The position numbers and the translations under genes are program-made. Under the pieces are notes generated by a model. The model was not told the DNA's origin and made no database searches. It was given only the letters and a program-made list of their open reading frames with translations. A DNA stretch of 61,341 nt, filler included. It is 9 parts of 9 records of this genome, joined end to end, with 100 filler letters (N's around TTAATTAATTAA, not from the genome) between each part and the next. Parts side by side here need not be neighbours in the genome. Positions count along the whole stretch, not along the records: positions 35,493 to 52,470 come from SRR20825010_2741; 8 more parts are not named here. One strand, given 5' to 3'. Shown here piece after piece: positions 1-61,341 of the stretch. Numbering within the stretch: the stretch's first letter is position 1; every line of letters begins with the position of its first letter.

Positions 1-1851
1 CCAAGCCTTCCCGACCTGATCGAAAAGCTTGAAAGCATCGACAAGCCCACCATCGCCGCGATCCATGGCACAGCGCTTGGCGGTGGGCTGGAGCTGGCAC
101 TCGGCTGCCACTACCGTATTGCAGAAAAGACCGCCATGATCGGCCTGCCCGAGGTGAACCTCGGCCTCATTCCTGGCGCCGGTGGCACGGTGCGCCTGCC
201 GCGTCTGGTGGGGCCTGAAGCCGCGCTGAAGATGATCGTCTCCGGCAAGCCCATCGGCATGGACGAAGCCGTACGGCTCGGGGCGGTCGACTGCGTGGCC
301 GAGAGCGATCTTCTGGCCGAGGCCGTGGCCTTCGCCCGCGACATGGCCGCCTCCGAAAAACCGCATATCCATATCCGCGCCCGCAGCGAAAAACTTGCCA
401 TTGACCTCGCCGCCTTCGATGAGGCCGTGAAGGCAGCGACGAAAAAAGCGCGCGGTCTCACCGCGCCGCACACGGCGGCACAAGCCGTCCGCAACGCCAT
501 CACCATGAAGTTCGATGCAGCCCTCAACCGCGAGCGCGAACTCTTTCTGGAGCGTCGCGACAGCGAAGAATCCGCTGCCCAGCGCCATCTTTTCTTCGCT
601 ACCCGCGAGGCAACCCGCGTGCCGGGCATCCCGCGCGAGACCGAGGCCCGCAAGATCGCGCGCGCCGGCGTCATCGGTGCCGGCACCATGGGGGCGGGCA
701 TCGCCATGGCGCTTGCCAATGGCGGCATTCCCGTCACCATTCTGGAAATGAACGAGGACGCCATCGCGCGCGGCCTCTCCCACATCGACAAAACCTATGC
801 AGGTTCGCTCAAGCGCGGCTCCATCACGGCTGAGGAAAAAGAGGCCCGCACGGGGCGCATCACCGGCACCACGGATTATGCCGACCTTTCCGACTGCGAT
901 ATCGTGATCGAGGCCGTCTTCGAGGAGATGGGCGTGAAGCGTCAGGTCTTCACCGCGCTCGACAGGGTTCTGAAGCCCGGCGCCATCCTCGCCTCCAACA
1001 CTTCCTATCTCGATGTCAACGAGATCGCCGCCACCACGAAGCGTCCGCAGGATGTGGTCGGCCTCCATTTCTTCTCGCCCGCCCATGTGATGAAGCTACT
1101 GGAGATCGTGCGCGGCGAAGAGACAGCGCCTGATGTCATCAAGACGGCGCTCGCGCTCGCCCGAAAGATCGGCAAGGTTCCCGTCGTCGTCGGCGTGTGC
1201 AACGGCTTTGTGGGCAACCGCATGCTCGCCGCCCGGCGCGAGCAGAACGAAGACCTGCTTCTGTCCGGCGCGACGCCCGAACAGGTGGACCAGGTGTTCA
1301 CCGATTTCGGCTGGCCCATGGGCCCGTTCCAGATGGTGGATCTCGCCGGTCTCGACATCAGCTGGAAGCACCGTCAGTCGCAGGGCCTCACCGCCCCCAT
1401 CGCCGACACGCTGTGCGAGGCAGGCCATTTCGGCCAGAAGTCCGGGCGCGGCTTTTATCTCTATGAGGAAGGCTCCCGCACACCAAAGCCCGACCCCTTC
1501 GTTCAGGAGCTCATCGAGAAGAAGGCAGCCGAGCTTGGCGTGGAACGCCGCGAAATCAGTGCGGACGAGATCACCGAGCGCACACTCTACCCGATGATCA
1601 ACGAGGGCGCGAAGATCCTCGAAGAGCGCATCGCCGCCCGCGCCTCCGACATCGATGTCGTGTGGGTCAATGGCTACGGCTTCCCGGTCGCCAAAGGCGG
1701 GCCGATGTTCTGGGCCGAGCGCTTCGGCATCAAGACAATCGTCGAGCGGCTGGAACACTGGCACCGGAAGACCGGCAATCCCGTCTTCGAGCCCGCTCCC
1801 ATCCTTCGCCAGCTCGCGCTGACGGGCGGCGGCTTCGGCGATCTTGTGTAG
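1..1851 (+). CDS. Bifunctional enoyl-CoA hydratase / 3-hydroxyacyl-CoA dehydrogenase (5' truncated)
   Basis: Frame is open from base 1 (PSLPDLIEK...AAIHGTALGGGLELALGCHYR, crotonase fold; GLPEVNLGLIPGAGGT). HAD domain follows: GAGTMG, ASNTS, GLHFFSPAHVMKLLE, GFVGNR. Confidence 0.93.
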   Translation, partial: PSLPDLIEKLESIDKPTIAAIHGTALGGGLELALGCHYRIAEKTAMIGLPEVNLGLIPGAGGTVRLPRLVGPEAALKMIVSGKPIGMDEAVRLGAVDCVAESDLLAEAVAFARDMAASEKPHIHIRARSEKLAIDLAAFDEAVKAATKKARGLTAPHTAAQAVRNAITMKFDAALNRERELFLERRDSEESAAQRHLFFATREATRVPGIPRETEARKIARAGVIGAGTMGAGIAMALANGGIPVTILEMNEDAIARGLSHIDKTYAGSLKRGSITAEEKEARTGRITGTTDYADLSDCDIVIEAVFEEMGVKRQVFTALDRVLKPGAILASNTSYLDVNEIAATTKRPQDVVGLHFFSPAHVMKLLEIVRGEETAPDVIKTALALARKIGKVPVVVGVCNGFVGNRMLAARREQNEDLLLSGATPEQVDQVFTDFGWPMGPFQMVDLAGLDISWKHRQSQGLTAPIADTLCEAGHFGQKSGRGFYLYEEGSRTPKPDPFVQELIEKKAAELGVERREISADEITERTLYPMINEGAKILEERIAARASDIDVVWVNGYGFPVAKGGPMFWAERFGIKTIVERLEHWHRKTGNPVFEPAPILRQLALTGGGFGDLV

Positions 1852-1948
1852 GATCACCCCGGGCAACTGCGCCACCATCAACCCTTGGCATTTGGGCGGG
1901 CAGCCCCATATTCAGAGCGCTGTCCATTCAAACAACGGAGCGGTCAGG

Positions 1949-2371
1949 ATGACCGAGTTTACCCCCATAGCCTCACTCGCCGGCGGCGCGCTGATCGGCC
2001 TTGCCGCAGTGGTGCTCATGGCCTTCAACGGCCGGGTGGCCGGCATGACCGGCATTCTGTCAGGCCTCCTTCCACCTCAGGAAAACGCCTGGCACTGGCG
2101 CGCCGCTTTCATCATCGGCGCCATCGCCGCGCCTCTGTTTCTGATGCTGAGCGGTACGGCAATCCCCTTCCAGGTGCCCGTCTCCACCACCGCGCTCGTC
2201 ATCGGCGGTGTTCTTGTCGGCATCGGCGTCACCTTCGGCAATGGTTGCCCCAGCGGACATGGTGTCTGCGGCATTTCGCGCGGTTCCATCCGATCCATCG
2301 TTGCCGTCATCACCTTCATGGCCACCGCTCTCGTCACCGTGTTCATCATTCGTCACGTGATCGGAGGCTGA
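1949..2371 (+). CDS. YeeE/YedE family sulfur-compound transporter subunit
   Basis: MTEFTPIASLAGGALIG, GRVAGMTG and GNGCPSGHGVCG motifs; hydrophobic; GGAG RBS before ATG 1949. Confidence 0.88.
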   Translation: MTEFTPIASLAGGALIGLAAVVLMAFNGRVAGMTGILSGLLPPQENAWHWRAAFIIGAIAAPLFLMLSGTAIPFQVPVSTTALVIGGVLVGIGVTFGNGCPSGHGVCGISRGSIRSIVAVITFMATALVTVFIIRHVIGG

Positions 2372-2374
2372 TCG

Positions 2375-2821
2375 ATGAAACAGCTTGTCGCAGCCCTCAT
2401 CGCCGGCCTTCTTTTTGGTGCTGGCATCGCATTGTCCGGCATGATCAATCCCGCAAAAGTGCTGAACTTCTTCGATGTCGCGGGCACCTGGGATCCAAGC
2501 CTCGCCTTCGTGATGGGCGGTGGGCTTGCGGTCGCGGCCCTCGGTTACCGCCTCCTCTTCGGCGCGCGCGAAAAACCGTTTTTCGCCGAGCGCTTCCAGC
2601 TTCCGGCGCGAAGCGATCTCGACCCGCAACTGATCGGCGGTGCCGCCGTATTCGGCATTGGCTGGGGTATTGCCGGCTTCTGCCCGGGTGCGGCGATCCC
2701 GGCCCTTGGGCTCGGCTATTCGGACACGATCGTGTTCCTCGCCTCGCTCATCGCCGGAATTCTCGTTGCCAAATCCCTCAAACGGCGCTTCTCTGCCGCC
2801 GAAAAACGCGTCAGTCAGTGA
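2375..2821 (+). CDS. YeeE/YedE family (DUF6691-type) membrane protein, partner subunit
   Basis: SGMINPAKVLNFFD, WDPSLAFVMGG and FGIGWGIAGFCPG motifs. Confidence 0.88.
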   Translation: MKQLVAALIAGLLFGAGIALSGMINPAKVLNFFDVAGTWDPSLAFVMGGGLAVAALGYRLLFGAREKPFFAERFQLPARSDLDPQLIGGAAVFGIGWGIAGFCPGAAIPALGLGYSDTIVFLASLIAGILVAKSLKRRFSAAEKRVSQ

Positions 2822-2829
2822 GGAAAACC

Positions 2830-3168
2830 ATGGATATCAAGAAGATCTCGGACGATTACGCGGTATCCCCGCAGATCGCGCCGGAAGACGTCGCCGCCAT
2901 CAAACAGGCTGGATACAAAAGCATCGTCTGCAACAGGCCCGATGGCGAGGATGCCAGCCAACCCACGGTCGAGACTATTTCAAAAGCCGCGAAAGAGGCC
3001 GGCCTCGCCTTCCGTCATGTGCCGGTCGTCTCCGGTGCCATGACGCTCGACGATGTGACAGACATGGCCGCCGCCCTTAAGGAACTGCCGGGCCCGGTCT
3101 TCGCCTATTGCCGCAGCGGCACCCGCTCGGCCAATCTCTACGGCATCATTCAGGAGCGCGGTCTCTAA
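2830..3168 (+). CDS. TIGR01244 family (Blh N-terminal-like) sulfurtransferase/phosphatase-fold protein
   Basis: MDIKKISDDYAVSPQI, CNRPDGE and YCRSGTRS motifs; this is the C-terminal part of the long 1885..3168 ORF. Confidence 0.88.
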   Translation: MDIKKISDDYAVSPQIAPEDVAAIKQAGYKSIVCNRPDGEDASQPTVETISKAAKEAGLAFRHVPVVSGAMTLDDVTDMAAALKELPGPVFAYCRSGTRSANLYGIIQERGL

Positions 3169-3233
3169 CCACTCCAAAGCGACTTGGGGTGGCAACAGCG
3201 CACCCCATCGACGCAAGCGCCCCCACTCCGCCG

Positions 3234-3423
3234 TCAGTAAAGCCAGCGCATCAGGAACAGCGAGATCGCCGGGAACAGCGTCAGAAGCGCCACGCGCAGA
3301 ATGTCGCTGATCACGAAGGGCATCACGCCGCGATAGGTCGCCGAAATCGGCGTGTCCTTGGCCATGGAGTTGAGCACGAAGAGGTTCATGCCCACCGGCG
3401 GCGTGATCAGCCCCACCTCCACC
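3234..3423 (-). CDS. TRAP transporter large permease DctM, C-terminal fragment
   Basis: EVGLITPPVGMNLFV...GVMPF...FPAISL is the typical DctM C-terminus; cut by the linker. Confidence 0.88.
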
Positions 3424-3523
3424 NNNNNNNNNNNNNNNNNNNNNNNNNNNNNNNNNNNNNNNNNNNNTTAATTAATTAANNNNNNNNNNNNNNNNNNNNN
3501 NNNNNNNNNNNNNNNNNNNNNNN
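3424..3523. other. Artificial contig linker
   Basis: N44-TTAATTAATTAA-N44, with stops in all six frames. Confidence 0.98.
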
Positions 3524-3710
3524 GCCCCGACCACGCGCGTTCAGCGCGATGAGCGCCAGGTCCTTGCGGGCGCGGAAACTGGCGGCGATGCGGGCATCGG
3601 CAACGGCGTCGTCGCCCTGTCCGGCTGGCCGGGACACCGCCCGGGCGCGCCAGTAACACTCGGTCGCGGCCTGGCGCAGGGTGACGGACGGGTCCTGGTG
3701 ACCGCCGCCA

Positions 3711-4001
3711 TTACGCCGCCCGCCCGTGGCCGACGTCGGCGACGATTTCATGGGCGCGGGCAATGGCGGCATCGCCCAGTGTGGTGATCTCGGCAACGGT
3801 GAAGCCGGCACGGTGCAGATCCCGTTCGGTCACCGGCTGGTCAATGCCGCGCTGGATGCGCAGGCCGGCGATGGTTTCCGCCATGGCGGTCGTGCGCTGT
3901 TTCGGGGATGGCGGCGGGCGGCGACGGGCTGAGCCGCGGCGGAGTTGTGCGGCGCCGGCCATGGCGGCGTTCTGGGTGGTTTCGGTGCGGGACTGTTTCA
4001 T
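3711..4001 (-). CDS. Small phage early hypothetical protein
   Basis: GAGGAG RBS before ATG 4001; first gene downstream of the operator; stop overlaps a further ATG (TAATG). Confidence 0.55.
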   Translation of the reverse strand: MKQSRTETTQNAAMAGAAQLRRGSARRRPPPSPKQRTTAMAETIAGLRIQRGIDQPVTERDLHRAGFTVAEITTLGDAAIARAHEIVADVGHGRAA

Positions 4002-4042
4002 GATGTTCTCCTCACATTCGCCGCGAGGATGAGTTTGTTATT

Positions 4043-4099
4043 TCTCACTTTCAAACAGAAAGTGAGATTTTGGTCACTGAATATGAGATTTCCTGTCAA
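4043..4099 (-). promoter_or_regulatory. Putative phage repressor operator and leftward promoter (OL/PL-like)
   Basis: Perfect inverted repeat TCTCACTTTC-AAACA-GAAAGTGAGA (4043-4067), related TCAC/TGAGA half-sites at ~4074-4088, and minus-strand TTGACA at 4094-4099, in an AT-rich patch. Confidence 0.55.
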
Positions 4100-4243
4100 C
4101 GCCGCGGCAACCGCGCAATGCAGGAAGCACGCGCCTGGGCATTGCGGACCAGCACGCCCGCAGGCGCTGATCCTCGGCCTCGCCCTGGCGCTCAGCCTCG
4201 CCGCTTGCAAGGCCCCGATCGAGGCGGCGAACGACGTGCAACC

Positions 4244-4564
4244 CTATATCAAGTCAGTATTTGCGATCTCATGCTGGTCAATCTCGATTTCCACCCAATC
4301 GGTGGCCGAGACAATCCCCCAGTTCCCCTTCGCATTGGGACGCCGCCACCGGGCCAACCGCATCTGCCTCAGCGTGGCAAGGGCGTCGAGGAAGTCCGGA
4401 ACCATGGTCTCGCTCCCCTTCGCGCCAACCCAGTACCCTTTTGACCGCCGCAAGACGGGGGCGAAGATTGAGCCGTCACGGGCGACGGGAACACGCAAGG
4501 TAACGCGACCTTCGCGAGGGTGATCATGGGCAGGTGACGGCTTCAGGGACGGTTCCCCGGCCAT
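4244..4564 (-). CDS. Hypothetical 106-aa protein, operon partner of the GmrSD-like nuclease
   Basis: Starts 8 nt after the nuclease stop; protein-like sequence with a GYWVG...RWRRPNAKGNWGIVSA motif. Confidence 0.7.
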   Translation of the reverse strand: MAGEPSLKPSPAHDHPREGRVTLRVPVARDGSIFAPVLRRSKGYWVGAKGSETMVPDFLDALATLRQMRLARWRRPNAKGNWGIVSATDWVEIEIDQHEIANTDLI

Positions 4565-4572
4565 GGCAGCCG

Positions 4573-6399
4573 CTACGCCATCGCCGGGAGGTATTCCCCC
4601 GATGGATCTCCCTGCTCCGCGTCGTCAGCGCTGTCCGATCCCGACGCATTGAGGCGCACCATGCGCTGCCGGATCAGTTGCTCCCTCGCCACCACGAACT
4701 CGGGCAGCTTCTCGACCGTCCAGAGGCCGGGATCAGGCGGAATCAGATGGCGATCCAGGAACCCATCATCGCGCGTGCCGATCCAGTCGAAGAACTCCAG
4801 GTTCGACTTCTCCGAGTTCTCCCTGCCCGGGAGGAGCTGGAGGTTGCCGATCCGGTCGACGCACTGGAGGATCTCCTCGATGCGTTGCTCCGGCAGTCCC
4901 AACTGCTGCAGGTTCTTCCGCGTTCCGAGCGAGCGGGGAATGATGTGGTCGATGTGGTAGATGGTCGAGCCCCAGTTGTGCTCGTCGTAAAGGGTCGACA
5001 GACCAAGGAAGCAGGTCCTCTGGCCATATCGGGTATCAAGCAGTGCATCGGTGTTGTTGCTGTCGAATGCGACCGTACGTCCCCGCCGTTTCTGCAGCCC
5101 CTCGCTCAACTCCATGAACGGGAAGTCACTGGAACGGTCCATTCCCTCCCTGACAAGGGTCCTGGCGATCCCGATGGTCTGATCCGAGTTTCCACCGAAG
5201 ACATTGTTCAGCAGGGCGCCCAGCAGCCAGAGCCGAATGGATTCCCGGTTCCGGGCTTCGAACGGGGTGGAGCCATCAAGCCGGGTCTGGCCAAGTCGTG
5301 AAACGTAGTAGGCGATCGGCAGCAGGGCATTCATGCTTGTCAGCGTGTCCCGGTCGATGCCGAACCGGTTGATCAGCCGCACGGTCGTCTCGACGGCCTG
5401 CTTGATATCCGGCCATTTCCGCTGGATCACGGCCAGGCTGTCGGTGGTAAAGTTGTTGACCTTGTAGACGTGGTCAAGGTCCGAGATCACCAGGCAGGAC
5501 CGCATCACGAAGTCCTTGTTGAGATCGTTCCTGCGATCCAGGTCATTGTTCAGGCGCTCGACAAAGCCGTAGATCTCGTCCCTGGCATTCACGCCGTCCC
5601 ACTTGGATGTGATCATCGACAGAAGCAGGTCGGATTTGCTCAGCTTGCTGCCGCCGTCATTCGCCCTGATGAAGATGTCGAGAACGCGGTCGTAGGACTG
5701 GTTCTTTTCCGTGTAAAAGGCGATGACATCGTCTTTCCAGATCGTGCGATAGAGACGCTCCAGGTTCCTTCTGGCGATACGTTCCTGCTGGCGGGTCACC
5801 TCCCCCGGAAGGTCATCGAGAAGCTCGTCCTTGAACCGATCGAACTCGTCCTCGTCCCGGAAATCAAGAATCTGGCCGACCTTGAACCAGCACTGGGAAA
5901 GGCTGTTTTCCGGCGGCCGGGCGGCGAACTTCAGGCCGTAGGTTATTCCGAAATCCTCGCGATCTTCCTGGTCCTCGGTCCCCGGATCCTTGAAGATGTC
6001 CAAGTACAGCCTGTGCTGCACCCATGCGGCGGGATTGTCCCAGCGCTTGTGCTTCAGCTTGACGGTGTAGCTTCCACGCAAGCCGATGAGCAGCGAGGTC
6101 AGGCGCTGCTGGCCATCCAGCACCAACGTCACGTCACGGCCGTCAGGATCTGCCTGCTCGTTGTGAACATCGCCATAGCGGAAATGCTCGAAGAACTTGT
6201 AGATCTCCCAGTTGCGCGTGTTCTCGGGCTGCAGCTCCCAGAACAGGAACGAACTGATCGGATAGCCTTTCAGCAGGGAGTCAAAGAGCGCAACGATCTG
6301 GTCCGGCTCCCAGACATACGGGCGCTGGATTGCCGGCAGGAAATAGGACCGATTGATCTGATCGACTATCGCGACAATCGTCGCCGAACTGTACGACAT
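4573..6399 (-). CDS. DUF262 + HNH (DUF1524-like) GmrSD-family type IV restriction-like nuclease
   Basis: DUF262 motifs LPAIQRPYVW, VLDGQQRLTS and IFIRAN; C-terminal HIDHIIP...IGNLQLL...ENSEKSN HNH motif. Start placed at MSYSS (6399); the track starts at 6483. Confidence 0.88.
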   Translation of the reverse strand: MSYSSATIVAIVDQINRSYFLPAIQRPYVWEPDQIVALFDSLLKGYPISSFLFWELQPENTRNWEIYKFFEHFRYGDVHNEQADPDGRDVTLVLDGQQRLTSLLIGLRGSYTVKLKHKRWDNPAAWVQHRLYLDIFKDPGTEDQEDREDFGITYGLKFAARPPENSLSQCWFKVGQILDFRDEDEFDRFKDELLDDLPGEVTRQQERIARRNLERLYRTIWKDDVIAFYTEKNQSYDRVLDIFIRANDGGSKLSKSDLLLSMITSKWDGVNARDEIYGFVERLNNDLDRRNDLNKDFVMRSCLVISDLDHVYKVNNFTTDSLAVIQRKWPDIKQAVETTVRLINRFGIDRDTLTSMNALLPIAYYVSRLGQTRLDGSTPFEARNRESIRLWLLGALLNNVFGGNSDQTIGIARTLVREGMDRSSDFPFMELSEGLQKRRGRTVAFDSNNTDALLDTRYGQRTCFLGLSTLYDEHNWGSTIYHIDHIIPRSLGTRKNLQQLGLPEQRIEEILQCVDRIGNLQLLPGRENSEKSNLEFFDWIGTRDDGFLDRHLIPPDPGLWTVEKLPEFVVAREQLIRQRMVRLNASGSDSADDAEQGDPSGEYLPAMA

Positions 6400-6595
6400 A
6401 GGCCCCCCCCGGCAGAATCCCAGACAAAAGCAGGTTCCTGTGTATAGAGCCATGAGGCGCATCAACCAATGAGCGAAATTCATATGGCTGTCAAAACCTT
6501 AGCCGGAGCAGATAAGTTCATGATCGACTTGTGCGGTCGCCGCTTGCAGCGAATAGCGGTGACCATACGTGAGACTGGAAAGGCCGGTCAGCCCA

Positions 6596-6845
6596 CTACC
6601 GCCGCTTGTAACTACCCACAATCAGGTGCAGCGACAGGATCTCGCTGCGCGGGATCTCGAATTCCCTGGGCGGGTTGTATTGTTTCAGGCGCACGGCGCT
6701 GTCGTCGTAGCTGACCAGGCGCTTGACCATGGCGGCGTGGTCGGTGGCGTCTTCGCCGGCGAGCACCAGCAGCACGTCGTCGCCGCGCTGGGCCGGCTTG
6801 CCGGGGTGCACCAGCAGCATGTCGCCCTGTTCATAGACCGGTTCC
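6596..6845 (-). CDS. S24 peptidase domain of a CI/LexA-like phage repressor (5' truncated)
   Basis: EPVYEQGDMLLVHP...AMVKRL...LKQYNPP follows the S24 pattern, including the catalytic Lys in VKRL. Confidence 0.82.
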
Positions 6846-6945
6846 NNNNNNNNNNNNNNNNNNNNNNNNNNNNNNNNNNNNNNNNNNNNTTAATTAATTA
6901 ANNNNNNNNNNNNNNNNNNNNNNNNNNNNNNNNNNNNNNNNNNNN
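6846..6945. other. Artificial contig linker
   Basis: N44-TTAATTAATTAA-N44. Confidence 0.98.
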
Positions 6946-7054
6946 GCTCATTTGAGGCTTTGGCGGACGAATGACCGGAATAGGTGCGGAACAACCAGGG
7001 ACGATCTTTCTTTGTGGTGCCGGATTTTACAGCGTCCGTCTTATCTTGTGCCAT
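6946..7054 (-). CDS. ecm: Ethylmalonyl-CoA mutase (MeaA/Ecm), N-terminal fragment
   Basis: KDRPWLFRTYSGHSSAKASN is the MeaA/Ecm N-terminus; divergent from ccr. Confidence 0.85.
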
Positions 7055-7313
7055 AATTATCTTTCGTATTCTTAGTCGTTTAAGTTCGGTTATTACGTGT
7101 TTTTGATGCCGCACGTAATAACATAACTTTGTGTTGCAGCGCAAAAAAAACTTGTTATCTGAACAAAGGTCAGTAATCTTCTCATAAACCGGGCTAATGT
7201 AAAGGTCCCCATTTCGTTTTTTGATGCAATGCGATATATCAAGGCGGAAAAAGGAATTTGTGATTTGTAAAGACTACCGCCCTATAAATGAGACTACACA
7301 CAAAATATGAGGG

Positions 7314-8627
7314 ATGATTTTGATGTCAAATACGCAAGCTTCTGCGAAATCTGAAGCGGAAAATGAAATGCCGACTGGCGAGATTAAGGATCTCTATGAA
7401 GTAGGAGAAATTCCGCCGCTCGGCCATGTCCCCTCCAAAATGTATGCCTGGGCGATCCGTCGCGAACGCCACGGGGAACCTGAAAAAGCCATGCAGGTCG
7501 AAGTCGTCGATACGCCGGAGTTGGACAGCCATGATGTGCTGATCCTCGTGATGGCGGCGGGTGTCAATTATAATGGCGTCTGGGCAGCTCTTGGTGAACC
7601 GATTTCCCCATTCGATTACCATAAGCAGCCCTACCATATCGCGGGATCGGATGCGTCCGGCGTTGTCTATGCCGTGGGCAACAAGGTGAAGCGCTTCAAG
7701 ATCGGTGATGAAGTCGTCGTTCATTGCAATCAGGATGATGGTGATGATGAGGAATGTAACGGCGGAGATCCCATGTTCTCGCCGAGCCAGCGCATCTGGG
7801 GTTATGAAACGCCGGATGGTTCTTTCGCCCAGTTTGCCCGTGTGCAGGACCGTCAGTTGATGCCACGTCCCAAACATCTGACTTGGGAAGAAAGCGCCTG
7901 TTATACGCTGACCCTCGCAACCGCCTATCGTATGTTGTTCGGTCATCGGCCGCATATCCTGCGCCCTGGCCATAACGTCCTGATCTGGGGTGCCTCGGGC
8001 GGTCTTGGGTCCATGGCCATCCAGATATGCGCGGCGGCGGGCGCCAATGCTATTGGCGTTATTTCCGATGAAAGCAAGCGGGAATTTGTGATGTCGCTCG
8101 GCGCGAAAGGCGTTCTCAATCGTAAGGATTTTGATTGCTGGGGCCAGCTGCCGACAGTGAACGGCGAAGGGTTTGGTGACTATATGAAGAAAACCCGTGA
8201 ATTCGGTAAGGCCATATGGGAAATTACCGGCAAAGGCAATGACGTTGATTTCGTATTTGAGCATCCCGGCGAACAGACCTTCCCGGTTTCCTGTAATGTG
8301 GTCAAGCGGGGCGGTATGGTTGTTTTCTGCGCTGGCACGACGGGCTTTAACCTGACCATGGATGCACGTTTTGTCTGGATGCGTCAGAAACGTATTCAGG
8401 GCAGCCATTTTGCGAACCTGAAGCAGGCGTCTCAGGCAAATAATTTGGTTGTGGAGCGTCGTATCGATCCTTGCATGTCAGAGGTTTTCTCCTGGGATGA
8501 TATTCCGCGCGCTCATACAAAAATGATGAATAATGAGCATAAGCCCGGCAATATGGCCGTATTGGTATCGTCGAAATATCCAGGCCTGAGAACGATCGAG
8601 GATGCGATTGAAGCCGGCAACGAGTAA
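7314..8627 (+). CDS. ccr: Crotonyl-CoA carboxylase/reductase
   Basis: KDLYEVGEIPPLGHVP, AGVNYNGVWA, IWGYETPDGSFAQF, WMRQKRIQGSHFAN. Start may be 7323 or later. Confidence 0.95.
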   Translation: MILMSNTQASAKSEAENEMPTGEIKDLYEVGEIPPLGHVPSKMYAWAIRRERHGEPEKAMQVEVVDTPELDSHDVLILVMAAGVNYNGVWAALGEPISPFDYHKQPYHIAGSDASGVVYAVGNKVKRFKIGDEVVVHCNQDDGDDEECNGGDPMFSPSQRIWGYETPDGSFAQFARVQDRQLMPRPKHLTWEESACYTLTLATAYRMLFGHRPHILRPGHNVLIWGASGGLGSMAIQICAAAGANAIGVISDESKREFVMSLGAKGVLNRKDFDCWGQLPTVNGEGFGDYMKKTREFGKAIWEITGKGNDVDFVFEHPGEQTFPVSCNVVKRGGMVVFCAGTTGFNLTMDARFVWMRQKRIQGSHFANLKQASQANNLVVERRIDPCMSEVFSWDDIPRAHTKMMNNEHKPGNMAVLVSSKYPGLRTIEDAIEAGNE

Positions 8628-8658
8628 GCGAAAGCCGTAATCAAAAGGAAAAATAATA

Positions 8659-10353
8659 ATGACAATGTCTGAAATGACCGAAACGCCCGACACACTTCTG
8701 TTGGACGGGCTGGATGGCCTGTGCGAATCTGCACTTGGCGCAGCCGAATCATTCAAGCAGCAGGCGATCATGGCTGTCGCGGATATGACCCGGGGCAGCA
8801 ATGGCCGGATCAGCGCGGAGCTGGTTGAGGCTAACCAGTATGCGACTCATGGCCTTGCCTGGCTTGCAACCTATGTGGAGGCTTTGCGCGAAACCCTGAA
8901 CTGGTCACGTCATCTCACCGCCGAAGGTAAATATGGTGAGTTGGAACAACTCACCCTGCAGGCGGGCTTCGGCGAGTATCTGAGCCAGATCACCGGCGGT
9001 ATTCCCATGTCCCTTGGAGAGATTATTCGCCCGCAGGACCTCGGGCTGGATGATGCTGCGATCGCGAAATTCAAGACGCCAGATGTCGTGACCCTGATTG
9101 AGTCGGGCTATAGCGCGGTGGTTAAAGAAAGAATTGCTGAACTGGTTGCCGAGGGAATGGACACCGGCCATTTCGGTGATTCGGGACTGGATGAAACCTT
9201 CTCGATGATTCGTGACCAGTTTCGCCGCTTCGCAAACGAAGAGGTCATGCCCTACGCTCACGAGTGGCATCTGAAGGATGAATTGATCCCGATGCCGGTT
9301 GTGAACAAAATGTCGGAACTCGGTGTTTTCGGCCTGACGGTGCCGGAGAAATATGACGGTCTCGGCCTCGGCAAGATGTCCATGTGTGTCGTATCAGAGG
9401 AACTCTCTCGTGGGTATATCGGGGTGGGCTCGCTCGGCACGCGTTCCGAAATTGCGGCGGAGTTGATCCTGACCGGCGGCACGGAGGCGCAGAAGGATAA
9501 ATGGCTGTCGTCGATTGCGACGGGTGAGATACTGCCGACGGCGGTTTTCACGGAACCCAACACCGGTTCCGACCTTGCGTCGCTGAGGACCCGTGCGGTG
9601 AAGGACGGCGATATTTATAAGGTGACGGGCAACAAGACATGGATTACCCATGCGGCGCGCGCCGATGTTATGACCATGCTGGTGCGTACCAATCCGGATG
9701 AGCCGGGCTATAAAGGCCTTTCCATGTTCCTCGCGGAAAAACCGCATATGACCGAAGAGGAAGATTTTCCGGCGGAAGGTATGACCGGCGGCGAGATCGA
9801 GGTTCTCGGTTATCGCGGGATGAAGGAATATGAGCTTGGCTTTGATAACTTCGAAATCAAGGCGGAAAATCTTCTTGGTGAAGAAGAAGGCAACGGCTTC
9901 AAGCAGTTGATGCAGACGTTCGAAAGCGCCCGCATCCAGACGGCGGCCCGCGCGCTCGGTGTGGCGCAGAATGCCATGGAACTCGGCCTGCGCTATGCGC
10001 TGGATCGTGTTCAGTTTGCCCGCCCGATCATCAAGTTTCCGCGTGTTGCTGGCAAGCTTGCCTGGATGGCTGTGGAAATCATGATGGCGCGGCAGCTCAC
10101 CTATGCGTCCGCCCGTGCGAAGGACGAAGGTCGCCGCTGTGACCTGGAGGCAGGCATGGCCAAGCTTCTCGGTGCCCGCGTTGCCTGGAGCACGGCGGAC
10201 AACGCCCTTCAAATTCATGGCGGCAATGGTTTCGCCCTTGAATACCCGATCAGCCGGGTGCTGTGCGATGCGCGTATTCTTAATATATTCGAGGGTGCAG
10301 GTGAAATTCAGGCGCAGGTTATTGCCCGCCGCCTGCTGGAAGGCGCTAACTAA
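8659..10353 (+). CDS. mcd: (2S)-methylsuccinyl-CoA dehydrogenase
   Basis: Long acyl-CoA dehydrogenase with N-terminal HGLAWLATYVE extension, AVFTEPNTGSDL and RILNIFEGAGEIQ; follows ccr. Confidence 0.9.
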   Translation: MTMSEMTETPDTLLLDGLDGLCESALGAAESFKQQAIMAVADMTRGSNGRISAELVEANQYATHGLAWLATYVEALRETLNWSRHLTAEGKYGELEQLTLQAGFGEYLSQITGGIPMSLGEIIRPQDLGLDDAAIAKFKTPDVVTLIESGYSAVVKERIAELVAEGMDTGHFGDSGLDETFSMIRDQFRRFANEEVMPYAHEWHLKDELIPMPVVNKMSELGVFGLTVPEKYDGLGLGKMSMCVVSEELSRGYIGVGSLGTRSEIAAELILTGGTEAQKDKWLSSIATGEILPTAVFTEPNTGSDLASLRTRAVKDGDIYKVTGNKTWITHAARADVMTMLVRTNPDEPGYKGLSMFLAEKPHMTEEEDFPAEGMTGGEIEVLGYRGMKEYELGFDNFEIKAENLLGEEEGNGFKQLMQTFESARIQTAARALGVAQNAMELGLRYALDRVQFARPIIKFPRVAGKLAWMAVEIMMARQLTYASARAKDEGRRCDLEAGMAKLLGARVAWSTADNALQIHGGNGFALEYPISRVLCDARILNIFEGAGEIQAQVIARRLLEGAN

Positions 10354-10368
10354 CGAAAGTCATGAAAG

Positions 10369-10794
10369 ATGGAGCAGCGGATTTCGCTTGTCACGCTGGG
10401 CGTTAAAGATCTCCCACGGAGCACCGCTTTCTTTGAGGCCCTCGGCTGGAAGCGTTCTGTAAAGAACGCTCCCGGCGTTTCCTTCTTTCAATGCGGTTCC
10501 ATGGCCTTTGGCCTTTTCCCTCGCAACGAGCTTGCAAAAGATGCGGGCGTCCCTGATGACGGTTCCGGGTTCGAGGGATTTTCCATTGCTTATAACACCC
10601 GGAGCAAAGACGAGGTCGATCAGGTCCTGAAGAAGGTCCAATCCCTTGGGGCAAAAATTGTTAAACCGGCAGAAGAAGTCTTTTGGGGCGGTTATTCGGG
10701 TTATTTCCGTGACCTTGACGGTCATCTTTGGGAAGTGGCTTGGAACCCGGGATTTGAAATAGATGAGTCGGGTGCCGTTAAGCTCCCCGACTGA
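10369..10794 (+). CDS. VOC/glyoxalase family protein
   Basis: RISLVTLGVKDL...FWGGYSGYFRDLDGHLWEVAWNP. Confidence 0.9.
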   Translation: MEQRISLVTLGVKDLPRSTAFFEALGWKRSVKNAPGVSFFQCGSMAFGLFPRNELAKDAGVPDDGSGFEGFSIAYNTRSKDEVDQVLKKVQSLGAKIVKPAEEVFWGGYSGYFRDLDGHLWEVAWNPGFEIDESGAVKLPD

Positions 10795-10810
10795 TCATTT
10801 TTAATCCTGC

Positions 10811-11641
10811 CTAGCGTTTTTCCATATCAGCAGTGAATTCAAAGCCGAGGACGGCGGCGATGGTTGCGCCAAACAGAACGATCCCCCAACTGACGTAAAG
10901 CCAGATCAGAAAGAGCGGGATAGCCGCCATGGCGCCATAGACGACCTCATAGGACGGGAAGAATTCCAGATAAAGCTTGAACATAAATTTTCCAAACAGG
11001 AAAAGGGCCGTCGCAATGCCCGCGCCGATGGCGGCATGGCGCCACTTCACATCACAGGCCGGGACGATGCGAAACAGGACAAAAAGTATGACAAAGGGCA
11101 GCAGCATGGGCATTACCGCGCTGAGCAGGGAATAGGCTCCTTTCACCTCAAAGCCCGTCGCTTCCTCGCTGATATCTATCACCCAGTTTACCAAGGTCAG
11201 GCTGGTGCCGACGGCAATCGGCCCGATCAGTGTTATCACGATATAGGTGATCAGCCGCTTAAACGGATTGCGTGTCGCCGCTACTTGCCAGATCTGGCTG
11301 AAAATCTCTTCGATGCTGGACATCAACATAAGCGCGGTAATTGCGATACCCGCAAGACCGAAATAGGTTAGCTGACTCGCATTGACGGCAAAGTCATTCA
11401 GGGCAGCATCAACAGTTGATATTTTGGACGGAAGTAGATTGTCGAATAAAAGCGTGGTGAGCTTTTGTTTCAAATGGGTGAATGCTGGAATGGCGGTAAA
11501 GAGGGCAAACACCACCGCTGCCAGCGGGACAATCGCCAGCAGGGTTTGATAGCTGAGCGCGGTCGCCATACGCAGGCAATGCTGCTCCTTGAAATGCCGC
11601 CAGATGCGGCCCAGAAGAGCGACAATGAATAAATTTTGCAA
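10811..11641 (-). CDS. YihY/BrkB family inner membrane protein
   Basis: ALSYQTLLAIVP and YGAMAAIPLFLIWLYVSW motifs; TTG start with GAGGAGG RBS. Confidence 0.9.
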   Translation of the reverse strand: MQNLFIVALLGRIWRHFKEQHCLRMATALSYQTLLAIVPLAAVVFALFTAIPAFTHLKQKLTTLLFDNLLPSKISTVDAALNDFAVNASQLTYFGLAGIAITALMLMSSIEEIFSQIWQVAATRNPFKRLITYIVITLIGPIAVGTSLTLVNWVIDISEEATGFEVKGAYSLLSAVMPMLLPFVILFVLFRIVPACDVKWRHAAIGAGIATALFLFGKFMFKLYLEFFPSYEVVYGAMAAIPLFLIWLYVSWGIVLFGATIAAVLGFEFTADMEKR

Positions 11642-11663
11642 CTCGCCTCCTCAGTCGGACGTT

Positions 11664-11837
11664 CTAATCTGGAAACTTTGTGACCGCAAGCTCACCGCCA
11701 ACTCCCCAATCCTCCTTGGAGATATCACTGATGACCACATGGACGCTTCCCTCACTACAACCGGTGATGCGCGCCATTTCCGTGGTCAGTGATTTGACCA
11801 GCTCCTGCTTGGTTTCCCGGTCCCGTCCTTCGAACAT
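11664..11837 (-). CDS. 4-oxalocrotonate tautomerase family protein (5' truncated; absent from ORF track)
   Basis: Manual translation: MFEGRDRETKQELVKSLTTEMARITGCSEGSVHVVISDISKEDWGVGGELAVTKFPD*. Matches the EGR..E.K..L / V.V.I.D....W..GG pattern. Confidence 0.85.
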   Translation of the reverse strand: MFEGRDRETKQELVKSLTTEMARITGCSEGSVHVVISDISKEDWGVGGELAVTKFPD

Positions 11838-11937
11838 NNNNNNNNNNNNNNNNNNNNNNNNNNNNNNNNNNNNNNNNNNNNTTAATTAATTAANNNNNNN
11901 NNNNNNNNNNNNNNNNNNNNNNNNNNNNNNNNNNNNN
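11838..11937. other. Artificial contig linker
   Basis: N44-TTAATTAATTAA-N44. Confidence 0.98.
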
Positions 11938-11938
11938 C

Positions 11939-12058
11939 GAGATCACCGCCGTGATGATCACCCGCAAGGGCGTGCCGCGCTCCCGGCTGCTGCATGCCTT
12001 CATCTCGGAAATGAAACAGGCGCTCGCCGATTTCCAAATCGCCGCCACCACGTCGTGA
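11939..12058 (+). CDS. C-terminal fragment, possibly a LysR-family regulator
   Basis: EITAVMITRKGVPRSRLLHAFISEMKQAL...* resembles LysR C-termini; short. Confidence 0.4.
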   Translation, partial: EITAVMITRKGVPRSRLLHAFISEMKQALADFQIAATTS

Positions 12059-12069
12059 GGCTTGCCGTC

Positions 12070-12804
12070 TCAAAGCACGAGCAGGGATTCATCATCCGCA
12101 ATCAGGGCGCGGAGCAGGCCCTTGCGGGTGTTTTCAGTGTGCTGGATGATCGCTTCCCGGGTCGCGTCGCCGTCACGGGCGCGAAGCCCGGCGACGATGC
12201 GGGCATGGTCGGCAGAGGTTTCCGGATTCACGTCGCGGATTGTCGCACCCATGTGGAAGAGCCGTGTGGATTCCTCCAGATACGAGCCGATCAGCGTGGC
12301 GAGCCGGGGTACGCGGGCGCCCTCGGCAATCGCGGCATGGAAATCATTGTTGGCCTTGATGAAGGCCGCAATCGTCGGCTCCTCGTCCGGCACATATTGC
12401 GCGTCCGAGAGCGCCTCGATCCGGTCGAGCTCCTCTTCGGTGAGGCGAACGGCCGCAAGCTCTCCGGCAACGCCTTCGAGCGCCTTGCGCACCGTGAACA
12501 CGTCGTTGACGCTTTTTACGGTCACCGCCGTCACCCGATAGCCGCGCCTGGGAAAAGCCTCGACCAGCCCTTCGAGGGTCAGACGCGCCAGCGCCTCGCG
12601 CACCGGCGTCTTGCTCATCGCCAGCCTTTCGGCCAGTTCCTGTTCGCCGATTTCCGCCCCCGGTTGCAACCGGCAGGTGATGATTTCGGCGCGCAGCAGC
12701 TCATAGGCCTGCGCCGTGAGCGACCTCGACTTGTCCTGCTGCGAGCCGTTCTTGCGAACGCTCGCCTTCGTCTCGCTCTTGCCGCGCGTCATTGCCACCC
12801 CCAT
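12070..12804 (-). CDS. GntR/FCD family transcriptional regulator
   Basis: AYELLRAEII...LAERLAMSKTPVREAL wHTH; NNDFHAAI and DHARIV FCD motifs; ATG overlaps the upstream TAA. Confidence 0.92.
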   Translation of the reverse strand: MGVAMTRGKSETKASVRKNGSQQDKSRSLTAQAYELLRAEIITCRLQPGAEIGEQELAERLAMSKTPVREALARLTLEGLVEAFPRRGYRVTAVTVKSVNDVFTVRKALEGVAGELAAVRLTEEELDRIEALSDAQYVPDEEPTIAAFIKANNDFHAAIAEGARVPRLATLIGSYLEESTRLFHMGATIRDVNPETSADHARIVAGLRARDGDATREAIIQHTENTRKGLLRALIADDESLLVL

Positions 12805-13952
12805 TAACTCTCTTCCAGCGCCTTTGCCATACGCGCAAGCGCTTCGGCAAGGGTCTCTTTTGCACATGCGAAATTCAGACGGACCCAGTTTTCAAGGCCC
12901 GGACCGAAATCCGTCCCGCTGCTGACGCCTATGCGGGCATGGCTGAGGAGCCAATCCGCCGCTGGCTCATCGAGTGCATAACCGGAAAGATCGATCCATG
13001 CGAGAAAGCTCGCCTCGGCCGGCAACACCTTCGCCTTCGGCAGTGTGTCGACAACAAAGGATTGCAACATATCGCGGTTTTCCGCAATCGTCGCCCTGAC
13101 TGCACTCCGCCAGTCGCCGCCGTCGCGATAGCCGGCCTCCATGGCGGCAAGCCCGAGTATGTTGACGCTGTCGACGAGCCCCTTTTTCGCGCCCGTGAAG
13201 GCGTTACGGAGCGTTTCATCGGCAATCACGGCAAACGCGGCCTTGAGCCCGGCGATGTTCCAGGTCTTGCTCGCCGCCATCAGAGTGATCGTTCGAGCCT
13301 CGATCGCTTTCGACAGCGATGCGACAGGAACGTGGTCGCGGCCATCAAGCGTCAGACCGCAATGGATCTCGTCCGACACCAGGGTCATGTCGTGCCGGAC
13401 GCAGAGCTCGGCCCTGAATGCCAGTTCGGCGCGGGTATAGACGCGCCCGGTCGGGTTCTGCGGATTGCAGATGAGCATCAGTTTAGAGCGCGCGGCGGCC
13501 TCTTCGAGGGCGGTGGCATCCGATGTCCAGCGCCCGTCGGCGGAAGGGCCCTGCCAGACGGCAGCGGTCTTCAGCCCCCATGTGTCTGGCGCGGTGCGCA
13601 GCGGTTTATAAACCGGATATTCCTGCATCACCGTATCGCCGGGGGAGGTAAAGGCGTTGAGCGCCATGTTGAAGCCGGGTTCGACGCCCGGCAGGAACAC
13701 CAGCCATTCTGGCTCGATCAACCAGTCATATTCGGCTGCAAGCGCCGCAACCAGTGTTTCGCGCAGACTGTCGGTCGCAGCCCCATAGCCGAGTACGGGG
13801 TGGGCGAGGCGTTTCTCGATGGCGGCGATGATGGGGGCTGCCACCGCGAAATCCATATCGGCGACCGGCAACGGAATGACGTCGGGCCCGAAGGCCCGCC
13901 ACTTGTTGGCATCGCTGCCGCGCCGGTCGACAGAGACGATCGCGGTCATCAC
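12804..13952 (-). CDS. MalY/PatB family PLP-dependent C-S lyase/aminotransferase
   Basis: PLPVADMDF, CNPQNPTG, SDEIH, ASKTWNIAGL, RLNFA. Confidence 0.92.
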   Translation of the reverse strand: MMTAIVSVDRRGSDANKWRAFGPDVIPLPVADMDFAVAAPIIAAIEKRLAHPVLGYGAATDSLRETLVAALAAEYDWLIEPEWLVFLPGVEPGFNMALNAFTSPGDTVMQEYPVYKPLRTAPDTWGLKTAAVWQGPSADGRWTSDATALEEAAARSKLMLICNPQNPTGRVYTRAELAFRAELCVRHDMTLVSDEIHCGLTLDGRDHVPVASLSKAIEARTITLMAASKTWNIAGLKAAFAVIADETLRNAFTGAKKGLVDSVNILGLAAMEAGYRDGGDWRSAVRATIAENRDMLQSFVVDTLPKAKVLPAEASFLAWIDLSGYALDEPAADWLLSHARIGVSSGTDFGPGLENWVRLNFACAKETLAEALARMAKALEES

Positions 13953-14719
13953 AGACTCCGTATCATGCCGCCATCGGCGCGGATCATCGAGCCGGTGATA
14001 AAGCTTGCCTGCTCGGAAGCGAGGAAGGCGACAATGGCTGCGAATTCCTCCGGCCGGCCGTAGCGGCCTGCGGGAATGGTCTTTCGGGAAGCTTCGCGCA
14101 CGGCGTCCACGCTTTCGCCGGTCTTTGCGGCCTTGCCCGCGTCAAGTTCGGCCACGCGATCCGTGGCAATGCGACCCGGCAGCACCATGTTGACGGTGAT
14201 ACCTTTCTCGGCGACTTCACCCGCAAGCGTCTTCGACCAGCCGGCCATGGCGCCGCGCACGCCGTTCGACAGCGCCAGATTGGGGATCGGCACCTCGATG
14301 CCGGAGGAGCCGATGGTGATGACGCGGCCCCAGCCCTTGTCGCTCATGCCGGCAAGGGCAGCATCCGTCAGTTCGAATACCGGTATCGCCATGGCGGCGA
14401 ATGCGGCCTGCCAAGCGGCGGCGGACTGGCCACGTGCAGGTCCCGCTTTCGGGCCGCCGCAATTGTTGACGAGGACATCGACCGGCTCTCTGGCAAGCCG
14501 CTCCTTCATGGCCGCGACCGACTGCGGGTCTTCGAGATCGAGCGTAACTGCCTTTACCCGCGAAGCAATCTCTGGAGAAAGCCCCTCAGGCAGGGCGCCG
14601 GAGCGCGAGGCGGCCAGCACAGTCGCGCCTTCTTCGGCCAGCAGAGCGGCGGAGGCGGCTCCGAGGCCGCGGCTTGCGCCGAGAACCAGCGCGCGTTTTC
14701 CGGAAAGCTTGAAATCCAT
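13949..14719 (-). CDS. SDR family oxidoreductase
   Basis: GASRGLG, VNNCGGP, LSNGVR (atypical active site), PGRIATDR, DGG. Confidence 0.9.
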   Translation of the reverse strand: MDFKLSGKRALVLGASRGLGAASAALLAEEGATVLAASRSGALPEGLSPEIASRVKAVTLDLEDPQSVAAMKERLAREPVDVLVNNCGGPKAGPARGQSAAAWQAAFAAMAIPVFELTDAALAGMSDKGWGRVITIGSSGIEVPIPNLALSNGVRGAMAGWSKTLAGEVAEKGITVNMVLPGRIATDRVAELDAGKAAKTGESVDAVREASRKTIPAGRYGRPEEFAAIVAFLASEQASFITGSMIRADGGMIRSL

Positions 14720-15645
14720 CAGCCGAGTTCCTTCAGTCTTCTTGTCTGTCGTTCGATCAGGCGTTCAACCTCGGCAATCGCGGCCGGCGCCAGCCCAGCG
14801 CCGGGCTTGCGCTGCGCCGCCGAGGCAATCGCGCCGCGTTTTGCGAGTGTATACTTGCGCACGGCAAGGCCGAGGCCGGGCTGCTGCTCGTAGCGCACCA
14901 GCGGCAAATAGGCGTCGAAGATATCCTGCGCGCGATCCATGTTTCCGGCTACCGCAAGGGCGACAACTTCGGACATCATTTCCGGATAGCCGAAGCCGGT
15001 CATCGCGCCATCGGCACCGCGGCCCATTTCCTCAGGCAGGAACACGCCGCCATTGCCACAGAGGATCGAGATCCGGCGGCGGCCCTTGCTTTCTGCATCG
15101 CGCAGCGCGGAAATCTTGGCAAGGCCCGGCCAGTCCTCGTGCTTCAGCATGACGATCTGGTCGTTTTCCTCGATGATCCGGCCGAGAACCGGAACCGAGA
15201 TATGCACGCCCGTCGACAGCGGGAAATCCTGCAGCACGACCGGTACGCCATCGCCGGCGGCAGCGCAGGCCTGGCCGTAATAGGTCGCGATCTGCTCGTC
15301 GGTCCTAAGGCTTCCGGGCGGGGCGATCATGACGCCTGCAGCGCCCATATCCATCACCGCCTTCGAAAGCTCGGAAATCGCGGCAAGCCCCGGTGCCGAG
15401 ACGCCGGCGACGACCGGCGTGCCCGCGGCGCGCCTGATGACGCGCGCGACGATCTCGCGCGCTTCCGCCTGCGTCAACTTCGGTGCCTCGCCCATCATGC
15501 CAAGCACGGTGATGCCGGTAGCGCCCTTTTCGAGATAGAAGTCGGTGACGCGGTCGAGGCTTTCGAAATCGACGTCGCCATTGTCGTGAAACGGGGTGAC
15601 CGAGATCACGTAGACGCCCTTGGCGTCGTTGGTCAGAAGGCTCAT
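14719..15645 (-). CDS. DHDPS/NAL-family aldolase or dehydratase (2-keto-3-deoxy-acid dehydratase-like)
   Basis: TPF...LGMMGEA, VVLQDFP in place of the DHDPS YN, Schiff-base Lys in LKHE, GAMTG. Confidence 0.85.
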   Translation of the reverse strand: MSLLTNDAKGVYVISVTPFHDNGDVDFESLDRVTDFYLEKGATGITVLGMMGEAPKLTQAEAREIVARVIRRAAGTPVVAGVSAPGLAAISELSKAVMDMGAAGVMIAPPGSLRTDEQIATYYGQACAAAGDGVPVVLQDFPLSTGVHISVPVLGRIIEENDQIVMLKHEDWPGLAKISALRDAESKGRRRISILCGNGGVFLPEEMGRGADGAMTGFGYPEMMSEVVALAVAGNMDRAQDIFDAYLPLVRYEQQPGLGLAVRKYTLAKRGAIASAAQRKPGAGLAPAAIAEVERLIERQTRRLKELG

Positions 15646-15656
15646 GTCCCTTGTCC

Positions 15657-16244
15657 TCAGTTGCCGAACCAGCAATCGGCACCACGGGCGACATAGCGCC
15701 CCGAGCCCTGCCGGCCGGTGATGGTGTTGCCGTCAAAGCCGCATTCGCCACGCAGATACGTGGCAGAGACCCGGACCGTGAACGTGTCGCCATGGAAGGG
15801 CGACCAGTTCAGACCGTCATGGGCGCGGGCCTCGTCCCAGATGAAGGCGCCCTGTTCCAGCACCGCGAAATCCGCATCCAGACCGACCCGGATCGCGCCC
15901 TTGCGGTCGGCAAGGCCGAAGAATGTTGCCGGGCGTTCGGAAAGCTGCTCGGCCGCGAGCATGGCGGCATCGAGCCCGCGCGCTTCAGCGGCGGTGAAGA
16001 AGGCGGGCAGCAGCGTTTCGAGCCCCGGAACGCCGGCGCCGGCATCGAAGATCGATTCCGTCAGCTTGCCGTCGATCGGCCAGCTCGAATGATCCGACGA
16101 GGTGAAGGCTACAAGGCCGTCCACGATCGCATCCCAGAGATTGTCGGCCTCGCCGGGACGGATCGGCGGATTGACCTTCATGCGCGGGCCGAGCCGCTGG
16201 CCATCGCGGGCGGCATCGAACCAGAGATAATGCACGCAGGTCTC
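15657..16244 (-). CDS. Cyclic amidohydrolase (allantoinase/dihydroorotase family), 5' truncated
   Basis: KVNPPIR, SSDHS, GVPGLET, KGAIRVGLDADF, WSPFHG...TYLRG. Confidence 0.88.
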   Translation of the reverse strand, partial: ETCVHYLWFDAARDGQRLGPRMKVNPPIRPGEADNLWDAIVDGLVAFTSSDHSSWPIDGKLTESIFDAGAGVPGLETLLPAFFTAAEARGLDAAMLAAEQLSERPATFFGLADRKGAIRVGLDADFAVLEQGAFIWDEARAHDGLNWSPFHGDTFTVRVSATYLRGECGFDGNTITGRQGSGRYVARGADCWFGN

Positions 16245-16344
16245 NNNNNNNNNNNNNNNNNNNNNNNNNNNNNNNNNNNNNNNNNNNNTTAATTAATTAA
16301 NNNNNNNNNNNNNNNNNNNNNNNNNNNNNNNNNNNNNNNNNNNN
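16245..16344. other. Artificial contig linker
   Basis: N44-TTAATTAATTAA-N44. Confidence 0.98.
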
Positions 16345-17541
16345 ATAGGTGCTTAAATGGTTTTCTATGGATTGGTTGTCCCCAATATCCGTCAGGACAT
16401 TGTCGAACAAACATACTTTAGACCTCTCATGAACCGGAATAAGTAAGCCGCTTTGGAGCATTACCTGTAAAAGACCAATTGTTTTGAGGGTAATACTTTT
16501 TCCCCCGGCATTGGGTCCAGAAATCACTATAATTCTGTTTTCTGGATGCAGGGCAATTGTTTGAGGGTATGTTTTTTCCTTTTTGTACTTATTGCTCAAA
16601 AACAATAAGGGGTGGTAGGCATCCCTTAGATAAAGCTCTCTATTGTCACTAATTTCTGGCAGCAGGGCATCCATTTCCAGAGCATATTTTGCCTTGGAGG
16701 CCGTTATGTCCATATGCACCAAAAAATCTTGGTAAGCATATAATTCAGGTGCAAAAGGACGTATACGATTGGTTAAGTCGTTCAATATTTTTTGTATCTC
16801 CTCCCGTTCCTCGAATTCCAGGTTACCGAGTTCCCTACTGTACCTAAGGGTAGCCTCCGGTTCAATATAGACGATACTTCCTGTCTTGGAAGTTCCCATT
16901 ACGGCACCCTTTACTTTTTTTCGATACATGCTCTTTACGGCTAGCACACGCCTATTATCTACAACGGATTCCCTTATTTCATCCAAAAGTTCGGAAGCGT
17001 GGTAGGTATTCAGGGCCGTGGCAAAACTTTGATTTATTTTGCCCTTCACCACAACCATTTGGGAACGGATATTTTGAAGGTTGTTGGATGCATTATCCTT
17101 TATTTCCCCAAATTTATCAATGACAGCCTCTATATTTCGAGGAATTTCAGTGTTAAGGGTAATACCATCGGAAACAGCAAATAGTAGGGGATAGTACTCC
17201 TTAAATTTTATAAAGAACTTAATATGCGTTGCTACAGTTGTACAAATGGAACCAATTTTCTTGAACCCACCTACTTCCAAGGTGGTATTCTCAATTTTAA
17301 GGAGTTTCAACTCCGGATTTATGGTATCAAAGTTATGATTGGGAATCCTATTGTCGTTGGAGTAGGAGGCCAAATACTCCGATGTTTGTCCCAAAACGTC
17401 CAATAATTCGGATTTGATAGATATTGGTTCCAAATTGGCCACCTGTTCCTTACCTAGCTCTGTAGTGCAACGGGCAGCCAATTGCAGTAGGACGGTATTA
17501 AACTCGAGATCTTGAAGCGTTTTTGAACTTATTTTATTCAT
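16345..17541 (-). CDS. mutS2: Endonuclease MutS2 family protein (3' truncated)
   Basis: LQDLEF, SKTGSIVYIEP, AYHPLL, ISGPNAGGKS, DIGDNQSIENHLSTY. Confidence 0.92.
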
Positions 17542-17578
17542 TTATGCAATTTTCCTTTCTATAAGGTTTTATAACCTT

Positions 17579-17586
17579 CAAAGGTA
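17579..17586 (-). promoter_or_regulatory. Bacteroidetes -7 promoter element
   Basis: TACCTTTG (TAnnTTTG) upstream of mutS2. Confidence 0.55.
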
Positions 17587-17783
17587 AGGAATAGGTGCAA
17601 TATGGGAAGACTGTAAATACATGTATTTGTTGCCCTGCCATACCTTTTTTTGGCCCAAAGACCTGCCCAAGGGTCATAAAAGAAGAGGAATATTGGTTCC
17701 TAGAACAATATTTTTGGCACAGTATATGTTTTATAGCTAGGCTATTACTTTAGTTTTATTTAATAACCATTTAAAACCACCAG

Positions 17784-18833
17784 ATGAAAAACCATAAATT
17801 AATACTAGGATATATTGGTATTGGCATTTTGTTAATGTCCTGCAGTGCCACCAATAATTTAACGATGGGTGCCACAGAACCTGCTATAGTGCATCTTCCA
17901 AAAGATATACAGAGAATAGGTATTATTAATAGAAGTTTACCTTCCGAAGGCAATAAACAAATTGACAAAATAGACCAGATATTGTCCGCCGAAGGTTTAA
18001 ATCTTGATAAAAAAGGGGCTGAAGTTGCCATTAACGCCCTATCGGATAAATTAGCCGGTACAGGAAGATTTGAAGAAATCCTTATTTTGGACAACGCAAC
18101 GGAAATAAGAAAAGGACTGGATGTCTTTCCCGCCAGTTTGTCCTGGGAGATTATCGAGCAGATTTGTGAGGCCAATGGTGTTGATGCCATTTTTTCCTTG
18201 GCTTTTTACGACACGGACACGCAGGTGTCCTATAAACCATCCTTAATGCAACTTCCCAACAGTTTAGGAGTTAAGGTGTCGGTTCCGGCCCATGAAGTCA
18301 CTCTGAACACCCTTATAAAAAATGGATGGCGAATCTATAACCCACGTACAAGGCAAATTGTGGACGAATTTATGTACACCGATCACTTGGTATCCTCAGG
18401 GCGAGGTATTAATCCGGTTAAGGCAATCGAAGCCGTAGCCAGAAGAAATGAGGCCGTTGAGGAATTGAGCAAAAATATTGGATATGCCTATGGATCTAGG
18501 CTTTCCCCATATAGACATAGAATCAGTAGGGATTACTTTGTTCGTGGATCCGACAATTTTGTAGTGGCCAAAAGAAGGGCGCAAACCGGAGATTGGCAGG
18601 GTGCGGCACAACTTTGGGAAAAGGAGCTGGACAATTCCAAGTCGAAAATTGCAGGAAGGGCCTGTTACAATATGGCGATAATAAATGAGATCAACGGAGA
18701 TTTGAATGCCGCCATGGATTGGGCTTCAAAGTCTTATGCCGATTATGACAATAAGGAGGCCCTCAGATATTTGAATATTCTCAAATACCGATTATCTCAA
18801 AATGAAGTCTTGGAGCAACAAGCTTCCCGATAA
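17784..18833 (+). CDS. DUF6340-like lipoprotein with C-terminal TPR-like helices, copy 1
   Basis: Lipobox LLMSC; RIGIINRS; GDWQGAAQLW...ACYNMA. Confidence 0.8.
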   Translation: MKNHKLILGYIGIGILLMSCSATNNLTMGATEPAIVHLPKDIQRIGIINRSLPSEGNKQIDKIDQILSAEGLNLDKKGAEVAINALSDKLAGTGRFEEILILDNATEIRKGLDVFPASLSWEIIEQICEANGVDAIFSLAFYDTDTQVSYKPSLMQLPNSLGVKVSVPAHEVTLNTLIKNGWRIYNPRTRQIVDEFMYTDHLVSSGRGINPVKAIEAVARRNEAVEELSKNIGYAYGSRLSPYRHRISRDYFVRGSDNFVVAKRRAQTGDWQGAAQLWEKELDNSKSKIAGRACYNMAIINEINGDLNAAMDWASKSYADYDNKEALRYLNILKYRLSQNEVLEQQASR

Positions 18834-18880
18834 AAATATGGCTCTTTTATAAGGCACATTTTCTTGGAAAATAACAACAG

Positions 18881-18920
18881 AAAGTCCGTTGTCCATAAAA
18901 TTGGAACCGGACTTTTTTTT
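18881..18920 (+). terminator. Rho-independent terminator
   Basis: Imperfect hairpin AAAGTCCG...CGGACTTT followed by a T run. Confidence 0.6.
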
Positions 18921-19142
18921 GGTTAAATGTATACTCTTTCAATTATACCATGTCTCCGTTATGCTTCTAAAATTGTACAAAAAACGCCGTTAAGATGATA
19001 TTTTTTCAAAAATAAGAAGCAATCAGCCCTAAAATTGAATGGTTTAGGGGTAAATGGACAATATTTTCACTATAAAATGAGTTTTACAAAGGTTATGATA
19101 TTACGTCTAATTTTTTCTAAGCTTGAATTTAATTTACAAAGC

Positions 19143-20192
19143 ATGAGCAAGTTTTGTATCCAGTTTTTATTGTTTTGTATTATAGTTTTAACTGTAGGCT
19201 GCAGTTCCACCAAGGAAATTGTCCTTCATACTATAGAACCTTCACCTGTACATATTTCCCAAAAAATTAAAAGGATAGGTATCGTTAATAGAAGTATACT
19301 GCCACAGGCAGATGAGGATGAAACAGGCCTTAACGGAATGGTGGCCGCTGAAGAACAATGGCTTTCGGAGCAGGGCAGGAATGCTGCCTTAACGGGATTG
19401 TTCAACGAATTATTAAAGGACAACCGTTTTGAAACTATTAAAATTTTGGATTCGATACCCCATGAAATTTTACATTTTGAGATGGGAAACGATTCTATTT
19501 CCTGGGCCTCTGTTGAAAATATTTGTAATACTTATGATGTGGATGCCATCTTTTCAATGGCCTTTTTTGATACGGAAACCAAAGTATCCATTAAAAAAAC
19601 CTCAATGATGCAACCAAACCTCATGAGGGTGAAAGTTAAGGTACCGGCCCAAGAGCTTACCTTGGAAACCCTTATTGAAAATGGTTGGAAAATATACTAT
19701 CCCAAATCCCAGGAAATAATTGATGAGATAGTTTTTAACGATCAAGTTATTTCCAAGGGCAAAGGCACCAATCCTATAGAGGCATATAAGGCCATAGAGG
19801 GTAGAAAGGAAACCCTTGTGGAACAGAGCAAGGCCACGGGCAGCAATTATGGACAGCGACTATTACCTTTCGAAAACAGTGTTGAGAGATCATATTATGT
19901 GCGCGGCACCACGAATTTTGAACAAGCTTATACATTAGTGGAAAACGGGGATTGGCAGGGTGCTGCACAACTTTGGGAAAAGGAATTGGATAATTCCAAT
20001 TCTAAAATTGCAGGCCGTGCCTGCTACAATATGGCGGTTATGCATGAAATTAATGGCTACCTTACATCCGCTATAGATTGGGCAACGAAATCTTACAAGG
20101 ACCATGAAAACAAAGATGCCCTGGAATATTTGGATATACTTAAATATAGATCATTTCAAAATCAAATTTTGGAACAACAGGTTTCTAGATAA
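19143..20192 (+). CDS. DUF6340-like lipoprotein, copy 2 (tandem paralogue)
   Basis: Lipobox LTVGC after MSKFCIQ; colinear with copy 1. Confidence 0.8.
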   Translation: MSKFCIQFLLFCIIVLTVGCSSTKEIVLHTIEPSPVHISQKIKRIGIVNRSILPQADEDETGLNGMVAAEEQWLSEQGRNAALTGLFNELLKDNRFETIKILDSIPHEILHFEMGNDSISWASVENICNTYDVDAIFSMAFFDTETKVSIKKTSMMQPNLMRVKVKVPAQELTLETLIENGWKIYYPKSQEIIDEIVFNDQVISKGKGTNPIEAYKAIEGRKETLVEQSKATGSNYGQRLLPFENSVERSYYVRGTTNFEQAYTLVENGDWQGAAQLWEKELDNSNSKIAGRACYNMAVMHEINGYLTSAIDWATKSYKDHENKDALEYLDILKYRSFQNQILEQQVSR

Positions 20193-20264
20193 ATACATCA
20201 ATTAAATAGAGCTACAGCAACATCTTCAATTGGATAATCATAATGTTATTGAACTTGGCAAGTC

Positions 20265-22085
20265 TTAAAATGACTGCATGGTAACCAACTTCTTATAGAC
20301 CCCATCTTTATCCATTAGTTGTGCATGGGAACCTTGTTCCACAATCTCACCCTTTTGCAGTACCACTATAGTATCTGCATTTTGTATGGTGGAAAGCCTG
20401 TGCGCTATGACAATAGAAGTTCTATTCTGCATCATTTTTTCCAAGGCATCCTGTACCAATCTTTCGCTTTCCGTATCCAAGGCAGAGGTGGCCTCATCCA
20501 GAATCATGATGGGCGGATTTTTAAGAACAGCCCTGGCAATGGAGAGCCTTTGTTTTTGTCCTCCGCTTAATTTATTTCCGCTATCCCCAATATTGGTATT
20601 ATAGCCCTGGGGCAGCTCACTAATAAAATCGTGGGCATTGGCTATTTTTGCAGCTTCAATTATTTCTTCCTCCGTAGCTTCTTCTTTTCCGAGTCCAATA
20701 TTATTTTTAACGGTATCATTGAACAAAATGGAATCCTGGGTTACAAGTCCCATTAAATTGCGAAGTGATTTTTTGGTAAATTCCCGAATATCAATGCCAT
20801 CTATTTTTATTTCACCTTCATTTACATCGTAAAAGCGGGTCATTAGGTTGGCTATGGTACTTTTTCCGCTTCCAGATTGGCCTACAAGCGCTACGGTTTT
20901 ACCCTTTGGCACCTTTAGATTAAATTTTTTCAACACATACTCATCCTCATATTTAAAGGAAACATTTGTAATATCAATTCCCTCATCAAATGTGGGTTTT
21001 ACAATAGCTTCCTTTTTCTCAACAATTGGATTTTCGGTTTCCAATATTTCCAATACCCTTTCCGCGGCGGAATTACCTTTTTTAACCCCAAATGAGGCCT
21101 TACTAATAGCTTTTGCAGGGGTAAGAATGTTGTACGCAAGTCCCATATAGGCAATAAAAGAGGAAGCATCCAGAGTTTTATCTATCAAGACCATTTTTCC
21201 ACCAAACCAAAGCAGTACTCCAATGACCAATATCCCTAAAAATTCTCCAGTAGGGGAAGCAAGGTTTTGTCTGTTCAACAATTTGTTGGAAAAGTTGAAA
21301 AACCTATTGGTGGAAGTGGTAAAGGTTTTATAGAATCTAGATTCGGAATTAAAGGCCTTAATAACCCTCAAACCGCCCAAAGTCTCTTCTACGATGGATA
21401 AAAACTGACCTTGTTCCCGCTGTACGCGGTCCGATTTCTTTTTCAGGGATTTTCCGATCCTTGAAATGATCATTCCCGCTATAGGGATAAAAATAAATAC
21501 GAACAGGGTAAGTTTGGTACTTATCCCGAACATGATTACTATGGTAAATAATATGGTCAAAGGCTCCCTGACAATGAGTTCCAAAATGGATAGGAAGGAA
21601 TGTTGAATCTCCAATACATCCGAAGTAATGCGGGCGATAACATCTCCCTTTCGCTTCTCCGAATAATAGGAAATTGGCAAATCCACTATTTTGGCGTACA
21701 TCTTATTTCTGATGTCTTTTAGCACCCCATTTCTTAAAAAGGTAATAAAATACATGGCCAGATAATTGAAGAAATTCTTTAAAAGAAAAAGAATTAATAC
21801 CAATCCAATGACCAGGACCAAGCCTTTCATTTCATCATCACCGGAATATGCATTGACCCTAAAATTAATATAGTCCTGCAAATAATCCTTTAATTGGCCC
21901 ATCCCTTCATAGACCGGTTCTACCAAAACCTTTTTTTCTGGTTTAAAAAGAACGTCCAACATGGGGATTAGGGCCGCAAAGGAAAGGGCACTAAAAAGGG
22001 CGTATAGAATATTAAAAAAAATGTTTAAAAATCCGTATTTACGGTAGGGTTTCGCAAAGCGAAGAATTTTTTTAAAATACTCCAT
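20265..22085 (-). CDS. MsbA-like ABC exporter (TMD + NBD)
   Basis: GQSGSGKS, LSGGQKQR, ILDEATSALD, IAHRLST. Confidence 0.93.
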   Translation of the reverse strand: MEYFKKILRFAKPYRKYGFLNIFFNILYALFSALSFAALIPMLDVLFKPEKKVLVEPVYEGMGQLKDYLQDYINFRVNAYSGDDEMKGLVLVIGLVLILFLLKNFFNYLAMYFITFLRNGVLKDIRNKMYAKIVDLPISYYSEKRKGDVIARITSDVLEIQHSFLSILELIVREPLTILFTIVIMFGISTKLTLFVFIFIPIAGMIISRIGKSLKKKSDRVQREQGQFLSIVEETLGGLRVIKAFNSESRFYKTFTTSTNRFFNFSNKLLNRQNLASPTGEFLGILVIGVLLWFGGKMVLIDKTLDASSFIAYMGLAYNILTPAKAISKASFGVKKGNSAAERVLEILETENPIVEKKEAIVKPTFDEGIDITNVSFKYEDEYVLKKFNLKVPKGKTVALVGQSGSGKSTIANLMTRFYDVNEGEIKIDGIDIREFTKKSLRNLMGLVTQDSILFNDTVKNNIGLGKEEATEEEIIEAAKIANAHDFISELPQGYNTNIGDSGNKLSGGQKQRLSIARAVLKNPPIMILDEATSALDTESERLVQDALEKMMQNRTSIVIAHRLSTIQNADTIVVLQKGEIVEQGSHAQLMDKDGVYKKLVTMQSF

Positions 22086-23800
22086 TAACCTATATTCAGT
22101 TCTTTAAGGATTCTTTCAATTTTAGCATCCAACTCGGCGTCTACTTTTTTATAATCGGCCGCATTCTTCAATTCTGTATTGATACTAAAATAGAATTTGA
22201 TCTTTGGCTCCGTACCACTTGGTCTGGCGGCCATTTTGGTCCCATCCTCGGTAATGTAAATCAATACATTGGATTTTGGAATGTCTATAGGAGTTACTTT
22301 TCCTGTTAGGACATTCTTAGAGGTTGCGGTATTGTAATCTTCCACAACAACAACTTTTGATCCGTCAATACTTTCAACGGGATTATCCTTAAAATCGATC
22401 ATCATCTGCTTAATCTCTTCCGCTCCGGACATTCCTTTTTTGGTAAGGGAAATTAGTTTTTCTTTAAAAAATCCATAGTCCACATAACAGTCTATTAAAT
22501 CCTTGTAGAACGAACTGCCATTTGCTTTGGCATTGGCACCAATTTCACAGGCCAATAGGGTAGAGGTTACCGCATCCTTATCGCGTACAAAATCCCCGAC
22601 CATAAAACCAAAACTCTCCTCGCCACCACCGATAAAGGGCTGGTCCGGAAAATCTTTGATCATTTTGGCAATCCATTTAAAACCTGTCAACGCTGTCTTG
22701 CATTCCACCCCATAGCCCTTAGCCAGTGAGTCCATCATAGGTGTAGAAACAATGGTGGAAGCTATAAATTCTTTTCCTGTAATTCCTTTTTTCTTCCTTT
22801 GGTCCAACAAAAACTTGGTCATCATGATCATGGTCTGGTTACCGTTCAGGATTTCCATTTCTCCCTCAAGGTTACGAACGGCTACCCCAAGACGGTCGCT
22901 ATCCGGATCGGTACCAATTACCATATCAGCACCAATTTCCTCTGCCTTTTTAATGGCCATGGATAGGGCTTCGGGCTCTTCAGGGTTTGGCGATACCACC
23001 GTTGGGAAATTGCCGTCCGGTTTGGCCTGTTCCTCAATAATGGTTACATTTTTATATCCGGCCCTTTTAAGTACTTCAGGGATTGCCGTAATTGAAGTTC
23101 CATGAAGGGAGGTAAAGACAATTTTAAAATCGTCCTTGCCCTTGGCATTGAAGTTCCCATTTTTCACGGAAGCTTCAATAAAGGCTTCATCTACCTTTTT
23201 GTCTATTAATTCTATTAAACTTTCATCTGCATTGAATTTGATATCTTCAAAGGAAAGGCTATTTATTTCACTAACTATGGCACCGTCCTGTGGTGGTACT
23301 ATTTGTCCCCCATCTGTCCAGTACACTTTGTAGCCATTGTATTCCGGTGGATTATGCGAAGCCGTTAAAACAATACCGGCGTGACAGTTCAAATATTTTA
23401 CGGCAAAGGATAGTTCAGGGGTAGTGCGTAATTCCGAAAAAAGGAAGACTTTAATACCATTGGCAGCAAAAACTTCGGCAACGGTCCTGGCCAAAGTATC
23501 ACTGTTATGTCTACAGTCGTAAGCAATAACTACTTTAACCTGTTCCTTATTATATACCTGCTTTAGGCAGTTACTAAGACCTTGGGTACTTTTGCCCAAG
23601 GTATATTTATTTATTCTATTGGTACCGGCACCCATAATTCCGCGCATTCCCCCAGTACCAAATTCAAGGTTCTTGTAAAAGCGGTCTTTTAACTCTTCGG
23701 TATTACTATCTATCAACTTTTGAATCTCGTTCTTGGTCTTGTCGTCGAAAAAATCGGTCAACCAATTTTTGGCATTTTTCAGTATGGCTTCCATAGTCAT
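22085..23800 (-). CDS. Phosphoglucomutase/phosphomannomutase
   Basis: FGTGGMRG, TASHNP, DPDSDR, GEES, RPSGTEPKIKFY. Confidence 0.94.
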   Translation of the reverse strand: MTMEAILKNAKNWLTDFFDDKTKNEIQKLIDSNTEELKDRFYKNLEFGTGGMRGIMGAGTNRINKYTLGKSTQGLSNCLKQVYNKEQVKVVIAYDCRHNSDTLARTVAEVFAANGIKVFLFSELRTTPELSFAVKYLNCHAGIVLTASHNPPEYNGYKVYWTDGGQIVPPQDGAIVSEINSLSFEDIKFNADESLIELIDKKVDEAFIEASVKNGNFNAKGKDDFKIVFTSLHGTSITAIPEVLKRAGYKNVTIIEEQAKPDGNFPTVVSPNPEEPEALSMAIKKAEEIGADMVIGTDPDSDRLGVAVRNLEGEMEILNGNQTMIMMTKFLLDQRKKKGITGKEFIASTIVSTPMMDSLAKGYGVECKTALTGFKWIAKMIKDFPDQPFIGGGEESFGFMVGDFVRDKDAVTSTLLACEIGANAKANGSSFYKDLIDCYVDYGFFKEKLISLTKKGMSGAEEIKQMMIDFKDNPVESIDGSKVVVVEDYNTATSKNVLTGKVTPIDIPKSNVLIYITEDGTKMAARPSGTEPKIKFYFSINTELKNAADYKKVDAELDAKIERILKELNIG

Positions 23801-23839
23801 TTGGTGTTATATGTTCTTAAAAATACAAAGAATATTCAT

Positions 23840-24796
23840 TTATTTTTCGGAGAGATTTATTTCTTCTGTGATATTGTAACGGGTTTCGTTCTTGCGAGAT
23901 CTTACCATTATTTCCCCTAAAAAGCCAGCAAGGAAAAGTTGGGTCCCTATAACCATGGCTATCAGTGCAATATAAAATTGTGGTCGCTCGGTAATTAGGC
24001 GCCCAAAAGGGTTGATGAATACTTTATCGATACCTAAATAAAGGGCAAATCCAAAACCAATTGTAAACATTAGGACTCCCAAAGCACCAAAAAGGTGCAT
24101 GGGGCGTTTTCCAAACTTGGAAACGAACCAGATGGTAATCAGGTCCAAAAAACCATTGATAAAGCGGTCCATGCCAAATTTGGTCTTCCCATATTTTCTG
24201 GCCTGGTGCTGTACTACTTTTTCATCTATTTTATGGAATCCGGCACTCTTCGCCAATACTGGAATATATCGATGCATTTCTCCGGAAACTTCAATTGTTT
24301 TTACAACTTCCTTTTTATAGGCCTTTAAGCCGCAATTAAAATCATGCAATCTTACCCCAGAGGTTTTACGGGCAGCCCAATTAAACAACTTGGAGGGAAG
24401 GTTTTTACTGAGTATGGAGTCGTATCTCTTTTTCTTCCATCCGGAAATAAGATCGAACCCCCCTTTTTGGATCATTTCGTATAATTCAGGAATTTCCTCT
24501 GGATTATCCTGTAGGTCTGCATCCATAGTAATTACCACCTCGCCTTGTGCCGCCTTAAATCCTGCATGAAGGGCCTGTGATTTCCCAAAATTCTTCAAGA
24601 AGCGTATACCCTTTACGTTAGGATTGGATTTTCCCAATTTGCTGATAATGTCCCAAGAACCATCGGTACTTCCATCATCAATAAAAAGTATTTCATATAA
24701 AAAATGATTGGATTGCATTACGCGTACAATCCAATCATGCAGTTCTGTCAACGATTCTTCTTCGTTAAGTAAGGGAATTATTATAGATATATTCAT
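23840..24796 (-). CDS. GT2 glycosyltransferase (ArnC/GtrB-like)
   Basis: IIPLLNEEE, IDDGSTD, MDADLQD, DFNCGLKAY, two C-terminal TM helices. Confidence 0.92.
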   Translation of the reverse strand: MNISIIIPLLNEEESLTELHDWIVRVMQSNHFLYEILFIDDGSTDGSWDIISKLGKSNPNVKGIRFLKNFGKSQALHAGFKAAQGEVVITMDADLQDNPEEIPELYEMIQKGGFDLISGWKKKRYDSILSKNLPSKLFNWAARKTSGVRLHDFNCGLKAYKKEVVKTIEVSGEMHRYIPVLAKSAGFHKIDEKVVQHQARKYGKTKFGMDRFINGFLDLITIWFVSKFGKRPMHLFGALGVLMFTIGFGFALYLGIDKVFINPFGRLITERPQFYIALIAMVIGTQLFLAGFLGEIMVRSRKNETRYNITEEINLSEK

Positions 24797-24831
24797 TCGG
24801 TACTAATGGAAAATCTTTTCAAAAGTACAAA

Positions 24832-25356
24832 TTACTGAATAGTTTCTTTCTTTTTTAATATTAATGCTGGAATAAGTGATAATATAAGGCTTGCCACTAT
24901 ACTATATATGAGTCCAAATATAATTTGCCAAGAGGGTGTGGTGAATTTTTTGCCCATTTCCATTTGGGCGTCAATTTGCTCAGGGGTCATTTTAGTGGTT
25001 TCCATAAGCATACCTTTTTGGTATTCCATGGCTTTGTTCATCATTTCAGGGTCAATAACGCCTGCTAGGATCTGATTGAAAATAATTCCAATTATACCAG
25101 CGATCAGGCCAATACCGACACCAATTTTTAAACCTTCCCCAAAGGACATAAAACCATTATTGTCCTTTTTAAACTGCATCATGCCAATAACAATCATTGC
25201 TATGGTAATAATTAGGCTAATACCCATTACCATAGGACCTCCTTGATAATGCATATCCAAAGAATATAACATAAATATAAATACTACACTGATTGCCCCG
25301 AGGATAAGACCATAGGTCAAAGCATATTTTCCTGTTTTTGGTTTGGTTTCTTCCAT
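24832..25356 (-). CDS. DUF4199 family membrane protein
   Basis: Four TM helices, NNGFMSFGEGLKIG and IDPE motif; typical Bacteroidetes context. Confidence 0.8.
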   Translation of the reverse strand: MEETKPKTGKYALTYGLILGAISVVFIFMLYSLDMHYQGGPMVMGISLIITIAMIVIGMMQFKKDNNGFMSFGEGLKIGVGIGLIAGIIGIIFNQILAGVIDPEMMNKAMEYQKGMLMETTKMTPEQIDAQMEMGKKFTTPSWQIIFGLIYSIVASLILSLIPALILKKKETIQ

Positions 25357-25480
25357 GTTGATTATATATTTAATAGTTTTTATGGTTAGTGTTAACAGTC
25401 TTAAATTTGTTACAATTAAAGGTAGGTAATTTTTATTTTTCTTTTTTAAGGTTTTAAGTTGTTCTTTTCAGAAAAATATT

Positions 25481-25488
25481 TAAATTTG
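25481..25488 (+). promoter_or_regulatory. Bacteroidetes -7 promoter element
   Basis: TAAATTTG upstream of the L31 gene. Confidence 0.6.
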
Positions 25489-25523
25489 CACCTCGAAATT
25501 AAGCAGGAACAAACGTTTTTACA

Positions 25524-25775
25524 ATGAAAAAAGATATACATCCAGGGAATTATAGATTGGTAGCCTTTAAGGACATGTCCAATGAAGAGGTTTTTATCAC
25601 TAAATCCACAGCCGATACCAAAGAAACTTTAGATGTTGATGGAGTTGAATATCCATTGGTTAAATTGGAAATTTCAAGAACTTCACATCCATTCTATACA
25701 GGTAAGGCCAAATTTTTGGATACTGCAGGACGTATCGATAAATTTAAGAGCAAATACGAGAAGTTCAAAAAATAA
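25524..25775 (+). CDS. rpmE2: 50S ribosomal protein L31 type B
   Basis: MKKDIHP.NYR.V.FKD...[12 protein letters not shown]...AGRIDKF; no Zn-ribbon cysteines. Confidence 0.95.
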
Positions 25776-25799
25776 TATTTTCTTTACAAAAGAGTTATT

Positions 25800-25826
25800 A
25801 AGTCACGCTGTTGCGTGACTTTTTTT
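25800..25826 (+). terminator. Rho-independent terminator
   Basis: AAGTCACGC-TGTT-GCGTGACTT plus T run. Confidence 0.85.
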
Positions 25827-25842
25827 GTTTTAATTTAGTTGT

Positions 25843-27018
25843 ATGAACTATATTCTTTTTGACGGTACTGTAAGAAGGGCCTTGTTACCTTTTACCTTTA
25901 CCAGGCCGGTTGCAGATATTAGAATCGGAATCCTCACCATCAGGGAAAAGTGGGAAAATTATTTAGGGAACACCATAACCACTATAACCGAGGACTATCT
26001 GTCCGAAAGATTCCCTATGGTTGAAATGGACGAGAATGTACTTATAAATGCGTCCTTTTTGCCCAATACCGAATTGGTAAACCTGGTAGCCAATTTAAAT
26101 GAAAAAGAGGCTGTGTTTTATGGGGAGGAGGTTATAGCCTTTTATACAAAGGAGACTCAGGAAGAGGTCGATTTTTCAACCTACACCCATATTGAATATG
26201 AAGGTCCCTTACTTCGCATTGAAAATACCTGGGATATCTTTTCAAAAAATGGGGAGGCTATGCAGGCAGATTTTGAGCTGTTGACCAAAGGAAGAAAAAG
26301 TGCTCCCATCTCCAAGACCAATAGTTTAGTAAACCCTGAAAATATATTTTTGGAAGAAGGAGCAAGTGTTGAATACAGTATATTAAATGCTTCCGAAGGA
26401 CCTATTTATCTTGGTAAAAATTCTGAAGTTTGGGAAGGCAACCTTATTAGAGGTGGTTTTGCCCTGTGCGAAAAGGCAGTGGTAAAAATGGGTGCCAGAA
26501 TCTACGGCCCCACTACCGTTGGACCCTATAGCAAAGTATGTGGTGAAATTTCCAATTCTGTACTTATAGGATATTCCAGCAAGGGCCATGAGGGTTATCT
26601 CGGTAATTCGGTACTCGGGGAATGGTGCAACATAGGCGCCGATTCCAATAATTCCAATTTAAAGAACAATTACGCAAAGGTGCGATTATGGAATTATGAT
26701 ACAGAGAAATTTGAACAGACCGGACTGCAATTCTGTGGACTAATGATGGGCGACCATAGTAAAACTGCCATTAATACCATGTTTAATACCGGAACGGTAA
26801 TAGGGGTAAACTGTAATATTTACGTCCCCGGATTCCCTAGGAATTTTGTTCCCAGTTTTAGTTGGGGAGGGGCTTCCGGTTTCACTACATACCAACCCCA
26901 AAAGGCTTTTGAAGCAGCAAAGGTAATGATGGCACGTAGGGGGGTGGAATTCAATGAAATGGATGCCAAGATATTGAACCACGTTTTTGAGGAAACCAAA
27001 CGATGGCGTAAGGAGTAA
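25843..27018 (+). CDS. GlmU-family putative sugar nucleotidyltransferase/hexapeptide protein (Bacteroidetes)
   Basis: LLPFTFTRPVADIRIGILTIREKW; left-handed beta-helix repeats; SNLKNNY. Confidence 0.88.
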   Translation: MNYILFDGTVRRALLPFTFTRPVADIRIGILTIREKWENYLGNTITTITEDYLSERFPMVEMDENVLINASFLPNTELVNLVANLNEKEAVFYGEEVIAFYTKETQEEVDFSTYTHIEYEGPLLRIENTWDIFSKNGEAMQADFELLTKGRKSAPISKTNSLVNPENIFLEEGASVEYSILNASEGPIYLGKNSEVWEGNLIRGGFALCEKAVVKMGARIYGPTTVGPYSKVCGEISNSVLIGYSSKGHEGYLGNSVLGEWCNIGADSNNSNLKNNYAKVRLWNYDTEKFEQTGLQFCGLMMGDHSKTAINTMFNTGTVIGVNCNIYVPGFPRNFVPSFSWGGASGFTTYQPQKAFEAAKVMMARRGVEFNEMDAKILNHVFEETKRWRKE

Positions 27019-27077
27019 CTACTACTTAATAAATTAAGCAAACCCTTGGCAATACCCTATGGGTTCCCAATAATTGG

Positions 27078-27085
27078 TATATTTG
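27078..27085 (+). promoter_or_regulatory. Bacteroidetes -7 promoter element
   Basis: TATATTTG upstream of mtaB. Confidence 0.55.
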
Positions 27086-27141
27086 CAAACGTTTTGGATT
27101 AATGTATAAGAAACCGAATTCTATTCGGTCTAAGAAGAACA

Positions 27142-27555
27142 ATGATGAAAAAAAAGGTCGCTTTCTATACCTTGGGCTGCAAGCTCAATTTTTCAGAAAC
27201 TTCAACCATAGCTAGAGATTTGGTAGAGGAGGGCTTTGAGCGCGTGGAATTTTCTGAAAATGCGGATATGTATGTCATCAATACCTGTTCCGTTACGGAA
27301 AATGCGGATAAGCGATTTAAGTCGATCGTCAAGCAAGCACAAAAAAGCAATCCAAATGCATTTGTTGCAGCCATAGGCTGCTATGCACAGCTTAAACCAG
27401 AAGAATTGGCCGCGGTAGACGGTGTTGATCTTGTTTTGGGGGCCACCGAAAAATTTAAGATTGCCGATTATGTCAATGATCTTTCCAAAAACGATTTTGG
27501 CCAGGTACATTCCTGTGAAATAGAAGAGGCCGATTTTTATGTGGGCAGTTATGCC
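27142..27555 (+). CDS. mtaB: tRNA t6A37 methylthiotransferase MtaB (3' truncated)
   Basis: TLGCKLNFSE, INTCSVTENAD, GCYAQL. Confidence 0.9.
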
Positions 27556-27655
27556 NNNNNNNNNNNNNNNNNNNNNNNNNNNNNNNNNNNNNNNNNNNNT
27601 TAATTAATTAANNNNNNNNNNNNNNNNNNNNNNNNNNNNNNNNNNNNNNNNNNNN
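27556..27655. other. Artificial contig linker
   Basis: N44-TTAATTAATTAA-N44. Confidence 0.98.
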
Positions 27656-27767
27656 TCTTGCCGTCGTCCACACTGCCGCAGGTGAGTAGGCGCAGCAGTT
27701 CCTTGTTTTCGTGTTGCTTCAGGTAGGCCTGAATATCTTCCGCAATCAGATCAGACTGGTGTGCCAT
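27656..27767 (-). CDS. cysN: Sulfate adenylyltransferase subunit 1, N-terminal fragment
   Basis: Manual translation [37 protein letters not shown]; 1 nt after cysD. Confidence 0.92.
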
Positions 27768-27768
27768 C

Positions 27769-28677
27769 TTAGAAATACCCTTCCCGCTTTTTCTGTTCCA
27801 TGGAGCCGGCCGAATCGTGGTCGATCACGCGGCCCTGACGTTCGGAGCTGGTTGCCAGCAACATCTCCTGGATGATCTCCGGCAGCGTGTCTGCCTCGGA
27901 TTCGATGGCGCCGGTCAGTGGGTAACAGCCCAGGGTGCGGAAACGGATGGATTTCATCATCGGCTTTTCGCCTTCTTTCAAAGGCATGCGGTCGTCGTCC
28001 ACCATGATCAGCGTGCCATCGCGTTCCACGACGGGCCGCTTGGCAGAGTAGTAAAGTGGCACGATTTCAATGTTTTCGAGGTAGATGTACTGCCAGATAT
28101 CCAGCTCGGTCCAGTTGGACAGCGGGAATACCCGGATGCTCTCGCCTTTGTTGATCTTGCCGTTGTAGATGTTCCAGAGCTCAGGGCGTTGGTTCTTTGG
28201 GTCCCAGCGGTGGTACTCGTCACGGAAGGAATAGACGCGCTCCTTGGCACGGGATTTTTCCTCGTCCCGGCGAGCGCCGCCGAAAGCAGCATCAAACTTG
28301 TACTTGTCCAGGGCCTGTTTGAGGGCCTGGGTTTTCATCACGTCGGTATGCTTGGCGCTGCCGTGAGTAAAGGGGCCGATGCCCTGTTTGATCCCGTCCT
28401 CGTTCTTGTGGACGATCAGGTCCAGGCCATACTCTTTTGCTTTGCGGTCCCGGAATTCAATCATCTGCTTGAACTTCCAGGTGGTGTCCACGTGTAAGAG
28501 CGGGAAGGGCAGCTTGCCGGGATGAAAGGCTTTGCGGGCCAGGTGCAGCATTACTGCGGAGTCTTTCCCGATGGAATAGAGCATGACCGGGTTGTCGAAC
28601 TCGGCTGCAACTTCCCGGATGATGTGGATGCTTTCAGCTTCCAGCTGTTTGAGATGCGTCAGGTTGTAAGTGGTCAT
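27769..28677 (-). CDS. cysD: Sulfate adenylyltransferase subunit 2
   Basis: [40 protein letters not shown]. Confidence 0.97.
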
Positions 28678-28839
28678 CGTGTCCTGTTACCGCTTTGCGT
28701 GCCTCCGGATTCGATAGAGGCTGGGCGTGTGAATGCCGCCATGATACCAGATCAGGCCACGGCATAAGAAGTCGGGTAACTAGAGTTTACTGCTATAACA
28801 ATATAGCGGCAGGAAAGGCTGGAGGGTAAAACTTCCGAG

Positions 28840-29244
28840 TTAGTGCGGCGAGGTGGAAAGCAGTTTGCTGACGTAGTTGTTCACGTAGTCGAAACCATTG
28901 CCTTCGAACTCCGAGAACTGGATGCCGAGCTGGAACTGGTCGCGGGCAATTCGTCGCATGTGGACAATGTTGCCTCCGGCGATCACAGAAACGGGTTGGT
29001 TGGCAACAACCGGCACAGAGAATGTCGTTGTTACGGATATCCAGTTTCCGGGTGCCGGTGTTTTCTGGCCGGGAACCAGTTTTCTCACGGAGTCCTGATC
29101 ACAGAGGACCATCAGGCCGGTTCGGGAAATGTTGGAGACTTTACAGGTAAGGCAGCTGCCGTCGGTTTTTTCAATCCGGGCTTCGGTAGCGACATCGACG
29201 CGTTGTTGGTTGCGTAGGTTTGGCTTGGCGGCAACTGGTTTCAT
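28840..29244 (-). CDS. PilZ domain protein
   Basis: RxxxR (RNQQR) and NISRTG motifs; GIQF. Confidence 0.85.
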   Translation of the reverse strand: MKPVAAKPNLRNQQRVDVATEARIEKTDGSCLTCKVSNISRTGLMVLCDQDSVRKLVPGQKTPAPGNWISVTTTFSVPVVANQPVSVIAGGNIVHMRRIARDQFQLGIQFSEFEGNGFDYVNNYVSKLLSTSPH

Positions 29245-29658
29245 AGTCACTCTTCTTGCGTCTCTGGTTTCAAAGCAGGCAGCCTTACCCATCGTTCAAT
29301 CCTTTATTATTTTTACTCGCTGCCTTCTTTCCAGGCACGCTTTCTATACACACGAGAAAGCCAGCCAATTGTCATAAATCTGCAATATGGCGAGTGCGAA
29401 AAACAGCAAGCGCTTGTTGTTTCGATCTTAACTTCCTGAAAGTCTAGTTGTTTGTTTGATGATCAGCAAGTTGCCTGTCGCCAAAACTGTCAGATTTGTG
29501 AACTGAATGTGAGCGTGGTGTCACCAATATCGATTCGGAGCGCTCGCGATCAGGCGGATACGAAGGACAGCTGTTACTTACGGTGTCGGATTGGCTGCGG
29601 TAAACTACGCACCAACATCCACCGGGGCCGCCAACGGCTCCACGATTTCGTGCAGGTT

Positions 29659-30987
29659 ATGACAAACAAGATTTCATCCGTTCCCGCAGGCAGCGGAAAA
29701 GTGGGTTTTATCAGTCTTGGCTGCCCCAAGGCCCTGGTTGATTCCGAGCGCATCCTGACCCAGCTTCGGCTGGACGGCTACGATGTGGTACCGACCTATA
29801 ACGACGCTGATATCGTCGTGGTGAACACCTGTGGCTTTATAGATGCCGCCAAGCAGGAGTCCCTAGATGCCATTGGTGAAGCAATCAATGAAAATGGCAA
29901 GGTCATCGTAACCGGTTGCATGGGTGTTGAAGCGGACAAGATACGTGACACTCACCCGGGTGTTCTCGCCGTGTCCGGCCCACACGCCTACGAAGAAGTT
30001 GTGGGAGCGGTGCACCAGTTCGTACCGCCGAACAAGCAACACGATCCGTTTACGGACTTGGTGCCTCCTCAGGGAATCAAACTGACCCCCCGGCATTATG
30101 CATACCTGAAAATTTCCGAAGGCTGCAACCACCGATGCACCTTCTGCATCATCCCGTCCATGCGCGGCGACCTGGTCAGTCGCCCGATTGGTGACGTGAT
30201 GGACGAGGCCAAGCGCCTGGTGGACGCTGGCGTAAAAGAGCTTCTGGTGATCTCCCAGGACACCTCTGCATACGGTGTCGACACCAAGTACCGTACCGGA
30301 TTCTGGCAGGGCCGCCCGCTAAAGACCAAGATGCAGTCCCTGTGTGAGGCGTTGGGTGAAATGGGCGTTTGGGTGCGCCTGCATTACGTTTATCCCTATC
30401 CGCACGTGGACGATGTGATCCCGTTGATGGCGGAGGGCAAAATCCTGCCGTACCTGGATATCCCGTTCCAGCACGCCAGCCCGAAAGTGCTCAGGGCCAT
30501 GAAGCGCCCGGCCCACGACAGCAAGACGCTGGAACGCATTCGCAAGTGGCGTGACATCTGCCCGGAGCTCACCATCCGTTCCACCTTTATTGTCGGTTTT
30601 CCCGGCGAAACAGAGGAAGATTTCCAGTACCTGCTGGATTGGCTGGATGAGGCTCAGCTTGATCGTGTCGGAGCCTTCAAATACAGCCCGGTGGAAGGTG
30701 CGAGGGCGAACGAGATCGAAGGTGCCGTTCCGGAAGAGGTGAAGGAAGAGCGCTTGGCCCGGTTCATGGAAAAACAGGCTGAAATATCAGCGGCCCGATT
30801 GCAGGCCAAAATCGGCCAGACTATTGACGTTCTCATCGACGAAGTCGACGAAGAAGGCGCCATCGGCCGCTCCAAGGCGGATGCGCCGGAGATTGACGGC
30901 ATGGTTTACCTCAACGACGAAACCGATCTTGTTCCGGGGCAGATTGTTCAGGCTGTGGTCGAGCATGCGGATGAGCATGCTCTATGG
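29659..30987 (+). CDS. rimO: Ribosomal protein S12 methylthiotransferase (3' end truncated)
   Basis: [22 protein letters not shown] radical-SAM motif, DAPEIDG TRAM domain. Confidence 0.95.
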
Positions 30988-31087
30988 NNNNNNNNNNNNN
31001 NNNNNNNNNNNNNNNNNNNNNNNNNNNNNNNTTAATTAATTAANNNNNNNNNNNNNNNNNNNNNNNNNNNNNNNNNNNNNNNNNNNN
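30988..31087. other. Artificial contig linker
   Basis: N44-TTAATTAATTAA-N44. Confidence 0.98.
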
Positions 31088-32083
31088 ACTGAGCGAGACT
31101 TCTGTCCCGGGCGAAATATGGACGCGTCCGGGCAGGCGGGCAGTTGCCCCGTCTGTTCCGGGGATCGCGACAAAGACATAGGTTTCCGCACCCAGAAATT
31201 CGCTGCCCGTGACGGTGGCGGCAATGCCCCAAGCTGTTTGGTCCGGTTCAGTCGCAAGGATCAAATCTTCGGGGCGGATGCCAAAGGTCAGGGTGTTGGC
31301 AGTGTGGCCTTCGGGGATGACATCTTCTGGCAGGGCCGAGGCGGGTAAAAGCGCCATTGGCGGACTGCCAACAAAACCGGCGGCAAAGGCACTGGCCGGT
31401 TGCAGATAAAGATCCGCCGGATTGCCAGATTGCTCGATCTTGCCATCCTTCATCAGGATAACAATGTCGGCCATGCTCATGGCTTCGGTCTGATCATGGG
31501 TGACATAGACAACCGTGATCCCAAGACGCTGCTGCAAATCACGAATGTCCTTGCGCACGGAATGGCGTAATTTGGCATCAAGGTTTGATAACGGTTCATC
31601 CATCAGACACAGCGGATGACCAGCGACAATCGCACGCGCCAATGCCACACGTTGGCGCTGCCCACCGGAAAGCTCGGACGGTTTGCGGTCTTCATATCCT
31701 TCAAGGCCGGTGACATTAAGTGCCTGGGCAAGACGGGTTTTAATCTCGTCCTTTTGGGTCTTGCGGACCTTCAGGCCAAAGATGATGTTTTCCGCCACAT
31801 TCAGATGTGGGAACAGGGCATAGGATTGAAACACCATCGAAAGGCCGCGCTTGGAAGGCGGGCTGTTGGTGACATCTGTGCCATCAATCAGAATGCGACC
31901 CTGATCGGCCGTTTCCAGACCGGCGATAAGACGAAGGGTTGTCGATTTGCCACAGCCCGACGGGCCAAGCAAAACAACGAAACTGCCGCGCGGGATATCA
32001 ATCGAAAGATCATGCACCCCGTTGCCGCCGTTAAACACGCGCGAGACGGAATGGATCTGGATAAAGGGTGTTTCGGCCGTCAT
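31088..32083 (-). CDS. MalK/UgpC-like ABC transporter ATP-binding protein (3' truncated)
   Basis: GPSGCGKST, VFQSYALFPH, LSGGQRQR, DEPLSNLDAKLR. Confidence 0.92.
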
Positions 32084-32865
32084 TTAAGAACTTCGCTTTT
32101 TGCAATGTGAAGGCGGGAACGGACGTCTTGTCGATCAAACAGCGGCGCAAACGGCCCGTCGGGGATGCAATCGACAACGACAATGTCCGGGTCGGTGATA
32201 TGCCCGCCCTTGGCCGGGGCAGGGCGACCAAATTTCGATTTGTCAGCGACCAGAATGGAATTGCGGCAATTCCCGGCTATGGCCTGGCGCAAAGACACTT
32301 CGCGGTGGTCAAAATCGGTCAGCGTTCCATCGGGTTCGATCCCGCCAACCCCGAACAGGCCGTAATCGACCTTGTAATTATTAAACATCGCTTCGGCGTC
32401 CGGGCTGATGACATCGCGATCTGGTAAACGCAGCGTCCCACCGGGAATAACAATCCGGTTGCCGGGATTGTTGCCCAGCGCCATGGCGGCATTCAGATTG
32501 TTCGTAATCACGGTCAGATGGCGATGATCGACCAGATTAAGCGCGACCAGCTCCAACGTGCTGCCAATCCCGATCAGGATCGATGCGCCATCAGGGATCA
32601 GATTGGCGACATACAACGATATGGCGTGCTTGGCGGCGATATTGGTGACTTGCCGACTGTCATAAGACAGGTTCATGCCCGGTTCACCGGCATATTCAAC
32701 ACCGCCATGGCGACGGCGCACCAGATTGGCGTCGCTGAGCATATTGACGTCGCGGCGCACTGTTTGCGGTGTAACAGCAAAATGATCTGCAAGGGCTTCG
32801 ATCGAGGCAAAGCTGTCGCGGCGCAGAATGTCGATGATGTCGCGTTGGCGGGTCGAAATATTCAT
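32080..32865 (-). CDS. DeoR/GlpR family transcriptional regulator
   Basis: RQRDII...FAVTPQTVRRD, RRHGG, VITNNL, ADKSKF. ATG 32865 preferred over TTG 32877. Confidence 0.92.
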   Translation of the reverse strand: MNISTRQRDIIDILRRDSFASIEALADHFAVTPQTVRRDVNMLSDANLVRRRHGGVEYAGEPGMNLSYDSRQVTNIAAKHAISLYVANLIPDGASILIGIGSTLELVALNLVDHRHLTVITNNLNAAMALGNNPGNRIVIPGGTLRLPDRDVISPDAEAMFNNYKVDYGLFGVGGIEPDGTLTDFDHREVSLRQAIAGNCRNSILVADKSKFGRPAPAKGGHITDPDIVVVDCIPDGPFAPLFDRQDVRSRLHIAKSEVLK

Positions 32866-32901
32866 TTGATCGTTCAACTTGTTGCTTTGAACATGAAAAC
32901 G

Positions 32902-32956
32902 ATCATACGCGGCTTCGTTGTCACTAAGATTTCAGAAGCATGACATTCAGGTGAAT
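32902..32956 (-). promoter_or_regulatory. Pho-box (PhoB-type) promoter
   Basis: Minus strand has four units at exact 11-bp spacing (ATTCAC, TGTCAT, TGAAAT, TGACAA), then 10 bp, then a TATGAT -10 element. Confidence 0.65.
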
Positions 32957-33057
32957 GTTGGGCGGGAGGGTGAAAGCCGCAGAAAGGCTTGTGTTAGAGC
33001 AAGATGTTCACCTGAATGTCAGTTCAAACACCCTGTTGAACGGCGATTTGTGACAGA

Positions 33058-33084
33058 AATGCCGCCCGGATATCGGGCGGCATT
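33058..33084 (-). terminator. Rho-independent terminator
   Basis: AATGCCGCCCG-GATAT-CGGGCGGCATT downstream of the oxidoreductase gene. Confidence 0.7.
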
Positions 33085-33113
33085 GTACCGGCGTAGCGTT
33101 TGCTCGACCGGGA

Positions 33114-34067
33114 TCAGGCAAAGATCAAAGATTGATGGGCACCAAATCCGGCCATGATCCCTGCGGCCGAGGCAAGGGTTGCATTATGACGGGCGGCCGC
33201 AGCATCGCCGGCGGCAAAAATGCCGGGTATAGTGGTTTCCTGTGATGCATCGACCTTGATGAACGGGCCTTGTGGTCCGTCATCAAAGGCACAGCCAAGC
33301 AATTCGGCAACGGGAGACGGCATTGTGACTTTCGGCCCGGTAAAGACCGCCGTGATTGGCAAGGTACGGCCATCTGCCAGACGCACCGCCTCAAGTACCG
33401 GGGCGGTTCCAAGAAGTGCGACCACAGGACTGTTTTCAATCGTGATGCCACGTTGCGTCATTTTTGCGCTCGTCTCGTCATCGGGCAGATAGACGCCTTG
33501 CGTGAAATAGGTTGTCGGCCCCCAATCGGGCAGCATCATTGCCTGATGGCTTGATTGGGGCATGGTGGCGATGACGCCGATCTGCTCGTCGCGGACTTCA
33601 TGTCCATGGCAATAAGGACAATGCAGAACCGTCACACCCCAACGTTCTGTCATGCCGGAAATATCGGGCAGGATATCGCGCACACCGGTCGCCAGAATGA
33701 TGCGGCGCGCGGTGATGCATTCGCTGCCCTCGATCGTAATGTCAAAGCGCATGTCGCTGTCATGTGGACCTGCATGGGGCACTGCGTGGCTAACCAGCCC
33801 GTCGCGCATGGTAACTGTTGGATAGGCCATAAGCTGCGATATCGCCGTCTTGCGAATTTCCGTCGGGCTTTTGCCATCCAGCCCCAGAAAACCGTGTGAT
33901 GTCAGGGCAAATCGATTACGCGGTTTGCCCGCGTCGATCACACAGATATTGCGTCGGGCGCGGGCAAGCTGCATCGCGGCGGTCAGCCCGGCAAAACTGC
34001 CACCGATAATGGCGACATCAAATATCGGGCGGGGGGATGTTTCGTTGAGGATCGTTTTGGGGATCAT
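33114..34067 (-). CDS. Thioredoxin-reductase-like NAD(P)/FAD oxidoreductase (CPYC)
   Basis: IIGGSFAGL, ILATGVRD, HCPYCHG, GIFAAGD. Confidence 0.9.
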   Translation of the reverse strand: MIPKTILNETSPRPIFDVAIIGGSFAGLTAAMQLARARRNICVIDAGKPRNRFALTSHGFLGLDGKSPTEIRKTAISQLMAYPTVTMRDGLVSHAVPHAGPHDSDMRFDITIEGSECITARRIILATGVRDILPDISGMTERWGVTVLHCPYCHGHEVRDEQIGVIATMPQSSHQAMMLPDWGPTTYFTQGVYLPDDETSAKMTQRGITIENSPVVALLGTAPVLEAVRLADGRTLPITAVFTGPKVTMPSPVAELLGCAFDDGPQGPFIKVDASQETTIPGIFAAGDAAAARHNATLASAAGIMAGFGAHQSLIFA

Positions 34068-34332
34068 GATCTTGGTCCTGCTTGTCTGGTCAGAATGTGA
34101 TTTATGTATTCATGTAACTTTATAAGTAACGTAAATTGCGAGTGTCAATTATCTTGTGACTTTAACTGTATCGTGATTGCTGAAAATGCAGGCGTTCGGC
34201 CAGAAAAATGAAGAAGGGCAGCAGAGGGAAAGGCGAGGGATCACTCAACTCGTGATGCGTTGCCTGTCAGATAGCGGTGTGGGAGTCGCGGATCAAAGGT
34301 CGTCTTTGTTGTCTCTAGAGATCCGAATGACC

Positions 34333-34365
34333 AAAAGAAAACCGCCCTTGTGAAAAGGGCGGTTT
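34333..34365 (-). terminator. Rho-independent terminator
   Basis: AAACCGCCCTT-GTGAA-AAGGGCGGTTT with a T-rich tail on the minus strand, downstream of the LOG gene. Confidence 0.75.
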
Positions 34366-34454
34366 GATAGGCTTTACGATGGTGTTTAAGGGCCGGATTC
34401 TGTCGGTGTCACCACCAGATCAGGCGGCACAGCATGTGCGCGACCGGCGCAAAC

Positions 34455-35039
34455 TCAGAACAGTTTTTCGCGCGGATCGAACTTCGGCGCCGGTTCGGCA
34501 GCAAGTTGTTCGAAGATTTCTTCCAGCGTATTGGCAACCGTGAACAGGTTTTTGTGGCTTTCGCGCGCAAAGCCATCGGCAATGATGCCATCGATCATAT
34601 CAAGGCATTTATCCCAATAGCCAAGGGCGTTGAAAAACACCATCGGGGTATCATGGATGCCAAGTTGACGCAGGGTCATGGCTTCAAATGCTTCATCCAG
34701 ACTGCCAAGCCCCCCGGCAAGGGTGACAAAGGCGTCGGATCGCTTGAACATTTCGACTTTGCGTTCATGCATGGATTTGCACACGATCAATTCGGAAAGG
34801 CCGGTATGGCCGACTTCGATATCGTCGAGATGTGCGGGGATAATGCCGACCACTTCGCCGCCATTCTTCATGACGGCATCGGCAACAGCCCCCATCAGGC
34901 CAATGCGGCCTCCGCCATACACCAGCTTGATGCCGCGTTCGGCCATCATTTTGCCAAAGGCGATGGCATTTTCCATGTGACGGGGATCTTTGCCGTCTGA
35001 TGCGCCACAGAATACACAGATTGATTTTACATTTGTCAT
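34455..35039 (-). CDS. LOG family nucleotide 5'-monophosphate nucleosidase (TIGR00730)
   Basis: ICVFCGAS, LVYGGGRIGLMG, MHERK, AGGLGSLDE. Confidence 0.9.
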   Translation of the reverse strand: MTNVKSICVFCGASDGKDPRHMENAIAFGKMMAERGIKLVYGGGRIGLMGAVADAVMKNGGEVVGIIPAHLDDIEVGHTGLSELIVCKSMHERKVEMFKRSDAFVTLAGGLGSLDEAFEAMTLRQLGIHDTPMVFFNALGYWDKCLDMIDGIIADGFARESHKNLFTVANTLEEIFEQLAAEPAPKFDPREKLF

Positions 35040-35392
35040 GGCGACCTGCCTTTTGCTTTTTGTTTCGCAGGTAGCGGGCAGCAGCAGATAACACCGCCGC
35101 ACACCCGTACTCACATTGACCATAGCCGATCAAACCGGCCTTGGGGCAAGAATTTCCGCAGGGCAGCATTTAAATTTTAATGACGCGATCGCGCCGCATT
35201 TTCGTTGCTTTTACCTGCAAAAAGGCCAATCAGGTCTGACAGCTTGATTAATCGCGCATGTTTCGCCTGAGGGTTAACAAGTTATGAACCTGATTGTGGG
35301 AAGGCTAGTGCAGCCGGACCAGTGCAGCAGGAAAACGTCTTGCTGCGCATTCATGAAACAAAAAGAAGGCAGGATCGCCCAACGTGTTTGTC

Positions 35393-35492
35393 NNNNNNNN
35401 NNNNNNNNNNNNNNNNNNNNNNNNNNNNNNNNNNNNTTAATTAATTAANNNNNNNNNNNNNNNNNNNNNNNNNNNNNNNNNNNNNNNNNNNN
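35393..35492. other. Artificial contig linker
   Basis: N44-TTAATTAATTAA-N44. Confidence 0.98.
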
Positions 35493-37002
<1,510 letters not shown>

Positions 37003-37022
37003 TCAGTGTAGGGATCAGGATC

Positions 37023-37070
37023 CTATCGATCAAGTTGTTTTTATAAATTTACGCTATAGGCTATGCCAAT
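37023..37070 (-). promoter_or_regulatory. Possible OxyR site upstream of katG
   Basis: ATTG-N7-CTAT and ATAG-N7-TTAT elements (minus strand); only a partial match to the ATAG-N7-CTAT repeat. Confidence 0.35.
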
Positions 37071-37353
37071 AGACATTGTTTGCCTGCAGCATTTCAAGAA
37101 TATGTCTGTGGCGGTTTGCAGTAAACAGGCAACTTGAAATTGATCCGTTCAGTTTCATCACCACAATGCATGCGCCCATGGCAGCATCTTTCCATGAATT
37201 CCACCAAAGGCATTTTCTGTGCTCAGGGATAACCCCAGTGCGTTTTTATTAAATAATAATCAAGGTTATGGATCAATTTAAGTTATTGATTTATAAATAC
37301 TGTTAACTTTTTTTATTGAGTTCAGAGTTCGGTATGTCTAAAAAAATACTTGA

Positions 37354-37369
37354 ACTCCGAATTCAGAAT
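37354..37369. promoter_or_regulatory. Palindromic operator copy 1 (consensus ATTCTGAATTCAGAAT)
   Basis: ACTCCGAATTCAGAAT, 14/16 match, upstream of the Rieske/PQQ operon. Confidence 0.65.
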
Positions 37370-37449
37370 ATATATATTAAACCCACAACAAAAATATAGC
37401 TTTCTCGCCCCCAAGCGGGTACCGCATGAAACAAGGAAGGAGATGACAC

Positions 37450-38052
37450 ATGCAAAAAGAGGACAAGTGTTGCGCCTGTGCAGGAGCGCAACCTTTTGAT
37501 GATTCACGCCGCAGGGTGTTCAAAATCGCGGCAGCAGGTATTGCTGCCAGCTTTGGTGTTGCTGGCAATGCCAGCTTGGCATCGGCGGATGCTGCAATCG
37601 ACGGCCCGGTGGCTGGCGACTTTCTGGTGGATGACAACGCCGAAGGCGAGATCAAGCCGATCACGATTGACGACCTTGCTCCACTGAAGCCACTGATTGT
37701 TTATCCGCTCAACCCAAAGACAAACAAGCCCAAAACCGATTCCCGCTTGAATCGCATTGTGTTGATTCGCATGAACAGGGCTGATTTTAGCGACGAATCC
37801 AAAAAAGTCGCTGCAGGCGACGTGTTGGCATTCTCGTCCATTTGCACACATCAAGGTTGCGACGTGAAAACCTGGATGTCGGCTGACAAGGCATTGGCCT
37901 GTTTTTGTCATGGCTCGAAGTTCCAGCCGCTGGATGCGGGTGCCGTGGTTGTTGGCCCTGCCACGCGTGCCATGCCTGTGTTGCCAATCCGTTTGGACGG
38001 CAAAAAAATTGTGGTGGCCGGCGGATTTAAAACACCGCCGGGTGTGGGTTGA
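37450..38052 (+). CDS. Tat-exported Rieske [2Fe-2S] protein (AioB/QcrA-like)
   Basis: SRRRVFK twin-arginine signal; CTHQGC and CFCHGS motifs; GPATRAMP. Confidence 0.9.
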   Translation: MQKEDKCCACAGAQPFDDSRRRVFKIAAAGIAASFGVAGNASLASADAAIDGPVAGDFLVDDNAEGEIKPITIDDLAPLKPLIVYPLNPKTNKPKTDSRLNRIVLIRMNRADFSDESKKVAAGDVLAFSSICTHQGCDVKTWMSADKALACFCHGSKFQPLDAGAVVVGPATRAMPVLPIRLDGKKIVVAGGFKTPPGVG

Positions 38053-38129
38053 TTGCCCGCTGTTGTAAACGACATTAAAACCAGGCGGACGAAAAGTTCG
38101 CACACTTTCCATTTTTGGAGGAGACGACA

Positions 38130-39860
38130 ATGAAGGCTTTTGCGAAGTTGGTGTTTGCGGGTGCTGTGGCGATGAGCCCGTTTGCATCTGCGCATTCTGC
38201 GTTGGGCGACTACACGCCTGTGACTGATGAGCGGTTGAAAAATCCCGAACCAAAAAACTGGTTGCAATATCGGGGCAATTACCAGGGGTGGGGCTACAGC
38301 CCGCTGAACCAGGTCACCGACAAGAACGTTGAGAAACTGAAGCTTGCATGGGCCTTTACCACTGGGCAAACGGAAGGGCATCAGGCCCCTCCGATTGTGA
38401 ACAATGGCTATATGTTTGTGACCACGCCGGGCGGGCAGCTGATTGCCTTGAATGCCAAAACCGGTGAAGAGTTGTGGCGTCACCGCAAGACACTTCCGGG
38501 CGAAATGCTGCAACTTCACCCCACCAACCGTGGTGTGGCTTTGTATGGCGACAAGGTGTACGTTGCCACCGTGGATTGTTTCCTGATTGCGCTGGATGCC
38601 AAAACCGGCAAGGTGGTGTGGGAAAAGCCCGTGGGTGACTGGAAGGCCCTGCAGTACATGACCCTGGCGCCATTGGCGGCCAAAGGGAAAATCATGGTGG
38701 GGTCTTCGGGCGGTGAAACCGGTGTGCGTGGTTTTGTTGCAGCCTATGATGCTGAAACAGGTGAAGAAGCCTGGCGAACCTACACCACCGCAGCCCCAGG
38801 CGAACCCGGTGGCGACACCTGGCCCGGTGAAACCTACAAGAACGGTGGCGGCAGCATCTGGATTACCGGTACTTATGATGCCGACACCAACCTGGCCTAT
38901 TGGGGCACCGGCAACCCTGCACCCTGGCCAACCGAGGGACGCAAGGGTGACAACCTGTACACCAGCTCCGTGATTGCACTGGACGTAGACACCGGCAAGT
39001 TGAAGGGCTACCACCAATACACGCCCAACGATGCCTGGGACTGGGATGAAGTGTCAGCCCCTTTGCTGATTGATACCAAGGTGAACGGCAAAATGACCAA
39101 GACTGCAGTTCATGCCGGACGCAGTGGTTACCTTTGGGTGCTTGAACGCACCAGCAGCAAAATCAATTTCGTCAATGCCTATCCCTTCGTGCACAACAAT
39201 GTGTTCACGTCGATCGATCCAAAAACCGGCCGCCCCACTTACGATAAATCCCGTACACCTGGCATGGGCAAGGCTGTGTCGTTTTGCCCCTCGCTGTGGG
39301 GTGGAAAGGATTGGCCGCCAGAAGCGTACAACCCAAAAACCGGTTTGTTGTACATCCCTGCAAACGACAACCTGTGTGCAGAACTGCCCCCGGCAGAACC
39401 CACCAAATACAAGAAAGGTGAGTTGTACATTGGTTACCCGATTGAAGGCATTTTGACCGGGCTTCGCTGGAAAGATGGCAAGCAACCCAAAACCATGGGT
39501 GAAATTCAAGCTTGGGATCTGAACACAGGCAAGCAAGTGTGGGCGCACAAGTTCCCCACTTTCAACTGGGGGCCTTTGATGACCACCGCAGGCAACCTGG
39601 TGTTTGGTGGCGGCACGAATGACCGCATGTTCCGTGCTTTCAATGCAAAAACCGGCAAATTGCTGTGGGAAACAGCAACGCCTTCCGGTGTAACCGGTGT
39701 GCCCAGCACGTTTGAAGTGGACGGTGAGCAGTACATTGCCGTGCTTTCAGGTTGGGGCGTGGATTCACAGCGCATGCAGGGCAACGTGGATCGATTGACA
39801 GGCAAAACCACCGTGGTGCCGCAGGGTGGCACGGTCATGGTTTACAAGCTTCAAAAATGA
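38130..39860 (+). CDS. PQQ-dependent alcohol/polyol dehydrogenase, possibly lanthanide-dependent
   Basis: Sec signal; YSPLNQV, GGETGVRG, GTGNPAPW, WDWDEV; W-docking repeats (TGEELW, TGKVVW, TGKQVW, TGKLLW). Confidence 0.92.
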   Translation: MKAFAKLVFAGAVAMSPFASAHSALGDYTPVTDERLKNPEPKNWLQYRGNYQGWGYSPLNQVTDKNVEKLKLAWAFTTGQTEGHQAPPIVNNGYMFVTTPGGQLIALNAKTGEELWRHRKTLPGEMLQLHPTNRGVALYGDKVYVATVDCFLIALDAKTGKVVWEKPVGDWKALQYMTLAPLAAKGKIMVGSSGGETGVRGFVAAYDAETGEEAWRTYTTAAPGEPGGDTWPGETYKNGGGSIWITGTYDADTNLAYWGTGNPAPWPTEGRKGDNLYTSSVIALDVDTGKLKGYHQYTPNDAWDWDEVSAPLLIDTKVNGKMTKTAVHAGRSGYLWVLERTSSKINFVNAYPFVHNNVFTSIDPKTGRPTYDKSRTPGMGKAVSFCPSLWGGKDWPPEAYNPKTGLLYIPANDNLCAELPPAEPTKYKKGELYIGYPIEGILTGLRWKDGKQPKTMGEIQAWDLNTGKQVWAHKFPTFNWGPLMTTAGNLVFGGGTNDRMFRAFNAKTGKLLWETATPSGVTGVPSTFEVDGEQYIAVLSGWGVDSQRMQGNVDRLTGKTTVVPQGGTVMVYKLQK

Positions 39861-39997
39861 TGTAACCGCCCCTGGTGTGCGCCGCTGAGCAGAGCAGGAC
39901 GCGCACCGGTCGAGGCGGCTTCGCTTCTTCGTTTGATTCTGGATTCATGCAGTGAAATTCATGCTGCAGGGGATCCCTTTACCTGGAGGTTCAGGCC

Positions 39998-41434
39998 ATG
40001 AGCAGCAAAACATATAAAAACTTCATCAACAACCAGTTTGTTGATTCGTCCTCGGGGGCAACAGTCGAGGTTCGCAATCCAGCCGACAATGCTGTGCTTG
40101 CAGTGGTGCCCGATTCCAGCCGTGAAGATGTTGACCGTGCTGTGCAGGCTGCAAAAAAAGCGCAGCCCGCCTGGGAAAAACTTCCCGCCATTGAGCGCGC
40201 CAATCACATTCGCGCCATTGCCGCGAAAATTCGCGAGAACAAAGAACGCATTGCCAAAGTGATTACGCAAGAGCAGGGAAAAATTCTTGATCTGGCCCGC
40301 GTGGAAGTGGATTTCACCGCCAACTACATGGACTACATGGCCGAGTGGGCACGCCGCATTGAAGGCGAGATTATTCAAAGCGATCGACCCGGCGAAACAA
40401 TTTTTCTGCACCGCAGGCCCATTGGTGTAACAGCGGGTATTTTGCCCTGGAATTTTCCGTTCTTTCTGATTGCCAGAAAGATGGCACCGGCGCTGGTGAC
40501 GGGCAACACCATTGTGATCAAGTCAAGTGAGGAAACGCCGATTAATGCATTTGAATTTGCCGAGCTTGTTGCGCAATCCGGCTTGCCTGCCGGCGTGTTC
40601 AACCTGGTAAGCGGTGGTCGTGAGGCGGGTGGTATTTTGTCCAGCCACACCGATGTGGGTTTGATCACTTTCACTGGCAGCGTGCAAACCGGCATCCGGA
40701 TCATGGAAGCGGCTGCGAAAAACCTGACCCGAGTGAACCTGGAATTGGGTGGCAAGGCACCAGCCATTGTGCTCAATGATGCGGACCTGGAATTGACTGC
40801 AAATGCTTTGCACGGATCCAGAATTTTGAACACCGGGCAAGTGTGCAATGCAGCCGAGCGTGTGTATGTTCAGCGCGGCATTGCCGACGCACTGGTGGAT
40901 CGTGTCAGCAAGCTGATGGCATCGACCCGTTATGGCAACCCCATGACAGAAAGTGGCTTGCAAATGGGCCCACTGATCAACCGGGGTGGCCTGGACAAAG
41001 TGGCCAGCCTGGTGGGCAAGGCGCGCGAGCAGGGTGCTGAAGTAATTACTGGTGGCAGGATTGCCGACCGCGAAGGTTTCCACTACGAGCCCACCGTGGT
41101 CGCGGGTTGCAAACCCGACATGGACATCATGACCCAGGAAATTTTTGGCCCCGTGCTGCCGATCCAGATTGTGGACGATCTGGACGAAGCGATTGCCCAT
41201 GCCAACAACTCCGAGTTTGGCTTGACCTCGTCGATTTTCACGCGCGACCTGAATGCCGCCATGAAAGCCACCACCGAACTTCGCTTCGGTGAAACCTACG
41301 TGAACCGTGAGCATTTTGAGGCCATGCAAGGCTTCCATGCGGGGCGCAGGAAATCAGGCATTGGTGGTGCCGATGGCAAACACGGCCTGTATGAATTCAT
41401 GGAAACCCATGTGGTGTACATGCAAACCCATTAA
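39998..41434 (+). CDS. aldA: AldA-like NAD-dependent aldehyde dehydrogenase (lactaldehyde/glycolaldehyde type)
   Basis: EWARRIEGEIIQSDRPGE, PWNFP, LELGGK, GQVCN, AMQGFHAGRRKSGIGGADGKHGL. Confidence 0.88.
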   Translation: MSSKTYKNFINNQFVDSSSGATVEVRNPADNAVLAVVPDSSREDVDRAVQAAKKAQPAWEKLPAIERANHIRAIAAKIRENKERIAKVITQEQGKILDLARVEVDFTANYMDYMAEWARRIEGEIIQSDRPGETIFLHRRPIGVTAGILPWNFPFFLIARKMAPALVTGNTIVIKSSEETPINAFEFAELVAQSGLPAGVFNLVSGGREAGGILSSHTDVGLITFTGSVQTGIRIMEAAAKNLTRVNLELGGKAPAIVLNDADLELTANALHGSRILNTGQVCNAAERVYVQRGIADALVDRVSKLMASTRYGNPMTESGLQMGPLINRGGLDKVASLVGKAREQGAEVITGGRIADREGFHYEPTVVAGCKPDMDIMTQEIFGPVLPIQIVDDLDEAIAHANNSEFGLTSSIFTRDLNAAMKATTELRFGETYVNREHFEAMQGFHAGRRKSGIGGADGKHGLYEFMETHVVYMQTH

Positions 41435-41493
41435 CCCAAAGCAGTTGAGCAACCCCAACGAGCCCAGACTCACAATTGATAAAAGGAATAAAC

Positions 41494-42351
41494 ATGAGAC
41501 AGCAATCTTTTCTGAAACGATCCGTCAAAACCCTGATCCACAGCGTTGCATTGGTGGTTTTGGGGGCAACTGCCACCGGTGCTCAGGCCATTGATCGTGG
41601 CTTTATTGCACCCCATGAATACGCACTGCCTACCGATTTCAAACCATTCAATATTTTTGCGCAGTATGCTTTCCTGCAGCAAAACGACACGGTCTACGAT
41701 GCCAATGGCAACAAGGCCCAGGGCCCGGGTTCGGAGTTGCTGGTGGGTCTTTCCAAGTATGTTCGCTTGTGGACGCCAGAATCGAACAAGAACATTGGTT
41801 TGGCGTGGGAAGTGATTGTTCCTGAAATAGGAATTCGCGACAAAAACACCAGTTTCTCAACTGGCGGTTTTGGCGACCCCATCACCGGCTTTGCCATTTG
41901 GACCAAGCCTTCCAGTCAATGGGTATTGGGTGCCGACATGTTTGTTTCCGTGCCAGTGGGTGACGAGGCCGTGGGCGGTGGTGATCGCTGGGACTTGCTG
42001 GGCTCCATTTTCTGGGATGCACAATATGGCAAGTTAAACTACACCGGTAATCTGGGCTACCACTTCAATGGTTCATCTGCCCGTGGCACCGCACCCGGTG
42101 ATTATTATCACCTGAACAACCGCTTTGGTTACCGGGTGTCGGATTTGATCGAGCCCTATGTGGGTATTGATTACCAGACCACGGATGGCGTGGCTGGCGC
42201 ACCAGACAGCAATGAAACTGCCTTGGCCGCAGGCATGATGTTCCACATGTATGACCATGCGTCCATCGCGTTGCACTACCAGAAGGGCATCGATGGCGAA
42301 TCCGTTGCACAATCTGATAGTCTGAACCTGAGATTTGTTTACGTATTTTAA
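41494..42351 (+). CDS. Outer-membrane beta-barrel uptake channel (phenol MetA-pathway/SphA-like family)
   Basis: Signal peptide, GFGDP motif, alternating beta-strand pattern, C-terminal Phe (RFVYVF). Confidence 0.75.
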   Translation: MRQQSFLKRSVKTLIHSVALVVLGATATGAQAIDRGFIAPHEYALPTDFKPFNIFAQYAFLQQNDTVYDANGNKAQGPGSELLVGLSKYVRLWTPESNKNIGLAWEVIVPEIGIRDKNTSFSTGGFGDPITGFAIWTKPSSQWVLGADMFVSVPVGDEAVGGGDRWDLLGSIFWDAQYGKLNYTGNLGYHFNGSSARGTAPGDYYHLNNRFGYRVSDLIEPYVGIDYQTTDGVAGAPDSNETALAAGMMFHMYDHASIALHYQKGIDGESVAQSDSLNLRFVYVF

Positions 42352-42467
42352 TTGATTCACCCCTGTTGGAAAGACACCGGTTTTCATCTTGGTTAACCGC
42401 TGCACACAACCTCCAATTTGGTTTGAATCAAGGTGAGGTGTCTTTCTTTTTTTACCAAGGAGTACGC

Positions 42468-43640
42468 ATGGATTTTTCCATTTCCCCGGAACTGCTGGCG
42501 CTTCAGGAGGAGGTTCGCCGATTCATCGCCGAGCAGGTCATCCCGCTGGAAACGGATCCGCGGCAAACTGCACACGGCCCCTCTGAGGACTTGCGCAACG
42601 AGTTGGTGGCCCGGGCACGAAAAGCCGGTTTGCTGACCCCGCATGCACCGCGGGAATTGGGCGGTTTGGGCTTGAGCCACGTTGAAAAAGCAGTGGTGTT
42701 TGAAGAGGCGGGTTATTCCACCCTTGGCCCCACGGCCATGAATATTCATGCCCCCGATGAAGGCAATATTCACTTGATGGAAGTGGTGGCAACACCGGCG
42801 CAAAAAGAGCGTTGGTTAAAGCCGCTGGTGCAGGGAAAAATACGGTCCTGCTTTGCAATGACCGAGCCTGCGCCCGGTGCAGGTGCCGATCCTTCCATGT
42901 TGCAAACCACGGCGGTGAAAGATGGTGATCACTATGTGATTAACGGCGACAAGTGGTTTATCACAGGCGCTGAGGGCGCAAGCTTCGCCATCATCATGGC
43001 CAAGATGGAAGATGGCACCGCCACCATGTTTTTAAGTGATATGAATGCCCCCGGTGTTGAATACGTGCGCACCATGGATGCGATGGACGCCTGTTTCACG
43101 GGTGGACATGGCGTGTTGCGCTTCAACAATCTGCGCGTTCCCGCAGCAGACGTGCTGGGCGAAATTGGCAAGGGTTTCCGTTATGCACAGGTGCGACTTG
43201 CACCCGCACGCTTGACCCATTGCATGCGCTGGCTTGGACAAGCCCGAAGAACACACGAAATTGCACTGGATTACGCACGCAAAAGGCAGGCGTTTGGCGT
43301 GCAGTTGGGTGCGCATGAAGGCATCAGCTTCATGCTGGCCGACAATGAAATTGATTTGCACACAGCAAGGTTGCACATTTGGCACACCGCATGGATGCTG
43401 GATCGCGGCGAACGTTGCAATTTCGAATCAAGCCGCGCGAAGGTCGCCTGTTCCGAAGCCGAATGGCGCGTGGTGGATCGCAGCGTGCAAATTCTGGGTG
43501 GTCAGGGTGTGACAGGTGAAACCATTGTGAGCCGAATATTCACCGACATGCGTGCCTTTAGAATTTACGATGGCCCCAGCGAAGTACACCGCTTCAGCAT
43601 GGGTAAAAAAATTGTGGCTGGCCGGGAACGATCTGCATGA
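42468..43640 (+). CDS. Acyl-CoA dehydrogenase, ACAD10/11-LvaC type
   Basis: APDEGN, RSCFAMTEP, AQVRLAPARLTHCMR, RIYDGPSEVH. Confidence 0.88.
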   Translation: MDFSISPELLALQEEVRRFIAEQVIPLETDPRQTAHGPSEDLRNELVARARKAGLLTPHAPRELGGLGLSHVEKAVVFEEAGYSTLGPTAMNIHAPDEGNIHLMEVVATPAQKERWLKPLVQGKIRSCFAMTEPAPGAGADPSMLQTTAVKDGDHYVINGDKWFITGAEGASFAIIMAKMEDGTATMFLSDMNAPGVEYVRTMDAMDACFTGGHGVLRFNNLRVPAADVLGEIGKGFRYAQVRLAPARLTHCMRWLGQARRTHEIALDYARKRQAFGVQLGAHEGISFMLADNEIDLHTARLHIWHTAWMLDRGERCNFESSRAKVACSEAEWRVVDRSVQILGGQGVTGETIVSRIFTDMRAFRIYDGPSEVHRFSMGKKIVAGRERSA

Positions 43641-44404
43641 ACAATTTATTCAGCCTGAACAACAAGGTGGTCATGGTCACCGGCGCATCCAGTGGCCTGG
43701 GCAGGCACTTCGCCGTGATGCTGGCCAATGCTGGGGCGCACGTGGTGCTGACCGCACGCAAATCTGACAACCTGAACGAGGTGATTGCAGAAATTCACGC
43801 TGCAGGGCAGCGCGCCACAGCCATTGCGCTGGACGTCAGCAGTGCTGCATCGGTGAAGAAGGCCATTGCCAGCACCATTGAGCAGGTGGGTGTGCCGGAT
43901 GTGTTGGTGAACAACGCAGGGCAGTCGATTGCCAAACCCATGCTGGAGCAGACAGAAGAAGACTGGGACCAGATCATGGATACCAACCTGAAAGGTTGCT
44001 GGCTGATGGCCACTGAACTGGCTCGCGCACTGGTGGCCGAAGGAAAGCCGGGCGCCATTGTGAACGTGGCATCCATTCTGGGTGAAAGGGTGGGGGGCGC
44101 AGTGGGGCCCTATGCCATTTCCAAGGCAGGTGTGGTGCAGGCCACCAAAGCCATGGCGCTTGAATTGTCGCGTTACAGCATCCGTGTGAATGCGCTGTTG
44201 CCGGGCTATGTGGCCACCAACCTGAACCGTGATTTTCTGAAAAGCGAACTGGGCGAGAAATTGCGCATGCGAATTCCATCGCGCCAGTTTTGTTCGCTTG
44301 AAGACCTGGATGGGCCTTTGCTGTTGCTGGCCTCCGATGCCGGTTCCGGCATGACGGGTGCGTGCGTTGCAGTGGATCGCGGGCACCTGGTCAGCGGGCT
44401 GTAG
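43637..44404 (+). CDS. SDR oxidoreductase (LvaD-like ketoacyl-CoA reductase)
   Basis: TGASSGLG, NNAG, YAISK; ATGA overlap with the upstream gene. Confidence 0.88.
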   Translation: MNNLFSLNNKVVMVTGASSGLGRHFAVMLANAGAHVVLTARKSDNLNEVIAEIHAAGQRATAIALDVSSAASVKKAIASTIEQVGVPDVLVNNAGQSIAKPMLEQTEEDWDQIMDTNLKGCWLMATELARALVAEGKPGAIVNVASILGERVGGAVGPYAISKAGVVQATKAMALELSRYSIRVNALLPGYVATNLNRDFLKSELGEKLRMRIPSRQFCSLEDLDGPLLLLASDAGSGMTGACVAVDRGHLVSGL

Positions 44405-44414
44405 GGCAGTAGCG

Positions 44415-45428
44415 ATGAACAAAATTCAACAGGAAGCAATTGAGCGTTTTGTGACACAGGTAGCGGGTGCTGCCCATGTGCACATTGCCCAGGTGAAGTT
44501 GTTGTCAGGCGGTGCTGTTCAGGAAAACTGGTTGCTTGACCTGTTGATTGAAGGCGGCCCGCACCAGGGCACCCTGGAAGCTGTGTTGCGATGTGACTCC
44601 CCCACGGCCGGAGTTGCAATAAGCCATGGCCGCGCCCAGGAATTTGCCCTGCTCAACACTGTGTTTGAAGCCGGTGTTACCGTGCCGCAACCCCTGTGGC
44701 TGTGCGAAGACCTGTCCGTGTTTGGCCGCCCCTTTTTCCTGATGCGCCGCATTCGCGGAACGGCGGCAGGCCATGTGCTGGTGAAAGACCAAGGCGTTAA
44801 AAACAGGGCTGAATTGGCACATCGGCTGGGGCAGGAGCTGGCGAGAATTCATTCCGTGCGCCCGCCGAATGCTGCACTGAATTTCATGCCATTGCATGGT
44901 GAATCGCCTGCGGCACACAGCGTAAAACAATACCGTTCGTTTCTGGATCGCCACCACACGCCTTACCCGGCGCTGGAATGGGGGCTTCGCTGGCTTGAAC
45001 GCCACGCCCCACCCAAGGGTTTGCTCACTTTGACCCATGGCGACTTTCGCACCGGGAATTACATGGTGGACGAGCAGGGTTTGACCGGCATTCTGGATTG
45101 GGAATTTGCAGGCTGGGGCGACCCGCTGGAAGACCTGGGCTGGTTTTGTGCAAAATGCTGGCGCTTCGGCCAAAACGACATGCAGGCCGGTGGTATTGGT
45201 TCTCGGGAAGATTTTTACGCAGGTTATGAAGCCGAATCACGGCGCACAATTGAGCGCAGCGAGGTTCATTACTGGGAAGTGATGGCCCACATGAAATGGG
45301 CAATTATTGCGATTCAGCAGGCCGAACGCCATTGTTCTGGTGAAGAGGATTCGCTGTTGCTGGCCCTGACCGGGCACATTGTGCCCGAGCTTGAATGGGA
45401 AATATTGAACATGACGGAGCACAACTGA
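44415..45428 (+). CDS. APH-family phosphotransferase (LvaA-like hydroxyacyl-CoA kinase)
   Basis: LSGGAVQENW, HGDFRTGN, LDWEFA, GDPLEDLGW. Confidence 0.85.
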   Translation: MNKIQQEAIERFVTQVAGAAHVHIAQVKLLSGGAVQENWLLDLLIEGGPHQGTLEAVLRCDSPTAGVAISHGRAQEFALLNTVFEAGVTVPQPLWLCEDLSVFGRPFFLMRRIRGTAAGHVLVKDQGVKNRAELAHRLGQELARIHSVRPPNAALNFMPLHGESPAAHSVKQYRSFLDRHHTPYPALEWGLRWLERHAPPKGLLTLTHGDFRTGNYMVDEQGLTGILDWEFAGWGDPLEDLGWFCAKCWRFGQNDMQAGGIGSREDFYAGYEAESRRTIERSEVHYWEVMAHMKWAIIAIQQAERHCSGEEDSLLLALTGHIVPELEWEILNMTEHN

Positions 45429-45802
45429 TGCGTGAACAACCCACAGGTGTTGCCCTTTTGCAATGCGCGCGCGATGTGCTGAAAATCAAAGTATTGCCCT
45501 TGCTGGGTGGTGATGCCAAACGCGACGTGTTGATGGTGATGAATGCCATGTCGATCGCGCAGCGCGAACTGGGGGCGGGCAGCGCACCCACTGAAACAGA
45601 ACAGCAATCCCTTTCCCAGTTGTTGGGTGAACCAGTGTTTGACCTGCAACTGGCCAATCGCACCCTGGGTGCACGCATTCGTGCTGGTGAAGCTGACCCT
45701 GGGCGGGAAGAACGCACAGCAGTGTTGGCCCATTTGCGCACGATTGGTCGCCACCGTTTGCAGGCCAGTAACCCCAAGGTGTTGAAGGCTGACAACACAT
45801 GA
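45428..45802 (+). CDS. DUF6285 / LvaB-like small protein
   Basis: MREQPTG..LL..AR, NAMSIAQRE, RIRAG, L..SNPK; TGATG overlap with the kinase gene. Confidence 0.78.
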   Translation: MREQPTGVALLQCARDVLKIKVLPLLGGDAKRDVLMVMNAMSIAQRELGAGSAPTETEQQSLSQLLGEPVFDLQLANRTLGARIRAGEADPGREERTAVLAHLRTIGRHRLQASNPKVLKADNT

Positions 45803-46470
45803 GCACCCTGGTGTTGATGCGCCACGGGCAGGCCTCATTTGGCGCTGCAAAATACGATGCGCTGACCCGTCAAGGTGAGTCGCAAGCACGCGCCACAGGC
45901 CTGTGGATGCGCCAGCATGGCATTGCGCCAACAGCCCTGGTGCATGGGCCCCGGCAACGGCAAATTCATTCTGCAAAGCTGCTGCTTGAGGGCGCACGCA
46001 TGGCGTGCACACCCGCCGAAGTCAATGCTCTGGATGAGTTCGCCGAGGGCGAAGAAATTTTTGCCGCAGCCGAAAAACATTTCGGCAGACCCATGTGGGA
46101 ATCGATCGGCAGAAGCAGTACGGATGTACTGCGCGACTACGATGCTGCCTGTCGCGCCTGGTCGCTTGACGAACTGGAAATTCCAGGGTGCTTGTCGATC
46201 GATGAGTTCCGTGCGGAGGTTTGCCAGTGGTTCGAGCAAACCACTGGCACTGCGGATTCCGGGCAGTGTGTACTTGCGGTTACTTCAGCGGGTGTAATCG
46301 CGACGCTTGTGTGCGAAGTAATGGGTTTGCCCAACAGCAAATGGCATTCATTGTTGCGGGTGATCCGCAATGCATCGCTGACCGATATTCTGTACTCCAA
46401 AGGGCGAAGCAGCTTGCTTGCCTTTAATGGAGTGGGGCATCTTCCCGATGCCCTTACTTCCTCTGTGTAA
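45799..46470 (+). CDS. Histidine phosphatase family protein
   Basis: LMRHGQASFG..YD.L, LDEF, VTSAGVI, FNGVGHL. Confidence 0.88.
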   Translation: MSTLVLMRHGQASFGAAKYDALTRQGESQARATGLWMRQHGIAPTALVHGPRQRQIHSAKLLLEGARMACTPAEVNALDEFAEGEEIFAAAEKHFGRPMWESIGRSSTDVLRDYDAACRAWSLDELEIPGCLSIDEFRAEVCQWFEQTTGTADSGQCVLAVTSAGVIATLVCEVMGLPNSKWHSLLRVIRNASLTDILYSKGRSSLLAFNGVGHLPDALTSSV

Positions 46471-46472
46471 CT

Positions 46473-47189
46473 TCAGGCTCGCATCAGTTTTCGTTTGCCC
46501 GCAGGTGCTTCTTCTTGTGCCGGGTTGTTGGCCATGTTTTCCATCAAGCGCGCAATCATGAAGTCTGCAGCCTGCGTAATGTGCTCACGGCCCAGGCGTT
46601 CAGCGGCGGCACCATCGCCTTCCACAATGGTTTCAAGCATGGCCTCGTGCTGGCTCCACACGTTGCGCGGCTGTTCATCGCTTTTCAACACTTCACCCAT
46701 CACGCGTTGGGTGTTGAGCCAGTGCGATTCCATGGCGGGGGGAATCAGGGGGTTCTCGGCCAGGTGGTAAATGAAGTGGTGAAAGGCCATGTCCGCAGCA
46801 ATCATCTCCCGGAATGAATGGTTGCTGACCGCTTTCAAACCGGCCTTGATCAGGGCATGACCCTTAACTTTGGCATTTTTGCTGTTCAGTTCTGCGGCAC
46901 GCCGACAGGCCAGCCCTTCGATCACCGCCCGCATGTCGTACATATTGCGAACGTAGTTTGGGTCCAGCGGCGCAACCAACAGGCCGCGGCCCGGCGCATC
47001 CACCAACACACCTTGGTTTCGCAAAAGCGCAAGTGCCTGCTGAATGGGTTGCCGGGACACACCAAGTTCCTTGGCCAGTTGTTCTTGGATGATTCGGGAG
47101 CCAGAGCGCAGTGTGCCCCCGGAAATTTCTCCCAGCAGGACTTTGTAGACCTGTTCCACAAGCTTTGGCGTTGTTTCGATCGCTTTCAT
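46473..47189 (-). CDS. GntR/FCD (VanR-like) transcriptional regulator
   Basis: LAKELGVSRQPIQQAL wHTH; DMAFH and QHEAM FCD motifs. Confidence 0.92.
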   Translation of the reverse strand: MKAIETTPKLVEQVYKVLLGEISGGTLRSGSRIIQEQLAKELGVSRQPIQQALALLRNQGVLVDAPGRGLLVAPLDPNYVRNMYDMRAVIEGLACRRAAELNSKNAKVKGHALIKAGLKAVSNHSFREMIAADMAFHHFIYHLAENPLIPPAMESHWLNTQRVMGEVLKSDEQPRNVWSQHEAMLETIVEGDGAAAERLGREHITQAADFMIARLMENMANNPAQEEAPAGKRKLMRA

Positions 47190-47230
47190 GAAATACGTGC
47201 CCCAATCAACAGAATATATAAGGAATTAAA

Positions 47231-48970
47231 TCACACTTTCTTTGAATTCGGTGTGCAACGCCAATCGCGTTCCGCAGTGTCCCAGGCCGCCAGTGCCTGA
47301 TAGTCGGGAACCCAGGCCAAGCCTGATTTTGCGTCTGATGATACCGCTTCTGGCGTGACCAGTACATCCAGCAGGGCTGGCCTGTTTGCCATGGCCCGTT
47401 CAATGGCACCTTCAAGGTCTTCCACACGTTCCACACGCTCTGAGTACAACCCAAAAGCTTTTGCCATGGATGCATGGTCGGCAAACTGCAAGCGGGTGCC
47501 GCACACCGTTCCGTGTGTTTCCTGCTGGTCCCGAACCTCGATAGCCCATGCACCGTTGTTGGCAACCACGATCAACACCGGTGCCTTGTGACGGGCAGCG
47601 GTGTCCATTTCCATGGCGTTGAATCCGAATGATCCATCCCCAGTGGCCACCAGCACAGTGTGGTCGGGCTTTGCAAGACTGGCCGCAACACCAAAGGGCG
47701 TGCCCACGCCAATGCAGCCCAGTGAGCCTGGATCCAGATACGTGCTTGCAGGCAAACCAACCCGCGCAAAGCTGAGAAAATCGCCACCGTCTGCCACCAC
47801 CACTGATTTTTCTGGCAAGGCCTGTCGCAAGGCATACAGCAGCCTGTTGGGGTGCATTAATCCGTCTTTGCCGTTGGGTGCGTTGCGCATGCTTTCCAGC
47901 AGCTTGGCCGATCGGTCTTTGTGTTGTTGATGAAGCCCGTTGATCCACTTCAGATCGGTTGCTGGTGCGCGATCGCCTGCACACGCCAGAATGTCTTCAA
48001 TGGCCAGACGGGGGGTGGAAAACAGTTCCACCACGCCACGCCGGTTGTCGCGAAGTTCGCTGGCACAGTCGGCAATTCTTACGAATTCGGCTTGCCCAAA
48101 CACAGCCGGTGAACCATAGGCCAACTGGAAATCAAGTTTGCGACCAATGGTTAAAATAACGTCGGCCTGCCCCATCACTGCGCCGCGCATGGCTGCAACC
48201 ACGCTGGGGTGTTCTTCACTGACCAGGCCCCGGCTTTCACCCGTGTCCAGGTAGGCCGCCTGCAGTCGATCCAACAGCTTTGTCAGTGCAGGGCCTGCGC
48301 CCTGCGCGCCACGGCCGGTGATGACCAAGGGGCGCTTGGCCGACCACAAACGTTCCATGGCTTGCTCGATGGCAGCCTGCGGTGCTCCAAATTCCTGACG
48401 GTTTTTCGGGGCAAGGTGTTCTTGCAGAACCACTGCTTGCGGCACCTCACTGCGCAGCGTGTTCACGGGAAAGTCCAGGTAGACCGGACCGGGCTCGCCA
48501 TGGTGACCCAGTGCGCGTGAAACCGCTTCATCCAGTTCTTGCAGAACCAGCTCTGGTTCCCGAACTGTTTTGGCATATCGGGTGATGGATCGAACCAGGT
48601 CGGTGTGCACCATGTCTTGCAGGGCACCCCGGTTTTCCTGAAGGGTAGGGGGGGTGCCTGAAAGCACCAACACCGGTACGCGGGCCACATTGGCATTGGC
48701 AATGCCTGTCATGGCATTGGTCACGCCTGGGCCTGCCGTAACCAGTGCCACGCCAAACTGGCCTGTCAATTGCGCTTCTGCGTGGGCCATGTAAACGGCG
48801 GCCCTTTCGTCGCGCACATCCACTATTTGAATGCCTTCGGCGTGCAGCCGCATCCAGACGGGCATGATGTGCCCGCCGCACAGGGCATAAACCCTTTTAA
48901 TGCCGCGCGCCTTCAAAAACCGCGCGATAAGTGCGGCGGCGCTGTGCTCTGAAATTTGCATGGTGGCCAT
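47231..48970 (-). CDS. ThDP-dependent enzyme, 2-hydroxyacyl-CoA lyase-like
   Basis: LCGGHI, RDERAA, TAGPG, GDGSFG...NNGAWAIE ThDP motif; C-terminal SSDAKSGLAWVPDYQAL. Confidence 0.82.
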   Translation of the reverse strand: MATMQISEHSAAALIARFLKARGIKRVYALCGGHIMPVWMRLHAEGIQIVDVRDERAAVYMAHAEAQLTGQFGVALVTAGPGVTNAMTGIANANVARVPVLVLSGTPPTLQENRGALQDMVHTDLVRSITRYAKTVREPELVLQELDEAVSRALGHHGEPGPVYLDFPVNTLRSEVPQAVVLQEHLAPKNRQEFGAPQAAIEQAMERLWSAKRPLVITGRGAQGAGPALTKLLDRLQAAYLDTGESRGLVSEEHPSVVAAMRGAVMGQADVILTIGRKLDFQLAYGSPAVFGQAEFVRIADCASELRDNRRGVVELFSTPRLAIEDILACAGDRAPATDLKWINGLHQQHKDRSAKLLESMRNAPNGKDGLMHPNRLLYALRQALPEKSVVVADGGDFLSFARVGLPASTYLDPGSLGCIGVGTPFGVAASLAKPDHTVLVATGDGSFGFNAMEMDTAARHKAPVLIVVANNGAWAIEVRDQQETHGTVCGTRLQFADHASMAKAFGLYSERVERVEDLEGAIERAMANRPALLDVLVTPEAVSSDAKSGLAWVPDYQALAAWDTAERDWRCTPNSKKV

Positions 48971-49049
48971 GGTGATGTCTCCTCATTTTTCTGGTGCCGG
49001 TCTAAAACCGTGGTTGCAAACTCGTCAATTTCGATTAGAATAATATCGC

Positions 49050-49065
49050 ATTCTGAATTCGGAAT
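49050..49065. promoter_or_regulatory. Palindromic operator copy 2
   Basis: ATTCTGAATTCGGAAT, 15/16 match, in the divergent lyase/ligase promoter. Confidence 0.7.
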
Positions 49066-49115
49066 ATAGAATTTAAAGCTATATTCTTTCAAATAAAGTT
49101 GAGGAGACTGGCAAC

Positions 49116-50684
49116 ATGAGTCAATTGATGACTATTTCCGATGCGGTACAAGCCCATGCCAGGCTGCGCCCTGCAACGCTGGCAGCCCGTGATTCGCGCC
49201 GCGCACTGTCGTACCGGCAGCTTGACGAGCGCGCAGGCAAACTGGCTTCTGCATTGATTGATCTTGGGCTTACACGCGGGGACCGCGTGGCGGTGCTGGC
49301 CTACAACTGCGTGGAATGGATGGAAATGTACGTGGGGCTTGCGCGTGCGGGTCTGGTGGCTGTGCCTTTGAATTTCCGTTTGAGTGGGCCTGAAATTGAA
49401 TACATTTTGCTGGATTGCAAAACGAGTTGCATGATTGCCGGCCCGGATTTCACAGCCGTTGTGGACTCCATTCGCGACAAGCTGGAATTTCCCGAAGCAC
49501 GATTCATTGCCTTGGGCGAGACGGCTCCGTCGGGTTGGCTGTCTTATGAATCAATGGTGTCGCAGGCCCCCTGGCCCCGCGAATTTGAGCCGGTCGCTGC
49601 CGATGAAATGTGTGCCCTGATGTACACATCCGGTACCACGGGCCGACCCAAAGGTGCTGTTCGCCAGCACGAGGGCAGTACCCTGATTGCCATGGCCACG
49701 GCGCTGGAAATGGGCTTTACACACGCAGACATTGCCTTGCTGGTGATGCCCCTGTGCCATGCAAATTCCCTCTACTTTGCAAACACATTTCTGCACACGG
49801 GCGGTGCCTGCATTATTGACGACAGCAAAAGCTTCAACCCCGAACATTTGCTGCGCACTTTGTCTGAAGAGAAGGTGACCTTCACCTCGCTGGTGCCTAC
49901 GCACTACATCATGATTTTGTCTTTGCCTGATGAGGTGAAAGCAAAATACGACATGAGCACCGTGGGCAAGTTGCTGGTTTCCTCGGCACCTGCACGAAAA
50001 GACACCAAACTTGCAATCCTGGATTATTTTAAAAACGGCAAGCTGTATGAACTGTACGGTTCAACCGAGGCTGGGTGGGTCACCTTGCTGCGCCCGGAGG
50101 AGCAAATTTCCAAGCTGGGTTCCGTGGGGCGTGAATGGGCTTGTAGCGGCGCCATTCGCCTGCAGGATGAGCATGGCAATGAGGTGCCGGATGGTGAGGT
50201 GGGCGAGCTTTTTTCGCGAACCTCGTATGTGTTCAAAGGGTACTGGCAAAACGATGAAAAAACCAAAGAAGCTTTTCGCGGTGCCTGGTGTTCAGTGGGG
50301 GACATGGCGCGGCGCGATCAGGATGGTTACATTTGGTTGGTCGACCGGAAAAGCAACATGATCATCAGTGGTGGCGAGAACATTTACCCCTCGGAAGTGG
50401 AGGCGGTGGTGGGCGCGCACCCCAAGGTGAAAGATGTGGCGGTGATCGGTGTGCCGCATGAAAAATGGGGTGAAACAGTACAGGCGGTGGTGGTGCCACA
50501 TGTGGGCCAGCAGCTTGACGAGACCGAGCTGAAAAGCTGGTGCCGGGAGCGGCTTGCGACATTTAAATGCCCCACATCGATTGTGTTCATCCAGGACGAT
50601 GAAATGCCCCGCACGGCTACAGGCAAGATTCTTCATCGTATACTACGGCAAAAGTTAGGCGGCACGAACACCGCTGCCGCATAG
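49116..50684 (+). CDS. Acyl-CoA synthetase (AMP-forming)
   Basis: YTSGTTGRPKG, YGSTE, GD...DRK..MIISGGENIYP.EVE, PRTATGK. Confidence 0.92.
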   Translation: MSQLMTISDAVQAHARLRPATLAARDSRRALSYRQLDERAGKLASALIDLGLTRGDRVAVLAYNCVEWMEMYVGLARAGLVAVPLNFRLSGPEIEYILLDCKTSCMIAGPDFTAVVDSIRDKLEFPEARFIALGETAPSGWLSYESMVSQAPWPREFEPVAADEMCALMYTSGTTGRPKGAVRQHEGSTLIAMATALEMGFTHADIALLVMPLCHANSLYFANTFLHTGGACIIDDSKSFNPEHLLRTLSEEKVTFTSLVPTHYIMILSLPDEVKAKYDMSTVGKLLVSSAPARKDTKLAILDYFKNGKLYELYGSTEAGWVTLLRPEEQISKLGSVGREWACSGAIRLQDEHGNEVPDGEVGELFSRTSYVFKGYWQNDEKTKEAFRGAWCSVGDMARRDQDGYIWLVDRKSNMIISGGENIYPSEVEAVVGAHPKVKDVAVIGVPHEKWGETVQAVVVPHVGQQLDETELKSWCRERLATFKCPTSIVFIQDDEMPRTATGKILHRILRQKLGGTNTAAA

Positions 50685-50696
50685 CCGGTTTACGAC

Positions 50697-50722
50697 ATGG
50701 CGACACAGGTCGCCATTTTTTT
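50697..50722 (+). terminator. Rho-independent terminator
   Basis: ATGGCGAC-ACAG-GTCGCCAT followed by T6. Confidence 0.8.
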
Positions 50723-50743
50723 CAACCTGATTCTCTTATCCAG

Positions 50744-51715
50744 ATGCAACAAATTTTTCTGGTTACTTTGCCGTTTTTTGCCCTGATTCTTTGTGGCTAT
50801 CTGGCCACCCGGGGGCGTCTGTTGCCTTTGGGCGCGATCCCCGGGCTGAATGCATTTGTGTTGTATTTCGCTTTGCCCAGCATGCTGTTTCAGTTTGCGT
50901 CCAATATGGATGTTGCTGAACTGTTTGATCCGCACACGATATTTGTTTATATGCTATGTGCTTTGCTGATGGTGTTTCTGACGGTGTTCACGACCCGCCG
51001 CGGCAACACCAACTGGAACAATGCCGCTTTCGGTGCACTGGTTGCGGCATTTCCCAATTCCGGTTTCATGGGCATGCCAATACTGGTTTCGCTGGTGGGT
51101 GCCGGCGGCGTTGGGCCTGCGGTGGTGTCCATTTCAATCGACATGATCATTACTTCATCGCTGTGCATTGCTTTGTCACGTTTGGGGCAGCGTGGTGATG
51201 GCGGTGCCGTGGAGGCTGCACGAAAAGCCATGAAGGGTGTGTTGCTGAATCCACTGCCCTGGGCGGTGGTGTTGGGCGCAATTTGTTCGGCCACTGCATT
51301 TCGTTTTTATGAGCCGCTTGACCAGATCATCAAGATGTTTGCCAATTCCTGTTCGCCCATCGCCCTGTTCACCATTGGTGCCATGCTGGCTCGTCCGCCC
51401 GCCACAGCTGCGGTGGATTCCCCACCCGCCGGACGTTTCAAACTGGGCGATATCCATTTGATCGTGGTGTACAAATTGATTGTTCACCCGCTGCTGGTGC
51501 TGGGTGTGGGCTATGTGTACACGCAAATGGGTTTTGATTTGTCGCCGCAGGCGCTTACCGTGCTGGTGCTTGTGGCGGCGCTGCCAAGTGCAAGCAGCAT
51601 CACCGTGCTTGCGGAAAAGTTTGAAGCGGATTCCAGGCGAATTGCGCAGATCGTCCTGTTTTCAACCGCCATTGCATTTTTAACTTTTTCTACGGCAGTG
51701 AAGTGGTTGCTGTGA
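50744..51715 (+). CDS. AEC family transporter
   Basis: LNAFVLYFALP, FPNSGFMGMP, NP, PIALFTIG, KLIVHP, ALPSA. Confidence 0.9.
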   Translation: MQQIFLVTLPFFALILCGYLATRGRLLPLGAIPGLNAFVLYFALPSMLFQFASNMDVAELFDPHTIFVYMLCALLMVFLTVFTTRRGNTNWNNAAFGALVAAFPNSGFMGMPILVSLVGAGGVGPAVVSISIDMIITSSLCIALSRLGQRGDGGAVEAARKAMKGVLLNPLPWAVVLGAICSATAFRFYEPLDQIIKMFANSCSPIALFTIGAMLARPPATAAVDSPPAGRFKLGDIHLIVVYKLIVHPLLVLGVGYVYTQMGFDLSPQALTVLVLVAALPSASSITVLAEKFEADSRRIAQIVLFSTAIAFLTFSTAVKWLL

Positions 51716-51726
51716 CCTGCTAAAAA

Positions 51727-51757
51727 CACAAGGGGCAATATTTACTGACCCCTTGTG
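51727..51757. terminator. Hairpin between convergent AEC transporter and pqqA genes
   Basis: CACAAGGGG...CCCCTTGTG. Confidence 0.6.
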
Positions 51758-51782
51758 AACCAGAAGCAACGGATGATTGTTG

Positions 51783-51857
51783 TTAGCGGTTGGCAATGTA
51801 CATGGTGATTTCAAAACCAAATCGCATGTCAACGAATGCCGGTGTAGTCCAGGTCAT
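51783..51857 (-). CDS. pqqA: PQQ precursor peptide PqqA (24 aa; absent from ORF track)
   Basis: Manual translation [24 protein letters not shown] with the E-xxx-Y core; GAGGAG RBS. Confidence 0.95.
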
Positions 51858-51931
51858 GAATGTCTCCTCGTGAATTGAATGGTGCATCTTCGAAGGATGC
51901 TCAACGTGAATTGATCACCATTTAATACTAC

Positions 51932-51947
51932 ATTCTGTATTCAGAGT
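51932..51947. promoter_or_regulatory. Palindromic operator copy 3
   Basis: ATTCTGTATTCAGAGT, 14/16 match, upstream of pqqA. Confidence 0.65.
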
Positions 51948-52028
51948 TCGCAATATTTTTTTAGTCCCTATTGGGATTTGTACTGATTCGATCGAATAGG
52001 GTGTGGAAATTAACATTCTTTAATATAA

Positions 52029-52048
52029 ATAAGAATAATTATCATTAT
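52029..52048. promoter_or_regulatory. Fur box
   Basis: ATAAGAATAATTATCATTAT (reverse complement ATAATGATAATTATTCTTAT) upstream of a TonB receptor. Confidence 0.75.
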
Positions 52049-52080
52049 AATTGCGGAATTCTTCATTTTCAGAGTTTCGC

Positions 52081-52470
52081 ATGATCTCCACCAACCCAAA
52101 ACTGAGCGCAGTGGCCCTGGCTGTATTCGCTGCATTGTCTTCAACTGCTTTTGCCCAAACCGCTGAATTGCCCGCTGTGCAGGTCAACGCCAGTGCCGAT
52201 GCATCGGCCGAAGGTTTGGCCCCCGAATACGCGGGTGGCCAAGTGGCCACCGGTGGCCGTGTGGGTCTGTTGGGTGCCCAGTCGAACATGGACACGCCCT
52301 TTGCCTTGACCAGCTACACATCAACACTGATACAGAACCAGCAAGCGGCCAGCGTGGGCGAGGTGTTGCTGAACGACCCCGCTGTGCGCGTGGCGCGTGG
52401 TTTTGGCAATTTCCAGCAAGTGTATCTGGTGCGCGGATTGCCGATTTTTTCTGACGACATGTCGTACAAC
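52081..52470 (+). CDS. TonB-dependent siderophore receptor (3' truncated)
   Basis: Signal peptide, ELPAVQV TonB box, YAGGQVATGGRVGLLG...DTPF plug domain. Confidence 0.88.
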
Positions 52471-52570
52471 NNNNNNNNNNNNNNNNNNNNNNNNNNNNNN
52501 NNNNNNNNNNNNNNTTAATTAATTAANNNNNNNNNNNNNNNNNNNNNNNNNNNNNNNNNNNNNNNNNNNN
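52471..52570. other. Artificial contig linker
   Basis: N44-TTAATTAATTAA-N44. Confidence 0.98.
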
Positions 52571-52793
52571 GCTCGATCCCGAACTGGTCGGCGAGGTGCT
52601 GCTGGTGATGCGCCAGCTTGCCGAGGAAGGCCGGACCATGATCATTGTTACACACGAAATCGATTTCGCTCGCGAGGTCTCGAACGAGGTGGTCTTTCTG
52701 CACCAGGGGCGTGTGGAAGAACAGGGGCCGCCTGAACAGGTGCTCGACGATCCGCGATCGGAGCGCTGCCGTCAGTTCGTCAAACGGAGCTGA
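52571..52793 (+). CDS. Polar amino-acid ABC ATPase (HisP-like), C-terminal fragment
   Basis: LDPELVGEVL...GRTMIIVTHE..FAREVS. Confidence 0.9.
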
Positions 52794-52851
52794 CCGGACA
52801 GTGACAGTAACCGCAGGGAATCAAACCGGAACCAAACTGGGAGCCACAATA

Positions 52852-53703
52852 ATGAAACGTTTTCTGACAGCTCTGGCCCTCGCGTCCATCGCTTTTAGCG
52901 GTGCCGCGGTTGCCAAGGACTTCAAGGCGGGCAGCAAGGTCCGCATCGCCACCGAAGGCGCCTATGCACCGTGGAACTTCACGGACAGTTCCGGCAAGCT
53001 GGATGGCTATGAAGTCGATCTCTATGCCGATCTGTGCGAGCGCATGGATGTTCAGTGCGATCTGGTACAGGCCGCCTGGGAAGGCATCATTCCGGCGCTT
53101 CAGGCCGGCAAGTTCGACGCGATCATGGCCGGCATGTCGATCACCGACAAGCGCAAGGAAGTCATCACCTTCTCGCGTTCCTACATGGGCTCCCCGGCGT
53201 CCTTCGTCGTTGTGAAGTCAAGCCCGCTGGCCAGCCTGAGTGCAGGTATGGACACGATCTCCCTCGCCGATGTCGATGCGAAGGAAAAGGCCGGTCTGGA
53301 CGCCATGAAGGCAGCCCTCAAGGGGAAGACCGTCGGCGTGCAGATCTCCACTACGCACGAAAACTTCCTGAACGAGTACATGGGGGACACGGTCACCGTG
53401 AAGACCTATGACACCCAGGAAAACCTCGACCTTGACCTCACCGCCGGCCGCATCGATGCGGCGCTGGCGTCGCTCTCCTACTGGGTGCCGCTGCTCGCGG
53501 GTGAGAAGGGCGAGACCATGGCGATGGTCGGCCCGAAGATGGACGGTGGTCCGTTCGGTAACGGCGTTGGCGCCGGTATCCGCAAGGATGACCAGGAACT
53601 GGCCGATATGTTCACCAAAGCCATCGATGCAGCGATTGCCGACGGTACGATCTCGAAGCTCTCCACCAAGTGGTTCGGCTTCGACGGTGCGCCGAAGGAC
53701 TGA
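52852..53703 (+). CDS. Polar amino-acid/opine ABC substrate-binding protein (ArgT/OccT-like)
   Basis: Signal peptide; IATEGAYAPWN, WEGIIPAL, MSITDKRK, KWFG. Confidence 0.9.
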   Translation: MKRFLTALALASIAFSGAAVAKDFKAGSKVRIATEGAYAPWNFTDSSGKLDGYEVDLYADLCERMDVQCDLVQAAWEGIIPALQAGKFDAIMAGMSITDKRKEVITFSRSYMGSPASFVVVKSSPLASLSAGMDTISLADVDAKEKAGLDAMKAALKGKTVGVQISTTHENFLNEYMGDTVTVKTYDTQENLDLDLTAGRIDAALASLSYWVPLLAGEKGETMAMVGPKMDGGPFGNGVGAGIRKDDQELADMFTKAIDAAIADGTISKLSTKWFGFDGAPKD

Positions 53704-53727
53704 TCGGCATCTGTTATCTGATATGCG

Positions 53728-53751
53728 TGCGGCCGCCTTCGGGCGGCCGCA
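53728..53751 (+). terminator. Intercistronic stable hairpin (UUCG loop)
   Basis: TGCGGCCGCC-TTCG-GGCGGCCGCA after the SBP gene; no T run, so probably an mRNA stabiliser. Confidence 0.6.
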
Positions 53752-53781
53752 TCGCTTCTGAAACGACCGGAGATTGTCCAG

Positions 53782-54501
53782 GTGAACCTGCCGGATTGGA
53801 TGCTACTGCTGCAATGGGGTGATGCTGGCTGGGGCGACGAAATGGTCCGCGGCATGCTGATGACGCTCGCGGTGGCCATGGCGGCATTCCTTCTCGGGAT
53901 TGTCATCGGCACCCTGGGCGCCGCACTGAAACTTTCCCGCTATATGCTACTCCGCTTCATTGGCGAGGTGTATACAACGCTGATCCGGGGTGTGCCTGAC
54001 CTGTTGGTTATCTATCTGCTGTTCTTCGGCGGCAGTATGGCGCTGATGGCTGTAGCCCGGGTGTTCGGTTATGAGGATTATATCGAGCTGGATGCCTTCG
54101 CCATCGGCACCATCGCGCTCGGCATCATCTCCGGGGCCTATGCGACGGAGGTGATCCGGGGGGCTGTCCTGGCTGTGCCGAAGGGTCAGATCGAGGCGGC
54201 GAAAGCTTGCGGCATGAGCCGGTTTCTGCTGTTTCGCCGGATCATGGTGCCGCAGGTGGCGCGGTTCGCGCTGCCGGGGCTCGGCAATGTCTGGCAGCTC
54301 ACGCTGAAGGACACCTCGCTGATTTCCATCGTCGGTCTGGTCGAAATCATGCGCCAGGCATCGGTCGCCAGCGGATCGACCCAGAAACCCTTCACCTTCT
54401 ATCTGACGGCGGGCGTGCTTTATCTCGTTCTGACGGCCTTTTCGAACAAAGGTTTCGGCCTGGCTGAACTGTGGGCCAATCGTGGCGTCAGGAGGGCTTG
54501 A
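53782..54501 (+). CDS. Amino-acid ABC permease (HisQ-like)
   Basis: RGVPDLL, GQIEAAKACG, LKDTSL. Confidence 0.9.
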   Translation: MNLPDWMLLLQWGDAGWGDEMVRGMLMTLAVAMAAFLLGIVIGTLGAALKLSRYMLLRFIGEVYTTLIRGVPDLLVIYLLFFGGSMALMAVARVFGYEDYIELDAFAIGTIALGIISGAYATEVIRGAVLAVPKGQIEAAKACGMSRFLLFRRIMVPQVARFALPGLGNVWQLTLKDTSLISIVGLVEIMRQASVASGSTQKPFTFYLTAGVLYLVLTAFSNKGFGLAELWANRGVRRA

Positions 54502-54504
54502 GCC

Positions 54505-55257
54505 ATGGATTTCAATCTCATGGCGGAAGCCTTCCCGAAGATCCTCGCTGGATTGCCCGTCACCATGGCACTGGCCGCCACTTCCCTCTTCATCGGATTC
54601 TTCCTGGCCATTGTGATAGCGCAGCTGCGTACCTCCCGTTTTCGACCCTTGGCGGCCGCCGCCTATGGCTTTTTCTATGTGTTCCGGGGCACGCCGCTCC
54701 TGGTGCAGATCTTCCTGATTTATTACGGGTCCGGCCAGTTCGAGGTTGTCCGGGAAAGCTTTCTCTGGCCATTCCTGCGGGAAGCCTGGTGGTGCGCGAT
54801 CCTGGCGCTGACACTGAACACAGGCGCCTATACAAGCGAGATCATTCGTGGCGGCATCCAAGCTGTTCCGTTCGGTCAGATCGAGGCTGCCAAGGCCTGC
54901 GGCATGAATGCCGTCATGCGGTTCCGGCGGGTCATCTTTCCGCAAGCCATCCGGCAGGCCCTGCCGGCCTATGGCAACGAAATCATCCTGATGATCAAAG
55001 GGACGTCGCTGGCCAGCACGATCACATTGCTCGAGATGACGGGGATCGCCCGCAAGATGATCTCGCAGACCTACAAGCCGCTGGAGATTTTCCTGATCGC
55101 GGCGGTCTTCTATCTGGCGCTTGTCTTTATCGTGACCCGCGCCGTTGCCTTCATTGAATACAGACTGAACCCGGAACGGCGCGATGCGGCCCGCGTGCCT
55201 ATGGCCAAGGACCTGCAGACGGCGCCAATTGGCGATATCGATGCCGGATTCCGGTGA
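54505..55257 (+). CDS. Amino-acid ABC permease (HisM-like)
   Basis: FRGTPLLVQ, AYTSEIIRG, LPAYGNE. Confidence 0.9.
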   Translation: MDFNLMAEAFPKILAGLPVTMALAATSLFIGFFLAIVIAQLRTSRFRPLAAAAYGFFYVFRGTPLLVQIFLIYYGSGQFEVVRESFLWPFLREAWWCAILALTLNTGAYTSEIIRGGIQAVPFGQIEAAKACGMNAVMRFRRVIFPQAIRQALPAYGNEIILMIKGTSLASTITLLEMTGIARKMISQTYKPLEIFLIAAVFYLALVFIVTRAVAFIEYRLNPERRDAARVPMAKDLQTAPIGDIDAGFR

Positions 55258-55768
55258 TACGGGAGATTTTCTTTTTCGCGAGGCGGAGCTTTCCGACGGA
55301 GCAATCATCCATAGGTGGCTTTCGGCGCCCCATGTAACGCGCTGGACGCACCGGGTCTTCTCGACGATCTCCAGGGCACTTGATGGCGCATCGCCGGGGG
55401 CGGAATCCATGCTCTATATCGTGGAGTTTGCCGGCGGAGAGATTGGCTGTGCGCATGTCTACAGCGCGCATGGCGATCCGAACTGGACTGCCATTTCGGA
55501 TGTCACCGCGCAAACCCGCGCCATTGATTTTCTGATCGGCGAGGCTGATTTCCTGAACCGGAAGATCGGGCAAGCCATGCTTCGGGCCCTGGCCGGAAAG
55601 ATATTCCGGGACACGGACACGGACCGCATCGTCGCCTGCCCGCACCCGGACAATTGGCCCGCCGTCATTGCTCTCAAGCGGGCCGGTTTCCGCGAGAAGG
55701 GCCGCCACCCAATCCCGACCATGAACGCGATGTACCTGACCGTTACGCGGCAAACCTTCAAGGGGTAG
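55241..55768 (+). CDS. GNAT acetyltransferase (Acetyltransf_8 / AAC(6')-like)
   Basis: RWLSAPHVTRW, IDFLIGEADFLNRKIG, CPHPDNWPA...KRAGF. Confidence 0.78.
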   Translation: MPDSGDTGDFLFREAELSDGAIIHRWLSAPHVTRWTHRVFSTISRALDGASPGAESMLYIVEFAGGEIGCAHVYSAHGDPNWTAISDVTAQTRAIDFLIGEADFLNRKIGQAMLRALAGKIFRDTDTDRIVACPHPDNWPAVIALKRAGFREKGRHPIPTMNAMYLTVTRQTFKG

Positions 55769-55771
55769 CAT

Positions 55772-55802
55772 TGTGACAGGGCATGAAGGGTGCCCTGTCA
55801 CA
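55772..55802. terminator. Hairpin between convergent genes
   Basis: TGTGACAGGGCA-TGAAGGG-TGCCCTGTCACA, perfect 12-bp stem. Confidence 0.7.
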
Positions 55803-55816
55803 GCAGGCACCGGCAA

Positions 55817-57598
55817 TTAGAGAATGAATCGATCAAGTTCGACACTCGGGACGCCGATCAGAGTCACTGTTCCACTGCCGGAAAATGTCAGTTGCAGGCT
55901 GTCACCCGGAATTACGCTGGCTGTAGCATCATTCGCGTCGACGATCTGATCGCCATTGCTGTCCAGATCGGCGGTAACGAGGCCGAGTGCACTGAGATCC
56001 AATTGATCGGACGTAGCATCGAAGTCATTGACCTTGTCGTTTCCGAAAGATCCTGTATCCGAGCTGATATCGAAGACATCCGCGCCCAAACCGCCTTCAA
56101 GAACATCGTTCCCGGTATTCCCGACCAGCGTGTCGGCCCCGTCAGAGCCTGTTAGATAATCGTGACCAGCACCGCCATCGATCCTGTCAATTCCGGTTAG
56201 TGTTACGTTGCTGAAATCGAGCGTGTCCCTGCTAGACGTGCCCTGAATGTAGACGCCTGTATGTCCATCGGCATCAATGGTTTCGATCCCCTCTATGGTT
56301 CCATAGAGGCCGATCCGGGTGTTGTTCTCTGTCGCGACAACGATATCCGTGCCGGTTACGCCCGTATCCAGGAAGCGATCGAAACCGTCACCTGTGCCGC
56401 CGACTTCATAGCGATCCGCTCCATCGCCCCCATCGAGAACATCATTACCCGAATTGCCGACGAAGGTGTCTGCAGCACCGGAGCCGGTGATGATGTCGTG
56501 ACCGCCGCCGCCATCGATCCTGTCAATTCCGGTTAAGGTCACGTCGCTGAAGTCCAGAACGTCCCGGCTGGACGTTCCCTGTATATAAACGCCGGTATGC
56601 CCATTAGCATCTATGGCCTCGATCCCTTCGATTGTTCCATAGAGGCCGATCCGCGTGCCGTCTTCCGTAGCGAGGATGACATCAGTGCCGCCGGTGCCGC
56701 TGTCGAGGAATTTGTCGAAACCATCGCCGCTGCCGCCGACCAAATAAGTGTCGCTGCCTTCTCCGCCATTGATCACATCATTGCCGCTGTTACCGACAAG
56801 GACATCGTTGCCTTCGAGGCCGGTGATGAAATCGTGCCCGGCGTTTCCGATGATAGTATCCGCGCCATCGGTGCCGGTCAGGTAGTCGCGGTAGGCTCCG
56901 CCTTCAATCAGCTCGCCCGGGTTCCCGATCCCGGCAACTTCGTCGTCGGTGAGTGCGCGGTTATAGATCAGGACGTCATCGACGGCCCCCTTCAGGTCCA
57001 GGGCAGGGTAGTAGGGATCATACCCAATGGTCACGGGCTGATTGTTGTCGAACGATCCGATCATCGGGGTTGATGTGGAGCCGTTTGTGCCGTGCGTGAT
57101 TTCGCTCCCGGTCAGCTCTTCGCCATCAATGAAGAGTTTTGGGAGCGACGACGCGGTACTCCGGTCGACAACCACGGTGACATGGTGGAATTCCCCATCA
57201 TCATACGTTTCGGTTGAGCTGATGGCATGGTCTCTGGATGAGCCGTTCGACCAATGGAAGCCAAATTTTCCCTCAGAATTAGCATACAAGCGCCAGCGTG
57301 AATCCCACCCTGCCGTCTCGTAGAATTTTCCGACGATGGTACCTGTGGTACCAGAGTCCGGATCCAACTTGACCCATGCAGATATGGAAAAATTACCCGA
57401 TCCGAAATTGAAGCTGCTCGAATGCGGGATGGTTATCTTGTCTGCGACGTTATCGAAATCTGCGGCCTGTCCATTGACGCCTGTCACATAGTCGACGCTA
57501 GCCGTTGCGGATCCGTTTTGAGCGGTACCCGCGCTGTCAGTTACATTTCCGTCGAGTTCATAGTGGGCGACCAGCCCATTCTGAGGGATAGAAGTCAT
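55817..57598 (-). CDS. LamG-like jelly-roll + RTX calcium-binding repeat protein (probable T1SS substrate)
   Basis: GLVAHYELDGN, FSISAWVK, GAVDDVLIYNRALT (LamG); many GGxGxD/GNxGND nonapeptides; no signal peptide. Confidence 0.85.
   Translation of the reverse strand: MTSIPQNGLVAHYELDGNVTDSAGTAQNGSATASVDYVTGVNGQAADFDNVADKITIPHSSSFNFGSGNFSISAWVKLDPDSGTTGTIVGKFYETAGWDSRWRLYANSEGKFGFHWSNGSSRDHAISSTETYDDGEFHHVTVVVDRSTASSLPKLFIDGEELTGSEITHGTNGSTSTPMIGSFDNNQPVTIGYDPYYPALDLKGAVDDVLIYNRALTDDEVAGIGNPGELIEGGAYRDYLTGTDGADTIIGNAGHDFITGLEGNDVLVGNSGNDVINGGEGSDTYLVGGSGDGFDKFLDSGTGGTDVILATEDGTRIGLYGTIEGIEAIDANGHTGVYIQGTSSRDVLDFSDVTLTGIDRIDGGGGHDIITGSGAADTFVGNSGNDVLDGGDGADRYEVGGTGDGFDRFLDTGVTGTDIVVATENNTRIGLYGTIEGIETIDADGHTGVYIQGTSSRDTLDFSNVTLTGIDRIDGGAGHDYLTGSDGADTLVGNTGNDVLEGGLGADVFDISSDTGSFGNDKVNDFDATSDQLDLSALGLVTADLDSNGDQIVDANDATASVIPGDSLQLTFSGSGTVTLIGVPSVELDRFIL
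56075..56840 (-). repeat. Intragenic 336-bp (112-aa) tandem duplication, about 2.3 copies
   Basis: CCATCGATCCTGTCAATTCCGGTTA occurs at 56175 and 56511; the peptide TRIGLYGTIEGIE.IDA.GHTGVYIQGTSSRD occurs twice. Ends are approximate. Confidence 0.85.
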
Positions 57599-57712
57599 CG
57601 CTGTTTCCTCTCATGCCCGAGATTGACCGCATGCAGCGGTGTGTCGCGCCGACATGGAAAGAATTTGCGATAAAATTATCTTCAACAACCTATGGATTTT
57701 TGTAGTATTTGA

Positions 57713-58009
57713 TTGAAGCTAAAGAATGAAAAAATAAATGCCTCAAAATCTCATGATGGAATTTTTGTGTGCCTGCCTGAACTGACAAGACGCGCCCAAC
57801 CGGAGCGGCAGGCTGATCTGACAGAACGCGAACGGGATGTGCTCACCTATCTTGCCAGTGGGTACCGCAATGACCGTATTGCTCACGCGATGCGGATTTC
57901 AAAGGTCACTGTGGATTTTCACATCAGGAATGCACGTCGCAAGCTTTTTGCCCGCACGAGGGAAGAGGCCGTAGCGCTTGCCATAAAGGCGGGGTTGATT
58001 GAGATATGA
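57713..58009 (+). CDS. Stand-alone LuxR-type HTH regulator
   Basis: LTERERDVLTYLASGY...IAHAMRISKVTVDFHIRNARRKL; TTG start uncertain. Confidence 0.8.
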   Translation: MKLKNEKINASKSHDGIFVCLPELTRRAQPERQADLTERERDVLTYLASGYRNDRIAHAMRISKVTVDFHIRNARRKLFARTREEAVALAIKAGLIEI

Positions 58010-58115
58010 GGAGGCGAAGTGCTTCTTGCCTCAAGGCGACTTCCGGGCCTGATGACGCCTCATTCATTCTGGGTTGGAATTTGTTTTGCTGGTGGCGCAA
58101 AAGTAAGCTGCGTAA

Positions 58116-59063
58116 ATGGCAACAGACGCACCGGATGCTGCAGCATCTCCTTCCAGCACACTGACGAACTCATACGGCACGGCTGTTCTCTTCATGCTTG
58201 GCGCGATCACTGTGCTGCCCTGCATGAATGTGCTGGCGCGCTACCTGTCCGCGGACTATTCGACGACCCAGATTGTCTGGGCCCGCTATACCGGGCATTT
58301 GGTGTTCGCATTGATCCTCTTCATGCCGAGGCATGGCATCGGGTTGCTGCGGGCGCAGAAGCCGGGCGTTCACATTGTCCGCTCTGTGCTCATGTTCTGC
58401 TGTACCTGCATGTTCTTTCTGGCAGTGCGCTATATCGAGGTGCCGACGGCGAGTGCGATCAATTTCACTTCGCCGATCATCGTGACGGCCCTTGCCGTGC
58501 CCTTTCTTGGCGAGAAGGTCGGGATACGGCGCTGGATTGCCGTGCTCATCGGCTTTTGCGGCGCGTTGATCATCATCCGGCCGGGCGGGTCGGAGAGCCA
58601 CTGGGCGATGTTCCTGGTCATTGGCACCGCGTTCTTCTACGCAGTCTATCAGGTTCTGACGCGCAAATATGCCAGCAGCGATTCCGCCGAGACCTCGATC
58701 ACCTATATCGCCCTGATAGGTGCCCTGATAACGAGTGTGGCTCTGCCATTCGATTATCGGATACCGGATAATGCAGCCGATTACGGGCTGTTCGCCCTGA
58801 CCGGTTTTCTCGGTGGCCTCGGGCATTTCTTTGTCATCAAAGCCTTCCGGCTCGGCGAGGCCTCGCTGTTGTCGCCGATCAATTACGGCCAGCTGCTGAT
58901 GGCGACATTGCTGACCTTCCTGATTTTCGGAACCTTGCCGGATGCCATGACTTGGCTCGGCGCGGGTATCATCGTGGGCAGCGGTCTCTATATTACCTAC
59001 CGGGAAACGCAGAAGGCGCGGTCAAGAAAACTTACGGCCGGAGCCGTCTCCGCCGATCACTGA
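58116..59063 (+). CDS. DMT/EamA family transporter
   Basis: About 10 TM helices; FTSP...LGEKVGIRRW, IIRPG, ASLLSPINY. Confidence 0.9.
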   Translation: MATDAPDAAASPSSTLTNSYGTAVLFMLGAITVLPCMNVLARYLSADYSTTQIVWARYTGHLVFALILFMPRHGIGLLRAQKPGVHIVRSVLMFCCTCMFFLAVRYIEVPTASAINFTSPIIVTALAVPFLGEKVGIRRWIAVLIGFCGALIIIRPGGSESHWAMFLVIGTAFFYAVYQVLTRKYASSDSAETSITYIALIGALITSVALPFDYRIPDNAADYGLFALTGFLGGLGHFFVIKAFRLGEASLLSPINYGQLLMATLLTFLIFGTLPDAMTWLGAGIIVGSGLYITYRETQKARSRKLTAGAVSADH

Positions 59064-59070
59064 GGCTGCT

Positions 59071-60801
59071 TCAGAGGGTGAGATCCGTCCGGACGCGCTC
59101 GGCGAGACGTCGCATCACCGGTTGCCAGTCTAGTCCTTCATTCCCGCGCCTGATGTCGACGGTGATTGACGGGAAAAACGGCATGCGGCCACTGCCGAGA
59201 GAAACCCAGTTCAGCACATGCGGCATTGAGTATCCCGTCTTTCCGAGAGCGCCGGTAAGACTGAGCACCAGGTTTTGTGGCGAGACAACGGCATCAAGCG
59301 CGGCAATCAGCGCGCTAACCCCATCCAGATCATTTGTAAGATCCAGACCTGGGGGGGGCAGGATATGGACATTATTCTCCGCTTCTATCCGGCCCAGTTC
59401 CTCCGGGTCATCGTCATATTGCAACGTCACGAAACGAGCGCCGGGGATCGCGAGAATAGGCCCGAGATTTCCGGGACCCGGATAATAGACAGCCTCAAGG
59501 TCACGTTTGGCCCGTGATCGCCAGGACAGCCCGATCCATGGACCTGCTCCCTGATCCGAGAGCCAGCATCTCCAGTGTGCGACCTTGTCCGGGGCTGGCT
59601 TCAAGATGGCTGACGTTTCCGGGAAGCGCGCGTGATCCGGGCGGAAGAATTTGGGTAGACTGCCGGCTGCAATTTCGTGGGTGCATCCCCGCTCTCTGAC
59701 AATTGCCGCGTAATCGGCCGGGTGCAGGCGCTGCTCCTGTTTTCGGATGCGATCGAAAAAGCGGAAATCAGGGAAGGATCGCTCAAGCAGGGCTCGGAGC
59801 CGGTCGGTGCATTCGATCGTGACGCTTCCGAGCTCTCCTCGCGCCAGCCGTTCCTGCAACTCGGGAAAGCATGTCGCGAACATGACTTCGTCACCAAGAC
59901 CCTGCTCGGTATAGACAAGCAGATGGATGTCTGGCCCGGAGACGTCCGGGGTCCAGCGCTGAGGCGGAAGATTGCGGGTCATTTTCCGGAGCGGAATCAG
60001 GCGGGCTTCATAAAGCTGCCAGCCGCGAGCCAGGTCGCCATTCGTCAGCAGGTAGATTGCGAGGTTGAAGGTGACGATCGGGTTCTGTGGATCGAACCGC
60101 ATGGCCTGCGCGCCGTTCGAGATCGCCGCGTCGATATGCCCGGCTCGGTAAAGCGCCTGGGCAAGGTTTCCGAAAGCCTCGCTATCCGCCGGTGCCGCAA
60201 TCGTTGCCATGCGCCCGTACTGCATTGCCGCCGTAACATTGTCTGTTTCCAGAAGTGTGGCTGACAGCGAGGACCAGAGACGCCCGGCTCCGGGATTGAT
60301 GAGCAGCCCATCCCGGACACAGCGCTCCGCATCCGCCCGGCGGGTCATCCGGCGCAACAATGTGCCGAGATGTTCCCAGTGGGCCGGATCGGCAGGGGCA
60401 CGTAGGCACGCCTGCTTCAGGCAGATAAGCGCTTCTGCATTCTGGCCAAGACGGATTGCGCAGCTTGCCTGGCGCGCCCAATAATCGGCACGCAGAGCCT
60501 CTGTTTTCGACGCGCGGCGAAACCACAGGAGGGCCCTGGGGTCGTCCGTAGCGTGAACATAGAGCGTTGCCAGATTGCTCAAAACGCTGCCGCGGCCTGG
60601 ATCGAGCAGCAGAGAGCGCCGGAAGGCGTGCACTGCTTCCGGACCGCGCCCGGGCAGGCCGGTGCAGGCAACACCAAGATAATCATAGACGGCGCTCTGG
60701 CTGGCGTCGGCAGCAAGACAATCCCTGTAATAGCCGATGGCGGCCTCAAGATTACCCGCGCGATGAGAGGCGAATGCGGCCTGAAGCAACGTCGCGCTCA
60801 T
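59071..60801 (-). CDS. TPR-repeat + GT-B glycosyltransferase-like protein (FlmG/FlbA-like)
   Basis: N-terminal TPRs; GWQLYEAR, EQGLGDEVMF, GSLP, IGLSWRS, LQY, DLTNDLD...ALDAVVS. Confidence 0.82.
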   Translation of the reverse strand: MSATLLQAAFASHRAGNLEAAIGYYRDCLAADASQSAVYDYLGVACTGLPGRGPEAVHAFRRSLLLDPGRGSVLSNLATLYVHATDDPRALLWFRRASKTEALRADYWARQASCAIRLGQNAEALICLKQACLRAPADPAHWEHLGTLLRRMTRRADAERCVRDGLLINPGAGRLWSSLSATLLETDNVTAAMQYGRMATIAAPADSEAFGNLAQALYRAGHIDAAISNGAQAMRFDPQNPIVTFNLAIYLLTNGDLARGWQLYEARLIPLRKMTRNLPPQRWTPDVSGPDIHLLVYTEQGLGDEVMFATCFPELQERLARGELGSVTIECTDRLRALLERSFPDFRFFDRIRKQEQRLHPADYAAIVRERGCTHEIAAGSLPKFFRPDHARFPETSAILKPAPDKVAHWRCWLSDQGAGPWIGLSWRSRAKRDLEAVYYPGPGNLGPILAIPGARFVTLQYDDDPEELGRIEAENNVHILPPPGLDLTNDLDGVSALIAALDAVVSPQNLVLSLTGALGKTGYSMPHVLNWVSLGSGRMPFFPSITVDIRRGNEGLDWQPVMRRLAERVRTDLTL

Positions 60802-61341
60802 GCCGGTGCCTTTGCGCTGAGCGCGGCGGTAATCCCGGAGATTGTCTGCTCCCAGCCTTCTTCAAACGGTTTGCCGAAGCTCTTGATGCTCGGGAAGCCG
60901 GGGAAGCCGTTCGTGCCGTATTGTACGAAAAGCGGCCGGGGATGGAACAGCCATGTCTCTTGTCCAAGGGCGCCGCCGATCCAGCCGAGCGTACTGCTCG
61001 GGCAGATCAGCACGTCCACGGACGAGACGAGTGCAAGGATGTCGTCGAAATTATCGGTCAGGTCGAGATCCGGCAGGATGGTTGGGCCATGACCTGTCTC
61101 GCGCTTGAGGGTTTCGATCTCCATGTCCCAGTCCTCGCCGTACTGGATCGAGACGGTCTGGATACCGGGCGAGGCGAATAGCGGCAGCCAGTCTTTCAGG
61201 GCGGTATAGTGCGTGTCCCTGAATGCCGTGCTTTTACGGGATCTCCAGGCGAGGGCGACCTTCAGGCCAGCGCCGCTTTTGCCAAGCATGTTTTGAACTT
61301 GAAATATCCGTTCCGGGTCGGGCTTCAGGTAAGGCCGGGTC
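60798..61341 (-). CDS. Second TPR-glycosyltransferase paralogue, C-terminal fragment
   Basis: Frame open to the window end (RPYLKPDPER); VALAWRS, SIQY, DLTDNFD; ATGA overlap with the next gene. Confidence 0.8.
   Translation of the reverse strand, partial: TRPYLKPDPERIFQVQNMLGKSGAGLKVALAWRSRKSTAFRDTHYTALKDWLPLFASPGIQTVSIQYGEDWDMEIETLKRETGHGPTILPDLDLTDNFDDILALVSSVDVLICPSSTLGWIGGALGQETWLFHPRPLFVQYGTNGFPGFPSIKSFGKPFEEGWEQTISGITAALSAKAPA

Follow-up and report, generated by a model that had tools for sequence, protein, structure and literature searches.

The analysed stretch of DNA (61,341 nucleotides; hereafter the window) is composed of nine contigs with N44-TTAATTAATTAA-N44 linkers between them. 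The gene cluster fills a single 16,978-base Limnobacter contig (35493-52470), which is adjoined by linkers at 35393-35492 and from 52471. The host is a freshwater/marine Limnobacter. Because the cluster fills the whole contig, katG and the TonB-dependent receptor are cut at its ends, and both flanks named in the initial annotation are therefore partial. Pfam and NCBIfam searches found all 13 proteins of that annotation in place (Table 1). The receptor had been called Fur-regulated, but no site with up to 3 mismatches to a 19-base Fur consensus was found; by eye, 52031-52049 agrees with 14 of the 19 positions of this consensus. No RNA run containing the stretch was found. An assembly chimera was rejected, as contigs of four studies span the key junctions. 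The junction between the 291-aa gene and ACAD is bridged in X1, X3, and X6, and that between the histidine phosphatase and GntR genes in X1, X3, and X7, where X1 may be the source sample.

Table 1. Genes and operator-like sites of the cluster contig, in window coordinates.
Feature	Position	Strand	Evidence
katG (catalase-peroxidase); flanking fragment with the N-terminal two thirds	35493..36963	-	NF011635, 846 bits, profile positions 3-481 of 725
Operator-like palindrome O1	37354..37369	.	1 mismatch to ATTCTGAATTCGGAAT
Rieske [2Fe-2S] protein, TAT-exported	37450..38052	+	PF00355
Periplasmic PQQ alcohol dehydrogenase (PQQ-ADH), lanthanide type	38115..39860	+	TIGR03075, 577 bits, cut-off 480
AldA-type NAD aldehyde dehydrogenase, cytoplasmic	39998..41434	+	NF007497 equivalog, 743 bits, cut-off 500
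291-aa secreted protein, probable outer-membrane channel	41476..42351	+	Phenol_MetA_deg / SphA-like by Atlas
ACAD, LvaC / ACAD10-11 type, phosphate-eliminating	42468..43640	+	ORF opens 42366
SDR, LvaD position	43637..44404	+	PF13561 / PF00106
APH-family kinase, LvaA type	44415..45428	+	PF01636; ORF opens 44358
DUF6285 small protein, LvaB position	45428..45802	+	PF19802, 67 bits; ORF opens 45395
Histidine phosphatase, branch 1, accessory to module	45799..46470	+	PF00300 (His_Phos_1)
GntR/FCD regulator	46473..47189	-	PF00392 + PF07729
Short-chain 2-hydroxyacyl-CoA lyase (2-hydroxyisobutyryl-CoA type), ThDP-dependent	47231..48970	-	NF058623 equivalog, 799 bits, cut-off 600
Operator palindrome O2, divergent lyase / ligase promoter region	49050..49065	.	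exact ATTCTGAATTCGGAAT match
Cognate acyl-CoA ligase of the lyase, FadD-like	49116..50684	+	PF00501 + PF13193
AEC / Mem_trans family transporter	50744..51715	+	PF03547
pqqA, orphan, 24-aa PQQ precursor peptide	51783..51857	-	read and translated from sequence
O3, degenerate pair of operator-like sites ahead of pqqA	51932..51954	.	two overlapping matches, 3 mismatches each
TonB-dependent receptor, Plug part only (N-terminal); flank	52081..52470	+	PF07715

Enzymes and operator sites of the cluster

The Rieske protein carries a twin-arginine leader and the CTHxGC and CxCHGS motifs, as read in the sequence. In related loci, its gene always adjoins a PQQ-ADH orthologue, and the protein is the probable electron acceptor of this dehydrogenase. 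The best PDB matches of PQQ-ADH are 6zcv and 6zcw (369 bits), and its D309-W-D311 aligns with the D-F-D of that enzyme, which is the lanthanide DxD motif. The 291-aa protein, first described as a porin, is encoded there but has no Pfam or NCBIfam match; its channel identity is a feature-based Atlas assignment (score 0.98), with 28 of 30 matches in the Phenol_MetA_deg/SphA outer-membrane channel set. Its orthologues adjoin AldA in four loci (L009, L015, L020, and L030). The pqqA gene proved to be real, and L001 and L002 carry a 100% identical copy at this position.

The best PDB match of the ACAD is ACAD11 (2wbi, 205 bits; 8v3u). Its R277, H285, R288, and D402 align with R626, H634, R637, and D753 of ACAD11, and the ACAD10/11 signature of a catalytic Asp with Arg/His/Arg is kept. 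The kinase matches 9o56, 3dxp, and the ACAD11 kinase domain (55 bits) and is presumably a 4-hydroxyacyl-CoA kinase, while the SDR would be a 4-oxo/4-hydroxyacyl-CoA or 3-hydroxyacyl-CoA oxidoreductase. The window kinase, DUF6285, ACAD, and SDR are 51, 38, 72, and 56% identical to the same-position genes of an lvaABCD-ordered P. putida operon (L173), where the DUF6285 counterpart (E 1e-16) is a 118-aa gene between the kinase and ACAD. The ACAD11 signature and these identities support the reading that the set is of the Lva type. Burkholderia kinase and ACAD homologues substituted for the ACAD10 domains on 4-hydroxyhexanoyl-CoA, according to the available text of PMC11342911. The likely starts of ACAD (42468), APH (44415), and DUF6285 (45428) were taken from homologue alignments and ribosome-binding sites. 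Outside Limnobacter, a histidine phosphatase adjoins the module only in the Rhodocyclaceae/Zoogloeaceae group, in L089 (an unclassified Burkholderiales MAG), and in the alphaproteobacterial loci L099, L101, and L114.

The ThDP enzyme was rightly recognized as a 2-hydroxyacyl-CoA lyase: it passes the NF058623 cut-off and keeps the catalytic residues, and its similarity to the actinobacterial 2-hydroxyisobutyryl-CoA lyase (PDB 7pt1, 573 bits) is of orthologue grade. Its L117/Q118 and I477/E478 are the conserved equivalents of L127/Q128 and I492/E493, and 9 of 12 lid residues are kept. The available text of PMC8760513 describes the roles of the catalytic Glu, Gln, and Leu/Ile and of the substrate-limiting C-terminal lid. 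The conserved lid and the L127/I492 equivalents predict an acyl range of C4-C5 only; the lid therefore narrows the initially proposed substrates (branched or 2,4-dihydroxy compounds and glycol ethers) to those with C4-C5 acyl groups. The lyase probably favours the tertiary 2-hydroxyisobutyryl-CoA. Of 80 lyase loci, 9 have as neighbours a genuine 2-hydroxyisobutyryl-CoA mutase (4r3u, 834 bits) and a genuine 2-HIBA-CoA ligase (6hdw, 828 bits).

The best PDB matches of the window ligase are fatty-acyl/feruloyl-CoA synthetases. An HCL-type ligase was rejected, as the 2-HIBA-CoA ligase is absent from these matches, and an LvaE-type ligase was rejected on 32% identity to the LvaE-position gene. Across the 80 lyase loci, orthologues adjoin the lyase in 50 for the ligase (at least 55% identity) and in 55 for the GntR regulator (at least 45%), and an AEC transporter orthologue (at least 45%) is found in 21. 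A terminator-like hairpin (50697-50716) lies ahead of the window transporter gene.

The 16-base operator-like palindrome ATTCTGAATTCGGAAT, with up to 3 mismatches, has 10 matches versus 0.90 expected, and none of 100 shuffles reached 10. It was found at three promoter regions, as first claimed. O1 lies within a promoter-like site (37350-37378, TTGAAC-17-TATATT) about 80 bases upstream of the Rieske gene, and promoter-like sites overlap on both strands at O2; the promoter scan overall gave 12 sites versus 9.0 +/- 3.2, which is not above chance. Further matches lie inside the APH gene (45090-45105) and on another contig (21334). In 16 of the 80 loci, TTCNGAATTCNGAA precedes the lyase by at most 141 bases, and an exact copy occupies the O3-equivalent place in L. 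olei (L001 7029-7042). The GntR/FCD regulator is the probable repressor acting on this palindrome.

Origin and recurrence of the arrangement

The cluster had been regarded as one island inserted between katG and the receptor. This was rejected, as ACAD-SDR-APH-DUF6285-HisPhos also precedes the receptor in five other Limnobacter loci (L082, L083, L085, L087, and L088) that lack the lyase and PQQ modules; three of these (L083, L085, and L087) were found to have katG upstream. The Lva-type module is thus resident there, and L. olei has the lyase module and lacks the PQQ module. In Limnobacter, two modules would have been added around the resident one.

The initial annotation had made co-occurrence elsewhere the test of its reading, and the modules indeed recur near the lyase in many Betaproteobacteria in varied orders. 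At least eight gene orders are involved, among them operons of the lyase-ACAD-SDR-kinase order, and the linked loci belong to at least five lineages of a lyase tree from a quick search, in which many loci scored as having neither module are short contigs. Among 32 lyase loci flanked by 6 kb or more on either side, an ACAD orthologue is present in 10, a PQQ-ADH orthologue in 11, both in 5, and either in 16; by our estimate, chance alone would place a single-copy gene within a 20-kb span of this kind in less than 1% of loci. Neither module is within reach in the other 16 and, therefore, the lyase-ligase-GntR core works on its own.

In seven loci (L019, L039, L040, L043, L047, L062, and L079), the ACAD is on the lyase strand and begins at the lyase stop or just past it. 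All of these except L079 have a TRAP carrier gene near the lyase; in six compared loci (L032, L039, L040, L043, L047, and L062), such a gene, by Pfam, is directly upstream of the lyase. An APH of about 25-29% identity follows in five of the seven (L039, L040, L043, L047, and L062). The L039 kinase, the sole one tested, belongs to the stand-alone type of ACAD11 (3dxp, 424 bits; ACAD11 kinase domain, 255 bits) and adjoins the same ACAD orthologue. Massilia jejuensis has the gene order of the window plus a thiolase.

Possible roles of the cluster and known pathways

The explanation we prefer, though only tentatively, is that a single GntR regulon serves the use of short hydroxy acids and diols and draws on the two known 4-hydroxy-acid routes. 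The substrates would be short (about C4-C7) hydroxylated alcohols and acids entering through the outer-membrane channel. A diol would be oxidized in the periplasm by the lanthanide-type PQQ-ADH wired to the TAT-exported Rieske protein, and AldA would produce the hydroxy acid; alternatively, the acid may enter directly via the AEC carrier, for which relatives use TRAP carriers. The FadD-like ligase would form the CoA ester. By analogy with homologues for which this chemistry is established, the LvaA/LvaB-type kinase may phosphorylate 4-hydroxyacyl-CoAs and the LvaC/ACAD11-type flavoenzyme may eliminate the phosphate to give 2-enoyl- or 3-hydroxyacyl-CoA. The SDR could interchange the 4-oxo and 4-hydroxy forms or oxidize the 3-hydroxy product. 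The lyase would split short 2-hydroxyacyl-CoAs into formyl-CoA and acetone or a small aldehyde, which AldA could oxidize. These 2-hydroxyacyl-CoAs may come from 1,2-diols, acid uptake, or a 4-hydroxy acid after one round of beta-oxidation that bypasses the kinase. Pfam and NCBIfam searches of the cluster found no enoyl-CoA hydratase, thiolase, or gene for formyl-CoA or acetone disposal, in agreement with the initial statement on formyl-CoA. Two Limnobacter genomes used as stand-ins, both possibly incomplete, yielded no Hydantoinase_B (acetone carboxylase family).

It is rather unlikely that three separate pathways are merely adjacent and exchange no metabolite. The lyase-ligase-GntR core, PQQ-ADH, and AldA would then act as in Actinomycetospora and degrade 2-methylpropane-1,2-diol or 2-hydroxyisobutyrate-like compounds, levulinate or 4-hydroxy acids would be degraded independently by the resident Lva-type module, and the adjacency would reflect hot-spot insertion or loose co-regulation. 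This is consistent with the native Lva-type module of the five lyase-free Limnobacter loci and the 16 loci with the lyase core alone. The Lva-type module mostly occurs without the lyase, which accompanies just 5 of the 80 closest kinase loci; no operator lies directly ahead of the window ACAD; and the actinobacterial cluster dispenses with kinase and ACAD in the available text of PMC7176365. However, the gap-free lyase-ACAD pairs, five with a following APH, argue against separate pathways, as does the association in at least five lineages with differing gene orders and two kinase types. In Zoogloea, the palindrome (L090 4931-4944) precedes a TRAP-ACAD-SDR-kinase operon. The window ACAD set follows the operator-controlled PQQ genes, and no terminator-like site was found between the 291-aa gene and ACAD, whose co-transcription is putative because of the 116-base gap between them.

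A single linear pathway for one bifunctional substrate is improbable. The substrate would be a 2-hydroxy acid with a 5-hydroxy or 5-oxo group, such as 2,5-dihydroxypentanoate from a triol or tetrahydrofuran alcohol. The lyase would shorten it first, AldA and the ligase would turn the 4-hydroxy/4-oxo aldehyde into 4-hydroxyacyl-CoA, and the SDR, kinase, and ACAD would feed this to beta-oxidation. Each enzyme would be used once, and this order explains why the two halves share AldA and one ligase; the seven lyase-ACAD operons and the carboxylate substrate suggested by the TRAP carriers also fit. In contrast, the lid and the L127/I492 equivalents predict C4-C5 acyl groups, the genomic ties of the lyase family are to 2-hydroxyisobutyrate enzymes, with acetone rather than a 4-hydroxy aldehyde as product, and the candidate substrates found no support in the analysis. 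A condensing lyase that joins formyl-CoA to a ketone or aldehyde, assimilating acetone or C1 units into 2-hydroxyacyl-CoA for the other modules, is very improbable: the actinobacterial reaction is reversible (available texts of PMC8760513 and PMC13327070) and the mutase of the nine loci would give 3-hydroxybutyryl-CoA, but a formyl-CoA source (formyl-CoA transferase or oxalate genes) is absent from the window and none recurs in at least 5 of the 80 loci, the constant partners are a CoA ligase and a catabolic-type repressor, and the sole physiological evidence in print, in the available text of PMC7176365, is for cleavage.

The one-regulon explanation has counterparts in known systems. In the available text of PMC12440821, liver handles 4-hydroxy acids by a major phospho route and, in parallel, a minor beta/alpha/beta-oxidation route, so the initially proposed order of hydroxyl rearrangement before one-carbon cleavage is not required. 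The intermediate of the minor route is 2-hydroxyheptanoyl-CoA, as given in the available text of PMC4693237. The Actinomycetospora route for 2-methylpropane-1,2-diol and 2-hydroxyisobutyrate has a layout of GntR, lyase, CoA ligase, and alcohol and aldehyde dehydrogenases; no kinase or ACAD is needed there (PMC7176365, available text). Within the literature searched, the claim that no described pathway has this combination holds for the whole, but the lyase part functionally matches the Actinomycetospora route. Each module is known, and the combination recurs in many Betaproteobacteria but is undescribed as a pathway within the literature searched. If the preferred explanation is true, the cluster would unite bacterial counterparts of both liver 4-hydroxy-acid routes with an actinobacterial-style 2-hydroxyisobutyrate route.

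Contig, gene content and operator

The 61,341-base window is divided into nine contigs by eight linkers of the form N44-TTAATTAATTAA-N44, and the cluster is confined to one contig of 16,978 bases, the ends of which truncate both katG on the left and the TonB-dependent receptor gene on the right. Its closest public relatives are Limnobacter, and the ThDP enzyme is 98% identical in a Limnobacter MAG locus (L002) and 89% identical in L. olei P1 (L001). Contigs X1, X3 and X6 span the boundary between the 291-aa gene and the gene for acyl-CoA dehydrogenase (ACAD), contigs X1, X3 and X7 span that between the histidine phosphatase and GntR genes, and together they represent four separately coded studies; X1 may itself be the original sample. 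The gene arrangement is no assembly artefact. Another contig of the window has a G+C content of 36-40%, against 51-65% elsewhere in the window, and may be foreign DNA or mis-binned.

Every gene listed in the initial annotation was found in the cluster. The pqqA gene named there is genuine and has 24 codons. A PqqA peptide is recognized by a length of about 24 amino acids and by a Glu and a Tyr three residues apart, and the 24-aa product contains E-I-T-M-Y. The label "porin" for the probable outer-membrane channel is based on a feature-based match to Phenol_MetA_deg/SphA channels, and AldA exceeds the cut-off of the E. coli AldA equivalog model. The description of the receptor gene as Fur-regulated was not confirmed, as no Fur box was found at three or fewer mismatches. 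The histidine phosphatase, which ends the kinase/ACAD module in Limnobacter and in the Rhodocyclaceae/Zoogloeaceae group, also closes it in one unclassified Burkholderiales MAG and in three alphaproteobacterial loci, and it is reminiscent of the additional, HAD phosphatase-like domain that ACAD10 carries.

The repeated operator proposed earlier was confirmed as a 16-base palindrome, ATTCTGAATTCGGAAT, present at three promoter regions. At three or fewer mismatches the palindrome has 10 matches against 0.9 expected, and none of 100 shuffles reached 10. Promoter-like hexamers overlap the site before the Rieske gene and the site between the lyase and ligase genes; the promoter scan overall was no better than chance (12 sites against 9.0 ± 3.2 expected). 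A survey of lyase genes confirmed 143 of its 594 pattern hits and provided the best 80 loci for comparison. The exact palindrome core TTCNGAATTCNGAA lies at most 141 bases 5' of the lyase gene in 16 of these 80 loci, which identifies it as the conserved operator of the lyase-ligase-GntR unit; its natural candidate binder is the GntR protein encoded next to it. In Zoogloea (L090), the palindrome precedes a TRAP-ACAD-SDR-kinase-DUF6285 operon that adjoins the lyase unit. A copy with two mismatches inside the kinase gene of the window may be due to chance or may be an internal site.

Positions of the features in the window and in related loci (L-numbers)
Feature	Window position	Other loci	Remarks
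Linkers	3424-3523, 6846-6945, 11838-11937, 16245-16344, 27556-27655, 30988-31087, 35393-35492, 52471-52570
Contig of low G+C	16345-27555
Contig of the cluster	35493-52470
Operator palindrome	37354-37369		one mismatch; about 80 bases 5' of Rieske gene
Rieske-PQQ dehydrogenase pair	37450-39860	L009, L017, L020, L030, L032, L036, L038, L039, L044, L047, L057, L059, L062, L067, L076
LvaA-type kinase and DUF6285 with ACAD orthologue	44415-45802	Zoogloea, Massilia
Palindrome copy within kinase gene	45090-45105		two mismatches
Histidine phosphatase	45799-46470
Operator palindrome	49050-49065		exact; divergent lyase/ligase promoter region
Orphan pqqA	51783-51857	L001 (~7116), L002 (~7114)	minus strand in the window; operator-like site
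Operator palindrome	51932-51954		weaker double site; 5' of pqqA
ACAD start at or just past lyase stop		L019, L039, L040, L043, L047, L062, L079	same strand
Stand-alone ACAD11/3dxp-type kinase with ACAD orthologue		L039 (13578-14786)	Leptothrix; no DUF6285; sole locus examined
HcmA-like mutase, B12 subunit and HCL ligase at lyase		L054, L060, L061, L063, L066, L068, L069, L073, L078
Second lyase paralogue		L017 (~13908)	Zoogloeaceae MAG; same contig as L084 (~14193)
Thiolase		L100 (11259-12533)	Massilia jejuensis; between AEC carrier and GntR
RuBisCO large subunit		L024, L032, L035, L043, L046	less than 10 kb from lyase

Enzymes of the three modules

The enzymes are established at family and residue level. 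The ThDP enzyme exceeds the cut-offs of PF02776, PF00205 and PF02775 (N, M and C domains) and scores 799.3 bits against the 2-hydroxyacyl-CoA lyase equivalog NF058623 (cut-off 600; next family 335 bits), far above the acetolactate synthase and oxalyl-CoA decarboxylase models. Against the sequence of the crystallized Actinomycetospora enzyme (7pt1), it scores 573 bits. In this alignment, where PDB chain numbering equals native numbering plus 11, E478 and Q118 align with the catalytic Glu493 and the conserved Gln128, and L117 and I477 match the size-limiting Leu127 and Ile492. The alignment reaches residue 567 of 579, and the 12-residue helical breakout of the C-terminal lid is identical at 9 of 12 positions. 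Gln128, the acid/base Glu493, Leu127/Ile492 and the lid are the features singled out in the available text by Zahn et al. (PMC8760513), according to which the lid limits the actinobacterial lyase to C4 and C5 acyl groups. Since the lid restricts that enzyme in this way, a C4/C5 restriction is the best prediction for the window lyase. A role in long-chain alpha-oxidation was rejected because of the conserved lid. Pantoate-type substrates were also rejected, by the reasoning that their quaternary C3 would prevent elimination.

In 9 of the 80 lyase loci, a mutase large subunit that scores 834 bits against 4r3u, a 2-hydroxyisobutyryl-CoA mutase, and a B12-binding subunit adjoin the lyase, and the neighbouring ligase matches the 2-hydroxyisobutyryl-CoA synthetase 6hdw with 828 bits. 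These neighbours tie the proteobacterial lyase family to 2-hydroxyisobutyrate metabolism, and the window lyase is predicted to cleave 2-hydroxyisobutyryl-CoA into acetone plus formyl-CoA. The nine loci encode two fates for one CoA ester side by side. In the Limnobacter genomes G001 and G002, which served as stand-ins and either of which may be incomplete, the acetone carboxylase family PF02538 has no match; each holds two Family III CoA-transferases (PF02515) distant from the cluster.

An orthologue of the FadD-like ligase (at least 55% identity) adjoins the lyase in 50 of the 80 loci and a GntR/FCD orthologue (at least 45% identity) in 55, and many of the loci without them are short contigs. 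The window ligase carries PF00501 and PF13193, and its best PDB matches are fatty-acyl and feruloyl-CoA synthetases. A 6hdw-type chain is absent among its 52 PDB matches, and the ligase is not a PaaK-like HCL. In a Zoogloeaceae MAG, a second lyase paralogue, 53% identical, sits with the lyase unit on one side and the Lva-type module on the other, and five lyase loci hold a nearby RuBisCO large-subunit gene.

The closest solved structures to the ACAD are those of ACAD11, and its D402, R277, H285 and R288 align with ACAD11 D753, R626, H634 and R637. This catalytic Asp and Arg/His/Arg helix are the determinants of phosphorylated substrates in the available text of Rashan et al. (PMC10802472). The APH kinase (PF01636) has a weak match of 54.8 bits to the ACAD11 kinase domain (8v3v, residues 60-254). 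According to the part available of Paquay et al. (PMC11342911), Burkholderia kinase and ACAD homologues can substitute for the ACAD10 domains on 4-hydroxyhexanoyl-CoA, and the kinase homologue favours the R form of the substrate. In the portions of the sources at hand, phosphorylation of 4-hydroxyacyl-CoA and elimination of phosphate are demonstrated only for the P. putida, Burkholderia and mammalian homologues, so the window proteins would act likewise by homology. No paper on DUF6285 was found in the literature searched.

The PQQ dehydrogenase scores 577.4 bits against the methanol/ethanol-family model TIGR03075 (cut-off 480), and its best PDB match is the quinoprotein ethanol dehydrogenase 6zcv/6zcw (369 bits to 6zcv). 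Its D309-W-D311 aligns with the Asp-Phe-Asp (W-D-F-D) of 6zcv and thus includes the extra metal-binding Asp. An extra Asp two residues past the catalytic Asp is the signature of lanthanide enzymes. The need of these enzymes for this residue is described in the accessible part of a preprint (bioRxiv 10.1101/2020.02.25.964783). The gene 5' of the dehydrogenase encodes a protein of 200 aa that bears a twin-arginine leader as well as the two Rieske cluster motifs, and this pairing occurs in all 15 of the 80 lyase loci that hold a dehydrogenase orthologue. No dedicated c-type cytochrome acceptor is encoded near the dehydrogenase, where the Rieske protein occupies that position, and no c-type cytochrome domain occurs in any of the cluster's 13 proteins. 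The TAT-exported Rieske protein may be the electron acceptor of the quinoprotein, a role that is apparently undescribed; among the papers listed by the literature search, none linked a Rieske protein to a quinoprotein dehydrogenase.

Linkage of the modules and history of the locus

The initial annotation would count a lack of co-occurrence of the modules elsewhere towards its refutation, and this refutation fails: the ACAD, the PQQ dehydrogenase or both recur beside the lyase. With orthologue thresholds of at least 60% identity for ACAD and at least 55% for the PQQ dehydrogenase, the 80 loci include 16 with ACAD, 15 with PQQ dehydrogenase, 5 with both and 26 with at least one. In 48 of the 80, the lyase is flanked by less than 6 kb to one or both sides. 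Among the 32 loci where it has 6 kb or more to each side, the corresponding numbers are 10, 11, 5 and 16. The modules appear in at least eight gene orders, and Massilia jejuensis has the gene order of the window plus a thiolase. In a quick-search tree of 71 lyases (nine of the 80 loci were omitted as partial), loci with ACAD and/or PQQ neighbours fall into at least five lineages, namely the Leptothrix/Rhizobacter group, two Oxalobacteraceae groups, Limnobacter and Rhodocyclaceae/Zoogloea. In this tree, the window lyase is sister to that of L. olei, beside Rhodocyclaceae. The linkage of the modules is solid and widespread.

In seven loci the ACAD gene shares the strand of the lyase gene and starts at or just past the lyase stop codon. 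Six of these, all but L079, have a TRAP carrier gene close to the lyase, and Pfam-identified TRAP genes stand directly 5' of the lyase in the six loci compared by frame conservation (L032, L039, L040, L043, L047 and L062). In five of the seven operons (L039, L040, L043, L047 and L062), the kinase is only about 25-29% identical to that of the window. The kinase of the Leptothrix locus L039 scores 424 bits against 3dxp and 255 bits against the ACAD11 kinase domain, which makes it a stand-alone ACAD11 type. There are thus two kinase solutions beside one ACAD orthologue adjoining the lyase, and the difference looks like a non-orthologous kinase swap.

The cluster had been read initially as a single island inserted between katG and the receptor gene, and comparison with related Limnobacter loci shows that it is not. 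Five of them (L082, L083, L085, L087 and L088) have ACAD-SDR-kinase-DUF6285-phosphatase followed by the receptor gene, without the lyase and PQQ genes, and katG was detected 5' in three (L083, L085 and L087). In L087, LysR, isochorismatase and pirin genes fill one side, and YCII, glyoxalase and sigma factor genes fill the other. In L. olei the left fillers are retained, and the right side is occupied by the lyase unit and pqqA. A PQQ dehydrogenase orthologue, 93% identical, is present in the MAG nearest to the window, on a different contig. These comparisons indicate that the Lva-type module is resident at the locus in the genus and that the other two modules replaced its neighbours on either side. 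The orphan pqqA occurs at the same position in L. olei and the MAG locus, and L. olei, whose genome has no PQQ dehydrogenase orthologue (best match 44%), retains it together with an operator-like site.

Proposed metabolism and relation to known systems

Our preferred reading, which is held tentatively and at slightly less than even confidence, is that the cluster forms one regulon for short hydroxylated alcohols and acids. The PQQ enzyme would oxidize the alcohol in the periplasm and AldA would complete the oxidation to a hydroxy acid, or the acid would be imported directly. The single ligase would then form the CoA esters. The 4-hydroxyacyl-CoAs would enter the kinase/ACAD route, and short 2-hydroxyacyl-CoAs, above all 2-hydroxyisobutyryl-CoA, would be cleaved to formyl-CoA and a carbonyl compound. 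All of these steps and the substrate are inferred, as are the pairing of repressor and operator and the role of the Rieske protein. Perfused-liver tracing, in the available text of PMC12440821, describes a major 4-phosphoacyl-CoA route for 4-hydroxy acids and a minor route of beta-, alpha- and beta-oxidation, and in that of PMC4693237 one beta-oxidation round of the minor route yields 2-hydroxyacyl-CoA. The two liver routes provide biochemical precedent for requiring both. A 4-hydroxy-4-methyl acid would yield exactly 2-hydroxyisobutyryl-CoA.

It is rather unlikely, in our judgement, that the pathways are co-located yet metabolically separate. Three observations speak against a tight link: of the 80 closest kinase loci just 5 have the lyase, both partner modules are missing from half of the well-flanked lyase loci, and a 116-base gap lies 5' of ACAD in the window. 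The recurrent adjacency of the modules, up to lyase-ACAD operons, and the common motif point toward the one-regulon reading. A single linear pathway acting on a bifunctional substrate is improbable, and a lyase running in the condensing direction is scarcely credible.

A doubtful but more specific version would make the cluster a dedicated toolbox for acids and diols with a tertiary hydroxyl group, which cannot be oxidized. Substrates would come from hydrated or oxidized isoprenoids, isoprene oxidation products and fuel-oxygenate residues, and entry would be by the lanthanide PQQ dehydrogenase with a Rieske acceptor instead of cytochrome c. A tertiary alcohol left at C4 by beta-oxidation would be removed by phosphorylation and elimination, and one at C2 (2-hydroxyisobutyryl- or 2-hydroxy-2-methylbutyryl-CoA) by ThDP-dependent C1 cleavage. 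If true, bacteria would have a new way of handling tertiary alcohols, and quinoproteins a new class of redox partner.

Tertiary hydroxy acids, 2-hydroxyisobutyrate among them, are difficult substrates for degradation, and the only bacterial routes in print, to our knowledge, are the B12 mutase and the actinobacterial lyase. The function of mammalian ACAD10/11 was assigned only in 2024-2025. The literature searched, which excluded supplementary tables, yielded no description of the proteobacterial lyase-FadD-ligase-GntR unit with its operator, the recurrent fusion of lyase and 4-hydroxyacyl-CoA module, the Rieske/PQQ-dehydrogenase pair, or a co-located lyase and mutase for one substrate. No paper in it joined 2-hydroxyacyl-CoA lyase with levulinate or LvaC. 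By titles and the starts of abstracts, papers combining the lyase term with ACAD11 were animal proteome studies alone, and none of the matches listed placed lyase and PQQ in one bacterial cluster. Across Burkholderiales, the lyase family is widely distributed and comes with a ligase, a probable repressor and an operator of its own; it is repeatedly joined, even in one operon, to a 4-hydroxyacyl-CoA kinase/ACAD system. If the link is metabolic, these bacteria hold a compact counterpart of both liver 4-hydroxy-acid routes. Cultured strains exist in which natural substrates can be sought and the linkage tested, and the biochemistry of the cluster is predictable. Among these strains, Massilia jejuensis KACC 12634 carries all three modules, Leptothrix discophora CCM 2812 a PQQ module and a TRAP-lyase-ACAD-SDR-kinase operon, and L. 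olei P1 the lyase and Lva modules. In its own right, the Rieske/PQQ-dehydrogenase pairing offers a lead on how quinoproteins transfer electrons, and lidded short-chain lyases are of interest to synthetic one-carbon chemistry.

Every module has a described counterpart: the Actinomycetospora cluster, the lva operon together with ACAD10/11, and PedH-type dehydrogenases. The cluster of Actinomycetospora chiangmaiensis, containing GntR, lyase, ligase, aldehyde dehydrogenase and alcohol dehydrogenase genes, converts 2-methylpropane-1,2-diol via 2-hydroxyisobutyrate to acetone and formyl-CoA in the available text of Rohwerder 2020 (PMC7176365; structures 7pt1-7pt4). As there, GntR and a CoA ligase adjoin a ThDP lyase of the same equivalog, the catalytic residues, size-limiting residues and lid are kept, and alcohol and aldehyde dehydrogenases are present. 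PQQ dehydrogenase and AldA are analogues of MpdB and MpdC by function. In place of MpdB, the window has a lanthanide-type PQQ enzyme of the periplasm, partnered by a Rieske protein. The window ligase is FadD-like instead of PaaK-like HCL, the host is a betaproteobacterium, and the Lva-type module, outer-membrane channel, AEC carrier and pqqA are additional. The dehydrogenase resembles the PedH/ExaF type I enzymes in its extra Asp two residues past the catalytic Asp and differs in having no neighbouring cytochrome c gene, with Rieske as the constant neighbour in 15 loci.

The P. putida operon compared (L173, genome G003) has the order sigma-54 regulator, kinase, 118-aa DUF6285, ACAD, SDR, ligase and symporter; from its architecture, we take it to be the published lva operon, and the small DUF6285 gene 3' of the kinase is presumably lvaB. 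Rand is said to have described in 2017 the conversion of levulinate by this P. putida system via 4-hydroxyvaleryl-CoA and 4-phosphovaleryl-CoA to 3-hydroxyvaleryl-CoA. The window kinase, DUF6285 protein, ACAD and SDR are 51%, 38%, 72% and 56% identical to their counterparts in this lvaABCD-ordered operon. In contrast, the window has the order C-D-A-B with a histidine phosphatase, its ligase is only 32% identical to the one in the LvaE position and is not of the LvaE type, and a GntR/FCD regulon stands in place of the sigma-54 LvaR (Sigma54_activat and PrpR_N). With mammalian ACAD10/ACAD11, the window shares the catalytic Asp, the Arg/His/Arg helix and the kinase-then-elimination logic, whereas its kinase is not fused to the ACAD and belongs to the LvaA/LvaB type. 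A 2-hydroxyacyl-CoA lyase is also the key enzyme of the minor liver route in the available part of PMC12440821, although the window lyase is of the short-chain lidded type, unlike HACL1. By analogy, the bacterial cluster would use both liver-type routes.

Follow-up and report, generated by a model that had tools for sequence, protein, structure and literature searches.

The adjacent genes for a Rieske protein with predicted Tat export and a PQQ-dependent dehydrogenase are best read, with a probability of about 60%, as a conserved module in which the dehydrogenase has a dedicated periplasmic Rieske electron acceptor, within an island for the catabolism of diols and 2-hydroxyacids. This pairing suggests that an iron-sulfur protein receives the electrons in place of the usual cytochrome c; that the two proteins bind, the direction of electron flow and the nature of the substrate are points that we infer. 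To our knowledge, all characterised soluble PQQ alcohol and methanol dehydrogenases pass their electrons to c-type cytochromes, with a cupredoxin serving some quinoproteins, and electron transfer by Rieske proteins is familiar from bc1/b6f complexes and from arsenite oxidase. No paper on this Rieske-PQQ dehydrogenase pair was found in the literature.

The window, i.e. the whole stretch of 61,341 nucleotides that was analysed, consists of contigs concatenated via N44-TTAATTAATTAA-N44 linkers, and the island is one 17-kb contig within it (35493-52470), so the absence of a cytochrome can be claimed for that stretch only. The original prediction that the island holds no cytochrome c, cytochrome b or molybdo-subunit is correct at this scope, as Pfam and NCBIfam calls on the other genes of the 17-kb contig returned none of the three. 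There is also no ORF of at least 90 aa with a CxxCH motif on the contig, and a type I quinoprotein with an operon-encoded cytochrome c was rejected on this basis. The pair begins with the Rieske gene, which has the following features.

37350..37378, + strand: match to a sigma-70-like promoter, TTGAAC-17-TATATT, 5' of the Rieske gene, agreeing at 9 of 12 consensus positions
37437..37442, + strand: Shine-Dalgarno-like AAGGAG, 7 nt 5' of the Rieske ATG, read from the sequence
37450..38052, + strand: Rieske [2Fe-2S] protein gene, an ORF of 200 aa with predicted Tat export (PF00355, E 1.9e-9)
37450..37587, + strand: predicted Tat signal peptide, residues 1-46, in which S-R-R-R-V-F-K (19-25) is followed by a short hydrophobic segment and, just ahead of D47, by A-S-A
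37843..37860, + strand: Rieske box I, C132-T-H-Q-G-C137, with cluster ligands Cys132 and His134 and disulfide partner Cys137
37900..37917, + strand: Rieske box II, C151-F-C-H-G-S156 followed by K-F158, with ligands Cys153 and His154 and disulfide partner Cys151

The ORF and its PF00355 match confirm an earlier assignment of the first gene as a twin-arginine Rieske protein with the boxes CTHQGC and CFCHGS. Four promoter-like sites were found in the region compared with 3.7 expected from shuffles, and since this count is not above the shuffles, the promoter match is weak evidence. In an alignment of 18 Rieske sequences, Arg20 of the twin-arginine motif is invariant and the R-R pair is present in all but the three most distant members, which read R-R-T/S/A. 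Small-x-small sites 5' of the mature domain occur in the relatives too, and the Tat peptide is predicted to be cleaved before D47. Within the same alignment, C132, H134, G136 and C137 of box I and C151, C153 and H154 of box II are invariant and F158 is nearly so, while position 156 is Ser or Thr among near relatives. The extra Cys pair and the Ser that had been taken as marks of a high-potential cluster are thus present; however, the residue two after the Ser is Phe158 and not Tyr, which we take to be the residue at that position in bc1 Rieske proteins. Two hydrogen-bond donors raise the potential of bc1 Rieske clusters, the Ser after C-x-C-H-G and the Tyr two residues further on. With Phe158 at the Tyr position only one of these classical donors is present, and the potential may therefore be lower than 'high-potential' implies. 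At E<=1e-30, a set of 1.84 billion proteins contains 184 representatives of the family. Against a partnership of the two proteins stands the lack of any natural fusion protein, itself weak evidence, and the best 150 representatives do not exceed 293 aa.

The second gene encodes the dehydrogenase, in which the following features were located.

38130..39860, + strand: PQQ-dependent dehydrogenase (methanol/ethanol family), with 576 aa if read from the ATG at 38130, which has GGAGGAG upstream
38511..38534, + strand: loop Q-L-H-P-T-N-R-G, residues 133-140 of the 581-aa ORF, aligned to P-C-C-D-V-I-N-R-G of 6zcv
39033..39050, + strand: A-W-D-W-D-E, residues 307-312, with the catalytic Asp and a second Asp (D-x-D), aligned to G-W-D-F-D-G of 6zcv

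The longest dehydrogenase ORF starts at a TTG at 38115 and encodes 581 aa. Its product passed the family model TIGR03075 (577.4 bits against a cut-off of 480.05, residues 36-548), matched PF01011 at E 9.5e-81 and has a leader of the Sec type, not the Tat type. The count of CxxCH motifs in the dehydrogenase is zero, as had been claimed, and no cytochrome Pfam domain was found in it, so a quinohaemoprotein (type II) alcohol dehydrogenase is ruled out for this 581-aa protein. The nearest solved relative is 6zcv (E 3.9e-109), deposited together with 6zcw under the title 'quinoprotein ethanol dehydrogenase', and both are presumably PedH of Pseudomonas putida. In the alignment to 6zcv, the Glu, Asn, Asp and Asp of the metal/PQQ site and the Arg of N-R-G are retained, and E169, N235, D277, R107 and R304 (mature numbering) are invariant in 32 dehydrogenases of the clade.

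What the dehydrogenase is missing is the vicinal Cys-Cys disulfide ring, a structure that is typical of the TIGR03075 family, although not demanded by the family model. Compared with 6zcv the loop is one residue shorter and carries, in the absence of the vicinal Cys-Cys, a His (H103 in mature numbering) that is invariant in 32 sequences; x-x-H-x-T-x-R-G was read in every clade HSP covering the loop site, at approximately 120 loci, and C-C in none. PMC12997753 associates the vicinal ring with electron transfer from PQQH2 to cytochrome c550. The His-for-Cys-Cys loop is also retained in clade members without a Rieske gene, so the loop is not specific to the pairing. The D-x-D motif is conserved in the clade except in four basal members, which have W-D-W-A-A/G, and a further Asp, two positions C-terminal to the catalytic one, is according to PMC11845868 the signature of lanthanide-dependent enzymes. 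The dehydrogenase would accordingly carry a lanthanide-type D-x-D metal site, with the metal itself predicted from this motif.

Conservation of the pair was strong among genomes and metagenomes, and counting genomes with the adjacency, as suggested alongside the original prediction, gave a clearly positive result. A dehydrogenase of the clade adjoins a full-length Rieske relative on the same strand at 42 of 46 genome loci, but at none of the 34 loci whose only match is to the generic Rieske domain, and the pairing therefore exceeds chance. The Rieske gene comes first at 41 of the 42 paired loci, with a spacer usually shorter than about 110 nt where the start is unambiguous. By record title, the paired loci belong to Betaproteobacteria (22), Alphaproteobacteria (8), Gammaproteobacteria (3) and unclassified Pseudomonadota (6), with one each in Verrucomicrobiota, Rokuibacteriota and Actinomycetota. 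A reverse scan from the dehydrogenase yielded 80 metagenome loci, 8 of them without upstream sequence, and a Rieske gene lies upstream of the dehydrogenase at 47 of the 72 evaluable loci, including all 12 of those with at least 60% tblastn identity (L081-L092; 63-76% best-segment identity). At the remaining 25 evaluable metagenome loci, the dehydrogenase has neither a Rieske gene nor a CxxCH ORF of note. In a tree of 117 dehydrogenases with 24 Rieske-less rows, 20 of the 24 group together in a single derived subclade, whose stem is long (0.52) and has a support of 100, and only four changes are needed to account for the presence and absence of the Rieske gene. Among five Acidobacteriota genomes with a clade dehydrogenase, a family Rieske gene is unlinked in two and three have no full-length family member. 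The two proteins also co-diverge (74 pairs, r = 0.83, a value reached in 0 of 2000 permutations); their charges showed no consistent complementarity, with opposite net charge in 32 of the 74 pairs. Adjacency and co-divergence amount to co-inheritance and shared function, not to electron transfer as such.

Dehydrogenases of this clade are common among Proteobacteria of fresh water, soil and the sea. Cultured carriers of the pair, by record title, include Azoarcus sp. KH32C, Leptothrix discophora, Zoogloea species, Denitromonas ohlonensis, Neptuniibacter pectenicola, Methylobacterium species, Alteromonas macleodii Te101 and Paracoccus sp. Arc7-R13, and the pair is also found on four annotated isolate plasmids. 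PqqC was present in all five isolate genomes with the pair. The same five genomes each encode a canonical bc1 Rieske protein elsewhere (TIGR01416 at least 203 bits, compared with 27-40 bits for the operon copy), and the operon Rieske protein is an extra paralogue beside it.

Downstream of the pair, the contig carries genes for a putative catabolic route, as follows.

39998..41434, + strand: AldA-type NAD(P)-dependent aldehyde dehydrogenase (NF007497, 742.7 bits against a cut-off of 500)
41476..42351, + strand: putative outer-membrane beta-barrel channel of 291 aa, with a signal peptide and a C-terminal Phe
42366..46470, + strand: module of acyl-CoA dehydrogenase, SDR, APH-family kinase, DUF6285 and histidine phosphatase genes (Pfam)
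46473..51715, both strands: GntR/FCD regulator (-), 2-hydroxyacyl-CoA lyase (-), acyl-CoA ligase (+) and AEC transporter (+) (Pfam)

An AldA relative (at least 61% identity) adjoins the pair at 19 of 42 genome loci, and the Azoarcus and Paracoccus plasmids carry the annotation aldA. The putative channel has no Pfam or NCBIfam match, its Azoarcus orthologue is annotated 'transporter' with weak OMP_b-brl and BBP2 matches below the cut-off, and a relative adjoins the pair at 11 of 42 loci. On the Azoarcus plasmid pAZKH the five-gene module adjoins the pair in identical order, and the order of the regulator, lyase, ligase and AEC transporter genes matches Azoarcus as well. The lyase (47231-48970) passed NF058623, a model of the actinobacterial type, with 799.3 bits against a cut-off of 600 over residues 5-571. 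The lyase lies no more than 8 kb from the pair at 9 of 42 loci, the ligase at 14 and the GntR regulator at 12, and the only partner that always accompanies the Rieske gene is the dehydrogenase (42/46), with the other neighbours varying. Cytochrome c genes are not conserved neighbours: within 8 kb to either side of the pair at 45 loci, 19 of 3077 ORFs of at least 60 aa have a CxxCH motif, and no family of such ORFs is common to more than two of the 45 loci. Neither was any other conserved periplasmic redox enzyme found near the pair in the neighbourhood survey, nor any annotated cytochrome in 18.6 kb of pAZKH.

These observations bear on the earlier idea of a quinoprotein-Rieske electron-transfer pair: adjacency, co-divergence, the lack of a cytochrome c neighbour and the lost Cys-Cys all fit it, but the partnership is not universal. 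In the mechanism proposed here, the dehydrogenase would act as a periplasmic PQQ alcohol or diol enzyme, exported by Sec, whose clade has lost the vicinal Cys-Cys ring, and the Rieske protein as a small [2Fe-2S] protein exported by Tat in the folded state and probably released in soluble form into the periplasm. The substrate alcohol would reduce PQQ to PQQH2, and the Rieske protein, docking at the active-site funnel, would take the two electrons singly in the role of the cytochrome cL, c550 or XoxG of other family members. With potentials near +90 mV for PQQ/PQQH2 and of about +150 to +300 mV for Rieske clusters that have the disulfide, this transfer would be downhill. Re-oxidation of the Rieske protein would fall to a c-type cytochrome or oxidase encoded elsewhere, of which a cytochrome is still the likeliest; the earlier phrase 'instead of a cytochrome c' stands for the 17-kb contig only. 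The island substrate may be a vicinal diol, possibly branched or tertiary, which the PQQ dehydrogenase would convert to a 2-hydroxyaldehyde, the AldA-type dehydrogenase to a 2-hydroxyacid and the ligase to a CoA ester, with the 2-hydroxyacyl-CoA lyase releasing formyl-CoA and a carbonyl compound. Overall, the genomic context suggests a proteobacterial route for vicinal or branched diols that is initiated in the periplasm and ends in the 2-hydroxyacyl-CoA lyase.

If the pair does operate in this way, quinoproteins would have acceptors of a third class and soluble Rieske proteins a function new to them; the pairing would also explain how a whole clade of lanthanide-signature dehydrogenases manages without the Cys-Cys ring, and would offer a tractable soluble system for the study of quinol-to-Rieske electron and proton transfer. 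A more specific version, which we regard as doubtful, is that an exposed cluster-ligand His of the Rieske protein enters the funnel opened by the loss of Cys-Cys and oxidises PQQH2 directly, taking electron and proton together as the bc1 Rieske protein does from ubiquinol at Qo. Were this true, the chemistry of the Qo site would be carried out by two soluble proteins, the enzyme that drives it being probably lanthanide-dependent, and the pair would include the first iron-sulfur acceptor of any PQQ dehydrogenase.

The lineages without a Rieske gene indicate that the dehydrogenase can work with something else, given that it is kept in three Acidobacteriota genomes with no full-length family member and in the derived subclade with none adjacent, and that the His loop is identical with and without the Rieske protein. 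This could reflect a Rieske protein serving another process, either as acceptor or donor for another periplasmic enzyme or as a redox sensor, with the dehydrogenase using a cytochrome c or other carrier encoded elsewhere. We consider this unlikely, as the dehydrogenase is the sole constant companion (42/46, compared with 19/42 for AldA, 9/42 for the lyase and 14/42 for the ligase), the pair persists amid differing surrounding genes on Roseomonas and Alteromonas plasmids, and no other periplasmic redox enzyme is conserved nearby. The same evidence that the dehydrogenase can function alone in some lineages would also be expected if the Rieske protein protected or reactivated the dehydrogenase, by poising PQQ or its semiquinone or by metal or cofactor loading, without being the main electron outlet, and any tight functional dependence of this kind fits adjacency and co-divergence. 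Such a role appears quite improbable, since Rieske proteins are not known to act in maturation or activation, all features of bc-type electron-transfer Rieske proteins are kept, including the disulfide cysteines and the Pro loop, and it is the structure of the usual outlet that has been lost from the dehydrogenase.

A very improbable alternative is that an uncleaved Tat peptide anchors the Rieske protein in the membrane, where it would be an alternative Rieske subunit through which the dehydrogenase connects to a membrane complex, of the bc1 type or another. Proteobacterial bc1 Rieske proteins do retain the Tat peptide as an anchor, and the nearest relatives of the protein studied here are bc complex subunits. 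However, small-x-small sites follow a short hydrophobic stretch both here and in the relatives, a canonical bc1 Rieske protein of their own is encoded in 5/5 carrier genomes, and no cytochrome b gene was found nearby on the contig or on Azoarcus pAZKH. The protein moreover failed TIGR01416 (33.9 bits against 97.4) and has no cytochrome b or c1 neighbour, and its assignment as a proteobacterial bc1 Rieske subunit was rejected.

Among known systems, the dehydrogenase most resembles the type I PQQ alcohol dehydrogenases of ExaA-ExaB and PedE/PedH-PedF, being likewise periplasmic, without a haem domain and followed by an aldehyde dehydrogenase gene, and sharing their fold, family and metal/PQQ-site residues, including D-x-D. 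In contrast, where ExaAB, PedH-PedF and XoxFG have a gene for a dedicated cytochrome c, the island has a Rieske gene in its place. Identity to 6zcv is approximately 40% by eye, compared with 45-81% among clade members. The solved structures closest to the Rieske protein are the bc-complex Rieske proteins 3fou and 1nyk (E 2e-27, residues 55-199), presumably from Thermus thermophilus, and these and actinobacterial QcrA share its box spacing, disulfide cysteines and Pro loop, although its leader looks cleavable and not anchor-like, and the residue after C-x-C-H-G is Ser where 1nyk has Gly. It scored 85.8 bits against NF050121 and was below every family cut-off. The earlier analogy with AioB, the Rieske subunit of arsenite oxidase, is valid as a likeness of function, i.e. 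a periplasmic oxidoreductase with a Tat-exported bc-type Rieske protein collecting electrons for soluble acceptors, but not as family membership. The cluster-binding regions are similar (8r3a_B, 1.9e-8; 1g8k_B, 2.3e-8), but the identification as AioB was rejected (TIGR02694, 48.7 bits against 95.65, with a match over residues 122-190 only) and the nearest solved relatives are the bc-complex proteins. Further, the AioAB partner is a molybdopterin subunit riding on the Rieske Tat signal, whereas the partner here is a Sec-exported PQQ propeller, with no molybdopterin subunit detected by Pfam on the 17-kb contig.

The closest functional analogy to the pair is methylamine dehydrogenase with amicyanin, in which a periplasmic quinoprotein passes electrons to a small, dedicated, non-haem one-electron carrier of the same operon and then to cytochrome c; there the cofactor is TTQ, the fold is another and the carrier is a cupredoxin, with no sequence relationship to the pair. 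In membrane glucose dehydrogenase, too, a PQQ propeller has lost the Cys-Cys ring, with a His standing where the disulfide would be, and the electrons go to ubiquinone, an acceptor other than cytochrome c; that enzyme is, however, membrane-anchored and quinone-reducing, and this family was rejected for the dehydrogenase (TIGR03074, 202.7 bits against 832.65). For the island as a whole, PMC7176365 describes an actinobacterial 2-methylpropane-1,2-diol/2-hydroxyisobutyrate cluster of alcohol and aldehyde dehydrogenases, a 2-hydroxyacid-CoA ligase and a ThDP-dependent 2-hydroxyacyl-CoA lyase, and it is on the lyase of this cluster that NF058623, the model passed by the island lyase, was built. In that account the actinobacterial alcohol dehydrogenase MpdB is cytoplasmic and of another family, whereas the island would begin the route, on its predicted diol substrate, with a periplasmic PQQ enzyme and its Rieske protein.

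The pair lies on a single 17-kb piece of the window (35493-52470), one of nine pieces that have linkers (N44-TTAATTAATTAA-N44, eight in all) between them and that range in G+C from 0.36 to 0.65. The piece at 16345-27555 has a G+C of 36-42%, against 51-65% in the other pieces, and may come from a different organism in a mixed bin. The linkers and the features of the pair-carrying piece are as follows.

Features of the window
3424-3523, 6846-6945, 11838-11937, 16245-16344, 27556-27655, 30988-31087, 35393-35492, 52471-52570: linkers
35493-36963 (-): catalase-peroxidase-like gene (KatG-like by sequence), divergent from the operon and truncated at the contig end
37450-38052 (+): Rieske gene, 200 aa, AAGGAG ahead, first on the contig after a 486-nt A+T-rich spacer
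38130-39860 (+): PQQ dehydrogenase gene, ATG at 38130 behind GGAGGAG (longest ORF from TTG 38115), 77 nt after the Rieske gene
Downstream of the pair: AldA-type aldehyde dehydrogenase, 742.7 bits (cut-off 500)
Downstream of the pair: putative outer-membrane barrel, no family match
42366-46470 (+): module of acyl-CoA dehydrogenase, SDR, APH-family kinase, DUF6285 and histidine phosphatase genes
Downstream of the pair: GntR regulator
Downstream of the pair: 2-hydroxyacyl-CoA lyase, 799 bits on NF058623 (cut-off 600)
Downstream of the pair: acyl-CoA ligase and AEC transporter
52051-52470 (+): start of a TonB-dependent receptor gene (Plug domain), adjoining the island and truncated at the contig end

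As a guess, the receptor could serve uptake of a lanthanide or another substrate. The Rieske and dehydrogenase genes have no terminator-like site between them, and the terminator and promoter scans gave results at chance level. A sigma-54 promoter was considered and rejected, the pattern having matched 90 times against 86.5 expected and the sole site upstream of the operon (37179-37193) carrying two mismatches. At 12 other loci (L012, 5568-7583 (-), and 11 more; L-numbers denote loci from the genome and metagenome scans and plasmids) the pair has a conserved ORF of 671 aa upstream, which the window contig lacks, and the Alteromonas plasmid carries a sigma-54-dependent Fis-family regulator in that position.

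The Rieske protein begins with a leader in which residues 19-25 read S-R-R-R-V-F-K and which also has a short hydrophobic stretch and, preceding Asp47, A-S-A; the protein carries the boxes C132-T-H-Q-G-C137 and C151-F-C-H-G-S156, and passes the Pfam Rieske model (E 1.9e-9). Its closest solved relatives are the bc-complex Rieske proteins 3fou and 1nyk (E 2e-27, residues 55-199), followed by actinobacterial QcrA subunits, while b6f subunits and AioB align around the cluster loops only (E about 1e-8). It passes none of the NCBIfam Rieske models: together with context, the scores ruled out membership of AioB (48.7 bits against 95.65) and of the proteobacterial bc1 subunits (33.9 bits against 97.4), and the actinobacterial QcrA model gave 85.8 bits against 275. 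On fold and motifs the protein is thus assigned to the bc type, and by the respective models it is placed outside the AioB and bc1/QcrA families. The family is small, with 61 near-length matches among 5.8 billion clustered proteins and 184 representatives at E<=1e-30 among 1.84 billion proteins; since the best 150 of these representatives are 115-293 aa long, its members are considered stand-alone proteins, and, as weak evidence, no natural Rieske-dehydrogenase fusion was found among the longer proteins searched. Most near relatives in the Rieske alignment (A1) carry C-C-A-C, C-G-C or C-x-x-C in the Tat n-region, some 10 residues ahead of the twin arginines (residues 7-10 in the window protein, 37468-37482), which is unusual for a signal peptide. 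The original prediction also read the cluster as having the Ser of high-potential Rieske proteins; this Ser, following C-x-C-H-G, is indeed kept, but the residue two positions on is Phe (158), nearly invariant across the family. The equivalent position in bc1 Rieske proteins is Tyr, and the Phe suggests, from sequence, a potential below that of the bc1 proteins.

The dehydrogenase scores 577 bits on TIGR03075 (cut-off 480), the model of the methanol/ethanol family, has a Sec-type leader, and contains neither a CxxCH motif nor a cytochrome domain. Its top solved relative is 6zcv/6zcw, deposited as 'quinoprotein ethanol dehydrogenase' (E 3.9e-109), and in residue alignment with 6zcv the metal-site Glu, Asn and two Asp are kept (G-G-E-T-G, G-T-G-N-P-A-P-W, W-D-W-D-E), including the second Asp of D-x-D, described in PMC11845868 as the signature of rare-earth-dependent enzymes. 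The 6zcv loop P-C-C-D-V-I-N-R-G is replaced by Q-L-H-P-T-N-R-G, so the enzyme lacks the vicinal disulfide. The loop His and the metal and PQQ site residues are invariant in an alignment of 32 orthologues, and four basal clade members have D-W-A instead of the lanthanide signature. Within the methanol/ethanol PQQ family the dehydrogenase falls in a distinct clade without the disulfide ring and mostly with the lanthanide signature. PQQ-ADH types were reportedly classified by Keltjens et al. in 2014, and a 2002 paper is said to treat the butanol dehydrogenases of 'Pseudomonas butanovora'. The BOH of that organism is a haem-free butanol dehydrogenase. At five genome loci (L009, L019, L030, L037 and L039) the dehydrogenase is broken over two or more frames, which may reflect frameshifts or MAG assembly errors, and L161 has one in-frame TAG. 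The motifs and family matches of both genes, along with the absence of CxxCH, bear out the original prediction of a Tat-exported Rieske protein beside a haem-free PQQ dehydrogenase.

The adjacency of the two genes also held when counted across genomes. The Rieske alignment was scanned against one genome per species, and the best 80 loci were kept and probed by tblastn with the window's proteins, neighbours being scored by tblastn counts and an all-ORF scan. A clade dehydrogenase (with the His loop and without Cys-Cys) was adjacent in 42 of the 46 loci matching both the N-terminal subdomain and the cluster domain, against none of the 34 matching the cluster domain only, which were mostly Actinomycetota QcrA. 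Each of the 42 positive loci has its dehydrogenase on the strand of the Rieske gene, at 45-81% identity to that of the window; the Rieske gene comes first in 41 and second in L042, and, for genes with an unambiguous start, most spacers measure 12-108 nt. Four loci are exceptions: L038, whose contig ends 20 nt past the match, together with L036, L045 and L050. According to record titles, the paired loci comprise 22 Betaproteobacteria, 8 Alphaproteobacteria, 3 Gammaproteobacteria, 6 unclassified Pseudomonadota, and one each of Verrucomicrobiota, Rokuibacteriota and Actinomycetota, the last a MAG labelled Bifidobacterium that is probably mis-binned. The pair also occurs on isolate plasmids, with the Rieske gene first in Azoarcus sp. 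KH32C pAZKH and Roseomonas marmotae and the dehydrogenase first in Alteromonas macleodii Te101 and Paracoccus sp. Arc7-R13, under the generic annotations 'Rieske 2Fe-2S domain-containing protein' and 'PQQ-dependent dehydrogenase, methanol/ethanol family'. The two proteins co-vary in pairwise distance (r = 0.83, 74 pairs, with 0 of 2000 permutations that high), which shows joint inheritance.

Two further exported proteins were observed at other loci. In the three dehydrogenase-first loci the Rieske gene is followed by a small one (P0062, P0063; L170 5475-5936; L171 4177-4587; L042 8693-9064), which has conserved cysteines, falls in no Pfam family and is absent from the window. In Polynucleobacter/Limnohabitans-type loci a 177-aa protein with an H-E-C-A-H motif directly follows the dehydrogenase (L008 4304-4837; also L009, L011, L018, L019, L020, L024, L082 and L083).

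In the reverse direction, the dehydrogenase alignment was scanned against metagenome contigs, yielding 80 loci with a best-segment identity of 57-76% (55-73% by tblastn). The Rieske gene was upstream in 47; of the remaining 33, 8 have less than 700 nt upstream, leaving 25 evaluable negatives. The Rieske-less loci contained no Rieske-motif ORFs and almost no CxxCH ORFs, and their neighbours differ, being SMP30-like, Tat-signal epoxide-hydrolase-like and isochorismatase-like proteins, named from sequence appearance only. In a FastTree phylogeny of 117 dehydrogenases (one row left out; L042 mislabelled as outgroup under a 50% identity cut-off), Rieske-linked enzymes spread over the entire clade, basal branches included. 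Of the 24 Rieske-less rows, 20 group together in one derived subclade with a long stem (0.52 in length, support 100), and the other four are scattered. Only four changes between the linked and unlinked states are needed on this tree.

Several observations cut against an obligate partnership. The orphan Rieske locus L036 comes from an Acidobacteriota MAG whose clade dehydrogenase (52-56% identity, with the His loop) sits on a different contig, showing that the genes need not be linked. At least 5 of 151 sampled Acidobacteriota genomes (9 candidates per genome scored) have a clade dehydrogenase; two of the five carry a full-length family Rieske on a separate contig, and the other three, all single-contig genomes, gave only generic cluster-domain matches, indicating that the dehydrogenase can exist without the family Rieske. 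The His-for-Cys-Cys loop is retained in Rieske-less sequences as well, and there was no charge complementarity of the mature proteins, net charge being opposite in 32 of 74 pairs, an uninformative proportion. It appears unlikely that the Rieske protein serves another process, and less likely still that its role is one of activation or protection. That it acts, anchored in the membrane, as an alternative subunit in a complex of the bc type, the type to which its closest solved relatives belong, is the least probable of these readings. A separate canonical bc1 Rieske gene (at least 203 bits, against 27-40 bits for the operon copy) and PqqC above its cut-off are present in 5/5 isolate genomes with the pair, and the paired Rieske is therefore an additional paralogue in organisms able to make PQQ.

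No conserved competing acceptor was found near the pair. Within 8 kb either side at 44 loci, and on the window contig, only 19 of 3077 ORFs of at least 60 aa contain CxxCH, with no such ORF family common to more than two loci. On pAZKH no annotated cytochrome was found in 18.6 kb around the pair, where one hypothetical protein has a sub-threshold cytochrome P460 match. The predicted lack of a cytochrome in the island was upheld, but for 17 kb only. A dedicated Rieske acceptor for the PQQ dehydrogenase appears to be the best explanation, with a probability of roughly 0.6. PQQ would be reduced by the substrate; the Tat-exported Rieske protein, probably soluble once cleaved, would dock at the funnel and accept electrons singly, and would then be re-oxidised by a c-type cytochrome or oxidase encoded elsewhere. 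Such a transfer would be downhill, given the potentials of PQQ/PQQH2 and of Rieske clusters that bear the disulfide. PMC12997753 links the Cys-Cys ring to the passage of electrons from PQQH2 on to cytochrome c550. Loss of this ring and absence of a neighbouring cytochrome gene fit a change of acceptor.

Around the 42 genome pairs, many on short contigs, the AldA-type gene was near the pair in 19 loci, the acyl-CoA ligase in 14, the GntR regulator in 12, the outer-membrane barrel in 11 and the lyase in 9. Azoarcus pAZKH carries the same genes with two blocks in swapped order; genes for formate dehydrogenase come next, in keeping with formyl-CoA as a lyase product. The five-gene module, kept as a block on this plasmid, resembles the kinase-plus-dehydrogenase systems of 4-hydroxyacyl-CoA catabolism. 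An actinobacterial-type lyase with a divergent CoA ligase stands in proteobacterial context (window 47231-50684; L169 15928-18600). The window gene set mirrors an actinobacterial cluster, described in PMC7176365, in which 2-methylpropane-1,2-diol is broken down by way of 2-hydroxyisobutyrate, the CoA ester of this acid and a ThDP lyase; the alcohol dehydrogenase of that cluster is of another family than the window PQQ enzyme. Judged by gene context alone, the PQQ enzyme would act in the periplasm on a vicinal diol, possibly a branched one, and oxidise it to a 2-hydroxyaldehyde.

In PMC5023235, bioRxiv 10.1101/2024.09.16.613360, PMC10715153 and PMC11102522, mentions of PQQ dehydrogenases and Rieske proteins are unrelated. 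Full-text literature searches turned up no paper in which a PQQ dehydrogenase is partnered by a Rieske protein, although an earlier mention may still exist. Among known systems, the closest functional analogies to the pair are AioB in arsenite oxidase and amicyanin with methylamine dehydrogenase.
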